From UHGV virus genome UHGV-0036008: a stretch of DNA of 42,664 nt; one strand, 5' to 3'. Both the position numbers and the translations under genes were made by a program. Numbering within the stretch: the first letter of the stretch is position 1; the number at the start of each line of letters is the position of its first letter. The stretch is from a virus. The notes below the pieces were generated by a model. It saw nothing but the letters and a program-made list of their open reading frames with translations, was not told the origin of the DNA and did no database searches. Shown here piece after piece: positions 1 through 42,664 of this stretch.

Positions 1-49
1 AAGGTATACTCTCATACCGTCATGAAAATGGTTTCTATACGGATGAATT

Positions 50-1300
50 GTGCTTACCGATACAAAATTAAAAAACCTCAAGCCGCAGGACAAACTGTAC
101 AAGGTCTCCGATCGTGACGGGCTGTATGTAGCTGTGCTTACGTCAGGCACGGTCTCGTTTCGCTATGACTACCGTATCAACGGTCGCCGCGAAACACTGG
201 TAATCGGGCAGTATGGGCGTGACGGTATCAGCCTGGCAGAAGCGCGAGAAGAACTGATTGCTGCAAAGAAGCTGCTTAAAGCAGGCCAGTCACCGGCTGC
301 GGCTAAACGTGACGGTATCAAAAAGATTCGTGGTGCCGAGACGTTTGCGGTACATACCGACAGTTATATGAAACACGTCATCCTGGCTGACAGTACCCGC
401 GCAATGAAACAGGCGGTGATCGACCGTGACATACTTCCGGTTCTTGGCAACAAAATGATGGCTGAAATTACCACATCGATGGTTCGTGATTTGTGTGACC
501 GGATTGTCGAACGCGGTGGTCGGGCAACAGCAGTACAGGCCAGGGAGATCATCAGCAGCGTATACCGTCACGCCAATGACCGTGGTCATGGTTTGTTTAA
601 TCCTGCGGCTGACATTAAACCTTCGTCTATCGCCATATTTAAACCACGAGAGCGAACACTGACACCAGAAGAAATTGGCCTGTTCTTCCGCACGCTGGAT
701 GCCATTGGTGCTATGGGCACTATGAAAATGGCTTTAAAGCTGGTGCTTATCACTATGGTTCGTAAAGGCGAATTCACCAATGCAACGTGGGATGAAATAG
801 ATTTTAAAAAATGGACATGGACAATTCCTTCAGACCGCATGAAGGGAAGCCGGGCGCACGTTATTTACCTGCCTAAACAGGCACAGGATATATTGGTTGG
901 GTTGCAGATGTGCGCTGGTGGAAGTGAATATCTGGTTCCTGGTCGTTACAATTTCCGGAAGCCATTATCTAATGCCGCGCTGAACTCTCTGATCGACAGA
1001 ACGGTGAAAATAATAAATGAAGATGGTGAGCATATTCAGGGCTTCACCGTACACGATATGCGCCGTACAGCCAGTACGTTGTTGCATGAGGCTGGTTATC
1101 CTTCAGACTGGATTGAAAAGGCTCTGGCACATGAGCAGAAAGGTGTGCGCGCCGTATATAACAAAGCGGAATACGCCAGACAGCGCGCCTACATGTTGCA
1201 GCAGTGGGCCGATATGATTGATTCCTGGATTAACGGGGAGCATACGGATCTGATTCCGTTCTCCCCGTCGAAGTTTGAGAAGTGGATGGCGGGGGAATAA
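50..1300 (+). CDS. int: Tyrosine integrase, P4/CP4-57-like family
   Basis: 416-aa ORF with GTG start; N-terminal MLTDTKLKNLKP..GLYVAV and C-terminal HDMRRTASTLLHE..GVRAVYN motifs typical of P4-type integrases; paralog of ORF 41412..42614. Confidence 0.85.
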   Translation: MLTDTKLKNLKPQDKLYKVSDRDGLYVAVLTSGTVSFRYDYRINGRRETLVIGQYGRDGISLAEAREELIAAKKLLKAGQSPAAAKRDGIKKIRGAETFAVHTDSYMKHVILADSTRAMKQAVIDRDILPVLGNKMMAEITTSMVRDLCDRIVERGGRATAVQAREIISSVYRHANDRGHGLFNPAADIKPSSIAIFKPRERTLTPEEIGLFFRTLDAIGAMGTMKMALKLVLITMVRKGEFTNATWDEIDFKKWTWTIPSDRMKGSRAHVIYLPKQAQDILVGLQMCAGGSEYLVPGRYNFRKPLSNAALNSLIDRTVKIINEDGEHIQGFTVHDMRRTASTLLHEAGYPSDWIEKALAHEQKGVRAVYNKAEYARQRAYMLQQWADMIDSWINGEHTDLIPFSPSKFEKWMAGE

Positions 1301-1308
1301 TTTTGCCC

Positions 1309-1571
1309 GGCACATCCCTGTGCCGCTGTTCTGTCAGAAGAACCCTGCCTTGTCGTTGATGTACTCCGCGTGGGTCTGGATATCACGCAGACATTTGCTC
1401 ACACCGACGATGTAGCAGAACATGGTGGTCAGCTCCGCCGCCGCACCCGATACGTCGTGCCCGTCTTCCTGTAACTGGTTCAGCAGATTCATCAGCAGTG
1501 AGTTCTCCGTCAGGCCGAGAACACCAGACGGCGAATGAATCAGGCTGCGGTAGCCGGGCTTCAGCGGGGCA
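1309..1571. repeat. Copy A of a roughly 260-bp direct repeat (about 95% identical to 33423..33690)
   Basis: Hand alignment: shared hairpin GGCACATCCCTGTGCC followed by the 3' end of an antirepressor-like gene. Confidence 0.8.
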
Positions 1572-2053
1572 CTGTATTCTTTTTTGTCTTCCAGCTTGAT
1601 CGCCTCCATAATGGCGGGCATGAATTTTTCAATTACCTGAGAGGCCTTAGATAAATCAGTTCCACCTGAGAGACGAACATCTCCACTGAGATTTGCGGGT
1701 TTTCTGTCGAAGTAGCAGTCTTCCAGTTTTTCGAACACTTCCCACGCCTGATCGGTTTCCAGCATTTTGGCATGGCGGGCTGCTCCGCGTTCTGTCCAGA
1801 GGATGAGGGAGCGAGTTTTGGGGGATACTGGATTTTGTGAGTTACTTAAAGTAACCCGTAAATTTTTCAGCTCATCGCCAACAACTTTGAAAAAGTGTTT
1901 TCCACAAACAAAGCGATCGGCATTGCGCGAATGGTTCACTTTGATGTTATTAGTGTCAGTGCTGTAAAGTCGCGCCAGTAGTTCGGTAGTGATGACGGGG
2001 ATGTGGTTATAGGTAATTGGGGAAAGAGATTCAACAGAAATTTGAGTAGCCAT
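1334..2053 (-). CDS. Antirepressor-like protein (ORF6N/Rha-type N-terminal domain fused to a shared C-terminal domain)
   Basis: N-terminus VITTELLARLY..NHSRNADRFVCGKHFF..LWTERGA pattern of phage ORF6N/Rha regulators; C-terminal 85 aa nearly identical to C-terminus of ORF 33447..34157. Confidence 0.55.
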   Translation of the reverse strand: MATQISVESLSPITYNHIPVITTELLARLYSTDTNNIKVNHSRNADRFVCGKHFFKVVGDELKNLRVTLSNSQNPVSPKTRSLILWTERGAARHAKMLETDQAWEVFEKLEDCYFDRKPANLSGDVRLSGGTDLSKASQVIEKFMPAIMEAIKLEDKKEYSAPLKPGYRSLIHSPSGVLGLTENSLLMNLLNQLQEDGHDVSGAAAELTTMFCYIVGVSKCLRDIQTHAEYINDKAGFF

Positions 2054-2202
2054 GGTTTTATGTCCTTTCGATTCGTTCAGATTACCCTGTGTTCAGCAGG
2101 GCGGTCAGGTACTTGAACACCGTCGAAAGTTCGGCCCGCATCCTTAGCCTTGCGGCTGTTTTTCGGTATACGCGCTACCCGACCATATCTGAAAAATGGA
2201 CA

Positions 2203-2232
2203 TAAAAAAGCCGCATGACTGACGGGTGCGGT
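2203..2232 (-). terminator. Rho-independent terminator (minus strand)
   Basis: Hairpin CCGCA(N11)TGCGG followed by a U-run on the minus strand, just downstream of ORF 2302..2547. Confidence 0.45.
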
Positions 2233-2301
2233 TTCCGCTTTCGAAGGTGTGTTCAGCACCATGAAGCGGAATATAGACCCGTTAATGCGGCGTTGTCAAT
2301 T

Positions 2302-2547
2302 TCAGGCTTCGTTTTCCAAGTTTATCCCCATTTTTTTGGCAAGACGACGCTGGTTTCTGGATAGGGGCATCGCCACCTTGTCATTGCCTATGTATTTGCT
2401 ATTTCTCATGTTACTAAGGTATGTGTTTACCTCTTCTTCACATGAGCTACCGTCACCATAACGGCCATACCGATGGTGCGCTTCTGCGGCAGTCATCCCG
2501 CCACCAATACTTTGTTTGGTTTTACGATTTCCGCTCTTTTTTGCCAT
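2302..2547 (-). CDS. Hypothetical small basic protein
   Basis: 81-aa ORF followed by an intrinsic terminator; weak RBS. Confidence 0.35.
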   Translation of the reverse strand: MAKKSGNRKTKQSIGGGMTAAEAHHRYGRYGDGSSCEEEVNTYLSNMRNSKYIGNDKVAMPLSRNQRRLAKKMGINLENEA

Positions 2548-2689
2548 CTGCTTACATACTCCATTCTTTCATTTCATGGACTAGCTATAGATATTCCTCT
2601 TGATGCGGCATTGTCAAATCATGCGGCACTGAGTCCGGCAATCTCTGCAATACCAATAGCGAGATAATCGCGATTCGTCAGGCGTGATT

Positions 2690-2965
2690 TTATTGCATAT
2701 GTTTTAGCTCCACTGAAGTTTTGATTTTATATGGGTTGCCTTTTACCTCAATAACACGATGAGGATCATTTTTTAGCTCTTCCGTAATCTTCCGTAATTT
2801 TCTAACAGCTGAACTGCGGTGTTTATAGCGGTAAGTTACAGTTTCTTTTCTCTGCAATACCTCATCATTGCAGTACTTAGTCAAAACCATGACGACTTCA
2901 AACCTGACGCCGTTGTGTGCAACCATGTTCATATGAACACAGTTGAATTTGCTAATCTGCTTCAT
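2690..2965 (-). CDS. Hypothetical protein, translationally coupled to the methyltransferase gene
   Basis: 91 aa from the internal Met of track ORF 2690..3085; ATG overlaps the upstream stop as ATGA. Confidence 0.4.
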   Translation of the reverse strand: MKQISKFNCVHMNMVAHNGVRFEVVMVLTKYCNDEVLQRKETVTYRYKHRSSAVRKLRKITEELKNDPHRVIEVKGNPYKIKTSVELKHMQ

Positions 2966-3612
2966 GCTGCACGTTCCCGCCCCTGGTTGTCTGTTGGTGA
3001 CAGCGGAGCATTGCTGAATGCATTTGTTAATCCGCCAATATCCAACGCGTATCCAGGGTGTAGTTGCACTGCCGGGTCTTCGCACTGATTACCCCAAACA
3101 TCGAAGCCATGAGACGTCTGGCGGGCGAACAGTTCAATGCGAGAAACATCGCCTAATAATTGCACAAGTTTTTCACGAACGATATCTGGCTTTCTTGAAT
3201 GCTCAAGCCGCGGTGCGGTAAATGACTGAACGATCCCTGCATTAATGCGCGTAGGTAGTTTTCCCTTTACCGCAAACAGGCAATCTTCACTATTGGCGCG
3301 AGTCATGTGTCCCATACCCATAACCAGTTTATCTGGTTGTCGACTACCACATTTTATCCACGTGAAGCCCTTCATGGTCATCAGACGGAATCCCCAGGCT
3401 TCAACAACTTTTAGCGCTTCGAGTGGTTGTGTTGGCACCCACCACATGGCCAACAGACAGTTTTCATCGGCCAAATCCCACACAGGAAGGCGGCAGATAT
3501 CCATCACACTCATAACCGGATATTTAAAACTGGCACCGCGATTACCATCTGCGGCTTTGTCCCGGTATACCCAGGGTGGATCTGCATAGATTAGTGTGTA
3601 TTTCTTAGTCAT
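2962..3612 (-). CDS. DNA N6-adenine methyltransferase, MT-A70/Dam-like (orphan)
   Basis: N-terminal TLIYADPPW motif (DPPW catalytic motif); no adjacent restriction endonuclease gene seen. Confidence 0.75.
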   Translation of the reverse strand: MTKKYTLIYADPPWVYRDKAADGNRGASFKYPVMSVMDICRLPVWDLADENCLLAMWWVPTQPLEALKVVEAWGFRLMTMKGFTWIKCGSRQPDKLVMGMGHMTRANSEDCLFAVKGKLPTRINAGIVQSFTAPRLEHSRKPDIVREKLVQLLGDVSRIELFARQTSHGFDVWGNQCEDPAVQLHPGYALDIGGLTNAFSNAPLSPTDNQGRERAA

Positions 3613-3856
3613 AAACCACCCCACAACATCCTATGCCGCTATAGTCGCCACGGCGAAGGCCGTTACCTTTTGTGATACATTGGTCCCTGCGAACCGCGAT
3701 CCTTGCACGTTCAACATCACCAGAAGCAACATCCATACACTGAAGCCAAAGGTGAGCGGCAATGCGGAATTGCCCTTTTTTCTCTCTTTCAATCGCGCGT
3801 TTTTCGATCTCTATCGCCGCAGGAGTAACGGCGACAATCTTTGACGGACTGCGCAT
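3605..3856 (-). CDS. Hypothetical protein
   Basis: Start chosen at internal ATG with AAGG RBS; overlaps methyltransferase start by 8 nt. Confidence 0.3.
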   Translation of the reverse strand: MRSPSKIVAVTPAAIEIEKRAIEREKKGQFRIAAHLWLQCMDVASGDVERARIAVRRDQCITKGNGLRRGDYSGIGCCGVVYD

Positions 3857-4013
3857 TGAAACCTTATTCATGTGATATTTTTCAAGTCGGCTTAACTTTC
3901 TCACTTAATCCAACCCTCTCTGAAAATTAATGCCAGCAGATAAAGCCATGCTGAAACAGAGGCCAGGAATAAGTACCATCCTGACCATTTGCTCCAGTGC
4001 CTTAGCAGCGCAC

Positions 4014-4262
4014 TCATGCAGCGTTGCTCACGGGACGATATACACGTTGCTGAACAGGAGGTTTTTTACCCTGGAACTCTGCCGGGCTTGCTGCCTGACG
4101 TTCATCAAGCCAACGCTCAACTTCGTCACGGTTCCATGCGCAGCGTTTGTCAGTGATATACCAGCGTTTAGGAAATTCCCCTGCGCGCTCCATACGGTCG
4201 ATAGTGCTCCATGACAGTGGCACCACCGCCAGGAGTTCCTTCTTACCTAATGCACCTTTCAT
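4014..4262 (-). CDS. AlpA-family excisionase / transcriptional regulator
   Basis: 82 aa; LLAVVPLSWSTIDRMERAGEFPK...AWNRDEVERWL matches AlpA/Xis winged-helix pattern; strong RBS AGAGAGGT. Confidence 0.7.
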   Translation of the reverse strand: MKGALGKKELLAVVPLSWSTIDRMERAGEFPKRWYITDKRCAWNRDEVERWLDERQAASPAEFQGKKPPVQQRVYRPVSNAA

Positions 4263-4311
4263 AAATACCTCTCTTGGTTGCAGTGCGGCGCGTGTGGCGC
4301 CGCGGTGGTGG

Positions 4312-5193
4312 TTACATAGATGTTTCGTTTAATTCTTCCCGACGAACGCTGTAAACGTCGGTGGCTTTTGCCAGCAGTTCGTCATCATCTGAAAGTTTTT
4401 GTGCAATGTATTTGTAAGCCTTATCCAGTTCGGAGACAGTGCTGTAATTCATCGCTGCGCTGGTAAAGGCCATCAGCATTTCTTCTGGATCACGGCTATC
4501 CGCTTTACGAGTTTGCTCATCAGGCTTTTTCACTGGTTTAGCGTTGATCAGACTGTTCATTCCCGCAGCAGTAGTTGTTTGCGGAGTAATGTCTCGCTCA
4601 ACGCGCGGTGCCGTTTCCTGTAATTCGTCAGGGGTGTAAACACCGAGAAGCACATCAGGAGCGTGCAGGCGAGCCCATCGTTTCGTGCAAAGATAGGCAA
4701 GCTGCTGGCGCGGATCCTGTTCCCACAATGGAGAGTTACGCACTCCGGCTTGCGCCATACTGATGGTAAGCTCACGGGGGTCTGCTTCTCCTTTAAGAAC
4801 TGCTGACACAGTTACCGTCAGATTCGGTGATTTATCTGTTTTGCCGTTAACATTCGACCAGTCACCGCTCCAGCGATAATTCAGGCGTGTCGCCAGCAGG
4901 CTGGAAGAGGATACGACCGCGTTTACCAACTGTGCTTCGTAGCCTAACGTTCCGTTTACCACATGCGTTTTCTGCGCCACGGCGAAAGGGTTCATTCCCC
5001 ACTGTGCCGCCTGCATGGTCACCGCCAGACAATCGGCAGGTTTGCCTTCAAGATGTTTCGGTACAGTCGCTTTGCTTTGTGACATCAACTCCGCGAAACG
5101 CACCAGTTGATTCATGCCCTCCGGGCTGAAGATTGCCGCAGCAGTACCTACAGTTGCGCCTGGTTGTGATGTGATTGCGATATCATTGCTCAT
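4312..5193 (-). CDS. Single-strand annealing recombinase (RecT/Red-beta-like)
   Basis: 293 aa; ...RVERDITPQ segment resembles lambda Bet; gene order and translational coupling with upstream exonuclease gene. Confidence 0.6.
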   Translation of the reverse strand: MSNDIAITSQPGATVGTAAAIFSPEGMNQLVRFAELMSQSKATVPKHLEGKPADCLAVTMQAAQWGMNPFAVAQKTHVVNGTLGYEAQLVNAVVSSSSLLATRLNYRWSGDWSNVNGKTDKSPNLTVTVSAVLKGEADPRELTISMAQAGVRNSPLWEQDPRQQLAYLCTKRWARLHAPDVLLGVYTPDELQETAPRVERDITPQTTTAAGMNSLINAKPVKKPDEQTRKADSRDPEEMLMAFTSAAMNYSTVSELDKAYKYIAQKLSDDDELLAKATDVYSVRREELNETSM

Positions 5194-6011
5194 ACGTACA
5201 TATCCTGTTTACGTGCCCAGTCAGGGCGTTTAATAATTTCCACGCCGCCCCATTCATCATTGATGCGGCATTCGTGATAGGTATTCAGATCCCGGCGGAA
5301 CAGAGCGTGCCCGGCATCGACATCCGGCGCATCCAGCGCGAACATGCGTACCGGATACCGACCACAATCAATGCTTTCGCTCACGGCAAGAAAGAAAAAA
5401 CCATGCGACTGACCAGTAACCCTCATCGCTCCTTCGCGGTACATTGCGTCCTGCACGTGGTAGCGGAATTCCTCGATGTGGCGTGCAAAACGATCCATAT
5501 CTGCAACCTTTTTCACGTCGACGATCACGTTGTGCTCGTTCAGCCATTTGTCTGGACGAATGCGGCACAACTCACCAGTCTCTTCATCGTTCCAGTACAT
5601 TGATGCTTCGCAGTAACCAGGAGCTTCCAACATCCAGCGTGCCGCCGGGTGAGCCATTGCGCTATCACGCATCAGCTCCAGTTTCCGCCACTGCTCGGCA
5701 TCAAGTACCGTAATCCCCATATCCGCCACATCACGAAGAAATGCCTCTTCGTCAGCTTTACCTTGTTTCGTCCGACGATCGAATTTCGGTGAAACAATGA
5801 AGCGTTTGTCGAACTCTCCAGGCTCCAGAAGCAGACAGTGCAATGCGGTTCCCATATCCAGTGCAGACTTTTTCTCTTCGTCTTCTGGTGCTGCCTGAAC
5901 CCATTTAAGAAGCGCCGGATTCTTGGCAACCATGTCCAGTTGCGACTTACTCACGCCGTCACCGGCGTGGTAGTCTTCGTTGCTGATGTCGAAATAAATT
6001 CCCGGTTTCAT
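5190..6011 (-). CDS. RecE-like PD-(D/E)xK exonuclease
   Basis: 273 aa; N-terminal GIYFDISNEDYHAG..SKSQL signature of RecE C-terminal nuclease-like domain; overlaps downstream recombinase gene by 4 nt. Confidence 0.65.
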   Translation of the reverse strand: MKPGIYFDISNEDYHAGDGVSKSQLDMVAKNPALLKWVQAAPEDEEKKSALDMGTALHCLLLEPGEFDKRFIVSPKFDRRTKQGKADEEAFLRDVADMGITVLDAEQWRKLELMRDSAMAHPAARWMLEAPGYCEASMYWNDEETGELCRIRPDKWLNEHNVIVDVKKVADMDRFARHIEEFRYHVQDAMYREGAMRVTGQSHGFFFLAVSESIDCGRYPVRMFALDAPDVDAGHALFRRDLNTYHECRINDEWGGVEIIKRPDWARKQDMYV

Positions 6012-6307
6012 GCCGCGTCCCTCTGTCCATCAAGCTGATCCGCCAGATCCCAGCGCGCTATAATTGCCATTGCCTCGCGCCGGTAGGCATCCATCAGTTC
6101 TTCGAACTCAGGGCTGTCTTTAGCAGCCTCCAGCACTTCCTGACGAACACCTTTGCCTGTTACAACGTCGAAAGTTGAGGACAGTTGATGAAGTCGGATG
6201 CTCTCAATCAGTTCAACTTGTCGGTCATATAGCTGTTCTGACAGGCGGTAGTCCTTGTCGAATGCCAGCATGATTTTTTGAAGATTTTTCTGCTGATTAA
6301 CGTTCAT
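6008..6307 (-). CDS. Hypothetical protein, possible Gam-like nuclease inhibitor
   Basis: 99 aa from second Met with GGGAGGG RBS; weak resemblance (DSPEFEELMDAYRREAMAIIA) to lambda Gam C-terminus; position upstream of exo/recT. Confidence 0.4.
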   Translation of the reverse strand: MNVNQQKNLQKIMLAFDKDYRLSEQLYDRQVELIESIRLHQLSSTFDVVTGKGVRQEVLEAAKDSPEFEELMDAYRREAMAIIARWDLADQLDGQRDAA

Positions 6308-6309
6308 TA

Positions 6310-6462
6310 TCAGCCCTCCCATATCTCGTTATCGTTGGCCACATCGCGAGCTTCTTTGCTGACGAAAGCCCACTTAATGCCTTCCTGTAAGGTGCGGAAC
6401 TTCCAGCTCATGAATCCGCATGCAGTAACGCAGTACCAACCGTTGATGATTTTCCACTGCAT
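6310..6462 (-). CDS. Hypothetical 50-aa protein, first gene of leftward early operon
   Basis: Not in ORF track (below 60 aa); ATG with GAGG RBS, stop overlaps next gene start; hand-translated MQWKIINGWYCVTACGF... Confidence 0.3.
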   Translation of the reverse strand: MQWKIINGWYCVTACGFMSWKFRTLQEGIKWAFVSKEARDVANDNEIWEG

Positions 6463-6468
6463 AACTTG

Positions 6469-6559
6469 TTACCTCGGTCTGTTACCGTTGAGGTAATAAT
6501 TATGCGTATTTGGTTTGATGTCAATAGATATGAGTTAAAAAAATTACCCATCAGGTAAT
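6469..6559. promoter_or_regulatory. OL-like operator cluster: TTACC half-site plus two ATTACC-N5-GGTAAT palindromes
   Basis: Sites at about 6482..6497 and 6543..6559 between repressor terminator and leftward early operon. Confidence 0.6.
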
Positions 6560-6571
6560 AGTATAGGCAAT

Positions 6572-6594
6572 AAAAAAGCCGCCAGAAGGCGGCT
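6572..6594 (-). terminator. Rho-independent terminator of repressor gene
   Basis: GCCGCCAGAAGGCGGC hairpin followed by U6 on minus strand, 20 nt after repressor stop. Confidence 0.6.
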
Positions 6595-6615
6595 TACTTA
6601 CTGAAAAGTATGATT

Positions 6616-7200
6616 TTATTGTTTGTTTTTTTCGTTCTGGTTGATGACAAATTCAATGTAACTTTCGATCTTTGCTTTCTCGGTTTCGGGTAACAATGCG
6701 TAGCGCGAGCGGTCATAGTTGATGGTCGCAGGGTCGTGCGGGTGAATCAGTAATTCATAGCCGTGACGCCCGAATGCGGATGCAACATTCTCCAGGGTGG
6801 AAATGGAAACGCTGACCTCATTGTTTAACAGGCGACTGATTGTCACCTGGGCGACGCCGGATGCGCGGTGAAGTTTTCCCTGCGTTGAAAGGTCGCGGCT
6901 TTCGCTCATCCAGCGTTCCAGGTTGTGAGCCGCCAGCTGACCAATGTCGCTTGGGCCGACAGGCTGAAAACCTTCCTGAGAAAGCGAGCGATCGATATCA
7001 AGCCAGTTACGGGGTTTATTGGCGGCAGCTTCAATTTTTCGCGCAACCTGGTCGCCGATAACCTTCTTGCCAAGAGCCCAGCGGTTTACCAGATTTGCCT
7101 GAGTTCCAAGTTTTTCTGCCATCCGCGTCTGAACACCATTGAATTCACGGTCGATCAAGTCGTTGAGATTTTGCCTGCGGACGTCCTGGATACTTTTCAT
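6616..7200 (-). CDS. Prophage repressor, tandem XRE-type HTH, no S24 peptidase domain
   Basis: 194 aa; two HTH-like segments (QTRMAEKLGTQANLVNRW and ASGVAQVTISRLLNNEVS); sits between OL- and OR-like operator clusters, divergent from cro-like gene. Confidence 0.6.
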   Translation of the reverse strand: MKSIQDVRRQNLNDLIDREFNGVQTRMAEKLGTQANLVNRWALGKKVIGDQVARKIEAAANKPRNWLDIDRSLSQEGFQPVGPSDIGQLAAHNLERWMSESRDLSTQGKLHRASGVAQVTISRLLNNEVSVSISTLENVASAFGRHGYELLIHPHDPATINYDRSRYALLPETEKAKIESYIEFVINQNEKNKQ

Positions 7201-7254
7201 TTTCTGGAAAATCGCCTCATATATGAATCAGTAGATGATTCAATTTAAAGCAAT

Positions 7255-7319
7255 ATTACCCAACAGGTAAATGCACCTCATAGGTAACTATCCTTGATTT
7301 TTGTTACCTTATGGGTGAA
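7255..7319. promoter_or_regulatory. OR-like operator cluster in repressor/cro divergent region
   Basis: ATTACCcaacaGGTAAA at about 7255..7271 and degenerate TTACCttatgGGTGAA at about 7304..7319. Confidence 0.6.
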
Positions 7320-7354
7320 TATTTATTATCTGAAATAAATATCAGGCAATAGCT

Positions 7355-7585
7355 ATGAGCGATAACGGACATTTCGATTTCAAAAAGCACTGGCTTGCAC
7401 TTACTCCGGATGAGCGTGAAGCCTTCGCACAGGAAGCCGGAACGACGAGTCACTATATCCAGACTCACTTAACAGGTAAGCGCAAAATGCCAGGTAAAGT
7501 ATTGATGAATGGGCTTTTTAAAGCCTGTAAAACAAGACAATGGCTGCGCTCAAAAGCAGAACTGGCATACTTCTTCTACTCATGA
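7355..7585 (+). CDS. Cro-like HTH regulator
   Basis: 76-aa ORF divergent from repressor; LTPDEREAFAQEAGTTSHYIQTHLTGKRKMP resembles Cro/YdaS-type HTH. Confidence 0.5.
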   Translation: MSDNGHFDFKKHWLALTPDEREAFAQEAGTTSHYIQTHLTGKRKMPGKVLMNGLFKACKTRQWLRSKAELAYFFYS

Positions 7586-7606
7586 TATCCAGCTACAACC
7601 CTCTGT

Positions 7607-7631
7607 AGACCGCCACCCGGCGGTCTTTTCA
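7607..7631 (+). terminator. Rho-independent terminator after cro-like gene
   Basis: AGACCGCCACCCGGCGGTCT hairpin followed by TTTTC. Confidence 0.55.
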
Positions 7632-7735
7632 TATCTATTCGTACCTCAAAGGTAATAAATAACCAAATCTGGTTGATCTTTTTTTTGTGTCAGCACAAAA
7701 TGACCGTAATCCCAATACTAATAACAGGGCTTACC

Positions 7736-7936
7736 ATGGAAATCATTACACGTATTGATGCCGCAAAGCGCGGACTTAAACGCTACTACACCGGAAAACC
7801 ATGTAAGCATGGACATGACAGTGAACGCTGGGTTTACAACGGACACTGTGTTGAGTGCACCATGGAATCAAACCGTCGCATCAGGGCAGAGATTAAGCAG
7901 ATCATGATTAATTCCTCCCCACAACACTCAAGCTGA
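7736..7936 (+). CDS. Hypothetical small Cys/His-rich protein (possible zinc finger)
   Basis: 66 aa from internal ATG; GKPCKHGH...NGHCVEC motif; start uncertain (TTG at 7673 or ATG at 7700 also possible). Confidence 0.3.
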   Translation: MEIITRIDAAKRGLKRYYTGKPCKHGHDSERWVYNGHCVECTMESNRRIRAEIKQIMINSSPQHSS

Positions 7937-7951
7937 TAGCGGAGATTAATC

Positions 7952-8767
7952 ATGAGCAGACATGCAACAGATTGGGCCTGGGAGACAGATCCAGGTAGCT
8001 CATCATTAAAGCTCATACTGCTCTCGATGGCTGACAGAGCCGATGAATATAACCTCTGCTACCCCAGCATAGAACGCCTCGTTAAAGACACTTGCCTGAA
8101 TAAAAAAACCGTGCAGGCCGGGCTTATATCGCTCATGAAAATGGGGCTTATTTCAGATACCGGAGAGAGAAAGGGAGCGACAAAAAGAGTGCGGGTTTTC
8201 TCTCTTAATATAACCAAAAACGGGAACATTAAAGGCAACCGGGAGGGGGGCAATGAACCCGAAAACGGTAATGTTACCGAAAACGGGAATATACCCAAAA
8301 ACGGGATGTTGAATGATCCCAAAAACGGGATGTTGAATGATCCCAAAAACGGGATCCAGAACCAGTCATATAACCAGTCATTTAACCAAGAGAGGGAGAG
8401 CAGGACAAAAACCGGGGATTCTGTGCCTCATGACCCCGTCGCAAACAACGCCGTGATGAATAACTTTGTTCCTCCTGGTGGGCCAGGGCAATTAGGTAAA
8501 TTTGTCATGCATGAACAATGGCAGCCATCAGATGACTTTCTTCGGAAAAGCTCATTGCAGGGAATCTACCTGGACAGTCTGCCAACGGCACAGGAACTTG
8601 CAGAGTTCAGAATTTACTGGATGGCTGAGGGTAAGGCATACCATCAGGCACAGTGGGAGCAGAAGCTGGCAAGGAGGCTGCAGATTAGCAGACAGAAGCA
8701 ATCAACATTACCTGATAACAACGTTCCGCACTGGAACAGCCCTGAAGCATGGGAGGATTTCTTGTGA
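7952..8767 (+). CDS. Replication initiation protein (O-like; N-terminal winged helix, C-terminal DnaT-like domain)
   Basis: 271 aa; N-terminal LKLILLSMADRADEYNLCYPSIERL pattern; internal PKNGMLND peptide repeats encoded by iterons; precedes lambda-P homolog. Confidence 0.6.
   Translation: MSRHATDWAWETDPGSSSLKLILLSMADRADEYNLCYPSIERLVKDTCLNKKTVQAGLISLMKMGLISDTGERKGATKRVRVFSLNITKNGNIKGNREGGNEPENGNVTENGNIPKNGMLNDPKNGMLNDPKNGIQNQSYNQSFNQERESRTKTGDSVPHDPVANNAVMNNFVPPGGPGQLGKFVMHEQWQPSDDFLRKSSLQGIYLDSLPTAQELAEFRIYWMAEGKAYHQAQWEQKLARRLQISRQKQSTLPDNNVPHWNSPEAWEDFL
8222..8395. repeat. Iteron array inside replication gene (probable ori): AAAACGG(G/T)A units, two exact 24-bp repeats CCCAAAAACGGGATGTTGAATGAT, then AACCAGTCAT x2
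   Basis: Read directly from sequence 8222..8395. Confidence 0.55.
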
Positions 8768-9549
8768 ACAACGTTTTTACCGCGATACAAAACCGTGACG
8801 GAGAAGCCCTTTCTCGCATGTCAGGTTATGAGCATCAGTACACCAACAATGACAACGTGGTGAACATGTCAGCAGAGAGGCTTGTTGATGCCCTTTTCAA
8901 ACAGCTGAAACAACTGTTTCCGGCGGCAGTGGTAACCAACCTGAAGACGCAAGAGCAGGAAGTTGCTGCAAAACAGCAGTGGATTGCTGCGTTTGCCGAA
9001 GGGGGGATCCGAACCCGTGAACAGGTTTCTGCTGGTATGCGCCACGCCCGCGCCAGTGAATCTCCGTTCTGGCCGTCGCCAGGGCAATTTATCAAGTGGT
9101 GTAAAGACAGCAAGATGGTTCTTGGCGTCACCATTGACGATGTGATGGCGGAGTTTCACCGGTACAGCAAGGAAAAAAGTTTATATCCTGGTGGTCCCGA
9201 AAGATTCCCGTGGCGACATCCGGTTATGTACTGGGTCGTATGTGATACCCGCCGTGCAATGTATCAGCGCCAGCTTAGCGAGATTGAGGTTGAGAAACAC
9301 GCGCGCAGGCTGCTCGATGATTGGGCGAAAAAGGTGGCTTCCGGACAGCAGATACCCGATCCGGTGATCAGCATACAGGCAAAGCCAGAACCCATGAGTA
9401 CACCTCCGGACACAGGGAGAGACGTTTACCATCCACCAGGGCGAAGTTTCGGGTGCATGCCTAACGCCGCCACCCTGGGGGGAATAACACCGGCGCAGTG
9501 GCTGATGGAGGAATACAGGCGGGGAAAGGCGGCAGGATTTATCAAGTAA
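8764..9549 (+). CDS. P: Replication protein P homolog (helicase loader)
   Basis: Strong similarity by eye to lambda P (FPAAVVTNL...QWIAAFAEGGIRTREQVSAGMRHARASESPFWPSPGQFIKWCKD); GTG start overlapping upstream stop (GTGA) with GGGAGGA RBS. Confidence 0.8.
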   Translation: MNNVFTAIQNRDGEALSRMSGYEHQYTNNDNVVNMSAERLVDALFKQLKQLFPAAVVTNLKTQEQEVAAKQQWIAAFAEGGIRTREQVSAGMRHARASESPFWPSPGQFIKWCKDSKMVLGVTIDDVMAEFHRYSKEKSLYPGGPERFPWRHPVMYWVVCDTRRAMYQRQLSEIEVEKHARRLLDDWAKKVASGQQIPDPVISIQAKPEPMSTPPDTGRDVYHPPGRSFGCMPNAATLGGITPAQWLMEEYRRGKAAGFIK

Positions 9550-9585
9550 TACCAGCGCGATAGCGCATTTTTTTACGTTTCAATG

Positions 9586-9664
9586 ATTACCTGGCGGGTA
9601 ATAAAATATTCTAAAATCTATTGATTTCGTGTCTTATGTGGTTTTTAATTACCTCAAGGGTAAA
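9586..9664. promoter_or_regulatory. Two ATTACC-N5-GGTAA palindromes; the second ends 2 nt before the ATG at 9667
   Basis: ATTACCtggcgGGTAAT at about 9586..9602; ATTACCtcaagGGTAAA at about 9648..9664. Confidence 0.55.
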
Positions 9665-9666
9665 TC

Positions 9667-10011
9667 ATGAGAAAACAGATACAGGCTCTTGGTCGACTCA
9701 AAACAGGCCAGATGAACAAAACAGAATCTGCGTATTGCCAGCACCTTGAGCTGCGTAAACGTGCAGGGGAAATCGCCTGGTATCGATTCGAGGGTATCAA
9801 GCTGCGGTTAGCTGATAACACGTTCTATACGCCAGATTTCGCTGTGATGCTCGCCACCGGAGAGATGGAACTGCACGAAGTGAAAGGTTTCTGGACCGAC
9901 GACGCCAGGGTGAAAACCAAAGTCGCCGCAGATCAATATCCGTTCCGAATCATCGGGGTAACTGTTAAGCCAAAGAAAGCAGGTGGTGGCTGGAAAATCG
10001 AAGAGTTCTGA
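9667..10011 (+). CDS. DUF1064-like protein (putative PD-(D/E)xK-type nuclease)
   Basis: 114 aa; YTPDF...HEVKG...YP motif pattern. Confidence 0.4.
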   Translation: MRKQIQALGRLKTGQMNKTESAYCQHLELRKRAGEIAWYRFEGIKLRLADNTFYTPDFAVMLATGEMELHEVKGFWTDDARVKTKVAADQYPFRIIGVTVKPKKAGGGWKIEEF

Positions 10012-10072
10012 ATCGACGATCTTTTTAGTTATCAATGTAATCAATAAGTTATGTGGATAAGCGAGGATAAAG

Positions 10073-10729
10073 ATGGAAAGTAATATCAAAGGGTTAGTTG
10101 CCGCCGGGCATGAGATGGCTTCGGAACTGAAAGCAGAATGTGGTGCCGTTGATATGCGCAGTGTGGCAAAGCTGATCAGCGATTTGGCAACGCAACTGGA
10201 AGTGCAACTGGTGCGTGCTAATGCGCTGGCCGAAGACCAGCAGAAAGCGATTGAGTCAATTAAGCAGGCTGATGCGGCTGTTAAGTTGGCACACGAGAAG
10301 TTTTCGGCGCTGGCGGCGGAGAATGCGGGGCTTAAGGCCTTCAAAACCGCCGTTTATCAGCAGATGGGCGTCGGATGTGATGCTCCTGAATTCTCCATTA
10401 CGACAGGTTTGAGTAACTTACGTCGTTTTGCTGACACACTCCACGCCATTGAACGTGAGTTCTTTACCAAAGAGCTACCTGATGAAGAGCACGAAGGCGA
10501 AACATTCAATGAATGTCCACTTAGCTGGGGAATGAGCGTCGAACAGTACGTTTCCGAGTTTCGCAAATGCCTGGCTGAAGTGCGGGCGCAGGGATTGGAG
10601 ATGTTTGCACAGAAATGTAACTCAAAATCCGAACAGTCGCTTGCATCTGATATACGCGATAACTGGAAACTACTCGGTGAGCATGCGACTGACTTTGCCG
10701 CAGAGCTTCGCAAAGGAGGCAACCAGTGA
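10073..10729 (+). CDS. Hypothetical coiled-coil protein
   Basis: 218-aa ORF with good RBS (GAGGATAAAG); no recognisable motif. Confidence 0.45.
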   Translation: MESNIKGLVAAGHEMASELKAECGAVDMRSVAKLISDLATQLEVQLVRANALAEDQQKAIESIKQADAAVKLAHEKFSALAAENAGLKAFKTAVYQQMGVGCDAPEFSITTGLSNLRRFADTLHAIEREFFTKELPDEEHEGETFNECPLSWGMSVEQYVSEFRKCLAEVRAQGLEMFAQKCNSKSEQSLASDIRDNWKLLGEHATDFAAELRKGGNQ

Positions 10730-11301
10730 GCGAAATTAATTACCAGGCACTGCGTGAGATAGCAAAACAGGCAACACAAGGCGAATGGGTCGCATTTATT
10801 TCGCCGGGCAAATACGGCACGTACGCCGTGCACACACCAGGTGATAATCATCACGGAGATATTGTCGACTGGCCAGGATTCGACGAACAGAAAAACGCAG
10901 AGAACAACGCTCGTTATATCGCAGCTTTCAACCCTGAAGTAGTGCAGGCGCTTCTGGAAGAACGGGAAAGAAACCAGCAATACATCAAATCCCGCGACCA
11001 GGAGAACGAGGATATTGCGCTAACGGTAGGGAAGCTGCGCGTTGAGCTTGAGGAGACAAAATCAAAACTCAACGAGCAGCGCGAGTATTACGAGGGAGTT
11101 ATCTCTGATGGGTGCAAGCGTATTGCTGAACTGGAAGCGCGGGAAGTTCAATTACCGACTCGCTACGACCTTCGATATGGACACCCCATAAATGCAGATG
11201 AGCGACAAGTCATGATACCTAAAGAAAATGGCAGTTGGCTTTACCTGATTGACCTAGAACACGCATTACGCGTCGCTGACATTCGCATCAAAGGAGAGTG
11301 A
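10726..11301 (+). CDS. Ead/Ea22-like protein
   Basis: N-terminus MSEINYQALREIAKQATQGEW...ARYIAAFNPEVVQALLEE typical of lambdoid Ead/Ea22 family. Confidence 0.5.
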   Translation: MSEINYQALREIAKQATQGEWVAFISPGKYGTYAVHTPGDNHHGDIVDWPGFDEQKNAENNARYIAAFNPEVVQALLEERERNQQYIKSRDQENEDIALTVGKLRVELEETKSKLNEQREYYEGVISDGCKRIAELEAREVQLPTRYDLRYGHPINADERQVMIPKENGSWLYLIDLEHALRVADIRIKGE

Positions 11302-11302
11302 T

Positions 11303-11818
11303 ATGGCGTTAACACACCACGAACTCTGTCAGATTGCGTACAAGTTCCTTAAGCGCAACGGGTTCAAGGTTTGCTTTCATGACCGCTTTGTTGCTGTAAC
11401 CAGTACCGGAGAACAGCCAGATGCTATGGGATTCAGAAATTCAGCATCATGCCTGATAGAGGCGAAGTGTTCTCGTGCTGACTTGTTGGCAGATAGAAAA
11501 AAGCGTTTCCGTAAAAATCCCTCACTTGGCATGGGCGACTGGCGATTCTTTATTAGTGAGCCGGAAATTATTTCAGTTGAGGATTTACCTCCCGGCTGGG
11601 GATTACTTCACGTTGTTAACGGAAGAGTACGGAAAGTACATGGATGGCCCAGGGGTAATTGCTGTTGGGGTAATCCTGACGATAAGCCATTTACCGGGAA
11701 TAAGCAGGTTGAATGCGATTACATGTTATCTGCATTAAGGCGCATGGAGTTGAGAGGGCACCTTAATGAAATATATGACGGTGTGATTGTTAATAAGAAA
11801 GAAGGAAACGCGGCATGA
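11303..11818 (+). CDS. Hypothetical protein, possible PD-(D/E)xK nuclease fold
   Basis: 171 aa; D...EAKCS..D-like motif; weak assignment. Confidence 0.4.
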   Translation: MALTHHELCQIAYKFLKRNGFKVCFHDRFVAVTSTGEQPDAMGFRNSASCLIEAKCSRADLLADRKKRFRKNPSLGMGDWRFFISEPEIISVEDLPPGWGLLHVVNGRVRKVHGWPRGNCCWGNPDDKPFTGNKQVECDYMLSALRRMELRGHLNEIYDGVIVNKKEGNAA

Positions 11819-12720
11819 TCACTATTACCAAAGGGCGACTGCTGACAATCAAGCAGTGGCGCGAAACATACGGACCGGGTAGCAACGTTGTACTGCCAGC
11901 AGAAGAAGCGGAAGAACTGGCACGGATTGCACTGGCATCGCTGGAAGCAGATCCCGTTAAACGAGTTAACTCAGATCAGATGCACCGAGTCTGCTTAGAA
12001 GCTAATCGCTATTTAGATAAATATGACGCGATGGCGAAAGAGGTAAATAAGTTGCTTGGACGCATCGCCCCGCCAGCGCCGGTATTGCCTCATGAGTGGA
12101 GGCTGTCAAATGCACAGGCGTTTATCGAGCGATACTCTCCGCCTTCAGTGGAAGAAGCCGCACTATTTGCCTGGAACTCCTGCCGCGCCGCCATGCTTCA
12201 GTCCGGAAACTTTCGGGAAAACAAGAATTCGTCAACCAATAATTTTCGGGAAATCGCGGAAACGTCAACCAACTATCCGGCAATTCCTAGTGAGGTGTTG
12301 TCCGCAATCCTGAAGGTTGCCAGGATTCGTGCCGATTTCGATGATTTTGACGGTGACAGGCGAGGTATCGGTGATTGTCTGGATGAGGCTGAGCAAGAGC
12401 TTATCGTTACCATTAACAAATATGCCAGTCAGTTGGCAGCAGAACCTATAGCGCCTAATGACGTTCGAGAGCAGACAGCCATTCCACAAGTTCCGGTAAC
12501 TCCGGATGGTTGGATAAGCTGTAGTGAGCGAATGCCGGATACCAAAACAGCCGTTCTTGTTGCCAGGGAGTTTGACAGGAAAGGTGACTGGCGAATGAAA
12601 TGGGCGACTTACATCCCGGGGCATCCTGACGCTAATGATGGGTGGGTAATACCTGGTGCGTCGTGGATACCATCACACTGGATGCCGCTACCAGAACCGC
12701 CGCAGCATGATGGTGAATAA
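11815..12720 (+). CDS. DUF551 domain-containing protein
   Basis: C-terminal WISCSERMPD...GWVIPGASWIPSHWMPLPEPP resembles DUF551 found in lambdoid accessory proteins. Confidence 0.5.
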   Translation: MITITKGRLLTIKQWRETYGPGSNVVLPAEEAEELARIALASLEADPVKRVNSDQMHRVCLEANRYLDKYDAMAKEVNKLLGRIAPPAPVLPHEWRLSNAQAFIERYSPPSVEEAALFAWNSCRAAMLQSGNFRENKNSSTNNFREIAETSTNYPAIPSEVLSAILKVARIRADFDDFDGDRRGIGDCLDEAEQELIVTINKYASQLAAEPIAPNDVREQTAIPQVPVTPDGWISCSERMPDTKTAVLVAREFDRKGDWRMKWATYIPGHPDANDGWVIPGASWIPSHWMPLPEPPQHDGE

Positions 12721-12799
12721 TGCCGCCAGTTAAAGTTGTGATTATCACTTTGGTGATGATAGTGATTGCGAGAATCATGTCTGGTGAAATTGGGTGGAT

Positions 12800-13144
12800 A
12801 TGGTAATGACCAAGGCAGCAGCAGAGCGCAAAGCCGCTCAGATAGCCAGACAAGCTGCATCTGGTGTGCGTAAGCTGGAGATTGTGCTTGATGCTCAGGA
12901 AATTGAAATGCTGGAGCGTAACTGTGCCACACGTCGCCCCGGGCGTGCGCCTTACGAATTTGGTGAGTATATAGCGTTACTGATCCGCCAGGATGATGCG
13001 CGCGTGCACGGGCGTATAAAATCGATCAGCAGAAAACGTTGCGGTAAGTGCGGCGAGAGAGTTCCTGTGAATTCATGCCCGTGTAATGGTGACTCGCAAT
13101 GCTGGGTGACTAAAGGCTGGCATGAAACGAAATTAATATTGTGA
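12800..13144 (+). CDS. Hypothetical protein with C-terminal Cys4 zinc-ribbon; candidate late regulator
   Basis: CGKCG...CPCNG..QCW motif; last gene before terminase; stop embedded in GTGACATGTCAC palindrome. Confidence 0.35.
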   Translation: MVMTKAAAERKAAQIARQAASGVRKLEIVLDAQEIEMLERNCATRRPGRAPYEFGEYIALLIRQDDARVHGRIKSISRKRCGKCGERVPVNSCPCNGDSQCWVTKGWHETKLIL

Positions 13145-13152
13145 CATGTCAC
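13141..13152. repeat. Perfect 12-bp palindrome GTGACATGTCAC (copy 1)
   Basis: Identical copy at about 15406..15417; the two copies bracket terS-terL. Confidence 0.7.
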
Positions 13153-13229
13153 GAGTGGGTTATGCATGATGAATTTGATGGGTTTTGAATACTGCCGCCA
13201 ACTATGGCGGCTTTATTTTGCATGGTACT

Positions 13230-13264
13230 ATTACCACAACGGTAACTATTACCACGGTGGTTAT
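13230..13264. promoter_or_regulatory. Tandem ATTACC-N5-GGTAA(C/T) sites directly upstream of, and overlapping, the terS start codon
   Basis: ATTACCacaacGGTAAC then ATTACCacggtGGTTAT read from sequence. Confidence 0.5.
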
Positions 13265-13859
13265 GATGCCTGCTGAACCTAAAACCTATAAACGCAAATC
13301 AACGCAATTTAAGCCACTAACAGCAATGCAGGAGGCTTATTGCCAGTCATACATCAAAACGCCTGAAAACCAGACTCAGGCTGCGATTAATGCAGGATTC
13401 TCCCCAAATACAGCGGCAGTTAAAGCCAGTGTCATGATGCGCGATGAACGCATTCAGAAACGGATTGCCGAGTTGATGGAGGAGCGCAACAAACGAATGC
13501 GCGTCAGTGCTGATTACGTTCTCATGCGCCTGGTGGAGATCGACCAGATGGACGTGATTGACATTCTCAACGACGATGGGAGCCTTAAGCCAATCCGCGA
13601 GTGGCCGAAAATCTGGCGCACTACGCTTAGCGGCTTTGATCTGTCATCGACCATCATGAACATGAACGAGGATTCGATAGAGACAATCCTCAAAAAAATT
13701 AAATGGCCTGACAAGGTGAAGAACCTCGAACTGATTGGTAAGCACGTCGACGTCAACGCATTCAAAGAACGCCTGGATGTTAATGTGAATGTGACAATTG
13801 CTGATCGCATAGCAGCAGCCAGGAAGCGACTCAAAGAACGTCAGGATGGCAATCAGTGA
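13263..13859 (+). CDS. terS: Terminase small subunit (Terminase_2-type)
   Basis: LTAMQEAYCQSYIKTPENQTQAAINAGFSPNTAAVKAS motif; start at internal MM of track ORF; stop overlaps terL start. Confidence 0.75.
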   Translation: MMPAEPKTYKRKSTQFKPLTAMQEAYCQSYIKTPENQTQAAINAGFSPNTAAVKASVMMRDERIQKRIAELMEERNKRMRVSADYVLMRLVEIDQMDVIDILNDDGSLKPIREWPKIWRTTLSGFDLSSTIMNMNEDSIETILKKIKWPDKVKNLELIGKHVDVNAFKERLDVNVNVTIADRIAAARKRLKERQDGNQ

Positions 13860-15331
13860 CAGATGCAGCGTTATCTCCTGAAGAACAGTTGATCGAGGAT
13901 ATTGCAGGGTTCACTCACGATCCGCTTGGCTATGCCCTCTATGCGTTCCCATGGGGGGAAGAGGGGACTGAACTGGCACATGCCACCGGCCCACGTCAGT
14001 GGCAGGCTGATGCGTTCCGAGAGATACGTGATCACCTGCAGAATCCAGAGACGCGATATCAGCCGCTTATGCTGGCACGTGCTTCTGGTCACGGTATTGG
14101 TAAATCCGCATTCATCTCAATGCTGATCAACTGGGGCATGTCCACTTGCGAGGATTGTAAGGTCGTGGTGACCGCCAACACCGACAACCAGCTACGAACG
14201 AAGACCTGGCCGGAAATTATCAAGTGGTCAAACCTTGCTATCACGAAAGACTGGTTTACCTGTACCGCTACCGCGATGTACAGCAATGACCCTGGGCACG
14301 ACAAGCGGTGGCGAGCTGACGCAATCCCCTGGTCTGAGCACAACACTGAGGCATTCGCCGGACTACACAACGAGCGTAAACGCATCATCGTGGTATTTGA
14401 TGAAGCGTCGAACATTGCGGATCTGGTGTGGGAAGTTGCCGAGGGTGCGCTAACGGACGAAGACACTGAGATTATCTGGGTGGCTTTCGGAAACCCTACA
14501 CGTAACACCGGGCGTTTCCGTGAATGTTTCCGCAAATACAAACACCGCTGGAAAACTGCGCAGATTGACAGCAGGACGGTGGAAGGCACCAACAAACAGC
14601 AGTTGCAGAAATGGGTTGATGACTACGGGGAAGATAGCGACTTCGTTAAAATCCGTGTGCGTGGCATATTCCCTGATGCATCTGAATTGCAGTTTATCCC
14701 TACCGGTCTTACTGACGAGGCAATGAAACGGGTGGTAACCGCTGCGCAGGTTGCACATGCTCCGGTGATAATCGGCGTTGACCCGGCATACTCCGGCGTT
14801 GATGACGCTGTGATATACCTGCGGCAGGGGCTACACAGTAAGGTGCTGTGGACTGGCAACAAGACTACCGACGATCTGATTATGGCGAAGCGTATCGCTG
14901 ACTTTGAAGACCAGTATCAGGCTGACGCGGTGTTCATCGACTTCGGTTACGGAACCGGTTTGAAGTCAATCGGTGACGGCTGGGGTCGTACATGGCAACT
15001 TGTTCCGTTCGGTGGCGCGTCTACTGACCCGCAGATGCTTAACAAGCGTGGGGAGATGTTCAACTCATGTAAGACATGGCTGAGGCTGGGCGGCATGCTG
15101 GATGACCAGGAAACTGCAGACGACCTGTCGGCGGCAGAGTACAAAGTTCGCGTGGACGGTAAAATCGTTATCGAACCGAAGGAGGATATCAAGGAGCGGC
15201 TTGGGCGTTCGCCGGGTAAAGGCGATGCGCTACTGCTGACGTTTGCGTTCCCTGTGTCGAAGCGTCTGCGAATTCCCGGTCAGCAGAACCAGCAAGGCAA
15301 GGCCATCACAGATTACGATCCCTATGCTTAA
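13856..15331 (+). CDS. terL: Terminase large subunit
   Basis: 491 aa; Walker A-like ASGHGIGKS; GTG start overlapping terS stop; typical size and position. Confidence 0.85.
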   Translation: MTDAALSPEEQLIEDIAGFTHDPLGYALYAFPWGEEGTELAHATGPRQWQADAFREIRDHLQNPETRYQPLMLARASGHGIGKSAFISMLINWGMSTCEDCKVVVTANTDNQLRTKTWPEIIKWSNLAITKDWFTCTATAMYSNDPGHDKRWRADAIPWSEHNTEAFAGLHNERKRIIVVFDEASNIADLVWEVAEGALTDEDTEIIWVAFGNPTRNTGRFRECFRKYKHRWKTAQIDSRTVEGTNKQQLQKWVDDYGEDSDFVKIRVRGIFPDASELQFIPTGLTDEAMKRVVTAAQVAHAPVIIGVDPAYSGVDDAVIYLRQGLHSKVLWTGNKTTDDLIMAKRIADFEDQYQADAVFIDFGYGTGLKSIGDGWGRTWQLVPFGGASTDPQMLNKRGEMFNSCKTWLRLGGMLDDQETADDLSAAEYKVRVDGKIVIEPKEDIKERLGRSPGKGDALLLTFAFPVSKRLRIPGQQNQQGKAITDYDPYA

Positions 15332-15374
15332 TCCGCTGGTGGGGATAATATCGTTGATATCCTCTGGTGAGGAT

Positions 15375-15408
15375 AAAACAAAGCCAGCTCATAGGCTGGC
15401 TGTTTGTG
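15375..15408. terminator. Bidirectional intrinsic terminator between terL and convergent moron gene
   Basis: AGCCAGC-TCATAG-GCTGGCT hairpin flanked by A-run and T-rich tract. Confidence 0.5.
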
Positions 15409-15417
15409 ACATGTCAC
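15406..15417. repeat. Perfect 12-bp palindrome GTGACATGTCAC (copy 2)
   Basis: Identical to 13141..13152 including flanking TTGTGACATGTCACG. Confidence 0.7.
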
Positions 15418-15421
15418 GGCG

Positions 15422-15844
15422 TTAGAAGGTTATTTTATCGAATGCGGCGTTGATTGCCTTGGCGTCCTGCTCAGCACCAACCACATCAAGTAAAGATCTT
15501 TTACTAAGCACTTCAGCCAGGCATTGTAACTTCATGTTGTATAAGTTTTCGCGCATGTAATCATCATCACTTTTTTCTTTGGCGTATACAGCGCGAGAAA
15601 TATCAAACACATTGCCTTTTTCCATTTCAGTTTTCTGCGCTGAAATCCAGTCATGGCAAGTAACTCCTATTCCATGGTCATCGCTAAGCGTTAACCCGGC
15701 AAGTCGCTCACCTGGAATTGCTTCACAAAGCATTTCATTTCCTGCAAAAACACCATAAAAAATTGAGTCATCACCCTGAACAATGCGTACATATTTGCAC
15801 GGCCATTCATTTAGATATTTAGCTAGCATGTCGGCTGTTTTCAT
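15422..15844 (-). CDS. Hypothetical moron protein downstream of phage tRNA
   Basis: 140 aa from internal Met of track ORF (MKTADMLAKYLNEWPCKYV...); AGGTGA RBS; preceded within 10 nt by a terminator hairpin plus U8. Confidence 0.45.
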   Translation of the reverse strand: MKTADMLAKYLNEWPCKYVRIVQGDDSIFYGVFAGNEMLCEAIPGERLAGLTLSDDHGIGVTCHDWISAQKTEMEKGNVFDISRAVYAKEKSDDDYMRENLYNMKLQCLAEVLSKRSLLDVVGAEQDAKAINAAFDKITF

Positions 15845-15853
15845 GATCTCACC

Positions 15854-15879
15854 TAAAAAAAATGCCCGGCGAATCGGGC
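15854..15879 (-). terminator. Intrinsic terminator or attenuator immediately upstream of moron gene RBS
   Basis: GCCCGATTCGCCGGGC hairpin followed by U8 on minus strand; coordinates approximate. Confidence 0.45.
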
Positions 15880-15956
15880 GAACTGGAAGCAATGAGTTAT
15901 GCCTTCCGTGGCTGTACTGGTTTACAGCATGAAGCCATCGCAATGGCGTCATGCTG

Positions 15957-15999
15957 TAAAAAGGGCGGTGATAGTCCTTCAAGGGAAACCATCACCGCC
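15957..15999 (-). terminator. Intrinsic terminator downstream of tRNA-Arg
   Basis: GGCGGTGAT(N18)ATCACCGCC hairpin followed by CUUUUU on minus strand; coordinates approximate. Confidence 0.45.
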
Positions 16000-16042
16000 A
16001 AGCCCCTGGAACTTCTGGCATCACGGTCCTTAGGCGTGATTC

Positions 16043-16119
16043 TGGCGTGGCATGCAGGATTCGAACCTGCGACCAACCGCTTAGAAAGCGGTTGCTCTGT
16101 CCAGCTGAGCTAATGCCAC
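16043..16119 (-). tRNA. tRNA-Arg (anticodon UCU), phage-encoded, argU-like
   Basis: 77-nt cloverleaf read from reverse complement: acceptor GTGGCAT/ATGCCAC, D-arm GCTC/GAGC, anticodon stem ACCGC/GCGGT with loop TTTCTAA, T-arm GCAGG-TTCGAAT-CCTGC, 3' CCA. Confidence 0.85.
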
Positions 16120-16440
16120 AACGCTGAGAGCACTTAGCCTGTTAAGGCGCCACACTTTGTCGCGGCTCCATAAATGCTCTCATCGTTGTACCCTCGTCTC
16201 TTCCGAGGCGTCACACCGAATCGCCGGGATGGTGAATCCCCGTGCGCGGAATAAAACCGCTCGACTTGCACATTCCGGCTACCTGGTTCGTTTGCCACAG
16301 CCAGGGAGGGTGCCCCTTAAACGTATCCAGACCGCTATCGGCGCATGTGCCATACGCCGTACTGCTCAAAATAAAAGCTCACTCCACCTGTTCAATTTAA
16401 CGACAAGCCAGTCAGGTTAGTAACCGGAATGAACTCTTTG
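16120..16440 (-). other. About 320-nt GC-rich non-coding leader upstream of tRNA-Arg
   Basis: No credible ORF on either strand; lies between palindromic operator site and tRNA. Confidence 0.35.
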
Positions 16441-16457
16441 GTTACCTGAAAGGTAAT
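16441..16457. promoter_or_regulatory. ATTACC-N5-GGTAAT-type site (GTTACCtgaaaGGTAAT) in divergent region between tRNA locus and head operon
   Basis: Read from sequence. Confidence 0.5.
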
Positions 16458-16546
16458 AATTTGTGCGTTAAATGTCAACTACCTACGATAAATAAATCAT
16501 ATGTGGTTAAATTGGTAATAATTTAATTGCGTACGGAGTCATTGAT

Positions 16547-16753
16547 ATGTGCATGGGTAGCTCACCATCAGTGCCTGCAACACCAGAAGTTCAGGCAGCA
16601 CCACAGGAGCAGGATGCCGCCGTTGTTGATGCCCGCGACGAAGAAACTCGTCGCCGTCGCGCTGCTGCTGGTCGTAGTTCTACGCTGCTTACCGGTTCTC
16701 AGGGTGACACATCAACCGCTAATACCAGCGGTAAAACGCTGCTTGGTCAGTAA
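16547..16753 (+). CDS. Hypothetical small protein upstream of portal
   Basis: 68 aa; translation initiation region CGGAGTCATTGATATG almost identical to that of the portal gene; the 16527 frame looks non-coding. Confidence 0.35.
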   Translation: MCMGSSPSVPATPEVQAAPQEQDAAVVDARDEETRRRRAAAGRSSTLLTGSQGDTSTANTSGKTLLGQ

Positions 16754-16767
16754 CCGGAGTCATTGAA

Positions 16768-18447
16768 ATGGCGGAAACAACTAAAGAGCGATTGAACAAA
16801 CAGTTCGCACAACTTGAAAGCGAGCGTCAGTCGTTCGAGCCGCACTGGCGCGAGTTGAGTGATTACATCAACCCGCGTGGTTCCCGCTTTCTGACTTCTG
16901 AGGTCAACCGTAACGATCGACGCAATACACGCATTATTGATTCGACCGGGACTATGGCGGCGCGCACTCTCGCCAGCGGCATGATGTCAGGCATCACAAG
17001 CCCCGCGCGTCCGTGGTTTCGCCTGGCTACGCCAGATCCTGAAATGATGGATTATGGCCCTGTTAAGTTGTGGCTTGAGGCGGTGCAGAACCGCATGAAC
17101 GATATGTTCAATAAGTCGAATCTCTATCAGTCGCTGCCGCAGTTATACGGAAGCCTCGGCACATACAGCACTGGTGCAATGGCAGTGCTGGAGGATGACG
17201 AGGACATCATTCGCACAATGCCATTCCCGATAGGCAGTTACTACCTGGCTAACTCACCTCGTGGCAGTGTGGACACCTGTTTTCGCAAGTTCTCTATGAC
17301 TGTTCGTCAGCTTGTTCAGGAGTTCGGGCTAAATAACGTCAGCGAATCCGTAAAAAGCATGTGGGAAAGCGGAACCTACGAGAAGTGGATTGAAGTGATG
17401 CATTCGGTTTACCCGAACATTGACCGCGATACATCGAAGCTGGATAGCAAGAACAAGCCATTCAAATCGGTTTATTACGAGGTTGGTGGCGATAACGACA
17501 AGTTGTTGCGTGAGTCCGGATTCGATGAGTTTCCAATTATGGCTCCGCGCTGGGAAGTTAACGGCGAAGATGTTTATGGATCATCATGCCCGGGTATGCT
17601 GGCGCTTGGACCTGTTAAGGCATTGCAGCTTCTCCAGAAGCGCAAGTCGCAGTTGATTGATAAAGCCACCAATCCGCCGATGGTTGCTCCGACTTCCCTC
17701 AAGAATCAGCGTGCCTCCCTTCTTCCTGGCGACATCACGTATATCGATCAGATTACTGGTCAGGATGGTTTCAGGCCTGCTTATCTGGTTAACCCCAGTA
17801 CAGCAGATTTGGTGGCAGACATTCAGGACACCCGTCAAATCATTAACAGCGCCTACTTTGTCGATCTGTTCATGATGTTGCAGAACATCAATACCCGCTC
17901 GATGCCTGTTGAAGCGGTGATCGAAATGAAAGAAGAAAAACTTCTGATGTTGGGGCCGGTTCTGGAGCGTCTGAACGACGAATGTCTTAATCCTCTCATT
18001 GACCGCGCTTTCTCGATGATGGTGCGTAAAAACATGCTGCCGCCACCGCCTGACGCGATGGAAGGTATGCCCCTGAAGGTCGAATACATTTCCGTCATGG
18101 CTCAGGCGCAGAAGTCTATCGGCCTGTCCAGTCTGGCGTCCACGGTTAACTTCATTGGTCAACTTGCGCAAGCGAAACCAGAAGCTCTCGACAAACTCAA
18201 CGTTGATCAGGCGATCGATGCATTCGCTGATATGTCCGGAGTGTCTCCAACCGTCATTGTTCCGCAGGAACAGGTTGAGCAGGCTCGCCAGCAACGGGCA
18301 CAGCAACAACAGCAGCAACAAATGATGGCGATGGGGATGGCGGCGGCACAGGGTGCCAAGACGCTAAGCGAAGCTAAAACTTCGGATCCGAGTGTTTTGT
18401 CAGCTATGGCGAATGCAGTTAGTGGTCAGGGTGGGCAATCACAATGA
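16768..18447 (+). CDS. Portal (head-to-tail connector), T7 gp8-like
   Basis: 559 aa; Gln/Met/Ala-rich C-terminus (QQQQQQQMMAMGMAAAQGA) and overall pattern resemble T7-type portals; follows terL. Confidence 0.75.
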   Translation: MAETTKERLNKQFAQLESERQSFEPHWRELSDYINPRGSRFLTSEVNRNDRRNTRIIDSTGTMAARTLASGMMSGITSPARPWFRLATPDPEMMDYGPVKLWLEAVQNRMNDMFNKSNLYQSLPQLYGSLGTYSTGAMAVLEDDEDIIRTMPFPIGSYYLANSPRGSVDTCFRKFSMTVRQLVQEFGLNNVSESVKSMWESGTYEKWIEVMHSVYPNIDRDTSKLDSKNKPFKSVYYEVGGDNDKLLRESGFDEFPIMAPRWEVNGEDVYGSSCPGMLALGPVKALQLLQKRKSQLIDKATNPPMVAPTSLKNQRASLLPGDITYIDQITGQDGFRPAYLVNPSTADLVADIQDTRQIINSAYFVDLFMMLQNINTRSMPVEAVIEMKEEKLLMLGPVLERLNDECLNPLIDRAFSMMVRKNMLPPPPDAMEGMPLKVEYISVMAQAQKSIGLSSLASTVNFIGQLAQAKPEALDKLNVDQAIDAFADMSGVSPTVIVPQEQVEQARQQRAQQQQQQQMMAMGMAAAQGAKTLSEAKTSDPSVLSAMANAVSGQGGQSQ

Positions 18448-18740
18448 CAGATTACGAAGACGATCAACTGAAAGAAGAAAACGCCCGTAAGCAACGTGAC
18501 ATGGCACAGCGTGAAATTGATGACATTTGCTTTGTCATGAGCAGTGAACAGGGGCGTCGCGTTGTCTGGTCGGTGCTGGAGAAAGGCCGTGTGTTTTCCG
18601 CTATCTCACCGATGGACGCTATGGCAATGGCATTTAATGAGGGGCAACGCAATCTGGCGCTGGAACTGTTTCAGCGCGTTATGGCGCATTGCCCTGAACA
18701 GTATTTGAAGATGGCCAAAGAGGCCAGTGAACAGGAGTGA
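18444..18740 (+). CDS. Hypothetical head-assembly protein
   Basis: 98 aa; ATGA overlap with portal stop; position between portal and scaffold. Confidence 0.45.
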   Translation: MTDYEDDQLKEENARKQRDMAQREIDDICFVMSSEQGRRVVWSVLEKGRVFSAISPMDAMAMAFNEGQRNLALELFQRVMAHCPEQYLKMAKEASEQE

Positions 18741-19438
18741 TCATGAATTTATTTGAGCGTTTGCTGTATCGCCGTCTTTGCAATGAGCAACCAGTCGATG
18801 GTGGAGCAGCTCCGGCTGCGTCAGAACCGTCAGCGCCTGCAGGTGATAACCCTGCTCCAGTTGGTGATCCATCACAACAGGAAGGTGATAAGCCACAACC
18901 TGTTGCTGATGGCGATAAACCTGCTGATAACAAAAAGCCTGAAAACGATAAGCAGGGTGAAAAAAAGGACGGCGATAAACCAGAGGGTGCGCCTGAAAAG
19001 TACGAGTTTCAGGCTGCCGAAGGCGTAGAGCTGGATACAGAAGCGTTGAAGGAATTCGAGCCGGTGGCGCGAGAACTAAACCTGACCAACGAGCAAGCGC
19101 AAAAGCTGGTTGATGCTTATCCGAAGATTCTGGCAGGTGTTCAGCAGCGCCAGGCAGAAGCATGGCAGAAAACAACCGAGCAGTGGGCTGCGGATGTAAA
19201 AGCCGACAAAGAAATCGGTGGCGACAAGTTGATTTCTAACCTTAGCGCCGCACAGCGTGCGCTTGACCAGTTCGGGACACCTGAACTCAAAGAATATCTG
19301 AACACCACCGGGCTGGGTAATCACCCTGATCTGGTCAAAACGTTCGTGAAAATCGGAAAGGCGATGTCTGAAGATGGCATGGTCACCGGTGGTAATGAAG
19401 GCCAGCGTAGTGCGGCCGAAGTGCTCTATGGCAAATAA
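18737..19438 (+). CDS. Scaffolding protein (putative)
   Basis: 233 aa, acidic low-complexity N-terminal half rich in P/A/D/K/E, located immediately upstream of major capsid gene. Confidence 0.5.
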   Translation: MIMNLFERLLYRRLCNEQPVDGGAAPAASEPSAPAGDNPAPVGDPSQQEGDKPQPVADGDKPADNKKPENDKQGEKKDGDKPEGAPEKYEFQAAEGVELDTEALKEFEPVARELNLTNEQAQKLVDAYPKILAGVQQRQAEAWQKTTEQWAADVKADKEIGGDKLISNLSAAQRALDQFGTPELKEYLNTTGLGNHPDLVKTFVKIGKAMSEDGMVTGGNEGQRSAAEVLYGK

Positions 19439-19446
19439 GAGAGGAA

Positions 19447-20439
19447 ATGACAATGGCTGTTAAAGGCTTAACTGCGCTAACGCTGGCTGACTGGGGTAAG
19501 CGCGTCGATCCAAACGGGAAAGTCGATAAGATTATCGAGCTTCTCGGTCAAACTAACCCGATCCTTCAGGATATGCCTTTTGTCGAAGGGAACCTTCCTA
19601 CCGGACACCGAACCACCATTCGTTCTGGTTTACCTTCAGCTACCTGGCGTTTGCTGAACTATGGCGTACAGCCAAGCAAATCAACCACAGTGCAGGTAAC
19701 CGATTCCGTTGGCATGCTGGAAACCTATGCGGAAGTCGATAAGTCACTGGCTGATCTGAACGGCAATACCGCCGAATTCCGCCTTTCTGAAGACCGCGCA
19801 TTTATTGAAGCGATGAATCAGCAGATGGCGCAGACGCTGTTTTATGGTGATTCCAGCGTTAACCCTCAGCAGTTTATGGGACTGTCCTCCCGCTATTCCA
19901 GCCTGTCTGCGGGTAATGCTCAGAACATCATTGATGCTGGTGGCACGGGTACAGATAACACCTCAATCTGGTTAGTGGTGTGGGGCGAAAACACCGTGCA
20001 TGGCATCTTCCCGAAAGGGCAGAAGGCTGGCATCCAGATGGAAGATAAAGGCCAGGTGACACTGGAAGATGCTAATGGCGGCAAGTACGAAGGCTATCGC
20101 ACCCATTACAAATGGGATAACGGACTTGCTCTGCGTGACTGGCGTTATGTTGTTCGCATTGCAAACATCGATGTCAGCAATATTTCAGAACCATCCTCTG
20201 CCGCAAATATTGCGAAGTTGATGGTTAAAGCACTACATCGCATTCCAAACCGTGGCATGGGCCGCCCGGTGTTCTACATGAACCGCACTGTAGGCCAGGC
20301 TCTTGATCTGCAGTCTCTGGAGAAAACATCTCTGGCTATCAGCGTAAAAGAGACAGAAGGCGAGTGGTGGACTTCATTCCGTGGTGTACCAATCCGTGAA
20401 ACTGATGCGCTTCTGGAAACAGAAGCCCGCGTGGTGTAA
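19447..20439 (+). CDS. Major capsid protein
   Basis: 330 aa; position after scaffold; followed by a strong stem-loop (about 20454..20475), as common after major capsid genes. Confidence 0.7.
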   Translation: MTMAVKGLTALTLADWGKRVDPNGKVDKIIELLGQTNPILQDMPFVEGNLPTGHRTTIRSGLPSATWRLLNYGVQPSKSTTVQVTDSVGMLETYAEVDKSLADLNGNTAEFRLSEDRAFIEAMNQQMAQTLFYGDSSVNPQQFMGLSSRYSSLSAGNAQNIIDAGGTGTDNTSIWLVVWGENTVHGIFPKGQKAGIQMEDKGQVTLEDANGGKYEGYRTHYKWDNGLALRDWRYVVRIANIDVSNISEPSSAANIAKLMVKALHRIPNRGMGRPVFYMNRTVGQALDLQSLEKTSLAISVKETEGEWWTSFRGVPIRETDALLETEARVV

Positions 20440-20490
20440 CGCCTGTTATTAACCTGTGGGTCGTAACAGACCCACTAATGGAGAAAGAAG

Positions 20491-20928
20491 ATGATCACCG
20501 ACAAACTGTTGATGTTCTCCGAAGCTCAGGCGGTTACGAATACCGCGGCTTCTACTGACGTAATCGATCTCGGTCCAATTGACGGAAAACGTCGTGATAT
20601 CGGCGTGGGTTACCCGCTTGAGTTTTGGGCGCTGGTTAACACAGCCGCCGCGGCAAGCGGTGATGCAACTGTAAACATCCAGTTGCAGACGAGTGAGAAT
20701 AACAGCTCATGGACCACTATTTATGATAGTGGCGCACTGGCAAAGACCGCCCTGACAGCAGGTAAACGAGTTGTTTCTGCAAAGGTGCCTGCCGGTGTTC
20801 AGCGATATCTGCGTGTTAACTACTCCGTCGCAACTGGCCCACTAACGGCTGGCAAATTCACTGCGGGTATCAGTCTGGATGTTGATGCCAATACGCCGTA
20901 CCCGATCCGCTCAAAAGTAACTGGTTAA
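20491..20928 (+). CDS. Putative capsid decoration / stabilisation protein
   Basis: 145 aa, Ala/Thr/Gly-rich, immediately after major capsid gene. Confidence 0.35.
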   Translation: MITDKLLMFSEAQAVTNTAASTDVIDLGPIDGKRRDIGVGYPLEFWALVNTAAAASGDATVNIQLQTSENNSSWTTIYDSGALAKTALTAGKRVVSAKVPAGVQRYLRVNYSVATGPLTAGKFTAGISLDVDANTPYPIRSKVTG

Positions 20929-20938
20929 GGTGATATCG

Positions 20939-21274
20939 ATGTCAGGTGAGAAACCAAGATACCGCGTTCTGCGCCTCTCTCATATCCATAACACTCTGTG
21001 GCCGGAGGGGGCAGAAATCGAATACGAAGGTGAGCCTGGTAGCGCACTGGAACCTGTTAACGATGCAGCCAGACAGGCAAAAGCAAAAGTTGCAGGAAAG
21101 GTGTCAATGGCAGCAACCAGCACCAAAATCATCAACGATGTGTCAGATGATGGTGAACTGGATAAGCTCCGTGAAGAGTACGAATTGCTCTTTAACGAGA
21201 AGCCACACCATAACGCCAAAGCCGAAACGCTACGCGAGAAGATCGCAGATAAGCGTAAAGAACTGGGCGTGTAA
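20939..21274 (+). CDS. Hypothetical virion-associated protein
   Basis: Start at ATG 20939 with AAGGTGA RBS; followed by intrinsic terminator. Confidence 0.4.
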   Translation: MSGEKPRYRVLRLSHIHNTLWPEGAEIEYEGEPGSALEPVNDAARQAKAKVAGKVSMAATSTKIINDVSDDGELDKLREEYELLFNEKPHHNAKAETLREKIADKRKELGV

Positions 21275-21291
21275 GCCTCGCGAATCAGACA

Positions 21292-21313
21292 AGGGGCTTC
21301 GGCCCCTTTATTG
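21292..21313 (+). terminator. Rho-independent terminator inside structural gene cluster
   Basis: AGGGGC-TTCG-GCCCCT hairpin followed by TTATT. Confidence 0.5.
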
Positions 21314-21330
21314 CAGGAGTATAGAAACTT

Positions 21331-21936
21331 ATGGCCTCTGTAGTAGAGATCTGCAATCGTGCGCTGTCCAATATTGGCAACAGCCGCAGTATTAACAGCC
21401 TGACGGAAGCCAGCAAGGAAGCGGGGGAATGTTCGCTGCACTTTGAGGCCTGCCGTGATGCTGTGCTTTCTGATTTTGACTGGAACTTTGCTACCAAACG
21501 CGTGGCGCTTGCAGATACGAGCAATCCACCGCCTGACTGGGAATATGCGTACCAGTACCCGTCCGATTGTCTGCGCATTACTGAAATTATGCTTCCTGGT
21601 GTACGCAATCCAACAGCAGCAATGCGCGTTCAGTACGAAGTTGGTGCAGACACCAACGGAACAGGAAAGTTGATCTACACAGACCAGCCGCAGGCATGGC
21701 TCAAGTATGTATCTCGCGTTTCAGATGTGAACATGTTTGATGCCATTTTTATGGAGGCGTTGGCCTGGCGTCTTGCGGCAGCTATTAACATGGCGCTGAC
21801 TGGGAATGCAGACCTCGGTACGTTTGCCCTCAATATGTACAATCGCGTGATTCTTAGTGCTGGCTCGCATAGCCAGAATGAATCACAGGAACCACTGCCA
21901 CCGGTTGACGAGTTTACCATTGCGAGGTTGTCCTGA
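21331..21936 (+). CDS. Tail adaptor / tubular protein A (T7 gp11-like)
   Basis: 201 aa; size, position and N-terminal pattern (EICNRALSNIG) like podovirus gp11. Confidence 0.5.
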   Translation: MASVVEICNRALSNIGNSRSINSLTEASKEAGECSLHFEACRDAVLSDFDWNFATKRVALADTSNPPPDWEYAYQYPSDCLRITEIMLPGVRNPTAAMRVQYEVGADTNGTGKLIYTDQPQAWLKYVSRVSDVNMFDAIFMEALAWRLAAAINMALTGNADLGTFALNMYNRVILSAGSHSQNESQEPLPPVDEFTIARLS

Positions 21937-24407
21937 TGGCTATCAGTTGGATCCAGCCCAGCTTTGCCGGTGGTGAGATTGGACCGTCGTTGTACGGTCG
22001 TATTGACATGGCGAAGTACCAGGTGGCATTGCGCAAGTGCGATAACTTTATCGTGCGGCAGTATGGCGGAGTTGAGAATCGACCTGGTACGCGTTTTGTC
22101 GGTGCCGCCAAATACCCAAATCGGAAATGCCGCCTGATCCCGTTCCAGTTCTCGACGGTTCAGACTTATGCTCTGGAGTTCGGACACCAGTACATGCGCG
22201 TTATCAAAGATGGTGCGTTGGTGCTGAACAGCAGCAATGTTATTTATGAAATTTCCACGCCATATACTGAAGCCGATCTGTTCCGAATTAAATTCACGCA
22301 AAGCGCCGACGTGCTTACGCTTGTTCATCCGGCATACCCGCCGAAAGAGTTGCGTCGCTATGCGCATGACAACTGGCAACTGGTTGATGTGGTAACGAAG
22401 AACGGACCATTTGAAGATATCAATATTGACGAGTCAGTGACGGTTTATGCCAGCGCCAGCACCGGGACAATTACGTTAACGGCAAGCGCCTCTATTTTTG
22501 GCGCGGAGCAGGTAGGCAAATTGTTCTATCTGGAACAGCCTGCAGTGGATTCTGTGCCGGTATGGGAAACCAGTAAGAGTACGTCAATTGGCGATATTCG
22601 CCGTGCAGACAGTAACTACTATCGCGCCGTTACAGTAGGCAAAACAGGCACTTTGCGCCCTTCGCATACAGAAGGCACATCATGGGATGGCTGGGGCGGA
22701 TCCGGTGATGATGATACCGGCATTGAGTGGGAGTATCTGCACAGTGGTTTTGGCATTGCCCGTATCTCTGCTGCAAATGGAACTACTGCAACTGCCGAGG
22801 TGATTTCCTATATCCCTTCGCAGGTAGTTGGCGAGGATAATGCCAGCTATAAATGGGCTAAATATGCCTGGAACAGTGTTAATGGTTATCCTGGCACTGT
22901 TGTTTATTATCAACAACGTCTTTACTTCGCCGCATCGACTGCGTTTCCTCAGACTATCTGGGCCAGCCGTACCGGGGATTATAAGGATTTTGGCAAAAGC
23001 AATCCTACGCAGGATGACGACAGAATTATCTACACCTATGCCGGGCGTCAGGTTAATGAGATCCGCCACCTGATTGATGTCGGTTCGCTGGTGGCGCTGA
23101 CTTCCGGAGGTGAGTACGTCATCACCGGCGACCAGAACAAAGTGCTTACCCCATCATCATTCGCATTCAGCTCTCAGGGATCAAATGGCTCAAGCAACGT
23201 CCCGCCAATTGCCGTGGCGAATATTGCTCTGTTCGTCCAGGAGAAAGGCAGCGTTGTCCGTGATCTGGCCTACTCATTTGATGTTGACGGCTATCAGGGG
23301 AACGACCTGACCATCCTTGCCAATCATCTTTTTCAGAAGCACAGCATTGTTGACTGGTGCTTCTCGATTGTCCCTTACTCCAGTGCCTTTTGCATTCGTG
23401 ATGACGGTAAATTACTGGTGATGACCTATTTGCGTGATCAGCAGGTTTTTGCATGGGCACCACAATCCAGTACCGGAAAATATGAAAGCACATGCAGTAT
23501 CAGCGAAGGCAATGAAGATGCGGTGTATTTCGTCGTTAACCGAACCGTTAACGGGCAAACAGTGAGATACATCGAGCGACTGTCCAGCCGTTTATTTACC
23601 AGCGATGAAGATGCTTTCTTTGTTGATTCTGGCCTTAGCTATGATGGAAGAAATACGTCTGACAGAACGATGATCATCACTGGTGGTTCTGGCGAATGGG
23701 ATTACCGCGCGGAATATACAATCAGTGTTTCTGGTGGTGCGTACTTCACCAGTAGTGATGTCGGCGCGCAACTACAGTTCCCTTATACCGGAACTGATCC
23801 TGATACTGGCGATGAGGTGTCAAAAGAATTACGTTGCGACATTATTTCTGTAACCAGCAACACCGCTGTAGTGGTTCGTGCTAACAGGAACGTCCCGCCA
23901 TCCCTCAGGAATGTGGCCACCACGAACTGGCAGATGGCGCGCCGGACATTTGGAGGCCTGTCTCATCTTGAAGGCCAGACCGTAAACATTCTCTCTGATG
24001 CGAACGTGGAACCACAGAAAGTGGTTTCCGGAGGTGCCGTCACGCTGGAATCACCGGGGGCTGTAGTGCACATCGGCCTGCCAATAACTGCTGAATTCGA
24101 AACACTGGATATCAACATTAACGGACAGGAAACGCTGCTGGACAAAAAACAGGTGATCCCCTCCGTTACTCTGGTTGTGAATGCCAGTCGCGGCATCTGG
24201 GCGACTACGCCCGGCGGTAAATGGTACGAATATCCACAGCGTGAATTCGAGTTCTACGATGATCCTGTTGATGATGCTACCGGAAAAGTAGAAGTGAAAC
24301 TGGACAGTAACTGGGGCAAAAACGGACGTGTAAAAATCCGTCAGCTTGATCCGTTGCCGCTGTCTGTTCTTGCCGTTATTCCTCGCCTTACTGTTGGGGG
24401 ATTCTGA
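21936..24407 (+). CDS. Tail tubular protein B / nozzle (T7 gp12-like)
   Basis: 823 aa, directly follows gp11-like gene with ATGA-type overlap. Confidence 0.5.
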   Translation: MAISWIQPSFAGGEIGPSLYGRIDMAKYQVALRKCDNFIVRQYGGVENRPGTRFVGAAKYPNRKCRLIPFQFSTVQTYALEFGHQYMRVIKDGALVLNSSNVIYEISTPYTEADLFRIKFTQSADVLTLVHPAYPPKELRRYAHDNWQLVDVVTKNGPFEDINIDESVTVYASASTGTITLTASASIFGAEQVGKLFYLEQPAVDSVPVWETSKSTSIGDIRRADSNYYRAVTVGKTGTLRPSHTEGTSWDGWGGSGDDDTGIEWEYLHSGFGIARISAANGTTATAEVISYIPSQVVGEDNASYKWAKYAWNSVNGYPGTVVYYQQRLYFAASTAFPQTIWASRTGDYKDFGKSNPTQDDDRIIYTYAGRQVNEIRHLIDVGSLVALTSGGEYVITGDQNKVLTPSSFAFSSQGSNGSSNVPPIAVANIALFVQEKGSVVRDLAYSFDVDGYQGNDLTILANHLFQKHSIVDWCFSIVPYSSAFCIRDDGKLLVMTYLRDQQVFAWAPQSSTGKYESTCSISEGNEDAVYFVVNRTVNGQTVRYIERLSSRLFTSDEDAFFVDSGLSYDGRNTSDRTMIITGGSGEWDYRAEYTISVSGGAYFTSSDVGAQLQFPYTGTDPDTGDEVSKELRCDIISVTSNTAVVVRANRNVPPSLRNVATTNWQMARRTFGGLSHLEGQTVNILSDANVEPQKVVSGGAVTLESPGAVVHIGLPITAEFETLDININGQETLLDKKQVIPSVTLVVNASRGIWATTPGGKWYEYPQREFEFYDDPVDDATGKVEVKLDSNWGKNGRVKIRQLDPLPLSVLAVIPRLTVGGF

Positions 24408-24871
24408 TGATCGATGTTCAAATTATTCCCGCAACCGAAGAGCATCTTCAGATGATTTTGCCGGATGTTCGTCAGGCTGATATTGACGAACTGTATGCGG
24501 TATCACTGATGACTACCGAAGATGCGCTGCGTGTTGGTCTTCGCACTGCGACTATGGCCTGGTCAGGATTTGCGAACGGAGAACTGGTAACCATGTTTGG
24601 CGTATCTCCGGCGTCAATGATCGGTGGCAATGGTACGCCCTGGCTGGTAGGAACCAGCCGTATTGAAAAATATCAGAAGACATTTCTTCGCCACTGCCGC
24701 CCTGTATTGCAGCAGATGCTGGCAGTTTATCCGCGCCTGGAAAACTACGTCGACGAGCGAAACCATGTTGCCAAAGCATGGCTGCACTGGCTTGGATTCA
24801 GGCTTGAAGAAGCCGCGCCTTATGGTGCTCTTGGTCTTAATTTCCACAGATTTCACATGGAGAGAAAATAA
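24407..24871 (+). CDS. Hypothetical virion protein
   Basis: 154 aa in structural operon, translationally coupled. Confidence 0.4.
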   Translation: MIDVQIIPATEEHLQMILPDVRQADIDELYAVSLMTTEDALRVGLRTATMAWSGFANGELVTMFGVSPASMIGGNGTPWLVGTSRIEKYQKTFLRHCRPVLQQMLAVYPRLENYVDERNHVAKAWLHWLGFRLEEAAPYGALGLNFHRFHMERK

Positions 24872-25446
24872 TGTGCGATCCGGTTATTGCTGGTGGCGCA
24901 ATGCTCGCCATGAGTGGCATTCAGGCATACACCCAGTACCAACAGGGAAAGTATGCCTCGAAGGTTGCAGAAGCGAACGCAGATATAGCCACAGCTCAGG
25001 CAAATGATGCAATAAACAGAGGTAACGCTGAAGCTGAGCAACGGCGCAGAGAGACCCGACAGCGGCTTGGTACACAGGCGGCGACAATGGGGGCTACCGG
25101 CGCTGATTTATCTACAGGTAACGCGCTGGATATATTTGGCGACACTGCCCAGTTTGGCGCTCTTGATTCGCTGACGACGGTGAATAACGCGCAACGCGAG
25201 GCTTACGGTTATCAGGTTCAGGCTGCCAACTATAAAGCAGAAGCCAGTTCAGCCCGTAAACAGGGGAATGTGGGAGCAGCAACAACATTGCTCACTGCGC
25301 CTCTGAAGGCATACGGTGCGTACCAGATGTTTGGTGGGACGTGGAGTCCGTTCTCTAAAGGAAGTACATCTAGTGGTGGGACGCCAATGTTATCTAACTC
25401 AGGTTTTATGAATTCTGACTCCCGATTCAAAATAGGAGGTTACTGA
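24871..25446 (+). CDS. Internal virion / ejection protein (gp14-like)
   Basis: 191 aa, Ala/Gly/Gln-rich, position before the two large internal proteins. Confidence 0.4.
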   Translation: MCDPVIAGGAMLAMSGIQAYTQYQQGKYASKVAEANADIATAQANDAINRGNAEAEQRRRETRQRLGTQAATMGATGADLSTGNALDIFGDTAQFGALDSLTTVNNAQREAYGYQVQAANYKAEASSARKQGNVGAATTLLTAPLKAYGAYQMFGGTWSPFSKGSTSSGGTPMLSNSGFMNSDSRFKIGGY

Positions 25447-34554: not shown

Positions 34555-35283
34555 ATGGAAGTTTTCTGGATAGTTGTTGGTGTGGTTGCGGTGATTATTT
34601 ACGTTATCAACCAGAACAAGACTAAGATCTCTGATCGTACGGTCGTTAATCAGAACAAAACGATAAAGACCGAAGATGGGGAGGTAACGATTAGTCGTAC
34701 ACAGGTGATAGAACACACATCTACTCAGTTTCAAAAAACTGGAGGTAACGCGCCTGATATTTCCGTACCTCCTGCTTATGATAGTGCGGTAATCCAGACA
34801 TATTATAAACAGCAGGAGTTAGCAAAAGAGAGGCAACTGATTCAGCCAAAGCCGTTTACAGCTGAGCTTCCACCTGGAGTGTCAACGCGTCCGGCATATC
34901 ATGGAAGATTCCCTGGTGATGACATATCGTCTCAGTCATCTAAAAAAGCACCTCAGGCAGTATCAGAGCCAGCAAGAATACCTTCTGTATCGCCGCCAAA
35001 AGAAGAATCAGCTAACAGAGTTTCAAGTGGCCGCAAGCAGTGTTTGCGATGCAGAATAAACCTTCCATATGACAAATTCCGGAAATCGTCAAAAAATCCA
35101 GATGGATTGACTAAGTGGTGTGCAAGGTGCCTCGATGGCCCAAAGAATACACGCCATATGAAGTGGTGCCCAATTTGTAATGTCCGCAGAAAACGGACCA
35201 GCTTTTACCCTAATAATCAAAATGCGGACGGCTTAATGGCATGGTGCAAAACGTGCTGGGACGAGCACAAAGCGAAACGATAG
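34555..35283 (+). CDS. Membrane-anchored protein with duplicated C-terminal zinc-ribbon motif
   Basis: N-terminal TM helix (VFWIVVGVVAVIIYVI); two repeats of C-x2-C...N-x-DGL-x2-WC-x2-C. Confidence 0.5.
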   Translation: MEVFWIVVGVVAVIIYVINQNKTKISDRTVVNQNKTIKTEDGEVTISRTQVIEHTSTQFQKTGGNAPDISVPPAYDSAVIQTYYKQQELAKERQLIQPKPFTAELPPGVSTRPAYHGRFPGDDISSQSSKKAPQAVSEPARIPSVSPPKEESANRVSSGRKQCLRCRINLPYDKFRKSSKNPDGLTKWCARCLDGPKNTRHMKWCPICNVRRKRTSFYPNNQNADGLMAWCKTCWDEHKAKR

Positions 35284-35307
35284 GCCGCTCTTGCGGCCTT
35301 TAAATTT
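35283..35307 (+). terminator. Intrinsic terminator
   Basis: GGCCGCTCTTGCGGCC hairpin followed by TTTAAATTT. Confidence 0.5.
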
Positions 35308-35565
35308 ACCGGGTTTGTTTTCGTAATTGTTCGGCACAATAGTCGAGATGTGTTTGCAGATCCTGCATAGACATCTGTGAGCTGGTGACGTAGTTAATCA
35401 GTGCAGTCAGTTCGGCAAGTGGGCCATCGACATTAAATCCATCCTTATCGAGATCCCGGAGTAATTTCATCAAGTGCGATCCCTCCACCAGTGACCTGAC
35501 GCCTCCCGGCGTGTGAATCCTTTCGGTAAATCCGTCTTCCAGTGGATAGTGATACTGCTGCATCT
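35306..35565 (-). CDS. Stand-alone copy of the antirepressor C-terminal domain (86 aa)
   Basis: From internal Met with GGAGAAG RBS; YHYPLEDGFTERIHTPGGVRSLVEGSHLMKLLRDLDKDGFNVDGPLAELT...DLQTH aligns with C-termini of ORFs 1334..2053 and 33447..34157. Confidence 0.45.
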
Positions 35566-35638
35566 TATCTTCTCCATGCAATAACTGTATGTTTATACAG
35601 TAACAAATAATTTGTTTGCTATCCAGCACGTTTTGCAA

Positions 35639-35655
35639 ATTACCCGAAAGGTAAT
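35639..35655. promoter_or_regulatory. ATTACC-N5-GGTAAT site between stand-alone domain gene and tailspike
   Basis: ATTACCcgaaaGGTAAT. Confidence 0.5.
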
Positions 35656-35758
35656 ATCTATTGGTATTTATAGTCTTTTTATCCATATATGGTTTTTCAG
35701 GTAATAGAATAACCAGATATGCGGCGCAACGGGTGCTGCGACTATCTGGAGATTTAAC

Positions 35759-38700
35759 ATGACGGTCTCAACCGAAGTTGACCACAACGAATACACCGGT
35801 AACGGCGTTACGACATCGTTTCCGTATACTTTTCGAATTTTCAGAAAATCAGACCTGGTTGTTCAGGTGTCTGACCTGAACGGGAACGTAACAGAATTGG
35901 TCCTGGATACCGGTTATACGGTAACTGGGGCGGGCACTTATAGTGGCGGTTCTGTGGTTCTTCCGTCTCCGCTTGCTACTGGATGGCGAATTACGATAGA
36001 TCGTGTGCTTGATGTAGTGCAGGACACAGACCTTCGCAATCAGGGAAAATTTTTCCCCGAAGTGCATGAAGATGCCTTTGACTACCTGACGATGCTGATC
36101 CAGCAATGTTTTGGGTGGTTCAGACGTGCATTGATGAAGCCCTCTCTGCTTGCAAAATATTACGATGCAAAGCAAAACAAAATTTCTAACCTTGCAGATC
36201 CATCATTTGAGCAGGACGCTGTAAATAATCGCTCAATGCGTAATTATGTCGATGCTGCAATCGCCGGAGTTGTTGGTGGTTTTGGTTGGTTTATTCAGTA
36301 TGGTTCTGGGGCTGTGTACCGAACGTTCCAGGATAAAATGCGTGATGCTATTAGCCCCAAAGATTTTGGAGCTGTTGGTGATGGTATAAATGACGATTCC
36401 ACTGCAATAAGCGCGTGCCTTGAAGCCTCATCTCCAGGTTATAAAATTGACGGATTAGGGCTTACTTTTAAAGTATCAACTCTTCCGGATGTCAGTCGAT
36501 TTAAAAATGCTCGTTTTTTATTTGAGAGAATACCGGGCCAGCCTCTTTTTTATGCTTCTGAAGATTTTATCCAGGGAGAGTTATTTAAAATTACAGATAC
36601 ACCGTGGTACAACGCCTGGACGCAGGATAAAACGTTTGTATATGACAATGTCATCTATGCGCCTTTTATGGCTGGAGACCGCCATGGTGTGAATAACCTC
36701 CATGTTGCATGGGTTCGCTCAGGAGATGACGGGAAGACCTGGACAACGCCGGAATGGCTTACAGATTTACATGAAAACTATCCCACAGTTAACTATCACT
36801 GCATGAGTATGGGGGTTGTCAGAAATCGCCTTTTTGCTGTAATTGAGACGCGGACCGTGAGAGGAAATAAACTGCAGGTTGCAGAGTTGTGGGATCGCCC
36901 AATGAGTCGCAGCCTTCGCGTTTATGGTGGTATAACGAAAGCAGCAAATCAGCAAGTCGCTTATATTCGCATTACTGATCACGGATTATTTGCTGGTGAT
37001 TTTGTCAACTTCTCAAACTCTGGTGTTACAGGTGTTACCGGGAATATGACGGTGACTACTGTTATTGATAAAAATACCTTTACAGTTACGACGCAAAATA
37101 CCCAGGATGTGGATCAGAATAACGAGGGTAGATACTGGAGTTTTGGCACATCATTTCACTCGTCACCATGGAGAAAAACCAGTCTTGGAACTATTCCTTC
37201 TTTTGTTGACGGAAGCACTCCTGTTACTGAGATTCACAGTTTTGCGACGATTAGCGATAACAGTTTTGCTGTTGGCTACCATAATGGTGATATTGGTCCA
37301 CGCGAGCTTGGGATACTCTATTTCTCTGATGCTTTCGGTTCTCCTGGTAGCTTTGTTCGCAGACGCATACCTGTAGAATATGAGGCGAATGCATCTGAGC
37401 CATGTGTAAAATATTATGATGGCATTCTGTATCTGACGACCAGGGGGACATTAAGTACTCAACCCGGTAGTTCATTGCACAGAAGCTCTGATTTAGGTAC
37501 ATCATGGAATTCTCTTCGCTTCCCAAATAATGTTCATCACTCAAACCTTCCTTTTGCCAAAGTTGGCGATGAGCTGATTATTTTTGGCAGTGAGCGCGCA
37601 TTTGGTGAGTGGGAAGGAGGAGAACCTGATAACCGTTATGCAGGAAATTATCCAAGAACATTTATGACCAGAGTTAACGTCAATGAGTGGAGTCTGGATA
37701 ATGTAGAGTGGGTTAATGTTACTGATCAGATTTATCAGGGCGGAATAGTTAACTCTGCGGTTGGTGTTGGTTCAGTTTGTATCAAAGACAACTGGCTGTA
37801 CTACATTTTCGGTGGGGAAGACTTTCTAAACCCATGGAGCATAGGGGATAACAACAGAAAATATCCTTATGTTCACGATGGTCACCCGGCTGATTTGTAT
37901 TGTTTCAGGGTGAAAATTAAACAGGAAGAATTTGTTTCAAGGGATTTTGTCTACGGAGCCACTCCTAACAGAACGCTTCCTACTTTTATGTCGACGTCAG
38001 GCGTGAGGACGGTTCCTGTACCCGTTGATTTCACAGATGATGTTGCCGTCCAGTCACTGACTGTCCATGCAGGTACATCAGGACAAGTTCGCGCGGAAGT
38101 CAAACTTGAGGGTAATTACGCCATTATTGCGAAGAAAGTACCGTCTGATGATGTTACCGCTCAGAGATTAATCGTTAGCGGCGGTGAAACAACGTCTTCA
38201 GCAGATGGTGCAATGATAACGTTGCATGGTTCCGGAAGCAGTACTCCACGTCGCGCGGTATATAACGCACTCGAACATCTTTTTGAGAACGGAGATGTTA
38301 AACCTTATCTTGATAATGTAAATGCTCTTGGTGGTCCGGGAAACAGGTTCTCGACAGTTTATCTTGGCTCCAATCCTGTGGTTACCAGTGACGGAACATT
38401 AAAGACAGAGCCGGTCTCTCCTGACGAAGCATTGCTGGATGCCTGGGGTGACGTCAGGTATATCGCTTATAAATGGCTGAACGCTGTCGCTATAAAGGGG
38501 GAAGAAGGGGCGAGGATACATCATGGTGTAATCGCGCAGCAACTTCGTGATGTTCTTATTTCTCACGGACTCATGGAAGAAGAAAGCACAACATGCCGCT
38601 ATGCCTTTCTTTGCTATGACGATTATCCCGCAGTATATGATGACGTCATTACTGGCCAAAGGGAAATGCCGCTGACTGATAATGACGGGAGCATCATTGT

Positions 38701-38878
38701 TGATGAGGATGATAATCCAGTGATGGTAATAGAAGACATCATTGAGCGCGTTGAAATAACGCCAGCAGGATCTAGATGGGGGGTCAGACCTGATCTCTTA
38801 TTCTATATCGAGGCAGCATGGCAGCGCAGAGAAATGGATAAGATAAAAGAGCGGGTTCAGTCTCTGGAAGAACGTTAA
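35759..38878 (+). CDS. Tailspike / tail fibre with depolymerase-type domain and C-terminal S74 intramolecular chaperone
   Basis: 1039 aa; T7-tail-fibre-like N-terminus (NEYTGNGVTTSFPYTFRIF); DFGAVGDGINDDSTAI beta-helix motif; Asp-boxes SGDDGKTW and SSDLGTSW; C-terminal SDGTLKTE...HHGVIAQQL autoprocessing signature. Confidence 0.8.
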   Translation: MTVSTEVDHNEYTGNGVTTSFPYTFRIFRKSDLVVQVSDLNGNVTELVLDTGYTVTGAGTYSGGSVVLPSPLATGWRITIDRVLDVVQDTDLRNQGKFFPEVHEDAFDYLTMLIQQCFGWFRRALMKPSLLAKYYDAKQNKISNLADPSFEQDAVNNRSMRNYVDAAIAGVVGGFGWFIQYGSGAVYRTFQDKMRDAISPKDFGAVGDGINDDSTAISACLEASSPGYKIDGLGLTFKVSTLPDVSRFKNARFLFERIPGQPLFYASEDFIQGELFKITDTPWYNAWTQDKTFVYDNVIYAPFMAGDRHGVNNLHVAWVRSGDDGKTWTTPEWLTDLHENYPTVNYHCMSMGVVRNRLFAVIETRTVRGNKLQVAELWDRPMSRSLRVYGGITKAANQQVAYIRITDHGLFAGDFVNFSNSGVTGVTGNMTVTTVIDKNTFTVTTQNTQDVDQNNEGRYWSFGTSFHSSPWRKTSLGTIPSFVDGSTPVTEIHSFATISDNSFAVGYHNGDIGPRELGILYFSDAFGSPGSFVRRRIPVEYEANASEPCVKYYDGILYLTTRGTLSTQPGSSLHRSSDLGTSWNSLRFPNNVHHSNLPFAKVGDELIIFGSERAFGEWEGGEPDNRYAGNYPRTFMTRVNVNEWSLDNVEWVNVTDQIYQGGIVNSAVGVGSVCIKDNWLYYIFGGEDFLNPWSIGDNNRKYPYVHDGHPADLYCFRVKIKQEEFVSRDFVYGATPNRTLPTFMSTSGVRTVPVPVDFTDDVAVQSLTVHAGTSGQVRAEVKLEGNYAIIAKKVPSDDVTAQRLIVSGGETTSSADGAMITLHGSGSSTPRRAVYNALEHLFENGDVKPYLDNVNALGGPGNRFSTVYLGSNPVVTSDGTLKTEPVSPDEALLDAWGDVRYIAYKWLNAVAIKGEEGARIHHGVIAQQLRDVLISHGLMEEESTTCRYAFLCYDDYPAVYDDVITGQREMPLTDNDGSIIVDEDDNPVMVIEDIIERVEITPAGSRWGVRPDLLFYIEAAWQRREMDKIKERVQSLEER

Positions 38879-38904
38879 AAAAAAGCCCGCAAAATATTGC
38901 GGGC
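38877..38904 (-). terminator. Intrinsic terminator oriented for minus-strand transcripts
   Basis: GCCCGCAAAATATTGCGGGC hairpin; U8 only on minus-strand side. Confidence 0.45.
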
Positions 38905-39184
38905 ATCAAAAACGGAGTTGGTGAAAAGTTATCTTTGAATTCTATCATGAATCAGTACGTATTTTAAATACATGTTCAGGTTTATTACACCATAGCATTA
39001 TTAAATACAAAATTAAGTCTATGGTTCCTGTACAACTGCCCCCACTCTGCTGGCTCGTTCTGTAAAATCATTAGTACTTTTATTGAGATATATGATATGG
39101 AACAATAATGATTCATATATGGTTTACTATGCGGGTTTAGTCATCAATAATTGACTGGCTTATAGATAGTAAACAGGAGAAAGT

Positions 39185-39589
39185 ATGTCTGCTCAAGTAA
39201 CAAGTGAGCAATTAAATCAGTTGCTTAGTTTTGGTTCTCTTGCTGCAGTTATTGCAGGTGTCCCTCCGGAGGTTGCTTTAGGGGCTTTGGCTGGGGCGGT
39301 AATTTTTGTTACCTCTGCAGTAGAGTACCCCATCCGTCGCCGGGTGCTCCTGTCGATGCTCAGCTTTCTTTGCGGCCTTCTCTTTTACAAACCAGCAGCA
39401 TCAATTCTTATCGGCATAGCCAGCCTGATCCCTACCATCACGCAGGACTCTTTTGAAAAAGGGATTGTTTTCTCTGCAGGCGCATTCGTGTCAGCAATTG
39501 TCGCTGTGCGTATTGGTATATGGCTCTATCACCGTTCCGATAATCCACGCGAGTTAATTCCGGGGAGAAAAGACGATGGTAACGCATGA
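39185..39589 (+). CDS. Holin-like membrane protein
   Basis: 134 aa, several hydrophobic segments, first gene of lysis cassette, AGGAG RBS. Confidence 0.55.
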   Translation: MSAQVTSEQLNQLLSFGSLAAVIAGVPPEVALGALAGAVIFVTSAVEYPIRRRVLLSMLSFLCGLLFYKPAASILIGIASLIPTITQDSFEKGIVFSAGAFVSAIVAVRIGIWLYHRSDNPRELIPGRKDDGNA

Positions 39590-39884
39590 GTTTTTTTTGC
39601 TTATCACTAATGCAGTTATTTGCACTGGCATAGCAATTCGCGTTGTCACATTCCGGCGTAACGGCTCTCAACATCGAAGGTGGGGAGGATGGCTTGCTTA
39701 TTTCCTGATTGTTGCTGCGGCCAGTATTCCTGTTCGAGTCGCCTATGCAATCTGGTTACGTACGCCAATGGCTGTGGATTTATCTGAGGTCATTATCAAC
39801 GCTGTCATGCTGGCTGCGGTTATTAAAACGCGCGGTAACGTCGTTCAAATTTTTAAAGTATCGAGGTCTAAACATGGAGATTAA
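39576..39884 (+). CDS. Second holin / antiholin-like small membrane protein
   Basis: 102 aa, two hydrophobic helices, overlaps neighbours. Confidence 0.45.
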
Positions 39885-40503
39885 ACAATTCCAGCGAGCT
39901 GCTGGTATCAGCGAGGCACTGGCCGCACGCTGGTTCTCGCATATAACTTCTGCGATGAAAGAGTTTGGTATCAGCAAAGCAGAAGATCAGGCAATGTTTA
40001 TTGCTCAAGTCGGGCATGAGTCTGGGGGCTTCACCAGGTTGCAGGAGAATTTCAACTACAGTGTCAGCGGACTGGCTAACTTCGTTCGGGCTGGGCGTCT
40101 CACTCAGGGGCAGGCTAATGCACTGGGGCGCCGTGCTGGTGAACCACCATTGCCACTTGAGCGCCAGCGCGCGATCGCAAATCTGGTATACAGCAAACGC
40201 ATGGGGAACAATGCCCCTGGTGATGGCTGGAATTACCGAGGGCGCGGACTTATCCAGATTACCGGTTTGAATAACTATCGTGATTGCGGAAACGGTCTGA
40301 AGGTTGACCTGCTGGAGAGCCCTGAACTGCTGGCGCAGGACGAATATGCGGCTCGTAGCGCGGCGTGGTTCTTCGCCAGCAAAGGATGCATGAAGTATAC
40401 CGGCGATATTGCACGTGTAACTCTGATTATCAATGGTGGCCGGAACGGCATCGACGACCGGCGAGCGCGGTACATCACTGCCAGTAAGGTGCTGGCGGTA
40501 TGA
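39874..40503 (+). CDS. Endolysin, glycoside hydrolase family 19 (chitinase-like lysozyme)
   Basis: Internal start of track ORF; [11 protein letters not shown] and [17 protein letters not shown]19 signatures. Confidence 0.75.
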
Positions 40504-40982
40504 TCTGGGCATTCGTAAAAGCATACTGGAAACAGTTGATTATCGTGGCAGTGCTTGCTGTTCTGGTCATATCAGGAGTTGTTGCCTGGAATATACACGG
40601 CAGTCGCCAGTACGATGCCGGGTATGCTCAGGCGGAAGAAGACCGCAAAGCCGAAGAAGACAAAGTTCGTCAGTACTACGAACAGGAGAAAGTGACCAAT
40701 GAACGTGAAGCTCAGCAGAGGATCGACCAGGCGCGCAATGATGCTCTTGATGCTGCCGCTAGCGCTGGCCGGTTGCAGCAACAACTCTTTGCCATCCGTG
40801 AGCAGCTCAGGCAGTATAACGCCATTGTCGGCGCTGGGTCGTCAGCCGCAGACACCGGAGTTTTGCTTGCCGACGTGCTCAGCAAATCTCTCGAGAGAAA
40901 CAGACAACTGGCAGAGTATGCTGACCGGGCAGCCGAAGCCGGAAGAGTCTGCGAAAAACAGTACGACACTTTGACCAGATAG
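40500..40982 (+). CDS. Rz: i-spanin (Rz-like)
   Basis: 160 aa; N-terminal TM helix then coiled-coil; ATGA overlap with endolysin stop. Confidence 0.65.
40738..40974 (+). CDS. Rz1: o-spanin lipoprotein (Rz1-like) embedded in +1 frame of Rz
   Basis: Lipobox LALAGCS after short signal peptide; Pro-rich; wholly inside Rz coding region. Confidence 0.55.
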   Translation: MMLLMLPLALAGCSNNSLPSVSSSGSITPLSALGRQPQTPEFCLPTCSANLSRETDNWQSMLTGQPKPEESAKNSTTL

Positions 40983-41153
40983 CATGGCATTTTTCATGGT
41001 ACTGATTTCCGGTGACGGTATATAAAACGGTACGGGAAAAATTGAGATTTGGAAAAATGTTATCACTCAATTGGTTATGGTTATCGTAAATAATTGAGTG
41101 GGAATGATTCCGCGTCTGGCACAGCCAGGCACCTGATGGCATGAAATGCCGCT

Positions 41154-41183
41154 AAGCCCGCGTAATTGCGGGCTTTTTTTTGT
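41154..41183 (+). terminator. Rho-independent terminator ending the late/lysis operon
   Basis: GCCCGCGTAATTGCGGGC hairpin followed by T8. Confidence 0.7.
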
Positions 41184-41281
41184 TTGTGTTTGGCACGATC
41201 TGGCAACGGGAGGAAGCGCCAAGCACCGTTTGAGCATGGCATTAAAGCTGGTATTATGGTTTGGCGATGCCATGATTGATG

Positions 41282-41390
41282 CCGATACCATGCTGCGTTC
41301 TTTTGTGTGTTCATGGTATTAATATTCTATAAGTTACTGTTTCGTAAGAAAAAATACGATAAATTCGAGATTTTTTCAGCATGGTATCGG
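41282..41390. repeat. Perfect 14-bp inverted repeat CCGATACCATGCTG / CAGCATGGTATCGG plus extra CATGGTAT copies upstream of second integrase
   Basis: Read from sequence; candidate integrase arm-type sites or att-region elements. Confidence 0.5.
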
Positions 41391-41411
41391 AGACGAAGAA
41401 GGACAAGGTAC

Positions 41412-42614
41412 ATGCTGACCGATACCAAGCTGCGCAATCTCAAGCCCAGGGACAAACTCTACAAAGTGAATGACCGGGAAGGTCTCTATGTGGCAGTGAC
41501 TCCAGCCGGCTCCATCTCGTTCCGTTACAACTACTCAATCAACGGTCGGCAGGAGACCATCACCTTTGGGCGTTATGGTGTCGGTGGCATCACCCTGGCC
41601 GAAGCCCGCGAGCTGTTGGGTGACGCCAAGAAGATGGTTGCGGCGGGCAAGTCGCCGGCCAAGGAGAAAGCCCGAGACAAGGCGCGGGTGAAAGATGCAG
41701 AGACGTTCGGTGCCTGGGCGGAGAAGTGGCTGCGTGGCTACCAGATGGCCGACTCCACCCGCGATATGCGCCGCTCGGTTTATGAGCGTGAGCTGAAGCC
41801 GAAATTCAGCAATCAGAAGCTGGTGGAGATCACCCACGAAGACTTGCGGGCGCTGGCTGATGCCATTGTTGAGCGAGGCGCACCGGCCACCGCCGTTCAT
41901 GTGCGTGAAATCGTGTTGCAGGTATTTCGCTGGGCCATCGAGCGTGGGCAGAAGGTCGAAAACCCGGCAGAACTGGTGCGCCCAACAAGCATCGCTCGAT
42001 TCGAGCCACGTGACCGAGCGTTGACGCCAGAAGAAATTGGGCTGATGTACCAGTACATGGAGCGAGTGGGCACAAGCCCAACAAACCGTGCGGCGGCCAA
42101 GCTGTTATTGCTGACGATGGTGCGCAAGAGCGAGCTGACCAATGCGACCTGGAGCGAGATCAATTTCAGCGAAGCGTTGTGGACGATTCCAAAGGAGCGG
42201 ATGAAACGCCGTAACCCGCACCTGGTATTTCTGTCCCAGCAGGCTCTGGATATTTTCATTGCCATGAAAACCTTTGCCGGTGGTTCCGACTTCGTTTTGC
42301 CATCACGGTACGACTCGGATGCGCCGATGAGCGCTGCCACACTTAACCAGGTGCTGACGCTGACTTACAAGGCGGCGCAGAAAGATGGGAAGTCACTTAC
42401 CAAGTTCGGACCGCATGATTTGCGGCGCACAGCCAGCACGCTGTTGCATGAGGCCGGCTACAACACCGACTGGATCGAGAAGTGCCTGGCGCACGAGCAG
42501 AAGGGCGTGAGGGCTGTCTACAACAAGGCTGAGTACCGCGAGCAGCGGGCGGCGATGTTGCAGGATTGGGCCGATATGATTGATGAGTGGACTTCGGGAG
42601 GCAGTAAGGGTTGA
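41412..42614 (+). CDS. int: Tyrosine integrase, P4-like family (second copy, diverged paralog)
   Basis: Start at internal Met of track ORF (MLTDTKLRNLKPRDKLYKVNDREGLYVAV); same domain signatures as ORF 50..1300, clearly diverged. Confidence 0.85.
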   Translation: MLTDTKLRNLKPRDKLYKVNDREGLYVAVTPAGSISFRYNYSINGRQETITFGRYGVGGITLAEARELLGDAKKMVAAGKSPAKEKARDKARVKDAETFGAWAEKWLRGYQMADSTRDMRRSVYERELKPKFSNQKLVEITHEDLRALADAIVERGAPATAVHVREIVLQVFRWAIERGQKVENPAELVRPTSIARFEPRDRALTPEEIGLMYQYMERVGTSPTNRAAAKLLLLTMVRKSELTNATWSEINFSEALWTIPKERMKRRNPHLVFLSQQALDIFIAMKTFAGGSDFVLPSRYDSDAPMSAATLNQVLTLTYKAAQKDGKSLTKFGPHDLRRTASTLLHEAGYNTDWIEKCLAHEQKGVRAVYNKAEYREQRAAMLQDWADMIDEWTSGGSKG

Positions 42615-42664
42615 TGTTTTTGCTATCTTTGATAGCATTGAAGTTGATGCCGTGAATTTATAAA

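Follow-up and report, generated by a model that had tools for sequence, protein, structure and literature searches.

The window, the whole stretch of 42,664 nucleotides that was analysed (UHGV virus genome UHGV-0036008), starts with the distal prophage integrase-proximal (P') att arm (1 to 49, + strand), which contains an inverted TGACGGTAT at 14 to 22 and GGTAT at 3 to 7. It is followed by int1, the tyrosine integrase gene of a phiV10/epsilon15-type prophage (50 to 1300, + strand; GTG start codon, 416 amino acids), and by the prophage body (1334 to 40982), which extends from an ORF6N antirepressor-type gene to the spanin gene. The right (P) att arm of the prophage (40983 to 41091, + strand) adjoins an att core, ATTGAGTGGGAATGATT (41092 to 41108, + strand), which is read here as a hybrid site, shared as attR of the prophage and attL of the genomic island GIsul2. 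To its right lie the integrase-proximal (P') arm of GIsul2 (41109 to 41411, + strand), the GIsul2 integrase gene int2 (41412 to 42614, + strand; ATG start codon, 400 amino acids) and the start of the GIsul2 spacer between int2 and alpA (42615 to 42664, + strand); GIsul2 then runs on past the end of the window.

Prophage genes were called from the annotation of near-identical loci and from Pfam matches. The ORF6N gene is followed by an early series coding for an MT-A70 methylase, PerC, AlpA, RecT, a nuclease, a repressor and replication proteins, and the later series comprises terminase, portal, capsid, tail and internal proteins, a K1 endosialidase tailspike (35759 to 38878), holins, an endolysin (39874 to 40503) and the spanin (40500 to 40982). 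The phage AlpA-family protein, a putative excisionase (recombination directionality factor) encoded at 4014 to 4262 on the - strand (Pfam Phage_AlpA, E = 3e-5), is 39% identical to AlpA of GIsul2 (E = 2e-17); the records of epsilon15 and phiV10 describe its ortholog as excisionase and as an AlpA family member, respectively. The reading frame at 3605 to 3853 (- strand) was rejected as a candidate for the phage AlpA; it encodes a PerC-family protein and shows no similarity to GIsul2 AlpA. The sole tRNA gene in the window, a tRNA-Arg gene, is internal to the phage. Over 82-85% of its first 25 kb, the prophage is 97-98% identical to PAS61, phiV10, ZX5 and others, and its gene order matches that of phiV10 and of an annotated solitary prophage. 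Genome-wide similarity and synteny, a core located around 190 nt upstream of int and the insertion at the guaA 3' end place it in the Uetakevirus group. In the phage genome records, spanin, attP and int1 are joined.

The earlier note had described two diverged integrase genes in the same orientation with the same domain layout, which is borne out: both reading frames are intact, an ungapped alignment of 396 residues gives 54% identity between the proteins, and both consist of Arm-DNA-bind_3, Phage_int_M and Phage_integrase domains. This alignment shows no substitution at the Arg, His-x-x-Arg, His and Tyr positions, and hence neither int1 nor int2 is a pseudogene; a single element with one integrase pseudogene was an outcome that, according to the note, would overturn its reading. 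Int1 is 98-99.8% identical to the integrases of Uetakevirus phage records. The longest reading frame of int2 begins at 41307; however, the annotated start is at 41412, as in the RefSeq annotation WP_000954590.1 in fully annotated GIsul2. Among the matches listed, GIsul2 copies in 23 E. coli records contain a 1558-nt region with int2 at 100% nucleotide identity, and one more record contains it at 99.9%; the protein is found with 100% identity in around 44 species representatives. The integrase of GIsul2 was experimentally shown to excise and integrate the island, and Int is sufficient for integration (PMC9376610). A search of 50,697 phage records revealed no int2-type integrase with more than 60% identity; among the phage proteins of this search, those nearest to the GIsul2 integrase are precisely the guaA-targeting integrases of Uetakevirus. 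The two genes do lie on either side of the phage at the positions given in the note; int2, however, does not belong to the phage but is the first gene of the second element, 303 nt past the right att core of the phage.

The sequences flanking the window were taken from contig QSVV01000001.1 (GCA_003439545.1), of which 8053 nt at the left end and 7165 nt at the right end of the window were compared, with 0 mismatches in the overlap of either stretch with the window. Left of the window, this contig carries xseA-guaB-guaA. The core ATTGAGTGGGAATGATT comprises 17 nt, of which 15 form the end of guaA, with its stop codon, and two lie beyond the gene; the copy at 41092 to 41108 duplicates the guaA 3' end (I-E-W-E-stop). 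Within the window, exact GAGTGGGAATGA occurs once, at this position, so the note is right that the window itself shows no flanking direct repeat, but this does not apply beyond it: the left copy, which represents attL of the phage, has its first nucleotide within guaA, 158 nt before window position 1, and ends 190 nt before the start of int1. The duplicated core, for which the note had expected a tRNA or tmRNA 3' end, is present at the end of guaA and at 41092 to 41108. Eight places encoding exactly this Int1 protein were listed, and each of them has the end of guaA 192 nt upstream of int1. Solitary lysogens contain the same 17-nt core and show the order guaA, core, int1 to spanin, core, yfgI, and near-identical right ends of the phage (4-13 mismatches in 5610 nt) are joined directly to the native yfgI side. 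Likewise, solitary GIsul2 copies are arranged as guaA, core, int2 to sul2, core, yfgI, and the int gene of the GIsul2 family is located around 316 nt after a reading frame ending in P(A/G)T(I/V)EWE-stop, the C-terminus of GuaA, in 66 of the 76 species loci that could be evaluated. ATTGAGTGGGAATGATT is the published attP/attB core of ZX5, phiV10 and epsilon15, for which an att core attgagtgggaatgatt located 190 bp upstream of int was described (PMC9782041), and it contains the GIsul2 core GAGTGGGA (PMC9376610).

The region of int2 and a 305-nt upstream arm are 100% identical to GIsul2, and the P' arm is 100% identical to that of guaA::GIsul2 of E. coli 6409. The core is followed by the left end of GIsul2, CCGCGTCTGG, exactly as in guaA::GIsul2; integrase identity and a left end adjoining the guaA-derived GAGTGGGA att site identify the second element. 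GIsul2 is reportedly an integrative mobilizable genomic island with ISCR2-sul2 (Nigro and Hall 2011; Harmer et al. 2017; PMC9376610). Its backbone has the order int-alpA-repA-repC-...-trbJKL-TA-ars-resG-ISCR2-sul2 and spans around 15.5 kb in the reference copy, of which only the first 1.56 kb are inside the window; this copy is followed by a third core and then yfgI. Right of the window, alpA, repA, repC and fitA of GIsul2 follow int2 in QSVV01000001.1, with the remaining 10 kb or so and the right end of the island outside the stretch compared. Judging from other genomes, the island is probably complete in the source contig and probably bounded by a third core; a complete copy would be expected to end with CAATAGAGTGGGAATGATT, followed by the yfgI side.

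The arms on both sides of the middle core contain short repeats. In the P arm of the prophage, CATGGCAT (40983 to 40990), CATGGTAC (40995 to 41002) and GTGACGGTAT (41012 to 41021) were found in a block that is identical in phiV10 and epsilon15, and GTGACGGTAT is annotated as an integrase binding site in the epsilon15 record. The block GCATGGYATTTTTCATGGTAY is common to the P arms of the prophage and of GIsul2; the tandem pair in the P arms could be AlpA sites rather than integrase sites. At the other end of the phage, positions 1 to 49 are colinear with the spacer between attP and int of phiV10, epsilon15 and a Klebsiella prophage, in which the ACGGTAT blocks are invariant. This int-proximal repeat of the phage, (G)ACGGTAT, is related to, yet different from, the CATGGYAY motif upstream of int2. 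CATGGYAY occurs 12 times in the window, compared to 7.2 copies expected over 42.7 kb, and seven of the 12 cluster within 405 nt (40983 to 41387). Five are located in the P' arm of GIsul2, at 41235 to 41242 (+), 41267 to 41274 (-), 41285 to 41292 (-), 41312 to 41319 (+) and 41380 to 41387 (+). The perfect 14-bp inverted repeat reported upstream of int2, CCGATACCATGCTG / CAGCATGGTATCGG, was found again at 41282 to 41295 and 41377 to 41390, with 81 nt between its arms; it consists of two opposite-facing CATGGTAT sites with matching flanks. By simple arithmetic, around 4e-4 perfect 14-bp inverted repeats would be expected by chance in some 470 nt. The P' arm of GIsul2 also contains a terminator hairpin (41154 to 41175) followed by a T run, which was detected by a terminator scan.

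Taken together, these data argue, with a probability of about 0.92, for two independent integrative elements inserted head to tail at one chromosomal attachment site, the 3' end of guaA. The order would be guaA, core, a K1-specific Uetakevirus prophage of the phiV10/epsilon15 type of about 41.2 kb, core and GIsul2, and each element would possess its own tyrosine integrase, int1 for the phage and int2 for GIsul2, an AlpA-family putative excisionase and a pair of att arms. This would also answer the two questions left by the earlier note, namely which integrase serves the phage and where its attL and attR are located. Both integrases would recombine within the common core, at GAGTGGGA within ATTGAGTGGGAATGATT, and earlier studies have demonstrated that both integration systems are active. 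The core encodes the conserved C-terminus of GMP synthase and is restored at every insertion. The element that arrived later presumably entered a hybrid att site made by the earlier one, thereby giving rise to the chimeric middle site at 41092 to 41108, in which the core is flanked by the P arm of the phage and the P' arm of GIsul2; either order of arrival predicts the identical junction sequence. As every att arm is retained, each element should remain able to excise alone, the phage probably via attL and the middle site and GIsul2 probably via the middle site and attR. The phage, GIsul2 and both att cores have already been described, and the arrangement is an ordinary tandem insertion.

The earlier note had correctly suspected tandem elements at one site, each with its own integrase, but had named a tRNA or tmRNA gene immediately to the left of the window as their probable target. 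Integrases of the P4 type with an Arm-DNA-bind_3 domain often target such genes, as is generally known and also described in PMC9782041; however, the identical contig has guaB-guaA before the window, with the core within the last guaA codons, guaA is found upstream in all eight places mentioned above, and ARAGORN revealed neither tRNA nor tmRNA genes when applied to 4.7 kb of left-hand flanking sequence, to the right flank and to a guaA::GIsul2 reference locus. The duplicated sequence is the guaA 3' end, which sets the locus apart from P4-like islands targeting tRNA or tmRNA genes, and a tRNA or tmRNA target is extremely improbable. It is also very unlikely that the locus represents a single composite element, in which GIsul2, or only a second integrase, would be cargo of the phage and one of the two integrases would be redundant. 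Both integrase genes are indeed continuous with phage DNA and face the same direction, and the hybrid middle site resembles an attP in having arms on either side, but a full att core separates the phage from int2, each element is known alone at guaA with its own two cores, the circle of the phage genome records leads from spanin to int1 with no int2, and a composite of around 56.7 kb would exceed the roughly 39-45 kb of the related phages listed. A misjoined draft contig, brought together via the common 17-bp core, deserves about as little weight. The source is a short-read draft assembly, the junction itself comes from this one assembly, and the exact phage-GIsul2 junction was found in 0 of 5426 complete E. 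coli genomes. However, a 17-bp repeat is probably shorter than the usual assembly k-mers, a single contig spans the two novel junctions, guaA-core-phage arm as well as phage arm-core-GIsul2 arm, and 7-8 complete E. coli genomes contain analogous tandem junctions between a phage P arm and the P' arm of a related island. A query with a synthetic junction in the reverse order, GIsul2 then phage, gave matches in 0 of the 5426 genomes.

A further question concerns the inverted repeat and the CATGGYAY copies, which might function as an RNA hairpin or leader or as an operator for a repressor of int2 rather than as arm-type sites of the integrase. The repeat is perfect over 14 bp, and a promoter-like match at 41230 to 41257 overlaps the first CATGGYAY site; however, this is the one consensus match for an int2 promoter, no more than in shuffled sequence. 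A spacer of 81 nt separates the arms of the repeat, of which relatives have conserved only the cores of 8-9 bp, ATACCATG(C)/(G)CATGGTAT. The motif also recurs in direct orientation and in the second att arm of the island, at a distance of 15 kb, and between 40900 and 42664 no Rfam family reached the threshold, with sub-threshold matches driven by the terminator hairpin. A role as hairpin or operator is thus possible but rather doubtful. A comparison of 38 unique GIsul2-family arms with 58-100% identity showed conservation of each of the five CATGGYAY positions that precede int2, and the motif columns are 98.8% conserved and 75% invariant, compared to 74% and 19% elsewhere in these arms. This conservation of position across diverged arms suggests that the copies are probably arm-type sites, one of the two roles, arm-type or regulatory, that the earlier note had named; from sequence comparison, the CATGG(T/C)A(T/C) repeats, including the 14-bp inverted repeat, are most likely bound by the N-terminal domain of the GIsul2 integrase. 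Such sites in GIsul2 appear to be undescribed, as the word 'arm' is absent from PMC9376610, and their prediction could guide work on the control of GIsul2 excision.

It is tempting to ask whether the phage and the resistance island are functionally coupled beyond mere adjacency, although this seems unlikely. The recombination modules are homologous, with 54% identity between the integrases, 39% between the AlpA proteins, an identical core and the common GCATGGYATTTTTCATGGTAY block in the P arms, and GIsul2 directly follows the prophage in the direction in which the terminase and structural genes are transcribed. Based on this homology and position, induction of the phage could set off excision of GIsul2 via cross-acting AlpA or Int, and if in-situ packaging runs towards GIsul2, headful packaging could load the island and sul2 into phage particles, a geometry as in lateral transduction. 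The RefSeq annotation of GIsul2 contains no phage-satellite genes for capsid-size redirection, no homolog of the small terminase subunit and no cos or pac site. In the literature searched, no report was found that ties GIsul2 to epsilon15 or phiV10 or to a tandem of phage and GIsul2 at guaA. The analysis resolves the annotation of the window into one complete K1-specific prophage and the first gene of the sul2 island GIsul2, both in guaA. A highly conserved site in a protein-coding gene is thus the target of both a phage and a mobilizable resistance island, which compete for it or stack there; these findings will not surprise a specialist.

Compared with phiV10, epsilon15, vB_EcoP_ZX5, PAS61 and phiv142-3, the prophage shares the synteny, a nearly identical integrase and the attP core ATTGAGTGGGAATGATT 190 nt upstream of int, but differs in its antirepressor cassette (ORF6N) and the tRNA-Arg gene. 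It also carries a K1 endosialidase tailspike, whereas phiV10 possesses an O157/O-antigen tailspike and an O-acetyltransferase. The second element agrees with GIsul2 in int2 and its arm, in the guaA-type core containing GAGTGGGA and in the downstream genes alpA-repA-repC-fitA; however, its left junction is formed by the prophage arm and not by guaA itself, and its right part with trbJKL, ars, resG, ISCR2 and sul2 is outside the window. Bacteriophage P4 integrates at a tRNA-Leu gene. Its integrase has the domain architecture and the INT_P4-type family in common with Int1 and Int2 but is only around 28% identical to Int1, and the target of the two systems described here is the 3' end of a protein-coding gene.

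Tandem arrays formed by accretion at one att site are found among SXT/R391 ICEs at prfC and as ICE-CIME arrays in streptococci. The locus analysed here can be grouped with such arrays, given that the left and middle cores and two intact integrases were seen and a third core is likely from the reference copy of GIsul2. Accretion of integrative elements into arrays is treated in a review of IMEs (PMC5704250), and the locus shares with them related integrases, one common core, a hybrid att site between the elements and the retention of arms for separate or joint excision. In contrast to these arrays, however, the partners at guaA are a tailed phage and a mobilizable resistance island, whose integrases are 54% identical.

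The window holds tandem elements at one attachment site, as the earlier note had proposed; together with the left flank, the order is guaA, core, prophage, core and GIsul2, an integrative mobilizable island that runs past the window end. The stretch 41064..41120, which reads ...cgtaaataATTGAGTGGGAATGATTccgcgtctgg..., consists of the right (P) arm of the phage, the shared 17-nt core (41092..41108) and the left (P', int-proximal) arm of GIsul2, and the core copy at 41092..41108 is the sole exact occurrence of GAGTGGGAATGA in the window. Two fetched pieces of contig QSVV01000001.1 (GCA_003439545.1), 8053 nt at the left end of the window and 7165 nt at its right end, match the window with 0 mismatches and place xseA, guaB and guaA to its left. 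The left core begins 158 nt before window position 1, at a distance of 41,249 nt from the middle one, and was therefore invisible in the earlier reading, whose statement that no direct repeat flanks the phage holds for the window with its single core copy and fails only beyond its edge. The tRNA or tmRNA target suspected there is the guaA 3' end instead; neither flank contains a tRNA or tmRNA. From the right junction of a reference copy of GIsul2, we infer a third core beside yfgI. A terminator hairpin, AACCCTCTGTTTTTACAGAGGGTTTTT, lies in the int-proximal arm of the phage, 71..97 nt left of window position 1 (L111; L001, 5904..5930), and is nearly equal to the native guaA terminator AAACCCTCTGTTACTACAGAGGGTTTTTT (L003, 7134..7162), so that the homology of the phage attP to the guaA locus reaches past the 17-nt core. 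A perfect inverted repeat of 8 bp, CACTCAAT / ATTGAGTG (41064..41071 and 41092..41099), has one copy in the P arm of the phage and the other in the left half of the core; epsilon15 keeps it only in part.

The two integrase genes, int1 (50..1300, plus strand, 416 aa) and int2 (41412..42614, plus strand, 400 aa), are diverged and share their orientation, as had been noticed: the proteins align without gaps over 396 residues at 54% identity and have the Arm-DNA-bind_3, Phage_int_M and Phage_integrase domains in common. Both ORFs are intact genes rather than pseudogenes, and a three-way alignment shows no variation at the catalytic Arg, His-x-x-Arg, His and Tyr positions. Int1 is 98-99.8% identical to the integrases of Uetakevirus (PAS61, phiv142-3, phiV10, ZX5, TL-2011b group), after which the nearest phage integrase families are ~32% and P4 Int 28% identical; since the phiV10 genome has the order spanin, attP, int, int1 is the phage's own integrase. 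None of 50,697 phage records contains an int2-type gene above 60% identity, the best relatives there being Uetakevirus integrases (54-55%). The int2 protein occurs at 100% identity in ~44 species representatives across Proteobacteria, and at 66 of the 76 evaluable loci the GIsul2 integrase lies ~316 nt 3' of an ORF ending in P(A/G)T(I/V)EWE-stop, the GuaA C-terminus.

On the left lies a prophage of the phiV10/epsilon15 type, whose first 25 kb are 97-98% identical to the Uetakevirus phages PAS61, phiv142-3, phiV10, ZX5 and TL-2011b over 77-85% of the length. The same prophage is found solitary between guaA and yfgI in complete E. coli genomes, with the left junction ...ACCATTGAGTGGGAATGATTaacagc... 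and the right junction ...aataATTGAGTGGGAATGATTtgactc...; for ZX5, phiV10 and epsilon15, the 17-nt sequence ATTGAGTGGGAATGATT has been published as the attP/attB core, which lies at the guaA 3' end, 190 bp 5' of int (PMC9782041). An ORF6N-domain antirepressor-type gene (1334..2053, minus strand) adjoins int1; related prophages have an AntA-type gene or no gene at this position, and the exact protein is present on only 10 contigs, which makes it a variable cassette. The region ~31500..39000, with a GC content of 41-45% against ~50% in the rest of the prophage and with minus-strand BRO-N and other small accessory ORFs (32719..33300, 33447..34172, 35306..35686), resembles a mosaic accessory or moron region. 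In a Logan contig (ERR1622694; L099, 5484..8016), a BigA-like autotransporter gene, instead of yfgI or GIsul2, comes after a phage right end whose spanin is identical, and the 17-nt core is missing, which could reflect a rearrangement or another insertion context.

The right element is GIsul2. Positions 41107..42664 are 100% identical to 23 E. coli records and 99.9% identical to one more among the matches listed. In strain 6409, this sequence begins directly after guaA and is followed by alpA, repA, repC, fitA, trbJKL, a ptaRNA1-type toxin, the ars operon and a resolvase, then by ISCR2, a glmM remnant, sul2 and yfgI, which is the gene order of GIsul2; its left and right junctions read ACCATTGAGTGGGAATGATTccgcgtctgg and caatAGAGTGGGAATGATTtgaccc. 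It has been shown experimentally that GIsul2 Int excises the island and integrates it at GAGTGGGA in the guaA 3' end, and that mobilization is readily detectable upon over-expression of AlpA, in the authors' view the likely excisionase (PMC9376610). A copy at a secondary site in a pheV island places the crossover within GGG. The E. coli plasmid pSCU-105-1 (L090, 3314..5402) carries an attP-like junction beside sul2 in the order GIsul2 right end, core and left end as far as 82 nt into int; the same left-end fragment probably explains the ~388 plasmid places matching only part of 41107..42664, and suggests that plasmid sul2 regions derive from the circular excised form. In two Bacteroidota assemblies, Albibacterium (L040) and Parapedobacter (L045), int is 100% identical to that of GIsul2, and the P-arm CATGGTAT pair immediately precedes the core, ~385-397 nt 5' of int; located at the end of a contig, this junction is attP-like or tandem, and its origin could be a circular form, a tandem copy or contamination.

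The exact phage-GIsul2 junction occurs in 0 of 5426 complete E. coli genomes, 7-8 of which contain an analogous junction of a phage P arm to the P' arm of a related island (int ~80% identical at the nucleotide level, trb genes present); the reverse order, GIsul2 then phage, is found in none of them. In other genomes, phage right ends that are nearly identical (4-13 mismatches over 5610 nt) run straight into the native yfgI side, and GIsul2 alone occupies guaA in at least 13 genomes among the matches listed. As others have shown for both systems, recombination between attP and the core in guaA by each integrase restores the 3' end of the gene, and the second-arriving element would have entered a hybrid site left by the first; either arrival order predicts one and the same junction sequence. 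As all four arms appear to have been kept, separate excision is expected, of the phage by attL and the middle site and of GIsul2 by the middle site and attR, each presumably with its own Int and AlpA. It is possible, though unsupported, that the two systems act on each other or that the phage packages GIsul2.

The perfect 14-bp inverted repeat (41282..41295 and 41377..41390) and the clustered CATGG(T/C)A copies reported upstream of int2 are present. CATGGYAY occurs 12 times in the window, where ~7 copies are expected for all 42.7 kb, and seven of the 12 lie within 405 nt (40983 to 41387). Across an alignment of 38 unique int-proximal arms from islands of the GIsul2 family, with 58-100% identity to the window arm, all five CATGGYAY positions are retained and their 40 columns are 98.8% conserved and 75% invariant, versus 74% and 19% for the other columns (Mann-Whitney p = 3e-14, with relatedness ignored); the 14-bp inverted repeat shows no conservation beyond cores of 8-9 bp. 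A conserved terminator hairpin (41154..41175) lies 3' of the core. The opposite GIsul2 arm contains two further copies in tandem (GCATGGTATTTTTCATGGTAT), with a homologous block, GCATGGCATTTTTCATGGTAC, in the phage P arm (40981..41002). The int-proximal arm of the phage has (G)ACGGTAT in place of CATGGYAY, a motif that does not vary among phiV10, epsilon15 and a Klebsiella prophage and that the epsilon15 record annotates as an integrase binding site. We take the CATGGYAY copies to be probable arm-type sites of the integrase (confidence roughly 0.65); the main alternative is that AlpA binds the tandem pair in the P arms. The AlpA-family protein of the phage (4014..4262, minus strand) is 39% identical to GIsul2 AlpA, and together these similarities indicate a homologous int-alpA-attP module in phage and island.

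Both elements and both att cores have been described before, which makes the finding an ordinary one; neither the combination of this phage with GIsul2 nor the arm sites predicted for GIsul2 were found in the searchable literature, and both are incremental additions only. Within the prophage, a tRNA-Arg gene (anticodon TCT; 16043..16119, minus strand) lies between the terminase and portal genes; the annotation of a near-identical solitary prophage includes it as well, whereas that of the phiV10 record does not. Furthermore, phiV10 encodes an O157 tailspike and an O-acetyltransferase, whereas the window prophage, although of the phiV10 type, has a full K1 endosialidase tailspike (35759..38878, plus strand; N-terminal extension, beta-propeller, beta-barrel, tailspike domain and S74 chaperone) and is therefore specific for K1-capsulated hosts.

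What the first reader, a model, noticed from the sequence alone, without database searches (positions are those of the whole stretch)
6310..7585. Immunity region: repressor lacks an autocleavage domain, implying antirepressor-dependent induction
The repressor (two XRE-like HTH segments, no Ser-Lys peptidase motifs) is flanked by operator clusters and a dedicated terminator, divergent from a cro-like gene. At least two antirepressor-type genes are present elsewhere (1334..2053; 33447..34157). I found no LexA box (CTGT-N8-ACAG) upstream of either, so the SOS link, if any, is unresolved.
Basis: inference. Interest (0 to 1): 0.45.

Follow-up and report, generated by a model that had tools for sequence, protein, structure and literature searches.

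The report
Known phage repressor–antirepressor SOS switch
This is the immunity region of a common phiV10/epsilon15-type E. coli prophage whose repressor cannot cut itself and is most likely switched off by a small LexA-controlled antirepressor encoded 28 kb away, a mechanism already worked out in the related Salmonella phage SPC32H, so it is ordinary.

Summary
The repressor (6616-7200, minus strand) has two HTH-type segments, no S24 peptidase domain and no Ala-Gly or Cys-Gly site. It is flanked by operator palindromes and a terminator, and it diverges from a cro-like gene. The window is a phiV10/epsilon15-like (Uetakevirus) prophage.

The repressor aligns over its full length with SPC32H Rep (PDB 5D50/5D4Z). 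In SPC32H, Rep is inactivated by a small LexA-controlled antirepressor, Ant, rather than by RecA-dependent cleavage.

An 85-aa ant (35306-35563, minus strand) is 88% identical to SPC32H Ant. It sits 22 nt downstream of the only strong LexA box in the window (35583-35602; core CTGTATGTTTATACAG on the plus strand). This resolves the SOS link.

Each has a C-terminal Ant-like domain and sits behind a C4-type antisense RNA cassette (isrK + C4; sRNA-Xcc1-like), as in P1 immI and Gifsy-1 isrK-anrP. They are probably auxiliary, SOS-independent antirepressors.

The system is already known, so interest is low.

The parts
6616..7200 (-). rep: prophage repressor, 194 aa. It has an N-terminal DNA-binding HTH domain, a central HTH_3-like domain and a C-terminal tetramerisation/Ant-binding element. 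It has no S24 peptidase domain.
   Evidence: ORF. Pfam HTH_3 only, no S24. Matches PDB 5D50_A (SPC32H Rep) at E 4e-42 over residues 1-190, and 5D4Z (C-terminal domain) at E 4e-20. 100% identical to the phiV10 and ZX5 repressors and 41.8% to SPC32H Rep. No AG/CG dipeptide.
6576..6595 (-). Intrinsic terminator ending the rep transcript.
   Evidence: 8-bp stem (6 GC) followed by a T run. Annotated as a terminator in phiV10.
6482..6558 (.). OL-like region. Two exact operator palindromes (6482-6496 and 6544-6558, 62 bp apart) bracket a leftward promoter: -35 TTGACA at 6524-6519 and -10 AATTAT at 6501-6496.
   Evidence: SPC32H has three exact sites in its OL region, and its 62-bp pairing recurs at 35972/36034, the counterpart of window 9587/9649. 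Epsilon15 annotates the equivalent OL sites as protein_bind 'repressor'.
6310..6462 (-). First small gene of the leftward early operon (50 aa, function unknown).
   Evidence: phrog_898, E 1.9e-38. Equivalent to phiV10p39 and epsilon15 gp37.
7256..7329 (.). OR-like region. Operators lie at 7256-7270 (exact), 7273-7287 (2 mismatches) and 7304-7318 (1 mismatch). The last overlaps a rightward promoter, TTGTTA-17-TATTAT (7301-7329).
   Evidence: SPC32H has adjacent palindromes with the same 17-bp centre spacing at 34390/34407.
7355..7585 (+). cro-like gene, 76 aa, divergent from rep. It is followed by a terminator at 7607-7626.
   Evidence: phrog_35 'transcriptional repressor', E 5.6e-13. No Pfam or PDB match. 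Terminator. The assignment as cro rests on position and the PHROG match only.
35306..35563 (-). ant: small antirepressor, 85 aa, the probable SOS-triggered inactivator of Rep.
   Evidence: 88% identical to SPC32H Ant, which is annotated 'ant: anti-repressor protein'. Matches PDB 5D50_E at E 4e-47. Same position, divergent from the tailspike gene, as in SPC32H.
35583..35602 (.). LexA box, plus strand AACTGTATGTTTATACAGTA (read on the ant strand: TACTGTATAAACATACAGTT). It lies 22 nt upstream of the ant ATG.
   Evidence: Exact CTGT-N8-ACAG. PWM score 26.1 bits, against 10.5 for the next best site and 18.6 for the shuffle maximum. Conserved at the same distance in SPC32H, epsilon15 and TL-2011b. 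SPC32N differs from SPC32H by a G-to-T change in the CTGT of this box.
35640..35654 (.). Operator palindrome upstream of the ant promoter, between ant and the tailspike gene.
   Evidence: Exact TTACC-N5-GGTAA. An equivalent site exists in SPC32H at 20013. Epsilon15 annotates its equivalent, 19895-19911, as a repressor binding site.
33447..34157 (-). Bro-N gene with a C-terminal Ant-like domain (residues about 155-231). Probably an auxiliary antirepressor.
   Evidence: Pfam Bro-N, E 9.6e-20. The C-terminus matches 5D50_E (Ant) at E 1.2e-13. 82% identical to ZX5 ORF4, whose overexpression lowered lysogen counts about 1000-fold (PMC9782041).
34206..34441 (-). RNA control cassette of the Bro-N gene. 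In order on the minus strand: operator 34427-34441; promoter TTTACA-17-CATAGT (34425-34397); isrK-like sRNA with terminator (34314-34390); C4 antisense RNA (34206-34289).
   Evidence: Rfam isrK 67.7 bits and C4 66 bits, both above gathering. Promoter. The antisense elements and their targets covary across four phages.
1334..2053 (-). ORF6N-domain gene with the same C-terminal Ant-like domain.
   Evidence: Pfam ORF6N, E 2.8e-19. phrog_1760 'anti-repressor', E 1e-91. Its C-terminal coding 257 nt are 95% identical to 33446-33702. 39% identical to Ant.
2095..2299 (-). RNA control cassette of the ORF6N gene. In order on the minus strand: promoter TTGACA-18-TATATT (2299-2270); short hairpin-terminated leader (stem 2231-2211, T run 2209-2204); C4-like sRNA-Xcc1 RNA (2095-2184).
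   Evidence: Rfam sRNA-Xcc1, 64.2 bits. Promoter matches 11 of 12 consensus positions. Leader sequence read. Elements complementary to the RNA loops (UGAACAC, UCGAAAG) occur both in the leader and over the gene's Shine-Dalgarno sequence.

Best explanation
The region is the immunity switch of a phiV10/epsilon15-type (Uetakevirus) prophage and works like the Rep/Ant system of Salmonella phage SPC32H.

- Repression: Rep (6616-7200) binds TTACC-N5-GGTAA palindromes. These flank its own gene, two at a leftward promoter and three between rep and the cro-like gene. They also occur at other promoters of the prophage. Binding keeps the early operons off.
- Why Rep is not cleaved: Rep has no S24 peptidase domain and no Ala-Gly or Cys-Gly site, so DNA damage does not cleave it.
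- SOS route: host LexA sits on a consensus box overlapping the promoter region of a small gene, ant (35306-35563), 28 kb away next to the tailspike gene. SOS-induced LexA self-cleavage allows Ant synthesis. Ant then binds the C-terminal tetramerisation domain of Rep, breaks the DNA-binding tetramer and derepresses the prophage.
- Auxiliary routes: the two larger genes (Bro-N at 33447-34157, ORF6N at 1334-2053) carry a paralogous Ant-like C-terminal domain. Each is silenced by a P1-c4 / Gifsy-1-isrK type antisense RNA that pairs with its ribosome-binding site. They are probably SOS-independent or anti-immunity antirepressors.

Shown here: the homologies, the motifs, their positions and the RNA covariation. 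Inferred by homology: Rep-Ant binding, LexA occupancy and the lack of Rep cleavage.
For: - Identity of the element: the region is 98% identical in nucleotides to phiV10 and its relatives.
- Rep: full-length match to SPC32H Rep in the Rep-Ant complex 5D50 and to 5D4Z. It has no S24 domain and no AG/CG site.
- Ant: 88% identical to SPC32H Ant and matches 5D50_E at E 4e-47.
- LexA box: it is the only strong one in 42.6 kb, at 26.1 bits against 10.5 for the next site. It lies 22 nt from the ATG, exactly as in SPC32H, and is conserved in epsilon15 and TL-2011b.
- Functional hint from SPC32N: SPC32H and SPC32N differ at two bases, one of which destroys the CTGT of this box. From my memory of Kim & Ryu 2013, SPC32N makes Ant constitutively.
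- Operators: the palindrome has 11 exact copies against 0.02 expected. The same motif sits at syntenic positions in SPC32H and epsilon15. Epsilon15 annotates these sites as repressor binding sites.
- Co-occurrence: Rep and Ant homologs occur in the same roughly 35 phage records.
- Secondary literature: Rep binds palindromic DNA as a tetramer and tetrameric Ant breaks the tetramer (PMC9638917). The C-terminal domain mediates both tetramerisation and Ant binding (PMC9986798). SOS acts through LexA and Ant (PMC7380047).
- Experiment in a close relative: a ZX5 lysogen, whose Rep is identical, is mitomycin-C inducible from 1e7 to 1e9 PFU/ml (PMC9782041).
Against: - Nothing was measured in this prophage. 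Rep is only 42% identical to the characterised SPC32H Rep (34% in the central domain, 48% in the C-terminal 40 residues), so Ant binding is inferred.
- The simple sigma-70 scan found no promoter in the ant upstream region, so overlap between the LexA box and the promoter is assumed from SPC32H.
- I could not read the two primary SPC32H papers; neither is held. Their details rest on secondary citations and on my memory.
- Assigning the palindrome to Rep, rather than to another regulator, rests on its position, on the epsilon15 GenBank annotation and on a secondary description.
Confidence: 0.85

Rival explanations
1. The large Bro-N and/or ORF6N proteins are the antirepressors that trigger induction, with an SOS link through some non-canonical route.
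For: - Both carry an Ant-like C-terminal domain. The Bro-N protein matches 5D50_E at E 1.2e-13.
- That domain is found only in the phage records that also carry a Rep homolog.
- Overexpressing the 82%-identical ZX5 ORF4 lowered lysogen counts from 1e9 to 1e6 and lowered repressor transcription by 75% (PMC9782041).
- In Gifsy-1, an isrK-controlled antirepressor, AnrP, induces the prophage (PMC4825925).
Against: - Neither gene has a LexA box upstream; the best scores are -1.2 and 1.5 bits.
- Both sit behind C4-type antisense RNAs whose loops pair with the ribosome-binding sites, which is a silencing arrangement.
- SPC32H and epsilon15 lack these genes altogether yet keep rep, ant and the LexA box.
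- phiV10 lacks the ORF6N gene, and its Bro-N gene appears split.
- They are therefore accessory rather than the conserved trigger.
Confidence: 0.1
2. Rep is removed by proteolysis after all. This would be RecA-stimulated cleavage at a non-canonical site, or cleavage by a dedicated protease, with no antirepressor needed.
For: None from the sequence. Precedents exist elsewhere for repressors cut by partner metalloproteases, for example the DdrO/IrrE type (PMC6868357, title and abstract only).
Against: - Rep has no S24 domain and no AG/CG dipeptide.
- No COG2856-type protease gene lies next to rep.
- Rep aligns end to end with SPC32H Rep, whose inactivation is by Ant binding (PMC9638917, PMC9986798).
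Confidence: 0.03
3. The TTACC-N5-GGTAA palindromes are not Rep operators. They would be sites for another regulator, such as the cro-like protein or a late activator, or RNA-level hairpins near ribosome-binding sites.
For: - Several copies lie within 2-20 nt of start codons (9649, 13249, 33360, 34520, 6482).
- Copies occur far from the immunity region, for example upstream of the terminase small subunit gene.
- I could not read the SPC32H papers to see the footprinted operator sequence.
Against: - The sites cluster on both sides of rep and overlap the divergent promoters.
- The stretch NLVNRW in the N-terminal HTH is invariant across Rep homologs that otherwise share only 42% identity, which fits an unchanged half-site.
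- Epsilon15's curated record labels these sites as repressor binding.
- SPC32H Rep is reported to bind palindromic sites as a tetramer (PMC9638917).
- A 5-bp stem would make a very weak RNA hairpin.
Confidence: 0.07

Closest known systems
Rep/Ant antirepression switch of Salmonella phage SPC32H (Kim & Ryu 2013, J Virol 87:11775; Kim et al. 2016, PNAS 113:E2480; PDB 5D50, 5D4Z)
   Same: - Same phage genus and gene order.
- Rep is homologous over its full length.
- Ant is 88% identical.
- The LexA box lies 22 nt upstream of ant in both.
- Both use the TTACC-N5-GGTAA palindrome at OL, at OR, upstream of ant and at the other syntenic promoters.
   Different: - Rep is only 42% identical, so immunity specificity and Ant affinity are untested.
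- This prophage additionally carries two Ant-domain fusion genes under antisense RNA control, which SPC32H lacks.
Escherichia phages phiV10 and vB_EcoP_ZX5 (Uetakevirus)
   Same: - The immunity region is 98-99% identical in nucleotides and Rep is 100% identical.
- Ant is 97.6-100% identical.
- The attP/attR core ATTGAGTGGGAATGATT is the same (PMC9782041).
- ZX5 has the same isrK/C4 and Bro-N cassette.
   Different: - phiV10 has DUF1382 next to int instead of the ORF6N antirepressor-type gene.
- Neither record annotates the small ant as an antirepressor; it is listed as a hypothetical protein.
LexA-controlled antirepressors of Gifsy prophages and coliphage 186 Tum (Lemire et al. 2011, PMC3121763; Shearwin et al. 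1998)
   Same: Same logic. The repressor is non-cleavable and SOS is sensed through LexA repression of a small antirepressor gene (PMC7380047).
   Different: The proteins appear unrelated. Ant matched no Pfam or NCBIfam family. From memory, SPC32H Ant was described as structurally distinct from the Sipho- and Myoviridae antirepressors.
P1/P7 immI (c4 antisense RNA-icd-ant) and the Gifsy-1 isrK-orf45-anrP locus (PMC4825925)
   Same: This applies to the two large genes. Each has a promoter, then a short terminated RNA carrying copies of the target elements, then a C4-family RNA, then targets overlapping the antirepressor's ribosome-binding site. The loop and target sequences covary between phages, as between P1 and P7.
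   Different: - The regulated protein is a Bro-N or ORF6N fusion to an SPC32H-Ant-like domain, not P1 Ant or Gifsy AnrP.
- A translationally coupled upstream ORF (icd/orf45 type) was not examined.
- A Rep-type operator abuts the -35 of the isrK-like promoter.
Lambda CI / LexA-type autocleaving repressors (Peptidase S24)
   Same: The layout is the same: divergent rep and cro promoters with a triple operator, and a second operator set at a leftward promoter.
   Different: There is no S24 domain and no cleavage site. Inactivation is by protein binding, not cleavage.

Membership tests
SPC32H-type Rep/Ant antirepression system | Repressor homologous to SPC32H Rep over its whole length, including the C-terminal tetramerisation/Ant-binding domain. 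| tested here: met
   5D50_A matches at E 4e-42 over residues 1-190 of 194, and 5D4Z (C-terminal domain) at E 4e-20. There are 14 invariant residues in positions 151-190 across five homologs.
SPC32H-type Rep/Ant antirepression system | Small (about 86 aa) Ant homolog encoded apart from the immunity region, divergent from the tailspike gene. | tested here: met
   85 aa, 88% identical to SPC32H Ant. Matches 5D50_E at E 4e-47. Synteny shown.
SPC32H-type Rep/Ant antirepression system | LexA box in the ant promoter region. | tested here: met
   Exact CTGT-N8-ACAG at 35585-35600. PWM score 26.1 bits, unique in the window. Same 22-nt distance to the ATG as in SPC32H, where the SPC32N mutation lies in this box.
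SPC32H-type Rep/Ant antirepression system | Repressor not cleaved on SOS induction: no autoprotease domain. | tested here: met
   At the sequence level only. No Peptidase_S24 match and no AG/CG dipeptide. Actual stability after DNA damage cannot be tested here.
SPC32H-type Rep/Ant antirepression system | Physical Rep-Ant complex that releases Rep from operator DNA. | not testable with these tools
   Needs pull-down and EMSA. It is inferred from homology and from co-occurrence of the two genes in the same phage records.
LexA/CI-type autocleaving repressors (Peptidase S24) | C-terminal S24 Ser-Lys peptidase domain and an Ala-Gly or Cys-Gly cleavage site. | tested here: not met
   No S24 match at E up to 0.1. 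No AG or CG dipeptide in the 194 residues.
P1 immI / Gifsy-1 isrK-type antisense-RNA-controlled antirepressor cassette (applies to the Bro-N and ORF6N genes) | C4-family RNA encoded upstream of the antirepressor gene on the same strand. | tested here: met
   Rfam C4 66 bits (gathering 45) and isrK 67.7 bits (gathering 50) upstream of the Bro-N gene. sRNA-Xcc1 64.2 bits (gathering 53) upstream of the ORF6N gene.
P1 immI / Gifsy-1 isrK-type antisense-RNA-controlled antirepressor cassette (applies to the Bro-N and ORF6N genes) | Two loop elements complementary to targets both upstream (a1/b1) and downstream (a2/b2), with the downstream target over the ribosome-binding site. Compensatory changes between relatives. 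| tested here: met
   Sequences read.

- Window: targets AUUGGCGU and CUAAGUGG pair with ACGCCAA and CCACUUAG.
- TL-2011b: the b element is CUAAAAGG pairing with CCUUUUAG.
- Tyrion and the Klebsiella phage: AUUGGUCU pairs with AGACCAA, and CUACAAAGG pairs with CCUUUGUAG.
P1 immI / Gifsy-1 isrK-type antisense-RNA-controlled antirepressor cassette (applies to the Bro-N and ORF6N genes) | Translationally coupled small upstream ORF (icd / orf45) and processing of the RNA from the read-through transcript. | not tested
   I did not look for an upstream ORF. Processing needs Northern blots.
P22 immI (Mnt/Arc/Ant with sar RNA) | arc and mnt genes and the sar antisense RNA next to ant. | tested here: not met
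   Rfam finds no sar RNA in the window. The relative TL-2011b does have sar plus Arc and Ant.

The most novel reading that the evidence does not exclude
One prophage deploys the same Rep-binding (Ant) domain three times, each copy under a different input:

- a free 85-aa Ant under LexA;
- a Bro-N fusion under an isrK/C4 antisense RNA switch;
- an ORF6N fusion under a second, orthogonal C4-like RNA.

Rep-type operators are conserved directly at the ant and isrK promoters. Induction would then be a multi-input circuit with built-in feedback (SOS, an RNA-gated non-SOS signal, and superinfection/anti-immunity). The fusion of the SPC32H-Ant fold to Bro-N/KilA-N-type domains would be an undescribed antirepressor architecture. 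The evidence does not exclude this. The Ant-like domain is significant, is restricted to Rep-bearing phages, and ZX5 ORF4 has an antirepressor phenotype (PMC9782041).
Probability: 0.35. Interest if true: 0.4.

Novelty: already known. Interest (0 to 1): 0.18.

Why it matters
The finding matters little as a discovery. It re-identifies the SPC32H Rep/Ant paradigm in a prophage type that carries the ant gene and its promoter in 531 of 5426 complete E. coli genomes.

Its practical value is for annotation:

- The small ant gene is almost always labelled 'hypothetical'.
- It is often called 41 codons too long, so that the gene call swallows its own LexA box.
- The large Bro-N 'anti-repressor' is taken to be the switch, for example in the ZX5 study (PMC9782041).

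Correctly placing the SOS input helps predict which E. coli prophages are induced by DNA-damaging antibiotics.

The three-fold use of the Ant domain under LexA and C4-type RNA control is a modest lead worth testing.

Tried and rejected
- Primary papers. I tried to read the two SPC32H papers (PMC3807360, PMC4983836) and the epsilon15 genome paper (PMC2698709). None is held. I used secondary citations and database records instead.
- LexA sites upstream of the two large genes. I scanned with a PWM built from about 20 E. coli boxes recalled from memory and found nothing above 1.5 bits. The idea that they are SOS genes was rejected.
- Cro-like protein. It matched nothing in Pfam, NCBIfam or PDB. 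Only PHROG supports a regulator role.
- ant promoter. The sigma-70 consensus scan found no promoter upstream of ant. My readings of candidate hexamers by eye were inconclusive and I dropped them.
- Novelty of the dispersed palindromes. I considered whether they were a new 'stoperator'-like feature. Rejected, because epsilon15's record already annotates them as repressor sites and SPC32H has them at the same positions.
- Large protein search with Ant. It returned only small Ant homologs from enterobacterial prophages and did not reach the fusion proteins. It added little beyond prevalence.
Full report
**What the window is**

The 2-kb region around the finding is 98-99% identical in nucleotides to Escherichia phages phiV10, vB_EcoP_ZX5, TL-2011b and relatives. 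It is more distantly related to Enterobacter phage Tyrion. phiV10 is a Uetakevirus, the epsilon15-like temperate podophages.

The window runs from the prophage integrase (50-1300) through the early-left operon, the immunity region, replication genes, virion genes, the tailspike and the lysis genes to Rz (ending 40982). The attachment core ATTGAGTGGGAATGATT lies at 41093-41109. That core sequence and the guaA 3'-end integration site are given in PMC9782041. A second integrase beyond the core (41307-42614) belongs to something else.

**Checking the observation**

- The repressor ORF is 6616-7200 on the minus strand, 194 aa.
- Pfam finds HTH_3 at residues 106-147 and a weaker HTH-type match at 21-61. 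It finds no Peptidase_S24.
- The protein has no Ala-Gly or Cys-Gly dipeptide, so a LexA/CI-type cleavage site is absent.
- An intrinsic terminator lies at 6576-6595, and phiV10 annotates it too.
- The divergent 76-aa gene at 7355-7585 matches only a PHROG family of transcriptional repressors. It has no Pfam or PDB match. 'Cro-like' therefore rests on position plus that one match.
- The operator clusters are copies of the palindrome TTACC-N5-GGTAA.
  - Two exact copies, 62 bp apart, bracket a leftward TTGACA-17-AATTAT promoter (6482, 6544).
  - Three copies lie between rep and the cro-like gene (7256 exact, 7273, 7304). The last overlaps a rightward TTGTTA-17-TATTAT promoter.
  - Exact copies in the window number 11, against 0.02 expected from shuffles.
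- The two antirepressor-type genes exist on the minus strand. One has an ORF6N domain (1334-2053) and the other a Bro-N domain (33447-34157).
- Neither has a LexA box upstream.

**What the repressor is**

It aligns end to end with the repressor of Salmonella phage SPC32H in the crystal structure of the Rep-Ant complex (5D50 chain A, E 4e-42). It also matches the isolated C-terminal domain (5D4Z). Identity to SPC32H Rep is 42% overall: 53% in the N-terminal 73 residues, 34% in the central domain and 48% in the last 40 residues.

Secondary sources describe the mechanism. SPC32H Rep binds palindromic DNA as a tetramer. Tetrameric Ant binds two Rep dimers and breaks the tetramer (PMC9638917). The C-terminal tetramerisation domain is also the Ant-binding domain (PMC9986798). 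In Salmonella prophages of this kind, SOS acts through LexA self-cleavage and antirepressor synthesis rather than repressor cleavage (PMC7380047, citing Kim & Ryu 2013). I could not open the two primary papers. My recollection of their abstracts agrees with these summaries.

**The missing piece: the SOS link**

A search for CTGT-N8-ACAG finds three exact matches. One of them, CTGTATGTTTATACAG at 35585-35600, looks like a textbook LexA box.

I built a PWM from about 20 E. coli LexA boxes recalled from memory. It scores the 20-mer at 35583-35602 at 26.1 bits, equal to the strongest training sites. The next best site in the window scores 10.5 bits and the best site in shuffled sequence scores 18.6.

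On the minus strand the box is followed, 22 nt later and after a GGAG Shine-Dalgarno sequence, by an ATG opening an 85-codon gene, 35306-35563.

- That protein is 88% identical to the annotated ant gene of SPC32H.
- It matches the Ant chain of 5D50 at E 4e-47.
- As in SPC32H, it sits divergently upstream of the tailspike gene.
- The box is conserved at the same distance in SPC32H, epsilon15 and TL-2011b.

Comparing the deposited genomes of SPC32H and SPC32N shows exactly two differences. One turns the CTGT of this box into CTTT. That matches my memory of the 2013 paper, in which this mutation makes Ant constitutive.

Mechanical ORF calling, and many database entries, extend this gene to 126-127 aa, starting upstream of the box. 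That extension may be why the gene is overlooked.

**What the two large genes are**

Their C-terminal 85 or so residues are homologous to Ant.

- They are 39% identical to the window's Ant.
- The Bro-N protein matches 5D50 chain E at E 1.2e-13.
- The two C-terminal coding regions are a 257-nt direct repeat, 95% identical.
- Among 50,697 phage records, this domain occurs only in the 34 uetakevirus-like records, which also carry a Rep homolog.

Neither gene has a LexA box. Instead Rfam places RNA genes directly upstream of both, on the same strand. An isrK-like sRNA with its terminator (34314-34390) and a C4 antisense RNA (34206-34289) lie before the Bro-N gene. An sRNA-Xcc1 (C4-like) RNA (2095-2184) lies before the ORF6N gene. 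All three are above gathering scores.

Reading the sequences shows the classic P1 immI layout.

- The C4 loop CCACUUAG and the single-stranded ACGCCAA are complementary to CUAAGUGG and AUUGGCGU.
- Each target occurs twice: once in the upstream isrK-like RNA, and once in the leader, where CUAAGUGG overlaps the Shine-Dalgarno sequence of the Bro-N gene.
- The pairs covary between phages. TL-2011b has CUAAAAGG with CCUUUUAG. Tyrion and a Klebsiella phage have CUACAAAGG with CCUUUGUAG, and AUUGGUCU with AGACCAA.
- The ORF6N cassette has the same logic with unrelated elements (UGAACAC, UCGAAAG). It sits behind a strong TTGACA-18-TATATT promoter.

In Gifsy-1, the homologous isrK-orf45-anrP arrangement gates translation of an antirepressor that induces the prophage independently of SOS (PMC4825925). 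In ZX5, Rep is identical to this one and ORF4 is 82% identical to the Bro-N protein, with an identical C-terminal two-thirds. Overexpressing ORF4 lowered lysogen counts from 1e9 to 1e6. The ZX5 lysogen was mitomycin-C inducible, from 1e7 to 1e9 PFU/ml (PMC9782041).

SPC32H and epsilon15 have no such genes or RNAs. I therefore read the two large genes as accessory, RNA-gated antirepressors (anti-immunity or non-SOS induction), not the conserved SOS trigger.

**Operators beyond the immunity region**

The same palindrome also occurs at these positions:

- 7641 (one mismatch), after the cro terminator;
- 9587 and 9649, again 62 bp apart around a promoter-like TTGATT-17-TTTAAT that I read by eye;
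- 13231 and 13249, at the terminase small subunit start;
- 16442;
- 33360;
- 34427, abutting the -35 of the isrK-like promoter;
- 34520;
- 35640, upstream of ant.

SPC32H and epsilon15 carry the same motif at syntenic places, including upstream of ant. The epsilon15 RefSeq record already labels those sites 'protein_bind: repressor', so this is known. The stretch NLVNRW in the N-terminal HTH is invariant across Rep homologs that share only 42% identity, which fits the unchanged half-site.

The operators at the ant and isrK promoters suggest that Rep is wired directly to its own antirepressors. Whether it represses or activates them cannot be told from sequence.

**Mechanism and confidence**

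- Shown here: the homologies, the absence of a protease domain and cleavage site, the unique LexA box and its conservation, the operator statistics and synteny, and the RNA families with their compensatory changes.
- Inferred: LexA occupancy, Ant-Rep binding at 42% Rep identity, no cleavage of Rep, and Rep as the protein that binds the palindrome.

I put 0.85 on the SPC32H-type mechanism. Cryptic proteolysis gets 0.03.

**Novelty**

The immunity region is essentially that of phiV10 and ZX5, and the mechanism is that of SPC32H, with solved structures. The ant gene plus its promoter occurs in 531 of 5426 complete E. coli genomes. That makes it already known.

The only modestly new reading is that the SPC32H-Ant fold is reused as the C-terminal domain of Bro-N and ORF6N proteins under two orthogonal C4-type RNA switches. 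That would give three inputs onto one repressor. I did not find this stated in the papers I could read, but it remains untested.

Noticed in passing
window 7641, 9587, 9649, 13231, 13249, 16442, 33360, 34427, 34520, 35640: The operator palindrome TTACC-N5-GGTAA is spread over the whole prophage, at promoters and just upstream of start codons. Examples are the terminase small subunit gene and a pair 62 bp apart at 9587/9649 that mirrors the OL pair. SPC32H and epsilon15 have it at syntenic places, and epsilon15's record labels those sites as repressor sites.
   Followed up: yes
window 34206-34390 (-) and 2095-2299 (-): There is an isrK-like sRNA plus C4 antisense RNA upstream of the Bro-N gene, and an sRNA-Xcc1 (C4-like) RNA upstream of the ORF6N gene. 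The loop elements are complementary to targets over the ribosome-binding sites. The pairs covary between window, TL-2011b, Tyrion and a Klebsiella phage.
   Followed up: yes
window 1333-1589 and 33446-33702: A 257-nt direct repeat, 95% identical, lies 32 kb apart. It is the Ant-like C-terminal coding part of the ORF6N and Bro-N genes, which suggests recent exchange between the two cassettes.
   Followed up: partly
window 41093-41109 and 41307-42614: The attachment core ATTGAGTGGGAATGATT (attR, guaA 3' end in ZX5) is followed by a second P4-type integrase gene (435 aa). Stretches of it are 74% similar in nucleotides to the prophage's own int. It is probably a second element integrated in tandem at the same site.
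   Followed up: partly
window 35306-35686 (-): Mechanical ORF calling, and many database entries (126-127 aa, one cluster with 833 members), start ant 41 codons too early, upstream of its own LexA box. The SPC32H annotation and crystal chain are 86 aa. The gene is labelled 'hypothetical' in nearly all E. coli phage records.
   Followed up: partly
window 35759-38878 (+): RefSeq annotates identical E. coli prophage copies of this tailspike as an endosialidase catalytic beta-propeller domain protein. That would point to a polysialic-acid (K1-type) capsule as the receptor.
   Followed up: no
window 16043-16119 (-): A phage-borne tRNA-Arg (anticodon TCT) lies between the terminase and portal genes, as in SPC32H and TL-2011b.
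   Followed up: no
window 4312-6011 (-): RecT (4312-5193) and the exonuclease (5190-6011) are separate overlapping ORFs here. phiV10's record annotates a single fused RecE-RecT CDS over the same stretch.
   Followed up: no
window 34555-35283 (+): A 242-aa gene between the Bro-N cassette and ant has an N-terminal hydrophobic stretch and repeated Cys-rich motifs that match endonuclease VII/HNH-like PHROGs. An operator palindrome (34520) lies 20 nt upstream of its start. Its function is unknown.
   Followed up: no
L005 (TL-2011b) 31060-32244 and 31231-31298: The relative TL-2011b additionally carries a P22-type Arc/Ant pair with a sar antisense RNA. That gives this phage lineage up to three different kinds of antirepressor control. 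The window has no sar hit.
   Followed up: partly

Follow-up and report, generated by a model that had tools for sequence, protein, structure and literature searches.

In bacteriophage lambda, the replication origin lies midway within gene O, consists of four iterons and an AT-rich tract, and works with the O and P proteins. The lambda iterons are spaced by 20–24 nt and do not encode peptide repeats. Their number is polymorphic, with four in lambda and six in Stx phages, and this alters the length of the protein (PMC7466680). Three other systems are relevant here. In the E. coli restart protein DnaT, six residues bind ssDNA (Y127, W128, K133, F135, K143 and R146; PMC4132743), and filaments of the C-terminal domain (CTD) on ssDNA mark the DnaB loading site (PMC13377028). 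Iteron plasmids (RepA/RepE/pi/TrfA) carry repeated initiator sites beside a repeated 11–13-mer unwinding element, and there is a precedent for a Rep protein binding the ssDNA of such an element (PMC10602881). Finally, the Rac prophage has an active origin, oriJ (PMC3945230).

The DNA analysed here, hereafter the window, is the complete 42,664-nt stretch of UHGV-0036008, a phiV10-like (Uetakevirus) E. coli phage. The phiV10 record carries no origin annotation, and a literature search for the origin or iterons of phiV10 or epsilon15, or for the literal motif CCAAAAACGG, returned nothing relevant. The gene context and comparative evidence described below support the view that positions 8213–8417 are, with good probability, the theta-type replication origin of this phage, located within the stretch of its own initiator gene that encodes the linker, as the original prediction had proposed. 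This view is favored because the array lies in the linker of an initiator possessing HTH_36 and DnaT domains, followed by a P-type loader; because the DNA motif is kept in three frames and both orientations, and travels with the N-domain; and because in Edwardsiella phage GF-2 the N-domain and array take the place of the lambda O N-domain, iterons and AT-rich tract. The genes and domains concerned are as follows.

7952–8767, + strand: replication initiator gene (271 aa), with an HTH_36 N-domain, a repeat-encoding linker and a DnaT-like C-domain
7952–8212, + strand: segment encoding the DNA-binding N-domain (aa 1–87)
8492–8743, + strand: coding region of the DnaT-CTD-like domain (aa 181–264)
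8764–9549, + strand: lambda-P-type helicase-loader gene (PF06992, E = 6.2e-57; phrog_109, E = 5e-93)

Pfam identifies HTH_36 at aa 18–67 of the initiator (E = 1.8e-10, above the gathering score) and the DnaT domain PF17948 at aa 184–252 (E = 1.1e-15), and phmmer aligns the C-domain without gaps to PDB entries 6aep, 9zbt and 4ou6 (E = 8e-21 to 2e-19). Together, these matches fix the identities of the two domains. A full-length PHROG profile match was obtained to phrog_1032, labeled “replication initiation protein” (aa 1–269, E = 1.3e-108), and the gene is 97–99% identical to those of the phiV10 group at the nucleotide level (96.7–99.3% for the protein). The N-domain is kept at 40–87% identity in 80 prophage loci from diverse Proteobacteria, and aa 1–87 are the putative iteron-recognition module. 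The loader, for which the phrog_109 label is “P-like helicase loader”, has a GTG start that overlaps the initiator stop codon (GTGA), with an alternative ATG at 8749; the GTG was chosen by analogy to the 786-nt CDS annotated in phiV10, EC.W1-9 and pHL15EC-2. Upstream of both genes lies a divergent repressor/cro-like pair.

A motif scan of the whole window identified six copies of AAAACGG(G/T)A on the + strand, at 8217, 8262, 8280, 8298, 8322 and 8346, packed within ∼140 nt (8213–8354). The only other exact match in the 42.6 kb is at 41024. By chance, 0.76 copies are expected in the whole window, and none of 100 shuffles contained at least seven. The units are dyad-symmetric once their flanks are included, the best copies reading GATCCC-AAAAAC-GGGATC, and are followed by two further elements.

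8213–8223, + strand: iteron 1, ACCAAAAACGG; its left arm is imperfect, and iteron 2 follows 45 nt downstream
8258–8268, + strand: iteron 2, CCCGAAAACGG
8276–8286, + strand: iteron 3, ACCGAAAACGG
8294–8304, + strand: iteron 4, CCCAAAAACGG, which opens the perfect 24-nt tandem repeats
8318–8328, + strand: iteron 5, GATCCCAAAAACGGGATG, with 5-nt dyad arms ATCCC/GGGAT flanking AAAAAC
8342–8352, + strand: iteron 6, GATCCCAAAAACGGGATC, with 6-nt dyad arms; origin-proximal, at a fixed distance to the GAAYC boxes
8357–8391, + strand: second conserved element, with three (G/T)AACC boxes at 8359, 8371 and 8383
8384–8417, + strand: purine-rich tract, ending in the degenerate half-unit ACAAAAACCGGGGA

Three overlapping or adjacent rows of Tandem Repeats Finder, covering the array and the 12-mers that follow it, are the top-scoring tandem repeats of the window: CCCAAAAACGGGATGTTGAATGAT ×2.6 at 100% identity (8294–8355, score 124), an 18-nt unit ×2.8 (8257–8306, score 65) and AACCAGTCATAT ×2.4 (8360–8388, score 51). 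The six units, the perfect tandem 24-mers, the repeat that follows them twice and the in-frame PKNGMLND peptides of the original prediction were thus all recovered; its array, placed at 8222–8395, is real but starts too late, as the first unit lies at 8213 (core at 8217). The array encodes the linker between HTH_36 and the DnaT domain, with the peptides TKNG, PENG, TENG, PKNGMLND twice and PKNG, then NQSY, NQSF and NQ.

All six units share one reading frame of the 7952–8767 ORF, and are spaced by 45, 18, 18, 24 and 24 nt, which are multiples of three and not of the helical turn. The shared frame and the spacing in multiples of three are what would be expected if the repeats were a low-complexity peptide linker (PKNG/MLND, NQSY) generated by slippage, and the DNA had no cis-acting role. 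The unit copy number varies from 4 to 9 among 80 near-identical loci, growing and shrinking in frame in nearly all of them (a few have truncated ORFs), and a P-x-x-G peptide is conserved in many relatives, which also agrees with a peptide linker. Because the six units share a frame, the window alone cannot separate a constraint on DNA from one on the peptide, and the argument for DNA rests on sequence comparison with relatives.

Diverse relatives were drawn from a genome collection; searches of viral contigs gave near-identical phages only, which were used for copy-number polymorphism and not for divergence. A preliminary de novo census of k-mers gave noisy results for AT-rich genomes, and position-restricted motif counts were used in its place. 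Across 85 diverse loci sharing the N-domain, CCVRAAAACGG (at most one mismatch) occurs 7.18 times per kb at nucleotides +250 to +560 of the gene, against 0.14–0.38 per kb elsewhere, and the CC-N6-GG dyad unit is ∼20–50-fold enriched directly after the N-domain. The plus-strand CCVRAAAACGG matches fall in frames 0, 1 and 2 in 115, 41 and 25 cases respectively, with at least two frames used in 30 loci, so that one DNA motif is read as PKNG, PKTE or SQKR across the family. In some loci the unit is inverted, giving unrelated peptides such as PFFP or SRFS. Since the unit is found in all three frames, and sometimes inverted, the constraint is on the DNA and not on the peptide.

Its symmetry is also a property of the DNA: at offsets 2 and 3, the left and right flanks are more complementary than in any of 1000 shuffles (these shuffles ignore shared ancestry), and the family consensus, GTCCC-AAAAAC-GGGAC, is dyad-symmetric, as is ATCCC-AAAAAC-GGGAT in this phage. 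The element downstream of the array is likewise kept in three frames, and CCC and GGG are fixed in preference to synonymous codons, as a DNA constraint predicts. A peptide linker devoid of cis-acting function is therefore an exceedingly improbable explanation.

The array is co-inherited with the N-domain. Motif and N-domain co-occur in a range of hosts, from Enterobacterales to Acinetobacter, relatives of Desulfovibrio and Sphingomonadales, and distant N-domain homologues (35–50% identity), found in Edwardsiella, Vibrio and Acinetobacter phages and in PPompW prophages, possess an array of like kind at the same position of the gene. Within Acinetobacter, the center hexamer follows the N-domain subclade, with AACAAY in one clade and AAAAAC/AAAAGT in another. 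SPN1S, which belongs to the same genus and has the same C-domain but a different N-domain, lacks the array. This comparison indicates that the iteron type travels with the N-terminal domain. It also bears on whether the sites might be bound by another protein, either a host factor or the product of the small upstream ORF at 7736–7936 (phrog_1081, with no assigned function). That ORF is conserved in phiV10-group phages, but distant relatives have different genes upstream, namely a cII-like gene in GF-2, YdaT in PPompW and a methyltransferase in Vibrio phage H20. The co-occurrence of motif and N-domain across diverse hosts, the variants tracking N-domain subclades, and the absence of DnaA and IHF consensus sequences from the array further count against another binder, which I consider very unlikely.

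In the second conserved element, the (G/T)AACC boxes have a 12-nt period (AACCAGTCATAT repeated 2.4 times), and this element is a candidate unwinding element or ssDNA-binding site. GAAYC boxes with an 11–12-nt period follow the last unit in 78 of the 85 family loci, as does the junction “last iteron-N5-(C/A)RGAAYC” (frames 63/12/3), and GAAYC box pairs occur at 2.8 per kb at this position, compared to 0.11 per kb elsewhere. Phage phiV10 has one additional 12-mer in this element. The purine-rich tract sits where lambda has its A-rich tract; the + strand is 75% purine over 8380–8419, and relatives have the A-rich TCTAAAAATAAAAA at the equivalent position. By nearest-neighbor duplex stability, 8360–8400 (40% GC) and 8180–8240 fall respectively in the top 9% and top 5% of the least stable 40-mers of the window, but many intergenic regions are far less stable. 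The flanks of the array are thus only moderately unstable, and I make no claim to an unwinding tract as AT-rich as that of lambda.

This modest AT-richness at 8360–8400 leaves room for a reading in which the units are initiator-binding sites for autoregulation, copy control or incompatibility (by titration or handcuffing), with unwinding elsewhere, for instance at 10012–10072. Plasmid iterons have established dual roles (see the review PMC4980987), and 10012–10072, one of the least stable segments, has a perfect DnaA box (10052–10060) and IHF consensus sites at 10039 and 10084, the sole two in the window. It has no repeat array, however, and neither DnaA boxes nor IHF sites exceed chance numbers in the window, their counts being at that level or lower. 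Throughout the family, the last unit is followed at a fixed distance by the element of 11–12-nt period and an A-rich tract. I regard this alternative as unlikely. A DnaA-dependent, oriC-like origin was also discarded, given these window counts and the lack of DnaA-box or IHF matches in the array; no DnaA-box match is present within 8200–8400.

Further evidence against purely regulatory sites, and for an origin, comes from GF-2, whose initiator consists of the N-domain, iterons and boxes, followed by a region matching lambda O aa 156–299 (62% identity, E = 2e-67). The junction coincides with the right edge of the AT-rich tract in lambda, the point at which the lambda iterons and tract end, and the cassette thus replaces exactly these elements. 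On this alignment, the entire ori-recognition cassette has been exchanged naturally in GF-2, taking the place of the lambda O N-domain, iterons and AT-rich tract.

The likeness to lambda is one of arrangement. In both phages the origin, putative here, lies within the initiator ORF, between a DNA-binding N-domain and a loader-interacting C-domain, and a P-type loader gene directly follows. The sites are dyads in which a C-rich and a G-rich arm flank an A-tract (ATCCCTCAAAACGAGGGA in lambda, ATCCCAAAAACGGGAT in this phage), the variation from 4 to 9 units, which alters protein length, parallels that between lambda and Stx phages, and in the GF-2 chimera this cassette is followed by the C-terminal half of lambda O. 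In contrast, the CCC-GGG gap is 6 nt in this phage and 9 in lambda, the six in-frame units at 18-, 24- or 45-nt spacing encode peptide repeats, and the very AT-rich 40-bp tract of lambda is replaced by phased (G/T)AACC 12-mers and a moderately unstable purine-rich tract. The lambda-like arrangement originally proposed is supported, with the qualification that the AT-rich flank is only moderate in this phage.

Neither domain significantly resembles lambda O in sequence. The N-domain is HTH_36, the C-domain is DnaT-like, and Phage_rep_O is assigned by Pfam to lambda O but not to this initiator. The best BLASTP match between the initiator and lambda O has an E-value of 0.071 over 17 aa, and hhalign gives a probability of 4%. 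Homology was consequently dropped: the gene is analogous to lambda O in function but is not its homologue in sequence, and the term “O-like” used for it previously applies to what it does and how it is arranged.

An ungapped alignment pairs the last 85 residues of the C-domain with the E. coli DnaT CTD, a three-helix bundle that binds ssDNA (E = 8e-21). The six ssDNA-binding residues of DnaT map to Y222, W223, K228, Y230, K238 and R241 of the initiator; Y127, W128, K133, K143 and R146 are identical and F135 is replaced by tyrosine, so that all six are kept or conservatively substituted. The initiator lacks both the N-terminal domain of DnaT and its acidic PriB-binding linker, and reaches 85.1 bits with the NCBIfam DnaT equivalog model NF002770, for which the cut-off is 201, matching at profile positions 86–169 only. 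Unlike DnaT, the initiator would localize by sequence-specific iteron binding, and not by PriA/PriB recognition of fork structure, and its partner is a P-type loader and not DnaC.

Iteron plasmids share with this locus repeated initiator sites beside a repeated unwinding element, here a candidate one, and a winged-helix initiator. Their sites lie beside the initiator gene and are simple direct repeats, whereas those of this phage are dyads inside the gene, with no DnaA boxes nearby, and no Rep_3/RepA-type domain was found in the initiator by Pfam even at E-values up to 10. YdaU of the Rac prophage has the same DnaT-like C-domain and a repeat array in its central linker region (AAGCAGATGTTCAA ×4 and inverted copies), but it differs in its N-domain (DUF1376), in its repeats, which are unrelated in sequence, and in its partner, the DnaC-like YdaV instead of P.

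From this combination of features, I infer binding, unwinding, filament formation and helicase delivery as follows. Dimers of the HTH_36 winged-helix domain would bind the six dyad units, and build an “O-some”-like nucleoprotein complex on ∼140 bp of A-tract-containing DNA. Strain in this complex would open the adjacent element, consisting of the three (G/T)AACC boxes and purine-rich tract (8357–8417). The DnaT-like C-domains, concentrated by the array, could then cover the single-stranded DNA so exposed, in the manner of DnaT at restart forks, marking a helicase-loading site to which the lambda-P-type protein encoded directly downstream would deliver host DnaB.

A broader reading, which I put forward tentatively and with somewhat less than even confidence, is that the array exemplifies a widespread and apparently undescribed cassette (HTH_36, CC-N6-GG iterons and GAAYC 11–12-mers), here with a DnaT-filament initiator. 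This cassette may move as one block between phages that infect Gamma-, Beta-, Alpha- and Desulfo-proteobacteria, attached to interchangeable helicase-recruiting C-domains, and the initiator might be an origin-tethered version of the ssDNA filament of the restart primosome. A DnaT-like filament would then be nucleated by iteron-bound dimers on the strand with the GAAYC boxes, and this filament, not a lambda-O-type C-domain, would hand the site to P-DnaB.

The assignment would provide a concrete origin for the phiV10/epsilon15-related phages of E. coli O157, unannotated in the records examined, which would be useful for engineering, replicon typing and prophage annotation, and the dyad unit with GAAYC boxes is a DNA signature that may flag origins in hundreds of prophages. 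With a DnaT-like domain tethered to a defined DNA site and a P-type loader, the locus could also serve as a two-gene system for asking what role the DnaT C-terminal domain plays in helicase loading, complementing recent preprimosome structures. More generally, the family offers a clean natural example of a coding segment constrained as DNA, its motif kept across three frames.

A promoter and terminator scan returned minus-strand terminator-like matches at 8302–8345, which correspond to the iteron dyads and the T-run of the A-tract complement, and whose counts are at chance, so they were rejected as terminators; no RNA family was found in the region by an Rfam scan. Two circular elements add to the case for an origin: a 41,027-bp phiV10-like genome is recorded as a plasmid by two E. 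coli assemblies, and in an 8,461-bp element a related initiator and P are the sole replication genes. Such plasmid records may, however, stem from induction of the phage or from assembly artifacts.

Six copies of the motif AAAACGG(G/T)A lie on the plus strand between positions 8200 and 8400 of the window (starting at 8217, 8262, 8280, 8298, 8322 and 8346), as the original prediction had proposed, with a single further exact match in the 42,664 bp. By chance, 0.76 matches would be expected in the whole window, and none of 100 shuffles reached seven. The start-to-start spacings (45, 18, 18, 24 and 24 nt) are all multiples of three, and the array is therefore in frame within ORF 7952–8767 of the plus strand, which encodes the 271-residue replication initiator. 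It is translated as TKNG...PENG..TENG..PKNGMLND PKNGMLND PKNG, followed by NQSY NQSF NQ, and includes the anticipated PKNGMLND repeats. The first three elements below, identified with Tandem Repeats Finder, are the top-scoring tandem repeats of the window.

Repeat elements in and beside the array
8294–8355, 2.6 copies of CCCAAAAACGGGATGTTGAATGAT, 100% identity
8257–8306, 2.8 copies of an 18-nt unit
8360–8388, 2.4 copies of AACCAGTCATAT
8359, 8371 and 8383, starts of the (G/T)AACC boxes, then a tract of 75% purine

The perfect tandem 24-mers that had been predicted are those at 8294–8355, and the AACCAGTCAT repeats expected 3′ of the array are present at 8360–8388, where they belong to a family-wide feature. 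The predicted extent also holds, except that the first unit, taken with its flanks, starts slightly earlier, at 8213 rather than 8222. With these flanks the units form inverted repeats, the best copy being GATCCC-AAAAAC-GGGATC.

The initiator matches Pfam HTH_36 at residues 18–67 (within the N-domain) and the DnaT DNA-binding domain at residues 184–252 (C-domain), and over its full length phrog_1032, "replication initiation protein" (E 1e-108). Its C-domain aligns without gaps to that of E. coli DnaT (PDB 6aep, 9zbt and 4ou6, E about 1e-20); the DnaT residues Y127, W128, K133, F135, K143 and R146, shown by mutation to bind single-stranded DNA (PMC4132743), correspond to Y222, W223, K228, Y230, K238 and R241. 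Assignment as a full DnaT was rejected, with the NCBIfam equivalog scoring 85 bits, below its cut-off of 201, and matching the C-terminal part only. The next gene, whose product is a helicase loader of the lambda P type (PF06992, E 6e-57; phrog_109), has a GTG start that overlaps the initiator stop as GTGA (8764–8767), an arrangement that suggests translational coupling. Were the longest ORF taken instead, with its ATG at 8749, the overlap with the initiator gene would be 19 nt. A divergent two-HTH repressor and a cro-like gene are encoded upstream. The region is 97–99% identical to phiV10-group E. coli phages (genus Uetakevirus).

All units of the window share one reading frame, and the window alone cannot separate a DNA element from a peptide repeat. 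I therefore turned to relatives. Copy number is polymorphic among five annotated relatives and 80 IMG/VR loci of near-identical sequence, with 4–9 core units and 0–5 copies of the 24-mer; the changes are in frame in nearly all of these loci, a few of which have truncated ORFs. phiV10 carries one 12-mer more. Homologues sharing only the N-domain (35–50% identity), from Edwardsiella phage GF-2 (unit CCCAAAATTGGGA), PPompW prophages, Vibrio phage H20 (CCCGAAAACGGTAC) and Acinetobacter phage AP22 (CCCAAAAACGG, CCCATATACGGG and CCCAAATTTGGG), all have the same kind of array at the same gene position. Salmonella phage SPN1S, of the same genus and sharing only the DnaT-like C-domain, has no such array. 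Its initiator (record L010, 1030–2310) has an unrelated N-domain and is followed by a DUF1064 homologue rather than a P-type loader gene, so helicase recruitment must differ within Uetakevirus.

An N-domain alignment was then searched against one genome per species, adding 80 prophage loci from Enterobacterales, Vibrio, Pseudoalteromonas, Marinomonas, Acinetobacter, Desulfovibrio relatives, Burkholderiales and Sphingomonadales. Across the resulting 85 loci, CCVRAAAACGG (at most one mismatch) occurs at 7.18 per kb between gene nucleotides +250 and +560, against 0.14–0.38 per kb upstream, inside the N-domain and downstream. Many spacings are not divisible by three (17, 22, 25, 33 and others), the 181 plus-strand matches divide 115/41/25 among frames 0/1/2, and two or three frames are used in 30 loci. 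One DNA motif is thus read as PKNG, PKTE or SQKR, and inverted copies as PFFP or SRFS. Peptide constraint cannot produce such a pattern, whereas constraint on a DNA-binding site would, and the notion that the repeats are purely a peptide linker is essentially excluded by these frames.

The 298 distinct units have the consensus yAGTcCC-AAAAAC-GGgACw. The left and right flanks are more complementary than in any of 1000 shuffles at the second (0.65 versus 0.48) and third (0.55 versus 0.35) positions outside the CC/GG core, in a control that leaves shared ancestry in; this dyad pattern fits dimer binding. Within Acinetobacter one N-domain subclade has the centre AACAAY and another AAAAAC or AAAAGT, so the site variant tracks the protein, not the host. 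Binding of the units by a protein other than the initiator is unlikely, because upstream genes vary among relatives while N-domain and motif stay together. In Escherichia phage YDC107_2 (CP025713.1; record L005, 1250–1560), the iteron A-runs contain inserted bases (A5 has become A6, and there is one additional G) that shift the reading frame of the initiator, annotated there in pieces; this reflects either a decayed prophage or sequencing errors in homopolymers.

A second element, (C/A)RGAAYC, lies at a fixed distance 3′ of the last unit in 78 of the 85 loci, followed by one or two further GAAYC-like boxes with an 11–12-nt period and, in many loci, an A-rich tract (TCTAAAAATAAAAA). In the zone after the last unit, box pairs reach 2.8 per kb, versus 0.11 per kb elsewhere. 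The junction between units and boxes is read in three frames (63, 12 and 3 loci; for example G-T-Q-N-L-P versus W-D-T-E-S-P), so for this element, too, conservation is at the DNA level. Since duplex stability in the window is only moderately low (among 40-mers ranked by instability, 8360–8400 falls in the top 9% and the opposite flank, 8180–8240, in the top 5%), position and periodicity, not composition, make the boxes a candidate unwinding element.

GF-2 offers the most compelling single reason to regard the cassette as an origin plus its recognition domain: the GF-2 initiator (record L006, 1501–2343) joins, in order, a window-type N-domain, window-type iterons and GAAYC boxes, and a part matching lambda O residues 156–299 (62% identity, E 2e-67), with a P gene 3′ of it. 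At the nucleotide level the junction coincides exactly with the right edge of the AT-rich tract of lambda (tccgagaattctgacgaatcctcagac in GF-2, tcagagaattctggcgaatcctctgac in lambda). The lambda origin, annotated in NC_001416, comprises iterons and an AT-rich tract midway through O (PMC7466680); the GF-2 N-domain, iterons and boxes thus substitute for lambda's O N-domain, iterons and AT-rich tract as a whole, before the same P-interacting half. The Rac prophage gene ydaU of E. coli K-12 fits the same modular rule, with a DUF1376 N-domain, a DnaT-like C-domain and its own central linker array (record L251, 2972–3078), comprising four copies of AAGCAGATGTTCAA with inverted copies TGTTCAAACA/TGTTTGAACA. 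An active origin, oriJ, has been reported in Rac (PMC3945230), and this array is possibly that origin.

From the observed anatomy and conservation of the array I infer each biochemical step of the following mechanism. N-domain dimers would occupy the six dyads in a complex resembling the lambda O-some, and the adjoining phased boxes and purine tract would open. DnaT-like C-domains, concentrated by the array, would coat the exposed strand, as a DnaT C-terminal domain filament marks the DnaB loading site at restart forks (PMC13377028), and the P-type protein would then deliver host DnaB. Two circular records weakly support autonomous replication: pHL15EC-2 (NZ_CP079771.1, L250), a complete phiV10-like genome of 41,027 bp deposited as a plasmid, and pZ1323HEC0067-2 (NZ_CP148379.1, L249), a circle of 8,461 bp that has no replication genes other than P and one for a related DnaT-like initiator, alongside dicA/cro/ydaT, Qin-type rem and hokD. 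MOB-suite gave neither a replicon type, and these "plasmids" are in fact phage-derived; induced phage DNA or an assembly product could account for either.

It is quite improbable that the units serve only autoregulation or copy control and that the true origin lies elsewhere. The sole other candidate seen, the AT-rich intergenic stretch 10012–10072, contains a perfect DnaA box and is associated with the window's two IHF consensus sites, but has no repeats, and the counts of both motifs are at chance. The box (TTATCCACA, 10052–10060, minus strand) lies in the short AT-rich region 10012–10096, just upstream of a gene starting at 10073, flanked by the IHF matches at 10039 and 10084; these motifs could mark a regulated promoter or be there by chance.

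An origin within the initiator gene would work like oriLambda, and the predicted parallel is borne out in plan, with the array inside the initiator gene and a P-type loader gene next. The description of the gene as O-like holds for this plan and not for homology to lambda O, which BLASTP (E 0.07 over 17 residues) and hhalign (4% probability) did not detect, the two proteins belonging to different Pfam families. The window element also differs in having no strongly AT-rich tract, a CCC-to-GGG gap of 6 nt rather than 9, phased 11–12-mers and a DnaT-type C-domain. Promoters and terminators, but no origin, are annotated in the phiV10 RefSeq record, and the other annotated regions examined have no origin feature either; no description of such an origin was found in the searchable literature, which does not extend to epsilon15 and phiV10 papers in subscription journals. 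To a phage specialist, iterons inside an initiator gene would come as no surprise; what merits follow-up is how widespread the cassette is, its conservation as DNA in different frames, and the DnaT domain tethered to the origin.

A phiV10-type repressor/initiator/P module (97–98% identity) was also seen in Escherichia phage BP9 (PP488543.1, L003), a 138-kb record classified as Vequintavirus, near the record end (133.9–136.8 kb), and in PH444 (PP350014.1, 115 kb). The module does not look like a genuine component of a large lytic phage, but like the product of chimeric assembly or of contamination with a temperate-phage contig. Elsewhere, this phage-like window carries RNA features.

RNA features (Rfam for the first three)
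34206–34289, minus strand, C4 antisense RNA
34314–34390, minus strand, isrK
2095–2184, minus strand, sRNA-Xcc1 family match, 64 bits
16043–16119, minus strand, tRNA-Arg(TCT) gene

The adjoining C4 antisense RNA and isrK form a P1/P7-type antisense immunity arrangement (antirepressor control) in a phiV10-like podovirus genome.

Follow-up and report, generated by a model that had tools for sequence, protein, structure and literature searches.

The DNA analysed here (the window, 42,664 nt in full) is that of an epsilon15/phiV10-like podophage, in which a small gene that we call reg precedes the terminase genes and a 12-nt palindrome is found on both sides of them. The features that matter for what follows are:

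12806-13144, plus strand: reg, about 112 aa, PHROG 536 (reading frame open from 12794)
13141-13152, no strand: palindrome site 1, GTGACATGTCAC, the obligatory copy, holding the reg TGA (13142-13144)
13194-13219, plus strand: intrinsic terminator, GCCGCCAACTATGGCGGC followed by TTTATTTT, ending the early-right unit 41 nt past site 1
13223-13264, plus strand: predicted start of the terminase unit, with an extended -10 (TGGTACTAT, 13223-13231) overlapping two Rep-type operators
13230-13246 and 13248-13264: the two Rep-type operators, ATTACC-N5-GGTAA
13266-13859, plus strand: terS (Terminase_2)
13856-15331, plus strand: terL
15382-15401, both strands: bidirectional intrinsic terminator hairpin, AGCCAGCTCATAGGCTGGCT, common to terL (plus) and the converging moron (minus)
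15406-15417, no strand: palindrome site 2, an auxiliary copy, separated by 4 nt from the hairpin on one side and by 4 nt from the stop codon of a minus-strand ORF on the other
15422-15982, minus strand: that ORF, a variable "moron" of 186 aa with no family, transcribed toward site 2
18496-18507: one-mismatch copy of the palindrome, GTGACATGGCAC, within ORF 18444-18740, also in phiV10
32442-32466, plus strand: terminator closing the structural operon, where relatives have a "site 3"; the window has no palindrome at this point

The start of reg is placed at 12806 by inference from homologues that open with MAKSAAERK. Downstream of it, the terminator hairpin at 13194-13219 is also conserved in epsilon15 and Tyrion, where the length of the spacer differs, and the promoter with the extended -10 is our reading of the sequence; the epsilon15 counterpart of the Rep-type operator is annotated "repressor" at 12..27. 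The hairpin at 15382-15401 is scored on the minus strand, where TTGTTTTAT follows it, and on the plus strand it is followed by TGTTTGTGA. No PADLOC defence model matched in a search tied to the moron ORF. The last gene of the structural operon (31584-32435) differs from that of phiV10, the exchange junction falling exactly where phiV10 has its palindrome (comparison with phiV10 19493-19522), and the third copy has been lost from the window.

A sequence-only reading had drawn attention to the two palindromes, and both exact copies were recovered, as was their identical extended context: the 15-mer TTGTGACATGTCACG is present exactly only at 13139-13153 and 15404-15418 in the whole window. Their reported placement was also borne out, the first copy overlapping the stop of the upstream gene (the TGA of ORF 12794-13144) and the second lying just past the terL terminator. 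The claim that the motif occurs nowhere else is true of exact copies but fails with one mismatch allowed, when GTGACATGGCAC appears at 18496-18507; this copy is possibly a weak site or a chance match, and its significance is uncertain. The repeat was rightly judged improbable by chance and is real and non-random: with up to one mismatch the 12-mer has three matches in the window versus 0.09 expected, and 0 of 100 shuffles reached three. The general motif GTGAC-NN-GTCAC has an expectation of about 0.04 per 40-kb genome, and the site is over-represented, conserved and dyad-symmetric, like an operator.

The reg product matches PHROG 536 (E=1e-52), with homologues in epsilon15 (gp49), phiV10 (gp55) and N15 (gp46), and none of the 549 homologues has an assigned name. 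The family is present in about 9% of complete E. coli genomes through phiV10-like prophages alone, and also occurs in N15, phiKO2, ZF40, P2-like, Vibrio and Aeromonas phages. The protein has a basic N-terminus, a predicted ribbon-helix-helix (RHH)-like core and a C-terminal Cys cluster (CxxC...CxC...C). A Pfam scan assigned it no family, including no MatP domain and no Q-family similarity, sequence and profile searches of the PDB returned no relative, and the profile match to the YbfE-like RHH family NF008671 was weak and sub-threshold (E=0.017). The order of secondary structure in an AF2 model is compatible with RHH at a pLDDT of only 62, and the protein is predicted to be an RHH-like dimer with a C-terminal Cys-rich module. 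The RHH repressors Arc, Mnt, CopG and omega are small dimers that place a beta-ribbon in the major groove of short palindromic operators, and reg resembles them in its size, its predicted strand-helix-helix core and its short dyad site; it differs in having no Pfam or PDB match, in its extra Cys-rich C-terminal module and in sites that lie away from promoters, with a possible exception in one lineage. A literature search found the 12-mer in none of the papers covered, and the ZX5 paper is silent on the reg gene and site.

Among 78 loci chosen through the reg protein, 77 carry a perfect palindrome at the reg stop codon, with the TGA inside GTGAC whatever lies downstream, and at least five unrelated sequences follow the stop and palindrome in this sample. 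GTGAC-NN-GTCAC is kept beside homologues of 28-65% identity (ZF40, P2-like, N15/phiKO2, Vibrio and other elements), at the same position relative to reg in N15, phiKO2, ZF40, Yersinia P2-like and Vibrio phages. The TGA is likewise inside the palindrome in N15, phiKO2, the Yersinia P2-like phages and many IMG/VR lineages, and in one lineage it is the start codon of reg that forms the palindrome's GTG. Another sample chosen through the protein has GTGAC-NN-GTCAC in 52 of 80 loci (about 3.3 kb each) versus about 0.003 expected per locus, most commonly with the TGA embedded; many Vibrio-type homologues in this sample lack one within 1.5 kb. The copy number is two to three in each of eight genomes, some related and some distant, versus 0.04 expected per genome, and Yersinia vB_YenM_56.17 has a single copy. 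Some copies lie elsewhere than at unit ends: those of ZF40 (5125 and 7622) fall within early genes to either side of the immunity region (cI/cro), and of the N15 copies (28550, 33237 and 39269; cos is at coordinate 1) one is inside repA and another directly before the ribosome-binding site (RBS) of the co-transcribed gene 47, with no terminator, an arrangement also seen where ORFs have been inserted. Because about 100 chance matches are expected in a raw 15-mer scan of a collection the size of IMG/VR, we used only matches linked to reg or to its family; isolated matches there did not exceed the chance number.

Judged from these comparisons, the palindrome follows reg and not terminase across lineages, and the gene moves together with its site as a portable module among temperate phages belonging to three morphotypes (podo-, myo- and siphoviruses). 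The two sites do flank terS-terL in the window, as the sequence-only reading had it, but the terminase framing is incidental, because site 2 is often lost, the extra copy of relatives lies about 17 kb off and site 1 travels with reg; the terS-terL unit lies between sites 1 and 2 by happenstance. Roughly one in three close relatives lacks site 2 or has it in mutated form (19 of 50 distinct flanks, 24 of 65 loci). Among 50 distinct flanks of relatives, 33 have a perfect site 2, five have one mismatch and 12 have none, the last because the region after terL has been replaced (in 11 of them together with the terminator). The phiV10 site 1 itself has one mismatch. The frequent loss or mutation of site 2 and the loss of site 3 from the window indicate that the auxiliary copies are not essential.

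Across lineages only the central dinucleotide of the palindrome varies, and it is uniform within each genome: AT in epsilon15-like phages and ZF40, TG/CA in N15 and AG in VPHZ6. The centre tracks the predicted beta-strand of reg, K-L-E-L going with AT, E-x-R-x-R with GC, R-R with TG/CA and K-R-V-E-V with CG, GG or AG, as expected of a beta-ribbon in which the N-terminal strand reads the site. Site and protein thus co-occur and covary with one exception, a single protein type with two different centres (K303 versus L243). N15 and phiV10 both infect E. coli and yet differ in their centres, each uniform per genome, so the specificity is phage-encoded, and the centre dinucleotide appears to set it. 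Variants of the palindrome are uncompensated single changes (GTGATATGTCAC, GTGACATGCCAC and GTGACAGGTCAC), which fits a protein site on DNA and not an RNA stem. Of the suggestion that the palindrome binds a late regulator, with the 12800-13144 product as candidate, the regulator site is strongly supported by comparison, the palindrome being almost certainly the site of reg and neither a terminase feature nor a chance repeat, but "late" finds no support.

Relatives have two to three copies, including one about 17 kb downstream (site 3), and the usual order is stop codon, palindrome, intrinsic terminator, with a hairpin and T-run in 113 of 198 distinct contexts. The distance from stop to palindrome is either -4 (36 contexts) or +4 (55 contexts) across 49 different C-termini, the sequence of the 4-nt spacer being variable, and in 73 of 107 contexts palindrome and hairpin are no more than 0-5 nt apart. 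At the site 2 position many unrelated genes keep the same 4-nt stop spacing, and epsilon15 gp18 has its stop codon inside site 3. The palindrome is not itself an intrinsic terminator, having a stem of at most 4 bp and no T-run, and true terminators adjoin it. Short distances from stop to terminator are common in compact phage genomes, so the geometry, which holds, may in part reflect compaction.

We infer that reg binds the palindrome and represses from it by roadblock, with ribosome and tmRNA involved. On comparative grounds we favour, with slightly better than even confidence in the explanation as a whole, a cognate reg operator at the ends of transcription units that acts in roadblock and autoregulation. 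One copy is fixed to reg, usually with the TGA inside GTGAC and in one lineage with the GTG start inside, and one or two more are found elsewhere in the genome; in epsilon15/phiV10-like phages the copies stand between the last gene's stop and the intrinsic terminator of the unit. Before reg builds up, RNA polymerase would cross the site and halt at the ordinary terminator; made from the end of the early operon, reg would then occupy the sites and block polymerase arriving from both sides. Because the block would lie at or within a few bases of the stop codon, the transcript would lack a stop, the trailing ribosome would release the stalled polymerase and trans-translation would remove the truncated product. 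The outcomes would be autoregulation of reg, like that of LacI at O3, and tight insulation of the early from the terminase unit and of the terminase unit from the converging moron. Repression would suit the copies that are hard to reconcile with an activator or antiterminator: those in the ZF40 early genes and in N15 repA, those ahead of a co-transcribed gene (N15 gene 47 and inserted ORFs) and the one on the reg start codon. Against the roadblock stands its cost, which is unexplained: every unit would sacrifice its final protein, as epsilon15 would gp18. The dispensable auxiliary copies, the Vibrio-type homologues with no copy nearby, the protein type with two centres and the low-confidence fold of reg also count against the explanation.

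There are two precedents. LacI on O3, an operator in the 3' end of lacI, halts polymerase short of the stop codon, which leaves the mRNA non-stop and its product tagged by SsrA (Abo et al. 2000, cited in PMC3711431), and release of roadblocked polymerase by the ribosome, followed by trans-translation, has been demonstrated (PMC13584721). As in lac, the putative operator overlaps the gene of its own regulator at the 3' end (TGA at 13142-13144), and further copies lie elsewhere. The differences are that reg, RHH-like with a Cys cluster and about 112 aa long, is unrelated to LacI, that its site itself contains the stop codon, that its extra copies are at operon ends beside intrinsic terminators and not at a promoter, and that roadblocking by reg is only inferred.

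A Q-like late switch, in which reg at the palindrome would load onto polymerase and make it terminator-resistant into terS-terL or would activate a late promoter, strikes us as unlikely. It draws on the order of the locus, since in most lineages reg closes the early genes, or nearly so, where early and late regions meet, like lambda Q, with the site immediately downstream, as qut is, and a terminator following before the late genes (after site 1 in epsilon15-like phages, L095 and L122); the Cys-rich module could contact polymerase. The left half-site together with CATGAT scores as a weak promoter just upstream of the terminator, but this match (9/12, with GTGACA as the -35 element) is found in the window alone and is not conserved, and the module has neither a conserved promoter or pause element nor, by the Pfam scan, any Q-family similarity. 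The spacing from palindrome to terminator at site 1 also varies (2, 18, 22-23 and 40 nt). Activation of the predicted terS promoter in the manner of class I was rejected as well: the palindrome centre is at about -91.5 in the window versus about -73.5 in epsilon15, an 18-bp difference that leaves no fixed helical phase, and a terminator intervenes. Read in the late direction, the palindrome of site 2 comes only after its terminator, other copies (in early genes, before terminator-less co-transcribed genes, on the reg start codon) stand where antitermination would be senseless, and N15 and P2-like phages already carry Q or Ogr. Loops of the kind formed by lambda OL-OR and lac O1-O2-O3 offer another reading, quite improbable as an explanation by itself and compatible with, not exclusive of, the cognate operator: reg oligomers would bridge the dispersed copies, so that the unit between them is isolated or co-regulated. 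Genomes with two to three identical sites of high information content, spaced 2-20 kb from one another, would allow it, with sites 1 and 2 separated by 2.27 kb around the terminase unit and the ZF40 pair bracketing cI/cro, and the auxiliary operator at the lacI end works by looping (PMC3711431). Yet reg tetramers are without support, some genomes are single-copy (Yersinia vB_YenM_56.17), sites 2 and 3 are often lost, and looping leaves the fixed stop-codon spacing unexplained.

The tight stop distance and the transcribed position between stop codon and terminator hairpin could instead point to a 3'-UTR hairpin, GUGA-CAUG-UCAC, that affects termination, stability or translation termination. We think this very unlikely, as the stem is only 4 bp, the arms are invariant rather than covarying while variation is uncompensated, the flanks extend the helix inconsistently, some copies are within ORFs or read from either strand, and the linkage to a DNA-binding-type protein with strand covariation indicates duplex DNA. 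Marginally less probable again is a pure recombination linker, a short conserved sequence at module joints that has no protein partner and is kept because it helps morons and modules to recombine. Module boundaries arising from recombination had been proposed, and mosaic junctions do fall at the palindrome, both where at least 10 unrelated moron families adjoin site 2 and where site 3 was lost from the window by an exchange ending exactly there, but these are explicable as a side-effect, whereas a linker explains neither conserved arms with lineage-specific centres in podo-, myo- and siphoviruses, nor centres uniform per genome that covary with the reg beta-strand, nor a constant 4-nt spacer of variable sequence. 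We give least credence of all to a site for a host protein, MatP-like or other, or a pac/cos site of the terminase. MatP organises the E. coli Ter macrodomain through matS, a 13-bp site (consensus GTGACRNYGTCAC, GTGAC-RNY-GTCAC), and its pentamer arms and dispersed copies recur here, as may its RHH-containing binder, but the centre of the palindrome is 2 bp and not 3 bp long in all copies of all lineages, the Pfam scan detected no MatP domains in reg, and protein and sites are phage-encoded at one to three copies per genome. Differing centres in N15 and phiV10, despite their common host, also speak against a host factor, as does the 211-nt context of site 1, which is single-copy, beside terS and prophage-borne in 503 of 5,426 E. 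coli genomes. A REP-like host repeat would have many chromosomal copies outside prophages; from composition the bare 12-mer is expected about 0.3 times per 5 Mb. Pac and cos sites are often found where site 1 is, a short way upstream of terS, and the phiV10 record starts inside site 1; that start, however, is an annotation choice, the record merely having been opened after the gp55 stop codon, and the phiV10 site is mismatched. The packaging role proposed earlier is rejected because the module occurs in N15, with two to three copies being usual per genome and cos far from all three of its own, in P2-like phages and in elements with no terminase gene nearby. Nor are these partition sites: the SopB centromeres IR1-4 of N15 are likewise dispersed 2-bp-centre palindromes, several and identical, some near regulatory regions (GTGCGACC-NN-GGTCGCAC; PMC7205306), but their motif differs (N15 41123) and their binder is of the ParB family, and GTGAC palindromes are also found in integrating, sop-less phages, the epsilon15-like genomes being integrative with no annotated par genes.

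It is possible, if rather doubtful, that the cognate operator and its protein represent an undescribed factor-dependent, direction-independent stop or insulator system in temperate phages of three morphotypes, run by a small RHH/Zn protein at GTGAC-NN-GTCAC sites set purposely on stop codons, a few bases from them or on its own start codon, cleared by ribosomes and coupled to trans-translation. Such a timed switch would combine autoregulation of the factor with silencing of converging lysogenic-conversion genes and sealing of operon boundaries against terminator-resistant polymerase. A roadblock of this kind would be a natural, modular use of the recently demonstrated ribosome-assisted release of blocked polymerase and would offer a compact, orthogonal and tunable part. 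The widespread "hypothetical" family PHROG 536 gains a precise DNA motif and with it a testable function, and the motif is unusually placed, on the codon that ends or begins the regulator gene itself and in the gap that separates stop codons from terminators; the palindrome also accounts for conserved islands at mosaic joints. A warning for annotators is that terS of the phiV10 type is probably annotated too long.

The 12-mer GTGACATGTCAC, a perfect palindrome of the form GTGAC-NN-GTCAC, has two exact copies in the window, and the identity of the two extends to the 15-mer TTGTGACATGTCACG, which confirms the coordinates and the description of the repeat in the sequence-only reading. When one mismatch is allowed, three matches are found versus 0.09 expected, a number reached by none of 100 shuffles of the window, supporting the earlier view that the repeat is improbable by chance; the claim that it occurs nowhere else holds for exact copies but fails once a mismatch is tolerated. 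The window phage is an epsilon15/phiV10-like podophage (Uetakevirus) with at most 97% identity to the E. coli phages PAS61, TL-2011b and phiV10. Its early genes, the last of which is a small putative regulator gene (reg, plus strand, about 12806-13144), are followed by palindrome site 1, a terminator, two Rep-type operators, and terS and terL; behind terL come a bidirectional terminator, palindrome site 2, a minus-strand moron and a tRNA-Arg gene, and the portal/structural operon.

Features of the window
13141-13152, palindrome copy 1 (site 1), holding the TGA stop (13142-13144) of the ORF 12794-13144
13194-13211 plus T-run, strong intrinsic terminator between site 1 and the Rep operators
13230 and 13248, Rep-type operators ATTACC-N5-GGTAA ahead of terS
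15406-15417, palindrome copy 2 (site 2), separated by 4 nt from the hairpin (15382-15401) of the terL terminator before it and by another 4 nt from the stop of the converging ORF (15422-15982) after it
15921-15960 and 15964-15999, minus strand, inverted repeat and hairpin at the moron
18496-18507, third copy with one mismatch, GTGACATGGCAC, within an ORF

The palindrome had been described as flanking the terminase operon. The comparison covered 80 IMG/VR loci (78 usable) that were fetched through the reg protein and hence unselected for the motif. In 77 of the 78 (31/32 distinct flanks) site 1 matches the 12-mer perfectly, while the sequence downstream of it falls into at least five unrelated types (the terS leader, an epsilon15-type leader, LexA-box promoters and either of two inserted ORFs). 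Of 50 distinct flanks at site 2, 33 have the perfect palindrome, 5 carry one uncompensated mismatch and 12 lack it, the region behind terL being replaced in these. The arrangement thus follows reg and not the terminase, as it is retained by reg homologues of 28-65% identity in quite different elements, including P2-like, ZF40, N15 and Vibrio elements.

Palindromes at reg homologues (identity to reg; site; position)
P2-like contig L028, 55%; GTGACATGTCAC; 10 nt past the matched reg end, the longest ORF running through
Yersinia vB_YenM_56.17 (P2-like), 40-42%; TTGTGAC-GC-GTCACAA; encloses the stop
Pectobacterium ZF40, 65%; TTGTGACATGTCACA; 2 nt past the stop
N15 gene 46 and phiKO2 gp45, 35-38%; CGTGAC-TG-GTCACG; encloses the stop
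Vibrio VPHZ6, 34%; CGTGAC-AG-GTCACG; 1 nt past the stop
L023 (methylase/integrase element), 46%; GTGACATGTCAC; encloses the stop

A second protein-selected sample (80 loci of ~3.3 kb, 35-62% identity to the Vibrio member) contained GTGAC-NN-GTCAC in 52 loci, versus ~0.003 expected per 3.3-kb locus, and in 34 of the 52 the palindrome lies within 60 nt of the stop, an embedded TGA being commonest. In one lineage it provides the GTG start codon of reg, 2 nt behind the stop of the upstream gene. Judged by this conservation, the palindrome is very probably the cis-site of an uncharacterised regulator family across podo-, myo- and siphoviruses rather than a terminase-flanking curiosity.

Across the relatives, the palindrome arms GTGAC/GTCAC are invariant and variation is limited to the central dinucleotide, with one centre for all copies within each genome (ZF40, N15, VPHZ6). 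Since N15 and phiV10 share a host and use different centres, a host factor is disfavoured, and the specificity of the palindrome is, by these comparisons, phage-encoded. Moreover, the centre follows residues of the predicted N-terminal strand of reg in our count over the second-sample loci plus separately analysed genomes, the sole exception being the K303 type, with AC in K303 and GC in L243.

Central dinucleotides by genome and by reg strand
ZF40: AT, three copies (5125, 7622, 14944)
N15: TG/CA, three copies (28550, 33237, 39269), each the 14-mer CGTGACTGGTCACG
VPHZ6: AG, two copies
Strand K-L-E-L-x-L-D: AT, 11 cases
Strand I-N-E-[IV]-R-A-R, V-E-L-R-A-R or E-K-R-F-N: GC, 9 cases
Strand R-R-[DE] or R-R-I-D: TG/CA, in N15, phiKO2, L271 and L281
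Strand I-K-R-V-E-V: CG, several cases
Strand K-[VR]-[VI]-E-V: AG/GG/GT, several cases

Such tracking would be expected if the beta-ribbon of a ribbon-helix-helix (RHH) protein read the centre of the site. Family and structure-database searches by sequence and profile returned no Pfam or PDB relative of reg, its only family match being a sub-threshold one to a YbfE-like RHH family; the 549 database homologues are all unnamed, and PHROGs labels the family 'transcriptional regulator'. The AF2 model, a poor one (pLDDT 62), has an extended segment and helices at 32-45 and 54-77, a predicted order that fits an RHH fold followed by a Cys-rich module.

The palindromes occupy unusual positions, on stop or start codons and next to terminators. 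Among 198 distinct GTGAC-NN-GTCAC contexts from all fetched DNA, 113 have a stop codon first, then the palindrome, and then a GC hairpin with its T-run. Distances from stop to palindrome take discrete values, with -4 (TGA inside) in 36 contexts, +4 in 55, +1 to +3 in 8, +7 in 6 and larger values in 10, and these contexts cover 49 different C-terminal hexapeptides. Because spacer length in the +4 class is fixed while its sequence varies (CACC, CGCC, CGCT, CTCT, TGCC, AGCC, TACC, CGTC, TTCC, TGTT), the spacing seems to reflect a constraint on length and not common descent. The hairpin follows within 0-5 nt in 73/107 contexts, and reg's own copy alone has mostly longer gaps (18-40 nt). Other copies lie elsewhere: in ZF40 the early operons on either side of cI/cro carry one each (5125 and 7622, inside gp08 and the cII-like gp12), and the N15 copy at 33237 is inside repA, ~620 nt from its start, positions that would permit shut-off of early or replication genes. 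The third N15 copy follows the repA operon, ~50 nt behind its last gene, and precedes by 24 nt the -35 of the promoter that heads the anti-repressor leader. In N15 and two Uetakevirus variants, the RBS of a co-transcribed gene follows the palindrome by 1-3 nt without a terminator.

Epsilon15, SPN1S and Tyrion carry three perfect copies each, and phiV10 two plus a one-mismatch copy at site 1. In epsilon15/phiV10-type phages these occupy the stop codon of the reg homologue (gp49/gp55), the neighbourhood of the terminator behind terL, and the end of the ~17-kb structural operon, 0-3 nt ahead of its terminator; the last encloses the TGA of gp18 in epsilon15. This third terminator is intact in the window and identical to that of phiV10, while the sequence upstream is swapped for a different last gene. 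Since the exchange junction falls exactly where phiV10 has its palindrome, the window phage has lost site 3.

That a regulator recognises the repeat, one of the earlier suggestions, gains from its presence in 77/78 loci and from the tracking of its centre by the reg strand; the binding of reg to the palindromes is predicted, and we consider it very probable. Less certain is our proposal that bound reg forms a repressive, direction-independent roadblock or boundary. We favour this because it is the sole reading that fits every class of location (reg stop or start codon, convergent junctions, the inside of early genes, and positions before co-transcribed genes), because RHH proteins typically act as repressors, and because direct precedents exist. 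When LacI occupies O3, an operator at the end of lacI much as the palindrome is at the end of reg, the lacI mRNA is truncated and SsrA tagging ensues (PMC3711431). A ribosome that collides with a polymerase halted ahead of the stop codon by a protein on the DNA causes release of the transcript, followed by trans-translation (PMC13584721). The latter offers a rationale for stop codons being kept within a few bases of the site, since the ORF would then still be open at the moment when polymerase stalls at the reg-bound palindrome. Without reg, in early infection or in the lysogen, termination would fall to the adjoining intrinsic terminator. Against the roadblock count the sacrifice that it would entail of the last protein of a transcription unit and the dispensability of sites 2 and 3 in many relatives, and part of the stop/terminator geometry may stem from compaction of the genome.

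Q-like antitermination or late activation by reg would suit its place at the early/late junction and the terminator behind site 1, but it is at odds with the variable spacing, with the order terminator then palindrome at site 2, with intragenic copies, and with the Q or Ogr that N15 and P2-like phages already have. Looping between copies is possible and compatible with the favoured roadblock. An RNA hairpin is contradicted by the uncompensated mismatches at site 2, and a pure recombination linker, a host factor or matS, pac/cos and a Sop centromere are each contradicted by specific results; the suggested packaging role, for instance, disagrees with the N15 copies at 28550, 33237 and 39269 and with those in P2-like phages. 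The 211-nt context of site 1 occurs once, next to terS, in 503 of the 5,426 complete E. coli genomes; at the level of this context it appears to be the mark of a common prophage and not of a host repeat. The repeat is real and more than had been proposed: a transcription factor plus operator is a known kind of system, but in the literature searched no description of the reg family, its motif or this architecture appeared.

Several further features were noted. A degenerate palindrome, GTGACATGGCAT or GTGACATGTCAT, adjoins attP at the end of the Rz/lysis cassette of epsilon15 (26618) and SPN1S (26722); it has no window counterpart and may be a decayed fourth boundary site. Four relatives (IMG/VR loci L029, L185, L186, L206) have a near-consensus LexA box, TACTGT-N8-ACAGTA, right behind site 1 that, with a TTGAC-type -35, drives a gene inserted between reg and terS, apparently an SOS-controlled moron directly behind the palindrome. 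The distal structural operon of the window (28193-32441) is unlike those of phiV10 and epsilon15, ORFs of 1129 and 283 aa standing in for an 824-aa virion protein and a small last gene, a replacement that removed site 3 and retained the terminator.

Rep-type operators (ATTACC-N5-GGTAAT, 0-1 mismatch) occur at 6481, 6543, 7255, 9586, 9648, 13230, 13248, 16441, 33359, 34426, 34519 and 35639, in the immunity region and before each plus-strand late unit (13230/13248, terS; 16441, portal operon; 35639, tailspike), which suggests direct control of late units by the prophage repressor; terminators close the terminase and structural units, the two unit ends examined. The epsilon15 counterpart of the terS-leader operators is an annotated repressor site, and in both phages the operator ahead of terS shares sequence with an extended -10, TGnTACTAT. 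The phiV10-type terS is annotated from a TTG (window 13185-13265; phiV10 NC_007804 41..715). As this start would enclose the terminator and two operators, and the start matching that of epsilon15 (MPAEPK...) is the ATG at 13269, right behind another at 13266, the N-terminal extension is probably spurious.

The tRNA-Arg gene (anticodon TCT; 16043-16119, minus strand) lies in the variable terL-portal island, as in several relatives. The moron ORF, whose longest start is at 15982, holds just within its 5' end an 18-nt inverted repeat with 94% complementary arms 4 nt apart, and there is a strong terminator-like hairpin (14-bp stem, minus strand) just upstream; together they may form the moron's own control region. 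Finally, two distinct integrase genes (50-1300 and 41307-42614; proteins 54% identical) lie at the window ends, with an attP core at 41093, and a 301-bp segment is duplicated at 92% identity (1309-1609 and 33423-33719) within two minus-strand Bro-N/antirepressor-like paralogues (1334-2053 and 33447-34172), so that the window may extend into a second element or have a duplicated module.

Follow-up and report, generated by a model that had tools for sequence, protein, structure and literature searches.

RNase P processes the C4 RNAs of P1/P7 and the CI RNA of P4, which have features of a tRNA. GOLLD and ROOL are large, ornate and modular RNAs of phages and prophages; their function is unknown, and they are often adjacent to tRNA genes. 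MALAT1-mascRNA, the bacterial YrlA Y RNA and viral tRNA-like structures are tRNA mimics that act as processing signals or decoys; in them, a larger RNA carries a tRNA-shaped domain. The put RNAs of phage HK022 (putL and putR) are processive antiterminators that act in cis; put is about 70 nt long and contains two stem-loops (PMC9378689).

Here we describe a structured RNA element in a phiV10/epsilon15-like podophage (Uetakevirus). The window, i.e. the whole stretch of DNA analysed, comprises 42,664 nt of the UHGV virus genome UHGV-0036008. The element resembles HK022 put in that both are structured phage RNAs that start straight from a repressor-controlled early promoter, after cI and OL; terminators and early genes come next in both cases, and the lambda-like phages concerned have no annotated N gene. 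In contrast to put, the core of the element is 156-179 nt long, has at least four helices and a pseudoknot, and is joined by a hairpin (termed M2) and a tRNA-shaped domain. Homology with put was rejected, as the covariance model of the core (R1, built in this analysis) found no match in the 22.5-31.5 kb region of HK022, and HK022 was absent from the BLAST matches.

The genomic position of the element is also that of lambda nutL, and the purine-rich loop of its helix P5 is loosely reminiscent of boxB. However, the element is much larger than the lambda nut site, has no general boxA and also occurs in phages that are not lambda-like. A perfect rrn-type boxA was found 37 nt after the core in one sub-lineage only (L194); in the cassette of the window, the best match to boxA (GCUCUUUAACAA-like) has at least three mismatches, and a lambda-type nut site was rejected. 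Like the C4 and CI RNAs, the element is a structured RNA at the start of a phage operon, but it is far larger. A C4/CI-type antisense leader was rejected, since the Rfam C4 model has no match at the locus and no complementary downstream target was found; the C4 and isrK matches of Rfam in the window are confined to 34206..34390, with the C4 RNA itself at 34206..34289. GOLLD and ROOL are 500-800 nt long and come mainly from Firmicutes and from lake or rumen samples, whereas the element is enterobacterial, smaller and tied to an early promoter; their Rfam models matched neither the window, nor the cassette, nor a lambda-like copy. The element differs from the tRNA mimics in that a genuine tRNA can replace the mimic, and no YrlA or Y RNA family of Rfam matches it. 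The Pas sRNAs, located near lysis genes, are unrelated to the element. A full-text literature search found no description of this RNA.

The cassette between terL and the portal gene

The cassette forms a transcription unit whose putative promoter is overlapped by a repressor operator, and it lies on the minus strand between terL (13856..15331) and the portal gene (16768..18447). Both flanking genes were identified through the annotated relatives phiV10, epsilon15 and PAS61, in agreement with an earlier sequence-only reading of this DNA, and all the cassette parts claimed there were found in place on the minus strand. Their order is the operator overlapping the promoter, about 320 nt of non-coding RNA, a 77-nt tRNA-Arg(UCU), a terminator (T1), a long hairpin, a second terminator with eight uridines (T2), a gene for a protein of 140 aa, and a third terminator (T3).

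The putative early promoter and the overlapping repressor operator occupy 16442..16479 (minus strand), with the -35 element TTGACA at 16479..16474 and a weak -10 element TACCTT at 16455..16450. The operator palindrome TTACCTTTCAGGTAA (16456..16442, minus strand) overlaps the -10 region. With at most two mismatches, this motif occurs 15 times in the window compared to 0.95 expected occurrences, and the copy at 16456..16442 is exact, which bears out the proposed operator control of the cassette. The -35 element and the operator are kept in phiV10, epsilon15 and Klebsiella relatives, and the annotators of epsilon15 marked repressor and IHF sites at the homologous place. The cassette promoter was not called in a scan with the consensus promoter, and its activity is thus inferred; the promoter scan detected no sigma-70-like promoter in 15200..16900, including the stretch from T1 to the ATG of the 140-aa gene.

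The operator is followed by a 5' leader segment of 78 nt with a hairpin (16364..16441, minus strand), delineated by folding and by alignment with relatives. This segment resembles the 3' half of a hairpin module in other family members, and its motif GTCGTTAAAT...GGTGGAGTG(A/C)GC recurs in the M2-type hairpins of two representatives, L015 and L008.

Structure and distribution of the RNA core

The pseudoknotted core (178 nt, 16186..16363, minus strand) comprises the helices P1, P2, P4 and P5 of model R1, which finds a single copy in the window (140.9 bits, E = 3.7e-42). The pseudoknot is formed by the P4 loop CACC and a downstream GGUG, and the sequence GGUAGCCGGAAUGUGCAAG is nearly invariant. 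In an alignment of 35 divergent sequences, 94.7% of cells were paired compared to 29-42% with slid partners, and compensatory changes were found at 10 core pairs; the pseudoknot pair was CG in 31 sequences, AU in four and unpaired in none. In the P5 hairpin, a covarying stem of 5 bp carries a purine-rich loop, GAAGAGA, that hardly varies, and 19 unpaired bases of the core are almost invariant while the stems covary. G-U pairs are frequent in the core, and the opposite strand would have A-C mismatches at these places. The strand-specific pairing with many G-U pairs, together with the orientation after a promoter, fits a function at the level of RNA rather than DNA.

The earlier reading had described the 320-nt region as structured and non-coding, and this holds: 16440..16120 folds better than shuffled sequences (z = -3.8), and the pairs of the core covary. 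The GC content is 0.54 in 16440..16120 and 0.59 in the core compared to 0.487 in the whole window. A coding reading of the element was rejected on two grounds, as each reading frame is interrupted by stop codons in 19 or more of the 35 sequences and the length differences of the variable hairpin are non-multiples of three. The annotated ORFs that overlie the element, phiV10p04, mEp460_036/037 and Ayreon 0037, are probably spurious. A search of the minus strand of 16120..16440 against Rfam 15 returned nothing at the gathering score and nothing up to E = 10; when the whole window was scanned, and when the cassette was scanned permissively, only the tRNA was reported within the cassette, and the lambda-like copy was likewise without a family for the element. 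We conclude with high confidence that the region represents a conserved structured RNA family with the architecture described here.

Further copies were sought by a 16-mer scan of genome contigs (596 Gb), in which most matches were due to chance, as expected, and were filtered by additional motifs. The chance loci were reused as a negative control for the covariance model: among 100 genome loci, R1 matched 13, each a true copy, and it matched not one of the 87 loci with a chance 16-mer. Copies of the element are present in 1840 of 5426 complete E. coli genomes and in 86 phage records; those from viral and genome contigs fall into 51 clusters when grouped at 93% identity. Carriers include P1-like plasmids and phages of Klebsiella, Salmonella, Enterobacter and Stenotrophomonas. 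The element occurs once per phage, also in P1-like and podovirus genomes, and the core measures roughly 160-180 nt across the family.

The core of P1 stands by itself about 100 nt upstream of ban, within the C1-controlled ban operon, and P1-like elements have a tRNA directly upstream of the core. In one representative (L176), a gene starts about 25 nt after the core. The tRNA and most of the core have disappeared from epsilon15, which retains T2 and a cargo gene. The 320-nt region, previously taken for the leader of a tRNA, is an autonomous and widespread RNA module that is also found without a tRNA, both in lambda-like phages and in P1 before ban. A structured RNA with covariation and a pseudoknot is unannotated in about one third of complete E. 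coli genomes, and its carriers include the classic phage P1, phages of the phiV10/epsilon15 and lambda-like types, and Klebsiella and Stenotrophomonas phages; annotation pipelines leave the element blank or place small, spurious ORFs over it.

The tRNA slot and the cargo junction

The core is followed by the M2 hairpin (16118..16189, minus strand), with a variable tip and a stem of 18-19 bp, ACAACGAUGAGAGCA.../...UGCUCUCAGCGUUGU; the last two pairs of this hairpin overlap positions 1-2 of the tRNA. The fold of M2 has z = -6.4; its stem is maintained by compensatory changes among 29 variants, and the tip varies in length from 12 to 173 nt.

The tRNA-Arg(UCU) (77 nt, 16043..16119, minus strand, with an encoded CCA) is canonical, as had been proposed: ARAGORN assigned the anticodon tct, and the Rfam family RF00005 matched over the full length of the model with 71.1 bits compared to the gathering score of 29. 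Inspection of the sequence showed the encoded CCA and the bases A20 and C35, which we take to be identity elements for ArgRS. As with other phage-encoded tRNAs, the codon it reads is a rare one in the host. The genes of the window use AGA and AGG at 7.3 and 6.2 per 1000 codons, presumably about three times the E. coli average, and these codons are concentrated in the tail genes, so that the codon compensation suggested earlier is plausible; the AGA-rich tail genes are at 28193..31582 and 35759..38878. The further suggestion of the earlier reading, that the tRNA might counter tRNA-targeting defences, is conjectural. An attP remnant was rejected, since the tRNA is complete and the attP of these phages is elsewhere, beside int, with attB at guaA (PMC9782041).

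The tRNA fills a replaceable slot in the RNA, and other phages have a tRNA-shaped mimic there. The flanks of the slot are identical around the tRNA-Arg and around the non-tRNA cloverleaves of other members. The earlier emphasis on a tRNA with its own leader does not hold. A tRNA-Arg is present in 30 of 142 copies of the element, and nine representatives have tRNA-Arg(UCU) directly behind the core; ARAGORN found no tRNA beside the element in lambda-like loci. Every type of third domain examined has kept a tRNA or a tRNA-shaped 3' domain. The elbows of the tRNA-like domains are formed either by kissing loops (GCUGA/UCAGC, AUGG/CCAU) or by canonical T and D loops, and the acceptor-like stem is often followed by CCA. 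Downstream of the slot, a small hairpin, AUCACG-CCUAAGGAC-CGUGAU (16020..16040, minus strand), is found in members with and without a tRNA, and its motif AATCACGCC also lies 3' of the tRNA-like domain in L049, L076 and L153.

Three intrinsic terminators are predicted on the minus strand, each a GC-rich hairpin followed by a U-run. T1 (15958..15999) was found by the terminator scan as a stem of 14 pairs (15999..15964) followed by CTTTTT; a separate scan gave -22 kcal/mol, and relatives have an equivalent terminator. A long stem-loop, ACAGCAUGA...UCAUGCUGU (15924..15957, minus strand, MFE fold), separates T1 from T2 and is still present in epsilon15. T2 is fused to a Shine-Dalgarno sequence (15848..15879, minus strand), the order being GCCCGAUUCGCCGGGC, an A, eight uridines and AGGUGAG; its hairpin, GCCCGATTCGCCGGGC (15879..15864, minus strand), followed by A and T8, was found by the terminator scan. 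The U-run at 15862..15855 meets the Shine-Dalgarno AGGTGAG at 15854..15848, in line with the earlier claim of a terminator abutting the ribosome-binding site. T3 (15382..15401, minus strand) was found by the same scan; it lies 51 nt past the stop codon of terL, in convergent orientation to this gene. It had been proposed to be bidirectional: the minus-strand terminator was recovered and the plus-strand one was not called by the scan; in the annotation of phiV10, a rho-independent terminator is marked at the corresponding site, on the opposite strand. In total, four terminator-like sites were found in 1.7 kb compared to 1.7 expected.

The gene behind T2 (15422..15844, minus strand, from the list of ORFs, with ATG at 15844) encodes the 140-aa protein. 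As had been noted, the protein belongs to no recognisable family: it has no Pfam match, its PHROG (4846) is labelled 'unknown', and no match of fold was obtained in PDB or BFVD. In a Foldseek search with the AF2 model (pLDDT 80), the best PDB E-value was 2.3, and the best BFVD E-value was 1.2e-3, for unnamed proteins. It has 111 homologs, and wherever their source is named, it belongs to Enterobacterales. Like phage morons, the gene is a low-GC, terminator-flanked insert between two late genes. The label of moron given to it earlier fits the GC content (0.41 compared to 0.487) and the variability among relatives, and fails as to a promoter of its own, since the scan found none. The gene differs from morons in this respect, in its putative dependence on read-through from the RNA/tRNA unit and in its conserved docking junction.

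This junction between T2 and the ribosome-binding site, gcccggttcgccgggcatttttttaaggtgagattATG, is kept before different cargo genes, and T2 ends about 10-25 nt before the start codon in the representatives with a conserved junction. The arrangement is thus not peculiar to the 140-aa gene: the junction is a docking site for interchangeable cargo genes. The site is occupied in relatives by gp49_66, Tad2-like or other genes; in a Klebsiella relative it holds the gene for a Tad2-like anti-Thoeris protein.

Candidate functions of the element

In lambda-like phages, the element lies directly after cI and the left operators, at the position of lambda nutL and HK022 putL. The order in mEp460 is cI, a terminator, two copies of the operator TTGC-N7-GCAA (three sites compared to 0.27 expected) and then the element. 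A CI-type repressor is the upstream gene on the same strand in all six of six further divergent loci, where it ends 110-215 nt before the core, and a Stenotrophomonas phage has the same order of repressor and element. The annotation of Ayreon, made independently, has a promoter immediately ahead of the element and terminators behind it. Hence mEp460, the six loci, Ayreon and the operator of the window all place the element just downstream of a repressor-controlled early promoter, and it is always oriented with local transcription, after the promoter. Both mEp460 and Ayreon have an annotated Q and no annotated N gene, with unannotated N-like proteins possible; the mEp phage collection was isolated as Nus-dependent (PMC11893012).

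Judged by position and architecture only, the best-supported mechanism is a cis-acting early-operon leader that promotes read-through of terminators, which we regard as quite possible rather than probable. Upon infection or induction the operator would be freed, and RNA polymerase would transcribe the core first. The folded core could then act in cis on the transcribing complex, perhaps with a conserved host partner, as is suggested by its long near-invariant single-stranded stretches, so that a fraction of polymerases would pass T1 and T2 or, in lambda-like phages, the terminators of the early-left operon. The core would be the RNA equivalent of the action of lambda N/nutL and HK022 putL at the same map position. 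A cut by RNase P at the tRNA or tRNA-like domain, and possibly by RNase III in the M2 stem, would part the core RNA from the tRNA; the tRNA would supplement decoding of AGA and AGG, frequent in the tail genes, and the 140-aa cargo would be produced solely from read-through transcripts.

A need for read-through is suggested by the one to three terminator-like hairpins that 33 of 52 representatives have between the core and the next gene on the same strand, by the lack of a promoter call between T1 and the 140-aa gene, and by the lack of an annotated N gene in mEp460 and Ayreon. About one third of the representatives have no detectable terminator within 900 nt, which argues against read-through, as does the downstream region of L188 and L194, apparently coded on the opposite strand. 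Nor does the core resemble HK022 put, R1 finding nothing in the HK022 immunity region, and boxA is no general feature. A processively modified polymerase would also cross the weaker T3 and run antisense into terL, and epsilon15 keeps T2 and cargo despite the loss of most of the core and the tRNA. Finally, the conserved tRNA shape is left unexplained by read-through in cis, and a discrete, stable RNA gene would account just as well for the strong T1 behind the tRNA and for the elaborate modular build.

Such a gene, producing an RNA that RNase P matures and that acts in trans, is only slightly less likely than the cis-acting leader. The stretch from the promoter to T1 could be a stand-alone RNA gene from which RNase P frees a stable RNA of core and M2 by a cut at the tRNA or tRNA-like domain, in the manner of the C4 and CI RNAs or, in eukaryotes, of MALAT1/mascRNA. 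The freed RNA would bind or sequester a conserved factor of the host and in this way serve host take-over or anti-defence. The tRNA-shaped portion might act as a decoy for nucleases that target tRNAs or be a second product, and the cargo gene would be expressed by leak-through only. This is consistent with a layout resembling that of a gene, in which an operator-controlled promoter precedes some 400-480 nt of structured RNA and a strong terminator (T1), with terminators equivalent to T1 in lambda-like members, and with the tRNA or tRNA-shaped 3' domain of all third-domain types examined. Long near-invariant unpaired stretches suit recognition by a conserved partner, and these phages already use an RNase P-processed C4 RNA (34206..34289 of the window; mEp460). 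Early-left operons typically encode host take-over functions, as in lambda, and the Tad2-like gene in the cargo slot of the Klebsiella relative is an anti-defence gene. Against a trans-acting RNA, intact cores without M2, tRNA-like domain or nearby terminator stand directly before protein genes (P1 ban, L176). Complementarity to the downstream region extends to at most 8 nt, a length equalled in 115 of 200 shuffles, and no antisense target of at least 12 nt was among the matches listed for the rest of the window, apart from the trivial opposite strand.

We speculate that the core belongs to a new class of phage RNAs whose binding partner is the transcription machinery of the host or some other factor that is universally conserved; it would replace N/nut or put in the many N-less lambda-like phages and would have been adopted by P1-like and epsilon15-like phages, with the tRNA-shaped 3' domain recruiting RNase P for release; as a whole, this proposal is possible and somewhat doubtful. 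Its position in the early transcript makes the element a candidate answer to the question of how N-less lambda-like phages pass early terminators. The fusion with a tRNA or its mimic and the docking site for cargo, one of them Tad2-like, join RNA regulation, phage tRNAs and anti-defence islands. If the element is indeed an RNA that binds a host factor, it would represent an undescribed regulator of early phage genes and of linked anti-defence cargo. Ayreon, mEp460 and P1 carry the element and grow on E. coli K-12, which makes experiments straightforward.

The original suggestion that the 320 nt are a dedicated leader for expression, folding or processing of the tRNA, which would be the sole functional product (for codon supplementation or evasion of tRNA-targeting defences), appears unlikely. 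It agrees with the canonical tRNA, which keeps A20 and C35 and encodes CCA, with the high AGA and AGG usage (7.3 and 6.2 per 1000), and with the adjacency of tRNA and core, the tRNA-Arg(UCU) following directly in nine representatives and a tRNA directly preceding in P1-like elements. However, most family members have no tRNA at all, tRNA-Arg being carried by 30 of 142 copies; the conservation of the core goes far beyond the needs of a processing leader, and in P1 the core stands alone before ban.

It is quite improbable that the core is the aptamer of a riboswitch-like leader sensing a host metabolite or an immune signalling nucleotide and setting read-through into the early or cargo genes. 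The compact pseudoknot, the almost invariant unpaired nucleotides and the covarying stems are a typical aptamer signature, terminators lie downstream, and one cargo is a Tad2-like sponge for the Thoeris signal. Yet no expression platform overlaps the core, at least 150 nt (M2 and the tRNA) lie between the core and T1, and no alternative pairing was seen between the 3' part of the core and a terminator; moreover, the downstream cargo is unrelated between phages, and no riboswitch class of Rfam matches.

An element acting as DNA, either a single-stranded structure or a recombination or insertion site that swaps tRNA and cargo modules, would suit a modular family in which tRNA and cargo slots are bounded by conserved sequences and shuffled between unrelated phages, and is nevertheless hardly credible, given that no recombinase is linked to it, that the pairing is strand-specific with G-U pairs, that the orientation follows local transcription, and that the attachment sites are beside int (attP) and at guaA (attB) (PMC9782041).

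Setting of the cassette and its control signals

In BLAST searches against phage records, the region 15300..16800 best matches Uetakevirus podophages, of which PAS61 is the closest (97.6% over 99% of the query), followed by HEMP4, phiV10 and ZX5; epsilon15 is more distant. By the annotations of these relatives, the minus-strand cassette (15375..16457) lies between the large terminase gene terL (13856..15331) and the portal gene (16768..18447), on the strand opposite to both. Directly 5' of the portal gene, a plus-strand ORF (16547..16753) that is conserved as epsilon15 gp3 and phiV10p06 encodes a small gp3-like protein of 68 aa, rich in Ala, Arg and Thr and without a Pfam family; the ORF and the cassette promoter region are divergently oriented. 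All cassette parts listed by the sequence-only reading were found in place. The cassette as described there is ordinary, as are its tRNA and terminators within their classes.

The operator proposed upstream of the non-coding stretch is a perfect palindrome, TTACCTTTCAGGTAA (16456..16442). Its motif, with at most two mismatches, has 15 copies in the window against 0.95 expected, concentrated in the immunity region (6482..7655) and beside the C4/isrK region. Sites of the form TTACCT-N3-AGGTAA lie at 6482..7655, 9587..9663, 13231, 33360, 34427..34534 and 35640, and this scatter suggests a dispersed repressor regulon like that of P1 C1, with several separate repressor-controlled promoters. At the cassette, the operator covers the -10 element of a putative promoter whose TTGACA element (16479..16474) recurs in phiV10, in epsilon15 and in relatives from Klebsiella; a stringent promoter scan did not call it.

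Two other minus-strand RNA loci were found in the window. At 34206..34390, adjoining Rfam matches to C4 antisense RNA (66 bits) and isrK (67.7 bits) show that this podophage has an ImmI antisense immunity module of the P1/P7 type; the pair also occurs in the right operon of the lambda-like phage mEp460 (L005 206..394). An sRNA-Xcc1 match (2095..2184; 64.2 bits, gathering score 53) is located directly upstream of a minus-strand 239-aa ORF (1334..2053) near the left end.

A conserved pseudoknotted core RNA

The 321 nt between operator and tRNA, described earlier as about 320 nt of GC-rich non-coding RNA, fold better than shuffled sequences (z = -3.8) and have a GC content of 0.54, compared with 0.487 for the window. 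They contain a core (16363..16186, GC 0.59) that we aligned from 35 copies less than 95% identical to one another (alignment A3), with lengths of 156-179 nt. The core contains hairpin P1 (CGGCRUAUG-GCA-CAUGYGCCG) and helix P2, which opens with AGCGGUC and encloses a variable hairpin. An unpaired, almost invariant segment, GGUAGCCGGAAUGUGCAAG, and a second variable hairpin lead to helix P4 with the loop UCACC, followed by GGCGAUWCGGUGUGAC and hairpin P5 (CCUCG-GAAGAGA-CGAGG). The P4 loop forms a pseudoknot with the downstream GGUG. Only one pseudoknot position varies: 31 of the 35 sequences have C-G there, 4 have A-U and none is unpaired, and the swap occurs in lineages with differing P4 stems. 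Standard pairs make up 94.7% on the core structure versus 29-42% with slid partners; ten pairs show changes on both sides, and no shuffle reached the observed covariation score. G-U pairs are numerous in the core and would turn into A-C on the complementary strand, which assigns the structure to the minus strand of the window. Each reading frame has stops in at least 19 of the 35 sequences, and the lengths of the two variable hairpins (26-49 and 21-32 nt) ignore triplets; a protein-coding reading of the core is thereby ruled out. Several annotated hypothetical-protein ORFs overlie the structured RNA or its terminator hairpin, or run antisense to the tRNA, and are probably spurious: phiV10p04 (L001 2672..2923), mEp460_037/036 (L005 2443..2811 and 2853..2996) and Ayreon 0037 (L252 8668..8787).

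A covariance model of the core (R1) found a sole copy in the window, at 140.9 bits, and scored 126 bits on P1. Among 100 genome loci it matched 13 of 13 true copies and none of the 87 loci with chance 16-mers. In epsilon15 only a core remnant is left (L002 2189..2388; 33.9 bits), the deletion spanning P2 to beyond T1, the first terminator, with the tRNA included. The epsilon15 annotators marked an "RNaseIII" processing hairpin on the opposite strand, upstream of and adjoining the remnant, so part of the structure had already been noticed. Scans of the window, the cassette and a lambda-like copy gave no Rfam 15 family for the core. Nor was a description found in the full-text literature outside subscription journals, queried also with the conserved sequence itself; a prior description may exist.

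By sensitive BLAST, 16120..16470 matches 86 phage records. Besides Uetakeviruses, these include the lambda-like mEp460, cdtI, Ayreon, Stx2c and Stx2k phages (about 81% identity), P1, P7, D6, SJ46 and RCS47 (about 79%), Klebsiella, Enterobacter and Salmonella phages and one Stenotrophomonas phage. The element, that is the core with or without its downstream domains, is present in 1840 of 5426 complete E. coli genomes, on chromosomes and P1-like plasmids, where nothing of it is annotated save the adjoining tRNA. After filtering by extra motifs, pattern searches in collections of genome and viral contigs yielded 142 copies, which form 51 clusters at 93% identity; among the named genome hosts are Kosakonia, Citrobacter, Kluyvera, Klebsiella, Phytobacter and Superficieibacter.

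The tRNA slot and the docked cargo genes

After the core comes a long hairpin, M2, whose window copy (z = -6.4) has the stem ACAACGAUGAGAGCA.../...UGCUCUCAGCGUUGU. The stem is kept by compensatory changes across 29 variants, and the tip, of 12 to 173 nt, is exchanged wholesale. In L131 and L248 the tip contains two T-arm-like hairpins (CUGG-UUCAAUU-CCAG and GUCCG-UUCAAUU-CGGAC), reminiscent of double T-loop modules that dock tRNA elbows.

The 3' end of M2, GUUGUGG, continues into a third domain, which is tRNA-Arg(UCU) in the window and in eight other Uetakevirus-type representatives. In other members the same flanks (CGUUGUGG ... CCA-AAUCACGCC) enclose a different RNA of 95-200 nt, folding into tRNA-shaped cloverleaves with an acceptor-like stem of 6-10 bp. 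Their first and last hairpin loops are complementary in type A and L166 (GGCUGA with AGAUCAGCA or AGUUCAGCA), and another such pair occurs in the Stx2c type (AAAUGG with GACCAUACG). L200 and L204 combine canonical T-loops (UUCGAAU, UUCGAUU) with D-loops that contain GG. The 95-nt cloverleaf of L133, an IMG/VR contig, has a 7-nt anticodon-like loop CUUUUAA (Lys UUU-like) and a long variable arm, and pairing is possible between its D-like and T-like loops (GCUGA with UCGGC); ARAGORN did not call it a tRNA. The family thus has a tRNA slot, filled by a real tRNA in the window. Among the 142 copies, 30 carry tRNA-Arg, 32 lack the M2 end motif, being core-only or having another 3' module, and the remainder have non-tRNA domains.

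The window's tRNA (16043..16119, minus strand) is canonical, as the sequence-only reading had it: ARAGORN calls a 77-nt tRNA-Arg(tct), and the Rfam tRNA model gives 71.1 bits. By inspection it is a regular cloverleaf with A20, C35, an encoded CCA and U at position 32, where E. coli argU has C. The window's genes use AGA and AGG at 7.3 and 6.2 per 1000 codons, several-fold over the E. coli average, and AGA counts peak in large tail genes (17 in 35759..38878 and 12 in 28193..31582). These codon counts make it plausible that the tRNA supplements AGA/AGG decoding; countering of tRNA-targeting defences is possible but unsupported.

A terminator scan found three good minus-strand terminators in the region, versus 1.7 sites expected, in agreement with those proposed along the cassette: T1 (15999..15964), T2 (15879..15864) and T3 (15401..15382). 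T2 continues with an A and eight U (15862..15855) that abut the Shine-Dalgarno sequence AGGUGAG (15854..15848) of the 140-aa ORF (ATG at 15844, end at 15422, minus strand), bearing out the notion of a terminator set against the ribosome-binding site. This junction, gcccggttcgccgggcattttttt-aaggtgagatt-ATG, is conserved in Uetakevirus-type cassettes while the gene behind it is swapped, which identifies it as a docking junction for cargo. The cargo is a gp49/gene-66 family gene (PF13876) in phiV10, the 140-aa family in the window (139-204 aa in relatives), elsewhere an 89-aa protein, and a 173-aa Tad2-like protein (PF11195, Thoeris anti-defence 2-like, E = 4e-26) in Klebsiella phage ST512-KPC3phi13.3 (L007 2011..2532). 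The last suggests that the slot after the RNA/tRNA unit is a hotspot for anti-defence genes. The window's 140-aa protein, which had been said to lack a recognisable family, has no Pfam domain and no convincing fold match in PDB or BFVD. Its 111 homologs are all from Enterobacterales where a source is named, its AF2 model (pLDDT 80) combines a small beta-sheet with helices, and the low GC content of its gene (0.41) marks it as an insert. The cargo gene resembles morons but lacks a promoter of its own, none being found by promoter scan between T1 and the gene.

Genomic position and possible roles of the element

In mEp460, a terminator and then two TTGC-N7-GCAA operators separate cI from the element, and a strong terminator and then a long hairpin lie between the element and the early-left genes. 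A further operator copy between cro and cI brings the sites to three, versus 0.27 expected. At six further lambda-like loci with very different repressors, a same-strand gene with HTH and Peptidase_S24 domains, or HTH alone, ends 110-215 nt upstream of the element. The Stenotrophomonas phage has the same gene order. The Ayreon annotation puts a terminator and a promoter in the interval from cI to the element, and a second terminator inside the early-left operon. In P1 the core stands alone within the C1-controlled ban operon, flanked by trnI and ban. This operon is unusually rich in RNA genes, with an annotated dicF-like region and three tRNA genes (noted at L004 269..370, P1 68791..68892). 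L176 likewise has the core alone, with a gene carrying its own Shine-Dalgarno sequence about 25 nt on. Following repressor genes, operators or promoters across these loci, the element is the first thing transcribed from repressor-controlled early promoters, the same map place as nutL of lambda and putL of HK022. A simple hairpin-plus-U scan of the 900 nt that follow the core gave one to three terminators in 33 of 52 representatives.

The element has a defined anatomy and is conserved on one strand, after early promoters and ahead of terminators. We tentatively explain it as a leader whose core would act in cis on its own transcription complex and raise read-through at the terminators that divide it from cargo or early genes. 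An RNase P site supplied by the tRNA or tRNA-like domain would free the RNA. Several observations weigh against this cis-acting leader. R1 detects no similarity to put in HK022, and the element family has no general boxA. Processive read-through in the window would pass T3 into terL antisense, epsilon15 lacks an intact core yet retains both T2 and a cargo gene, and the conserved tRNA shape is left unexplained. Almost as probable, though still doubtful, is a discrete early non-coding RNA that would target a conserved host factor in trans, its tRNA-shaped part being a decoy or a signal for processing. Such an RNA agrees with the strength of T1 and with the elaborate modular architecture, but less well with intact cores placed directly before protein genes. 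A pure tRNA leader is improbable, a riboswitch more so, and a DNA-level element the least probable of all. A C4-like antisense role was rejected in the window: no stretch complementary to the downstream region exceeds 8 nt, a length that shuffles equal.

The closest known systems are put/nut-type early leaders by position, and GOLLD/ROOL and C4/CI as phage RNAs tied to tRNAs or RNase P. The element belongs to none of these, having no model or sequence match, no boxA with N and no antisense target. No N is annotated in mEp460 or in Ayreon, where Q is present; mEp phages were collected as Nus-dependent phages (PMC11893012). We place the RNA family among phage early-leader or regulatory RNAs, and the chance that it is a new class of regulator is substantial. 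In one sub-lineage, represented by L194 and similarly L188, the core leads directly into a hairpin and then a perfect rrn-type boxA (TGCTCTTTAACAA), which in L194 lies 37 nt past the core; this hairpin could just as well terminate a convergent gene.

Follow-up and report, generated by a model that had tools for sequence, protein, structure and literature searches.

The window analysed here is a stretch of 42,664 nucleotides from a virus genome (UHGV-0036008). On its plus strand, positions 34555–35283 carry an open reading frame of 242 aa with an ATG start and a Shine-Dalgarno sequence, GAGGA, at 34544–48. The protein gives a full-length match to the PHROG family phrog_6762 (function unknown) with an E-value of 1e-148, and the open reading frame is a real, conserved, uncharacterised prophage gene. 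The features of the locus, together with the distant repressor gene, are as follows.

6616..7200, minus strand: immunity repressor with tandem HTH and no S24 domain, the presumed binder of the palindrome
34427..34441, no strand: backbone operator copy at the leftward isrK-C4-ant promoter, part of the neighbouring unit and not of the cassette
34448..35305, plus strand: accessory (moron) cassette, consisting of promoter/operator region, open reading frame and terminator
34498..34526, plus strand: candidate sigma-70 promoter TTGATC-17-TACCTT, overlapping the operator; weak, predicted from sequence
34520..34534, no strand: operator-like palindrome TTACCTTTAAGGTAA, 15 bp, 20 nt before the ATG
34555..35283, plus strand: coding sequence, 242 aa, RefSeq WP_021518473.1, labelled "hypothetical protein"
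34561..34617, plus strand: predicted single transmembrane anchor, N-out/C-in, residues 3–21 (hydropathy, positive-inside statistics, AF2)
34639..34710, plus strand: juxtamembrane beta-hairpin, residues 29–52 (AF2 and conservation)
34720..35028, plus strand: Pro/Ser/Gln linker, low-complexity and variable, residues 56–158
35035..35139, plus strand: zinc repeat 1, residues 161–195 (C163, C166, C189, C192), beta4-alpha
35161..35280, plus strand: zinc repeat 2, residues 203–242 (C205, C208, C231, C234), beta4-alpha, with a basic RRKRTS segment
35282..35299, plus strand: intrinsic terminator hairpin GGCCGC-TCTT-GCGGCC followed by a T-tract, −14.4 kcal/mol, z = −3.1

The gene lies in a cassette of about 860 bp that is present or absent at the same site among close relatives. 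The HEMP4 sequence matches the window up to 34447 and resumes at 35306 with about 25 unrelated bp between, and phiV10 matches up to 34431 and then again from 35306. The cassette is missing from phiV10, HEMP4, ZX5 and others, while both flanks are common to all. Among 5426 complete E. coli genomes the flanks are found in 532 and the cassette in 128, that is, in 128 of the 532 flank carriers. The preliminary description had placed the gene in a moron island with a terminator of its own, and both statements hold: the cassette is an independent accessory unit, and it ends in a convincing terminator. In the Providencia and Serratia orthologues a hairpin is likewise situated directly 3′ of the stop codon. 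The promoter of the cassette is a weaker candidate, which overlaps the operator and scores 7/12, under the threshold of the scanner. A non-essential, horizontally mobile prophage accessory gene is thus well supported.

The cassette lies between two exact copies of an 11-nt direct repeat, TAAATTTACCG (34422 and 35301). They suggested a transposon-like insertion with target-site duplication, but this was rejected, since the empty site of HEMP4 is a replacement of about 25 bp and the left repeat is backbone sequence. The repeats are read as recombination at an operator-like sequence, not as a duplication. The backbone operator copy at 34427–34441 is also present in phiV10 and HEMP4, both of which are without the open reading frame, and minus-strand promoter-like sites are found at 34470–34441 and 34425–34397. 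A 26-nt imperfect inverted repeat is also seen between the C4/ant leader (34183–34208) and codons 6–14 of the open reading frame. As an antisense target it was set aside, as by eye it gives just 5–6 contiguous pairs with C4.

The operator and the immunity repressor

The preliminary description gave the gene an operator of its own. The palindrome is not private to it: the window contains 14 copies of this phage-wide TTACC-N5-GGTAA palindrome, 34520–34534 among them, where 0.86 copies are expected by chance. Other copies flank the immunity repressor gene in pairs (6482/6544 and 7256/7304), and others precede antirepressor genes. As the operator is one of these 14 copies, the 242-aa gene appears to be wired into the repressor regulon. 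The copy at the promoter is kept in orthologues. It lies 32–36 nt upstream of the ATG in 53 of 53 E. coli-type loci, and at the same 32–36 nt in all 60 eps15-type loci with the motif type, whose flanks are divergent. In orthologues with 62–64% identity the flanking sequence has diverged and the palindrome is still kept upstream of the ATG; in the Serratia cassette the similarity begins exactly at the operator.

The presumed ligand of these sites, the repressor encoded at 6616–7200, shows two HTH regions (Pfam), and its protein sequence is 100% identical to the annotated vB_EcoP_ZX5 repressor. Over-expression of the latter abolished free phage (PMC9782041). The operator at position 16442 displays the same layout of −35 element, 17-nt spacer and TACCTT as the candidate promoter of the cassette, with a perfect TTGACA. 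From this arrangement the 242-aa gene may be repressed, not expressed, in a lysogen of the window phage. Activation by operator-bound repressor was rejected because the 20-nt gap between operator and ATG leaves no room for a downstream promoter. In the window the gene is situated between a small Ant-like gene controlled by a LexA box and the isrK-C4-ant operon, which share the same operator type.

Membrane anchor, linker and zinc repeats

The protein consists of four parts, a membrane anchor, a juxtamembrane beta-hairpin, a Pro/Ser/Gln linker and two tandem Cys4 repeats. Hydropathy, AF2 and alignments agree with the earlier outline of one N-terminal transmembrane helix, a Pro/Ser linker and two C-terminal motif copies. 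Residues 3–21 give a Kyte-Doolittle value of 2.7, and AF2 places a helix at 2–21 with a pLDDT of about 90. In 38 family members no K or R precedes the helix and a mean of 3.6 is found in the 15 residues after it, and thus an N-out/C-in topology is predicted. A bitopic inner-membrane protein, with two residues predicted to be periplasmic and the remainder cytoplasmic, is well supported by these features.

The hairpin is modelled as strands 29–39 and 42–52 (pLDDT about 80), and T39 and G42 are invariant in 29 close homologues. The hairpin shows dN values of 0.17–0.30, compared with 0.8–0.9 for the linker; both terminal regions lie within 0.10–0.30, with dS saturated. The linker contains 14 Pro, 14 Ser and 9 Gln per 103 residues and has low AF2 confidence (pLDDT about 50). 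Linkers of 40–100 residues are found, the length varying by more than 50 residues in both the 29-homologue and the 38-sequence alignments. Natural frameshifted alleles are broken in the linker and retain the transmembrane half alone.

The first repeat reads C163-x2-C166-x8-F175-x5-N181-x-D183GL-x2-W188C189-x2-C192 and the second C205-x2-C208-x8-F217-x5-N223-x-D225GL-x2-W230C231-x2-C234. Both copies of the motif in the preliminary description are real, with a small miscount in the first spacer, which is x8 to the Phe and not x(9–11). In 38 sequences with a mean column identity of 27%, the eight Cys, the two Trp, G184 and D225 never vary, and a C-terminal-domain profile retrieves 2919 proteins at E ≤ 1e-3. 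The two-repeat pattern is far beyond chance. AF2 models the repeats as two beta4-alpha units with a pLDDT of about 88–95.

The repeat had been described as not belonging to a named domain, but a name can be given. Pfam Stc1 (PF12898) matches residues 161–193 only, with 21.5 bits and an E-value of 3.5e-4, under the 24.8-bit gathering threshold; relatives found with the C-terminal profile pass that threshold with 25.4, 33.9, 39.2 and 56.2 bits. Four CxxC pairs that would form tandem zinc sites are present, and the likeness to Stc1 consists of two successive CxxC...CxxC sites with an F/Y...DG...(W)CxxC signature. The best structural match of the repeats, from a domain-only model, is to the two zinc repeats of the restriction enzyme Hpy99I. 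In BFVD there are 38 matches at E ≤ 1e-3 (HNH, endonuclease VII, beta-beta-alpha-Me and "Stc1 domain" viral proteins), and PHROG families named endonuclease VII, HNH and Lar-like match the zinc repeats only. A sequence search of the PDB gave XPA and PacI as marginal matches, a Foldseek search of the PDB with the full-length model gave only noise (best E = 0.85), and NCBIfam gave 0 matches to the 242-aa protein. An assignment of the repeats to the Stc1-type or HNH-accessory zinc module, as found beside HNH and endonuclease VII nucleases, is well supported.

The C-terminal domain is strongly basic, with 21 K/R and 6 D/E per 84 residues and a pI of about 10, and its pI across the family is 9.4–10.3. 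The domain is presumed to bind zinc and may bind DNA. The founding Stc1 domain carries tandem "LIM-like" zinc fingers that contact Ago1 protein, not DNA (PMC2875855). Stc1 of S. pombe is a soluble nuclear adaptor, whereas the 242-aa protein is phage-encoded, predicted to be membrane-tethered and extremely basic. Unlike Hpy99I (PDB 3fc3) and PacI (zinc site, 3m7k), it is without the Asp-His...Asn set and without a beta-barrel domain, it carries a membrane anchor, and sequence-specific DNA binding is not indicated. Extra zinc-ribbon domains occur on phage HNH nickases (PMC3592412). A similar module is seen in P0057, a relative found by the profile, which has a C-terminal HNH domain; compared with such zinc-ribbon-fused phage nucleases, the 242-aa protein has a membrane anchor in place of the nuclease domain. 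A zinc-binding anti-sigma factor (ZAS) was rejected: the domain order is reversed with the transmembrane segment first, HxxxCxxC is absent and there is no Pfam match.

Relatives and their gene neighbourhoods

About 25 genomic contexts of the family were examined and all are prophages or mobile elements. Homology to a housekeeping zinc-ribbon protein was part of what the preliminary description named as counting against its proposal, and no housekeeping homologue was found among these contexts. The hosts are Escherichia, Salmonella, Serratia, Providencia, Edwardsiella, Yersinia, Aeromonas, Acinetobacter, Haemophilus and marine Gammaproteobacteria. All records label the family members "hypothetical protein", and a literature search on the family, PF12898 and membrane zinc-ribbon prophage proteins gave nothing relevant.

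In at least six lineages the family gene is found immediately 3′ of cI on the same strand, e.g. 11–55 bp after cI-type repressors in Neptunomonas, Marinobacterium, Acinetobacter, Aeromonas phage phiARM81mr and one IMG/VR lineage. In three lineages it is convergent with cI and abuts it. Some lineages carry it downstream of mnt/arc-type genes, and two members are situated directly after mnt, between ejection-protein genes and the immI region. The gene is also found beside antirepressor-type genes of the Bro-N, KilA-N, pRha or ORF6N kind. In two lineages it is a moron inserted on the opposite strand within the tail genes, at a distance from any regulator; one such copy has a DUF6246 gene on one side and the tape-measure gene on the other. 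In several phages it is on the strand opposite to the late genes. HK97 gp15 is a tail-region moron as well; this small membrane protein has no zinc fingers and is likened here by position alone. A conserved partner gene was not found in these neighbourhoods: in two lineages the genes downstream, of 280 aa and 287 aa, are not related, and small upstream genes differ from lineage to lineage.

Candidate functions

The fold by itself would allow an active membrane-bound HNH or beta-beta-alpha-Me nuclease that cuts incoming DNA. The domain matches the zinc-bearing cores of Hpy99I and PacI, its PHROG and BFVD matches include endonuclease VII and HNH proteins, and the Cys4 zinc site that stabilises the beta-beta-alpha-Me fold is present. 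The general-base His and the metal-binding Asn/His on the helix are absent: no His or Asn is invariant in the two repeats (38 sequences), an invariant or near-invariant Gly follows the conserved Asp (D183-G184, D225-G226) where the nucleases have their general-base His, and the residue after the second CxxC is L193 or W235. In Hpy99I, which has two beta4-alpha2 Cys4 repeats, catalysis requires Asp148, His149 and Asn165, and the non-catalytic first repeat reads the DNA major groove (PMC2699513). A zinc domain that is nuclease-like but non-catalytic is thus well supported from sequence, and an active nuclease is very improbable. A basic, DNA-binding-like domain could alternatively serve the development of the phage itself, or anti-defence, by tethering or protecting phage DNA at the membrane when repressor is absent (end shielding, replication or packaging, titration of host nuclease), and from the position of the operator the gene would be expected to be expressed upon infection or induction. 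However, the gene is dispensable, viable phages phiV10, HEMP4 and ZX5 being without it (PMC9782041), several phages have it opposite to the late genes, and in other lineages its co-transcription with cI or mnt suggests that lysogens express it. Such a helper role is quite unlikely.

Two further readings depend on the neighbourhood of repressor genes. In lambda, rexAB follows cI, and the family gene occupies this position in at least six lineages. A Rex-like abortive infection, in which the zinc domain senses phage DNA or protein and the transmembrane segment and hairpin oligomerise, depolarise the membrane and kill or arrest the cell, would also fit the conservation of the segment and hairpin beyond the needs of a mere anchor. 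It would have to be a single-protein system, as no partner gene is conserved, whereas the Rex system comprises two proteins and includes a polytopic channel. The 242-aa protein has one transmembrane helix without a charged or polar pore-lining pattern and no sequence similarity to Rex, including RexB, or to PADLOC effectors; in the window phage, unlike lambda rexAB, its gene is outside the repressor operon. The alleles that keep only the transmembrane half occur in natural strains, which speaks against strong toxicity of this half alone, and abortive infection of this kind is unlikely. Of similar, low likelihood is a role in the lysis-lysogeny circuit, with the tethered zinc module sequestering or sensing an antirepressor, a repressor or a host factor (FtsH, RecA, LexA partners) and tuning establishment or induction. 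The gene adjoins cI, mnt, arc or antirepressor genes in most lineages, its place in the window between the Ant-like gene and the isrK-C4-ant operon is of the same kind, and Stc1 zinc fingers are a protein-protein interaction module. But the regulators beside it come from unrelated families (S24 CI, tandem-HTH, Arc/Mnt, Bro-N, KilA-N, pRha), which makes a specific protein partner unlikely, close relatives with identical repressor and ant genes do without the gene, and the two lineages with the gene among tail genes have no regulator nearby.

The best explanation, to which we give a probability of about 0.4, is a membrane-tethered, DNA- or protein-binding exclusion or defence factor. In temperate phages the slots just after cI or mnt repeatedly hold exclusion or defence determinants (rexAB, sieA). 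The family gene is a good phage-exclusion candidate because it is found beside phage repressor genes in many Gammaproteobacteria, and superinfection exclusion is plausible on position, whether the gene follows cI, follows mnt or is a moron among tail genes. The anchor and linker would leash the zinc domain at the inner membrane face, where it might bind nucleic acid in the manner of the non-catalytic first repeat of Hpy99I or, alternatively, the cytoplasmic end of the DNA-delivery apparatus. Either target would allow interference with foreign phage DNA during entry. The prophage, or the phage at an early stage of infection, would use it in this way. The immunity repressor would control the gene in the window phage via the operator at 34520–34534, and in other lineages the family gene would be co-transcribed with cI or mnt. 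A conserved operator that overlaps the likely promoter suggests repression in the lysogen and is a poor fit to classical exclusion by a protein that the lysogen expresses; exclusion early in the lytic cycle, of the T4 Imm and Sp kind, is possible. More tentative, and somewhat doubtful in this specific form, is a hitherto unrecognised single-gene defence or exclusion system of gammaproteobacterial prophages in which a catalytically dead, membrane-leashed double zinc finger captures incoming DNA or the tip of the injection conduit.

No homology to Rex, SieA or known exclusion or defence proteins was found with PADLOC, NCBIfam and the SieA features; PADLOC-DB v2 (5027 models) gave 0 families at E ≤ 0.1 for the 242-aa protein. 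P22 SieA resembles it as an accessory inner-membrane protein of temperate podophages with a mnt-adjacent slot: sieA lies with mnt, and its product is an inner-membrane injection blocker of 162–164 aa with three transmembrane helices and a cytoplasmic motif FxRYPxEAxxFNK (PMC10883804). Homology to SieA was rejected, as the 242-aa protein has one transmembrane helix, two zinc repeats and no FxRYPxEAxxFNK. With only two residues predicted to be periplasmic, it would not act in the presumed manner of periplasm-facing Sie proteins. If it captures DNA or the conduit tip at entry, it would represent cytoplasmic-side exclusion distinct from these proteins, and as an exclusion factor it would be of a mechanistically new type, cytoplasmic-side and zinc-finger-based with no enzymatic activity. 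Such a factor would also matter when phage-therapy host ranges are predicted for E. coli lysogens, K1 included. The protein is also a small, tractable model for the widespread and functionally obscure "Stc1-type" zinc module of bacteria and viruses. In ZipA, which has no sequence or fold kinship to the protein and is an architectural analogy only, an N-out anchor at the N-terminus is likewise joined by a long, flexible linker rich in Pro and Gln to a globular C-terminal binding domain in the cytoplasm.

Protein architecture and the zinc repeats

The open reading frame at 34555-35283 (+) is carried by an E. coli prophage of the epsilon15/phiV10-like (Uetakevirus-type) group. It starts at an ATG preceded by GAGGA (34544-48) and encodes 242 amino acids. 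RefSeq lists the product as WP_021518473.1, 'hypothetical protein', the annotation of family members everywhere examined, and its full-length PHROG family, phrog_6762, is of unknown function. TL-2011b, the top phage match to the window (94%), has the open reading frame intact but recorded as a misc_feature.

Segments of the 242 aa product
3-21, one hydrophobic helix
29-52, conserved beta-hairpin
56-158, Pro/Ser/Gln-rich linker, low model confidence, length variable across the family
repeat 1, C163-x2-C166-x8-F-x5-N-x-DGL-x2-WC189-x2-C192
repeat 2, C205-x2-C208-x8-F-x5-N-x-DGL-x2-WC231-x2-C234

The single N-terminal transmembrane helix and Pro/Ser-rich linker of the preliminary description are both found, as are its two tandem motif copies, although the first spacer is x8 to the Phe and not x(9-11). 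In an alignment of 38 family sequences (27% mean column identity), no variation is seen at the eight Cys, the two Trp, G184 or D225. These invariant residues, with a dN of 0.10-0.30 in both terminal regions vs 0.8-0.9 in the linker (dS saturated), indicate a real gene under selection. None of the 38 members has K/R before the helix and the 15 residues after it contain a mean of 3.6, thus the positive-inside rule predicts that only the two N-terminal residues lie outside and that the remainder is cytoplasmic. The eight predicted zinc-ligand cysteines would also be compatible with a cytoplasmic location.

The repeat had not been recognised as a named domain, but Pfam, PHROG and BFVD matches place it with Stc1 (PF12898)-, HNH- and endonuclease VII-associated zinc domains. 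The Pfam Stc1 match is 21.5 bits, slightly under the 24.8-bit cut-off. Searching with a profile of the 88 C-terminal residues retrieves 2919 proteins at E<=1e-3 from 1.84 billion representatives; these include soluble multi-repeat relatives that exceed the Stc1 threshold, some of them fused to HNH, SF1-helicase or HEAT domains. Among PHROG families, those with the annotation endonuclease VII, HNH or Lar-like match within the zinc repeats only, and in BFVD 38 viral proteins of the HNH, beta-beta-alpha-Me, endonuclease VII and 'Stc1 domain' kinds match at E<=1e-3. In structure prediction, proposed earlier as a check, AF2 folds the C-terminal domain with confidence into two beta4-alpha units (pLDDT >90 in the full-length model; 87.7, pTM 0.66, for the domain alone) but gives residues 56-158 low confidence. 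A very recent Pfam entry, PF27269.1, may cover part of the family already; it is listed in the precomputed annotation of two distant members (P0183, P0184) and is absent from the Pfam copy searched.

Hpy99I is a close analogue, with two beta4-alpha2 repeats, each having two CXXC motifs that bind structural zinc. Its catalysis is in the second repeat only (Asp148, His149, Asn165), and the first is a non-catalytic reader of the DNA major groove (PMC2699513). Neither repeat of the present family has a conserved His or Asn in the 38-sequence alignment, and Asp-Gly replaces the Asp-His pair. We therefore read the C-terminal domain as a probable non-catalytic binding module; an active nuclease is unlikely, as the catalytic residues are missing. 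The domain is basic (21 K/R vs 6 D/E; pI 9.4-10.3 across the family), which would favour a polyanion ligand. Homologous fingers of S. pombe Stc1 bind a protein, Ago1 (PMC2875855).

Frameshifted alleles keeping only the N-terminal half are found in some strains. Those of E. coli proteins P0010, P0012, P0017 and P0185 retain the transmembrane segment, hairpin and some of the linker, and lose both zinc repeats. The gene is decaying in some lysogens and the membrane half by itself is apparently tolerated. Anchor-less variants also exist (locus L109, 3551-4270; locus L023, 3881-4261). One Acinetobacter prophage carries a separate 98-aa membrane protein between cI and a zinc-repeat gene lacking the transmembrane segment, which may be a split form of the same architecture.

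Presumed immunity operators

The palindrome TTACCTTTAAGGTAA at 34520-34534 is 20 nt upstream of the ATG, and the sole plausible promoter, the weak TTGATC-17-TACCTT, overlaps it. It is one of 14 copies of TTACC-N5-GGTAA in the window, counted with one mismatch allowed, where 0.86 are expected.

Copies of TTACC-N5-GGTAA, 15 bp each
6482, 6544, 7256, 7304, 7641, 9587, 9649, 13231, 13249, 16442, 33360, 34427, 34520, 35640

Judged from the ORF map, all 14 are intergenic. Pairs flank both sides of gene 6616-7200, whose product shows two HTH regions and no S24 domain and matches the repressor annotated in vB_EcoP_ZX5 at 100% identity. Over-expression of that repressor abolished free phage and lowered lysis-gene transcripts by >99.9% (PMC9782041). 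The palindromes look like a dispersed operator set of this tandem-HTH repressor and call to mind P1, whose C1 operators are likewise scattered. Elsewhere they stand in front of early genes, the isrK-C4-ant operon (34427), a YafO-like module (33360) and a small Ant-like gene (35640). Thus the operator earlier assigned to the zinc-finger gene is real but not private to it, being a copy of the presumed immunity operator of the phage. Copies are often paired, 18, 48 or 62 bp apart, and those at 9649, 13249 and 33360 overlap ribosome-binding sites.

Of E. coli-type IMG/VR loci, 53/53 have the palindrome 32-36 nt ahead of the ATG, and it is likewise kept in orthologues of 62-64% identity where the surrounding sequence has diverged. 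Most simply, the gene would be repressed in the lysogen and switched on by infection or induction.

Family contexts and possible function

The zinc module is already known; literature searches turned up no description of the membrane-tethered architecture, of the family or of its consistent position in immunity regions. Superficieibacter, Enterobacter, Citrobacter, Salmonella, Serratia, Providencia and Buttiauxella carry close homologues, and the architecture recurs in ~45 of the 150 top-ranking 50%-identity clusters from the domain-profile search. Scans of genomes and viral sequences extend the family to Edwardsiella, Acinetobacter, Marinobacterium, Oceanobacter, Haemophilus, Pseudoalteromonas and Neptunomonas, as well as to Yersinia phages YeP4-6 and Aeromonas phage phiARM81mr. 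All contexts examined are prophage or mobile element, and no conserved partner gene was found across them.

Genomic contexts of the family gene
(a) same strand, 11-55 bp after a cI-type repressor: Neptunomonas, Marinobacterium, two Acinetobacter types, one IMG/VR lineage (L101-L108), phiARM81mr
(b) convergent with cI, abutting: three lineages
(c) directly after a Mnt- or Arc-type gene, antirepressor adjoining: two lineages
(d) beside Bro-N, KilA-N, pRha or ORF6N antirepressor-type genes: eps15-like prophages including the window
(e) opposite-strand insert among tail genes: one myovirus-like and one siphovirus-like prophage
(f) within a small integrative island

The repressors of context (a) were confirmed as S24/HTH by Pfam, and in phiARM81mr the neighbours are annotated CI and Cro. 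The family falls among prophage accessory membrane proteins of immunity regions; anatomy, domain identity and the status of an immunity-region-linked mobile accessory gene are well supported. In an Oceanobacter and a Pseudoalteromonas prophage the convergent family gene and cI have 0 bp between stop codons (L022 4597/4598; L025 4255/4256), so either the two transcripts overlap or both end at one terminator within coding sequence.

Where the gap after cI or mnt is 11-18 bp, a separate transcription unit does not fit, so the family gene is made there along with the lysogeny repressor. Lambda rexAB is likewise made together with cI. P22 sieA, a further likeness, adjoins mnt (PMC10883804). A basic, DNA-reader-like zinc domain, flexibly leashed beneath the membrane, would be in a good position to meet entering DNA or the tip of an injection conduit. 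Given this placement and the co-production with the repressor, exclusion or defence ranks first among possible functions, at a probability of about 0.4. The mechanism would then be new, as the product shows no SieA homology and no match to PADLOC models. The chief difficulty for exclusion is the conserved operator predicted in the eps15-like lineage, from which repression in lysogens would be expected; expression at a low level, or early in the lytic cycle, would resolve the conflict. Possible rival readings are an abortive sensor-effector of Rex-like type, a part of the lysis-lysogeny switch that acts by sequestration at the membrane, and a helper or anti-defence function for the phage itself.

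Accessory cassette and neighbouring modules

The phiV10 flanks match the window up to 34431 and those of HEMP4 up to 34447; both resume from 35306, with ~25 unrelated bp between in HEMP4. Of 5426 complete E. coli genomes, 128 carry the ~860-bp cassette and 532 the flanks. A hairpin terminator (-14.4 kcal/mol, z -3.1) closes the cassette, in agreement with the terminator assigned earlier, and Providencia and Serratia orthologues also have a hairpin directly 3' of the stop codon. An exact 11-nt direct repeat TAAATTTACCG, which includes an operator half-site, lies on either side (34422-34432 and 35301-35311). Clean insertion at this repeat was rejected, since the HEMP4 empty site is a replacement; operator-like sequence may instead be a recombination joint for exchange of accessory genes.

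Neighbouring features
2095-2184 (-), sRNA-Xcc1 (Rfam, 64.2 bits)
16046-16119 (-), tRNA gene (Rfam)
32719-33347 (-), 55-aa ORF, then YafO-like toxin-type ORF
33447-34172 (-), Bro-N antirepressor gene
34206-34289 (-), C4 antisense RNA (Rfam, 66 bits)
34314-34390 (-), isrK (Rfam, 67.7 bits)
34465-34486 (-), terminator-like hairpin
35306-35563 (-), 85-aa gene
35585-35600, perfect LexA-box consensus CTGTATGTTTATACAG
35759-38878 (+), 1039-aa tailspike

The tandem isrK-C4 pair, directly upstream of the Bro-N gene, makes this a P1 immI-like/Gifsy IsrK-like antirepressor module under RNA control, here in an eps15-like phage; in Serratia prophages (L003, L005) it also precedes a Bro-N or pRha gene. The hairpin at 34465-34486, in the cassette upstream region, overlaps the -35 element of a promoter-like site pointing leftward (34470-34441) and could shield the isrK-C4-ant operon against antisense transcripts that run through the open reading frame. 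The operator at 33360-33374, before the 55-aa/YafO-like pair, has the same sequence as the copy before the zinc-finger gene. The TL-2011b homologue of the YafO-like ORF is annotated YafO family toxin, but RefSeq has one 210-aa ORF here, thus the gene model is uncertain.

Both the LexA box and the operator at 35640 are upstream of the 85-aa gene. The only domain of its product, phrog_450, recurs at the C-terminus of the Bro-N protein. The gene probably encodes a small antirepressor under SOS control, and this would account for induction although the repressor has no S24 cleavage domain. RefSeq names the tailspike 'endosialidase catalytic beta-propeller domain-containing protein', which would mean a K1-capsule-type tailspike on an epsilon15-like backbone; phiV10 and TL-2011b have other tail fibres at this position.

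Follow-up and report, generated by a model that had tools for sequence, protein, structure and literature searches.

A stretch of viral DNA of 42,664 nucleotides (UHGV-0036008; hereafter the window) contains on its plus strand a gene that very probably encodes a complete bacteriophage endosialidase, i.e., the precursor of a K1-capsule-specific endo-alpha-2,8-sialidase tailspike. The open reading frame (ORF) listing places this gene at exactly positions 35759-38878; it starts with ATG and encodes 1039 amino acids (aa) plus the stop codon. All five strings that an earlier inspection of the letters alone (the sequence-only reading) had quoted were found in this ORF when motif positions were read in the sequence. 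Pfam searches identified four endosialidase domains in their canonical order, all of them scoring above the curated cutoffs (24-35 bits), plus a Peptidase_S74 domain. The best matches in the PDB sequence search were the EndoNF entries 1v0e, 3gvl, 3gvj and 3gvk (E=0, aa 205-876), and the endosialidase 4hiz was matched at E 9.4e-271. Furthermore, RefSeq genes annotated as 'endosialidase catalytic beta-propeller domain-containing protein' share 99.6-99.9% nucleotide identity with the gene.

The N-terminal module and the joint segment

The particle-binding (adaptor) module spans aa 1-198 (35759-36354, plus strand) and is laid out as a beta-sandwich (aa ~9-82) followed by helices. Judged by its sequence, it is of the epsilon15/Uetakevirus type: the tailspike N-termini of VB_ST_E15, SPN1S and O157 typing phage 10 share 67-71% aa identity with it, the DNA of phage EC.W1-9 is 98.5% identical at the nucleotide level up to position 36354, where the identity stops, and Dpo31/Dpo36 in the PDB match it at E 3e-35. 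The module had previously been described as a T7-type adaptor, a label that the Pfam results do not support. The Phage_T7_tail profile (PF03906) reached 16.1 bits against a cutoff of 25.2, with a best stretch of only aa 135-161; gp17 of K1F, used as a positive control, scored 63 bits, and PF03906 was present in 0 of 120 homologues among the matches listed. Because the N-terminus remained below the threshold, we used a fold search, and at this level the label does hold. The AlphaFold model, with pLDDT values of 86-93 across aa 11-80, matched the N-termini of Carin-1, PhiM1 and T7 gp17 in Foldseek. These hits included 8ck1_B (E 1.5e-11), 8vbx, 8dsp, 7y22 and 7y1c, as well as the T7 gp17 N-terminal structures 7boz and 7ey9 (E 3e-4 to 1e-3), all with a probability of 1.0; the TM-scores remained modest (0.3-0.5), since a monomer model renders the helical part poorly. 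The module thus shares the beta-sandwich plus helix fold of the gp17 N-termini in solved podovirus tails.

The adaptor is followed by a joint segment of ~34 residues (aa ~199-233; 36355-36456, plus strand) that differs from both EC.W1-9 and CUS-3. It contains DFGAVGDGINDDSTAI (aa 202-217, nt 36362-36409), which holds the single occurrence of the pattern G-x(1,2)-GDG-xx-DD in the motif scan. The End_N_terminal domain, the endosialidase N-terminal extension, was identified at aa 205-271 (36371-36571, plus strand; PF12218, 109.6 bits), and in the PDB sequence search it aligns with the beginning of the EndoNF crystal chains 1v0e/3gvl. The identity of 57% between aa 199-271 and 1v0e implies the fold of the EndoNF N-terminal extension. 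On the basis of these alignments, the DFGAVGDGINDDSTAI motif corresponds to the opening ~20 residues of this extension.

The catalytic region and the C-terminal chaperone

The catalytic six-bladed beta-propeller (aa 272-721; 36572-37921, plus strand) was detected by End_beta_propel (PF12217) with 771.2 bits and an E-value of 1.7e-232. A beta-barrel is inserted in it at aa 383-465 (36905-37153, plus strand; PF12195, End_beta_barrel, 155.7 bits), and the stalk follows at aa 722-876 (37922-38386, plus strand; PF12219, End_tail_spike, 260.4 bits), ending at the maturation site ...NPVVT876. The two Asp-boxes SGDDGKTW (aa 321-328; 36719-36742) and SSDLGTSW (aa 576-583; 37484-37507), both on the plus strand, align with those of K1F. 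In a six-frame scan of the 42.6-kb window, the pattern S-x-D-x-G-x-[TS]-W was found only twice, each time inside the tailspike ORF, and the motif counts show that the quoted motifs are not due to chance. Together with the PDB matches, the End_beta_propel score confirms the sialidase-like Asp-box propeller put forward earlier; the sub-threshold score of BNR_2 on the propeller (16.8 against a cutoff of 31.4) is no argument against these boxes, since End_beta_propel is the model dedicated to this fold and spans the propeller. The catalytic residues of the K1F endosialidase, H350, R549, E581, R596 and R647 (PMC13564897), align with H309, R515, E547, R562 and R613, and all five are identical. The propeller as a whole is 99.6% identical to that of CUS-3 and 70.4% identical to that of K1F. 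In the stalk, the position aligned with K1F Q853, which we take to be a polySia-binding residue, is a methionine (position 819).

The remaining residues, aa 877-1039 (38387-38875, plus strand), correspond to an intramolecular chaperone of the Peptidase S74 family (PF13884, 41.4 bits against a cutoff of 22). The EndoNF chaperone structure 3gw6 matched at E 2e-93 over aa 757-1038, and further PDB matches were 3gud, 7y5s and 6eu4. Within the chaperone, the motifs SDGTLKTE (aa 877-884; 38387-38410) and HHGVIAQQL (aa 921-929; 38519-38545) lie on the plus strand, as do the elements that they contain. Ser877 (38387-38389) and Lys882 (38402-38404) align with S911 and K916 of K1F, with the Ser-x4-Lys spacing of the dyad, and the trimerization motif GVIAQ is found at aa 923-927 (38525-38539); the roles of the Ser-Lys dyad and of GVIAQ have been described (PMC3742440). 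According to the K1F record AM084414, mature gp17* ends at residue 910 (maturation between 910 and 911), which maps to the Thr876-Ser877 bond. In line with this, the EndoNF crystal chains stop at the aligned ...NPIVT, matching ...NPVVT876. The S74 label that had been read from the letters is confirmed by the Pfam and PDB matches, and the chaperone is predicted to be self-cleaving.

A CUS-3-type cassette in a Uetakevirus prophage

Based on sequence comparison, the window is a ZX5-like (epsilon15-like) temperate prophage of the Uetakevirus group. It is collinear with ZX5, which is classified as Uetakevirus, over the whole stretch between integrase and attR core, with 97-99% identity over most blocks; several blocks away from the spike, e.g., 33943-35306, have been replaced. 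Both this collinearity and the 67-71% identity of the N-terminal module to epsilon15-group spikes place it in Uetakevirus. The neighbors of the tailspike gene are an antirepressor and a lysis cassette (holin, endolysin and DUF2514). A GC-rich hairpin beside an A-run, found by a terminator-like scan and by reading the sequence, lies 7 nt past the stop codon (38885-38904) and is likely a terminator. The att core at 41093-41109 marks the end of the ZX5-like prophage. Integrase genes at 50-1300 and 41307-42614, one near each end, suggested that the window might contain a terminal repeat or a tandem copy or be circularly permuted. This was rejected because the two integrases differ, with only patchy similarity of 66-76% at the nucleotide level, and because the prophage ends at this core. 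Of 5426 complete E. coli genomes, 72 carry the same gene with its chimeric junction, among them that of IAI39 (O7:K1), in which the prophage around the gene is full of insertion sequence (IS) elements and pseudogenes. Spikes of the CUS-3 type were counted in ~150 genomes. Several lysogen copies are IS-disrupted, including one with an IS3 element inside the gene, and therefore not all copies are functional.

The closest relative is the ORF7 tail protein of the Uetakevirus vB_EcoP_ZX5 (MW722083), which is 99.6% identical over all 1039 residues and differs by a handful of substitutions; its flanking genes and att core are the same as those of the window. The ZX5 spike has been described as a T7-like N-terminus plus an endosialidase plus an intramolecular chaperone, and ZX5 itself as a viable, plaque-forming and lysogenizing temperate phage (PMC9782041). 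The passages of that paper considered here describe no experiment on capsule dependence, nor do they say that the host YO1 is K1. Since the literature already contains a 99.6% identical protein with this three-domain description, the sequence-only reading is essentially correct but ordinary: the enzyme family, the self-cleaving chaperone and this protein itself were all known before. One small addition is the mosaic structure of the gene.

This mosaic is sharply bounded. A CUS-3-type cassette (aa 234-1025; 36457-38835, plus strand) is embedded in a Uetakevirus backbone, with the DNA identity to CUS-3 setting in at ~36457 and ending at ~38835. The cassette comprises the propeller, the barrel, the stalk and most of the chaperone, and it shows seven differences in 792 aa (99.1% identity) with SiaK1 of CUS-3 (CP000711). 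CUS-3 is a P22-like Lederbergvirus prophage from the E. coli K1 strain RS218, and the SiaK1 database entry quotes direct-assay evidence that the protein has endo-alpha-sialidase activity. Both spikes belong to temperate podoviruses of K1 strains. In contrast, CUS-3 has an unrelated particle-binding module (17.5% identity in those parts of the first 192 aa that can be aligned), aa 193-233 and the final 14 aa diverge, and neuO, which adjoins the spike in CUS-3, is lacking in the window prophage. The search for a CUS-3-like neuO went by its AAGACTC heptad tract, which was not found even when three mismatches were allowed. K1F EndoNF (gp17; PDB 1v0e/3gvl and 3gw6) has the same domain order as the window spike and is 56-70% identical to it across the catalytic part, against 54% in the chaperone; none of the catalytic residues is changed, and both Asp-boxes are retained, as is the cleavage dyad. 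K1F, however, is a lytic T7-like phage whose spike has a true Phage_T7_tail N-terminus plus a Tail_spike_N domain, and relative to it the window spike has insertions at two places, one of 7 aa in the propeller (FVDGSTP) and one of 8 aa in the chaperone. The epsilon15-group spikes and that of EC.W1-9, on the other hand, share the N-terminal ~166-198 aa (67-71% identity; 98.5% at the nucleotide level for EC.W1-9) and the position of the gene upstream of the lysis cassette, but the heads with which they degrade the receptor are right-handed beta-helix enzymes (PF13229, PF12708) instead of an endosialidase.

The GDG motif marks the left joint, between the end of EC.W1-9 identity at 36354 and the start of CUS-3 identity at ~36457. 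The endosialidase N-terminal extension begins with the motif G-A-x-GDG-xx-DD, and so do the PF12708 depolymerases on the same adaptor in EC.W1-9; the motif may therefore serve as a shared recombination linker. We tentatively propose, as a possibility somewhat short of even, that the gene is a double-crossover chimera in which a P22-like cassette entered an epsilon15-like tailspike, with the motif acting as the linker by which unrelated podovirus lineages swap between beta-helix and propeller heads. The mosaic borders themselves are observed, whereas the role of the motif as a hot-spot and the direction of the transfer may be as suggested by this scheme.

Predicted function and alternative explanations

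We directly observed the domain content, the conserved residues, the near-identity to described proteins and the prophage context; from homology to EndoNF and CUS-3 SiaK1 we infer trimerization, cleavage, enzyme activity and specificity. Three chains would assemble into a trimer, with the chaperone (aa 877-1039) nucleating the folding of the stalk and then cutting itself off between Thr876 and Ser877 by means of the Ser877/Lys882 dyad. The beta-sandwich/helical module (aa 1-198) would fix the mature trimer to the short tail, and the propeller (aa 272-721; H309, R515, E547, R562, R613) would bind and cleave polysialic acid, which would let the virion bore its way across the K1 capsule and reach the outer membrane. 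The sequence-only reading had proposed a capsule or O-antigen depolymerase, possibly endosialidase-like, that would predict the receptor polysaccharide. The Pfam and PDB results and the residue conservation favor a capsule depolymerase tailspike, and an O-antigen target is unsupported. Together with the comparison to ZX5, CUS-3 and K1F, they indicate that the protein is very probably a true endosialidase, so that the predicted receptor is the alpha-2,8-polysialic acid K1 capsule.

A quite different architecture, with a pectate-lyase-like right-handed beta-helix ahead of the sialidase-like propeller and possibly an O-antigen or a non-sialic capsule as the target, would agree with the resemblance of DFGAVGDG..DD to the start of PF12708 enzymes, and with the fact that the same N-terminal module is joined to a true PF12708 enzyme in EC.W1-9 (45.4 bits, our positive control). 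Yet the PF12708 profile covers only aa 201-221 (21 residues) with 14.3 bits against a cutoff of 27 (E 0.035); the motif resembles the first turn of such enzymes, and no such helix comes after it. The subsequent residues are those of End_N_terminal and End_beta_propel, aligned to EndoNF 1v0e/3gvl, and the alignment of aa 205-876 to the EndoNF crystal chains shows no large gaps and therefore leaves no space for a beta-helix domain. Given, in addition, the 99% identity of the catalytic part to the endosialidase of CUS-3, we regard the beta-helix reported earlier as absent and a depolymerase with both modules as exceedingly improbable.

Just as improbable is a specificity that has moved off K1, e.g., to the alternating 2,8/2,9 polysialic acid of K92 or to O-acetylated forms only. 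The seven substitutions relative to CUS-3 in aa 234-1025 and the exchange of Q for M relative to K1F at position 819 could be taken in its favor, but the near-identity of the propeller to that of the K1 phage CUS-3 argues against it, as does the presence of the O7:K1 strain IAI39 among the listed lysogens. It is also very unlikely, if slightly less so, that the gene is a relic of a defective prophage, the spike being not made or not used in a virion, or serving the host, for instance in capsule remodelling. The degraded state of the IAI39 prophage, the IS3 insertion and the lack of the CUS-3 neuO repeat tract would fit such a relic. Within the window, however, the ORF and the ZX5-like gene order from integrase to attR are intact and every catalytic and cleavage residue has been kept, and ZX5, with its nearly identical spike, is described as forming plaques and lysogenizing. 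Thus, a K1-specific endosialidase tailspike remains the preferred interpretation.

The practical value of this finding is modest and it raises no new question. The gene predicts that the prophage, when induced, targets K1-encapsulated E. coli, i.e., neonatal-meningitis and ExPEC lineages. It also shows that K1 strains harbor at least two unrelated lineages of temperate podoviruses, P22-like CUS-3 and the epsilon15-like ZX5 type, which carry nearly the same endosialidase cassette. This makes the gene a tidy case of receptor-binding-module exchange, which may be of use in host-range prediction and in spike engineering.

The tailspike gene and its endosialidase domains

The tailspike is encoded by a single, long ORF with an ATG start, which occupies exactly positions 35759-38878, as the sequence-only reading had it, lies on the + strand and specifies 1039 aa. 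The protein contains all motif strings quoted in that reading: the GDG motif DFGAVGDGINDDSTAI (aa 202-217), the Asp-boxes SGDDGKTW (aa 321-328) and SSDLGTSW (aa 576-583), SDGTLKTE (aa 877-884) and HHGVIAQQL (aa 921-929). Across all six frames, the 42.6-kb window has just two matches to the Asp-box pattern S-x-D-x-G-x-[TS]-W, both within the tailspike ORF, and a single match to the GDG..DD pattern; therefore, these motifs are real and not chance matches.

Pfam analysis showed a complete, canonical endosialidase architecture, consisting of End_N_terminal (aa 205-271, 110 bits), End_beta_propel (aa 272-721, 771 bits, E 1.7e-232), a nested End_beta_barrel (aa 383-465, 156 bits), End_tail_spike (aa 722-876, 260 bits) and Peptidase_S74 (aa 877-937, 41 bits versus a cutoff of 22). 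Searches of PDB sequences matched the EndoNF spike of phage K1F (1v0e, 3gvl, 3gvj and 3gvk; E=0 over aa 205-876), a second endosialidase (4hiz, 9e-271) and the structure of the EndoNF chaperone domain (3gw6, 2e-93, aa 757-1038). The catalytic residues listed for K1F are H350, R549, E581, R596 and R647 (PMC13564897). When the window protein was aligned with both K1F gp17 and SiaK1, the spike of the P22-like prophage CUS-3, all five proved to be kept, as H309, R515, E547, R562 and R613. According to its GenBank record, the K1F protein matures after residue 910, which aligns with the T876-S877 bond. K882 lies at S-x4-K spacing from S877, and GVIAQ is found at aa 923-927; a Ser-Lys dyad has been linked to autoprocessing and the conserved GVIAQ motif to trimerisation (PMC3742440). 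With the full Pfam set, the EndoNF match and the catalytic residues, the tentative earlier call of an endosialidase-like protein was right; the Asp-box propeller label is borne out by the End_beta_propel score and the EndoNF match, and the S74 chaperone label by the Peptidase_S74 and 3gw6 matches.

The adaptor module and the GDG motif

The N-terminal region (aa 1-~166) shares 67-71% identity with spike N-termini of the epsilon15 group (VB_ST_E15, SPN1S and O157 typing phage 10) and 98.5% with that of phage EC.W1-9. [quoted passage not shown] When the module was modelled with AlphaFold from 24 homologues, the beta-sandwich was predicted with confidence (pLDDT 86-93 over aa 11-80) and the helices were poorly placed. 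Foldseek searches against the PDB matched this model to podovirus fibre or spike N-termini, all with probability 1.0 and modest TM-scores, namely those of Carin-1 (8ck1_B, 1.5e-11), PhiM1, LME-1, T7 (8dsp) and Kp7/Kp9, and T7 gp17 (7boz/7ey9, 3e-4 to 1e-3). On the strength of these matches, the earlier label of a T7-type adaptor is fair at the level of the fold, but it does not hold at the level of sequence family, by which the adaptor is of the epsilon15/Uetakevirus type. Phage_T7_tail scored a sub-threshold 16.1 bits (cutoff 25.2; 63 bits for the K1F control), and this Pfam domain was present in none of the 120 database homologues listed, among which the module is joined to PF12708, PF12218, PF18668 and PF27114 heads.

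The GDG motif had been read as part of a pectate-lyase-like beta-helix. This label was wrong: PF12708 covers only aa 201-221 with 14.3 bits, below the cutoff of 27, and the region directly downstream is the endosialidase N-terminal extension followed by the propeller, for which the EndoNF crystal chains give a residue-by-residue alignment. Even so, the GDG motif is genuine as a shared element: in EC.W1-9, a PF12708 enzyme proper (45.4 bits) is joined to the same N-terminal module, with RDFGAKGDGITDD at the equivalent position and a weak reciprocal match to End_N_terminal. All four of EC.W1-9, CUS-3, K1F and the window protein have G-A-x-GDG-xx-DD precisely where adaptor and head meet, and PF12708 enzymes share this motif with the N-terminal extension of endosialidases. 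In a comparison of positions 4001-5875 of the EC.W1-9 locus (L004) with window positions 35459-36354, the adaptor module is 98.5% identical in nucleotides, and in EC.W1-9 it is fused to a pectate-lyase-like beta-helix enzyme.

Prophage context and distribution in E. coli

With the tail protein of vB_EcoP_ZX5, a temperate phage of the genus Uetakevirus, the window protein shares 99.6% identity. The window is collinear with ZX5 from a ZX5-type integrase (50-1300, 99% nt identity) up to 41093-41109, where the att core ATTGAGTGGGAATGATT lies; the ZX5 paper gives this core for insertion at the guaA 3' end (PMC9782041). The spike gene is flanked by a Bro-N antirepressor region on one side and, on the other, by a lysis cassette comprising two holins, a GH19 endolysin and DUF2514. 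The consecutive, overlapping holins (Phage_holin_8, then Phage_holin_3_7; 39185-39884) precede the endolysin and DUF2514 genes, and are separated from the spike by an AT-rich non-coding gap of 306 nt (38879-39184). Behind the spike stop codon is a GC-rich hairpin (38885-38904), GCCCGCAAAATATTGCGGGC, whose ZX5 counterpart has the loop reverse-complemented, GCCCGCAATATTTTGCGGGT; the difference is a small hairpin inversion amid otherwise 99%-identical sequence.

Just upstream of the spike gene, block 33943-35306 has no ZX5 match except for 260 nt (84%) at 34182-34441, and looks like a moron-like insertion. Its ORF (34555-35283, +) encodes 242 aa with a hydrophobic N-terminal segment and a Cys-rich C-terminus, the only Pfam match being a sub-threshold Stc1 zinc-finger (21.5 bits, cutoff 24.8). 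Directly beyond the attR core, the stretch 41110-42664 holds a second, different, P4-type tyrosine integrase (ORF 41307/41412-42614, +; Arm-DNA-bind_3, Phage_int_M and Phage_integrase), with only patchy 66-76% nt similarity to the prophage integrase at 50-1300. Its presence suggests that a further integrative element shares the guaA-side site, in tandem with the prophage.

Of 5426 complete E. coli genomes, 72 carry the identical gene with its adaptor/enzyme junction, in every case on the chromosome. Its RefSeq annotation is that of an endosialidase domain protein, and the O7:K1 ExPEC strain IAI39 is one of the carriers. Some lysogen copies are decayed: an IS3 element lies inside the tailspike gene in one genome (H11), and a group II intron and IS3-family elements interrupt the IAI39 prophage (locus L006) close to its spike and lysis genes. 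Several E. coli genomes have two matching places each, most likely representing ZX5-type and CUS-3-type endosialidase prophages in one genome.

Spike function and the mosaic gene

What the analysis shows is the domain content, the conserved residues for catalysis and cleavage, near-identity to proteins with assayed activity and with solved structures, and the prophage context. By homology, the chains would trimerise, driven by the C-terminal chaperone domain, which self-cleavage between T876 and S877 would free; the N-terminal beta-sandwich would fix the spike to the tail, and degradation of alpha-2,8-polysialic acid by the spike would clear the virion's way to the K1 E. coli outer membrane. 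The CUS-3 spike record cites direct-assay evidence of activity. [quoted passage not shown] The initial observation was essentially correct, apart from the beta-helix label and the adaptor type, and the protein, its family, the chaperone and the specific phage lineage have already been described.

The only addition to published knowledge is the mosaic structure of the spike gene. DNA identity to EC.W1-9 (98.5%) already holds upstream of the gene and ends at nt 36354, and identity to CUS-3-type spikes (~98-99%) starts abruptly at ~nt 36457 (codon 234) and ends at ~nt 38835 (codon 1025), giving a 792-aa cassette with seven amino-acid differences from SiaK1. Neither parent is closely matched by the 102-nt joint (aa ~199-233), where the GDG motif lies, or by the final 14 codons, and EC.W1-9 backbone identity returns at 39160 (93%). 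Thus, a P22-like phage (CUS-3) and an epsilon15-like phage (ZX5-type) share what is essentially one endosialidase head, each on an adaptor unrelated to the other's. In contrast to CUS-3, the window prophage has no neuO heptad tract, even with three mismatches allowed. The cassette exchange, with its sharp border at the joint that holds the GDG motif, is a minor finding.
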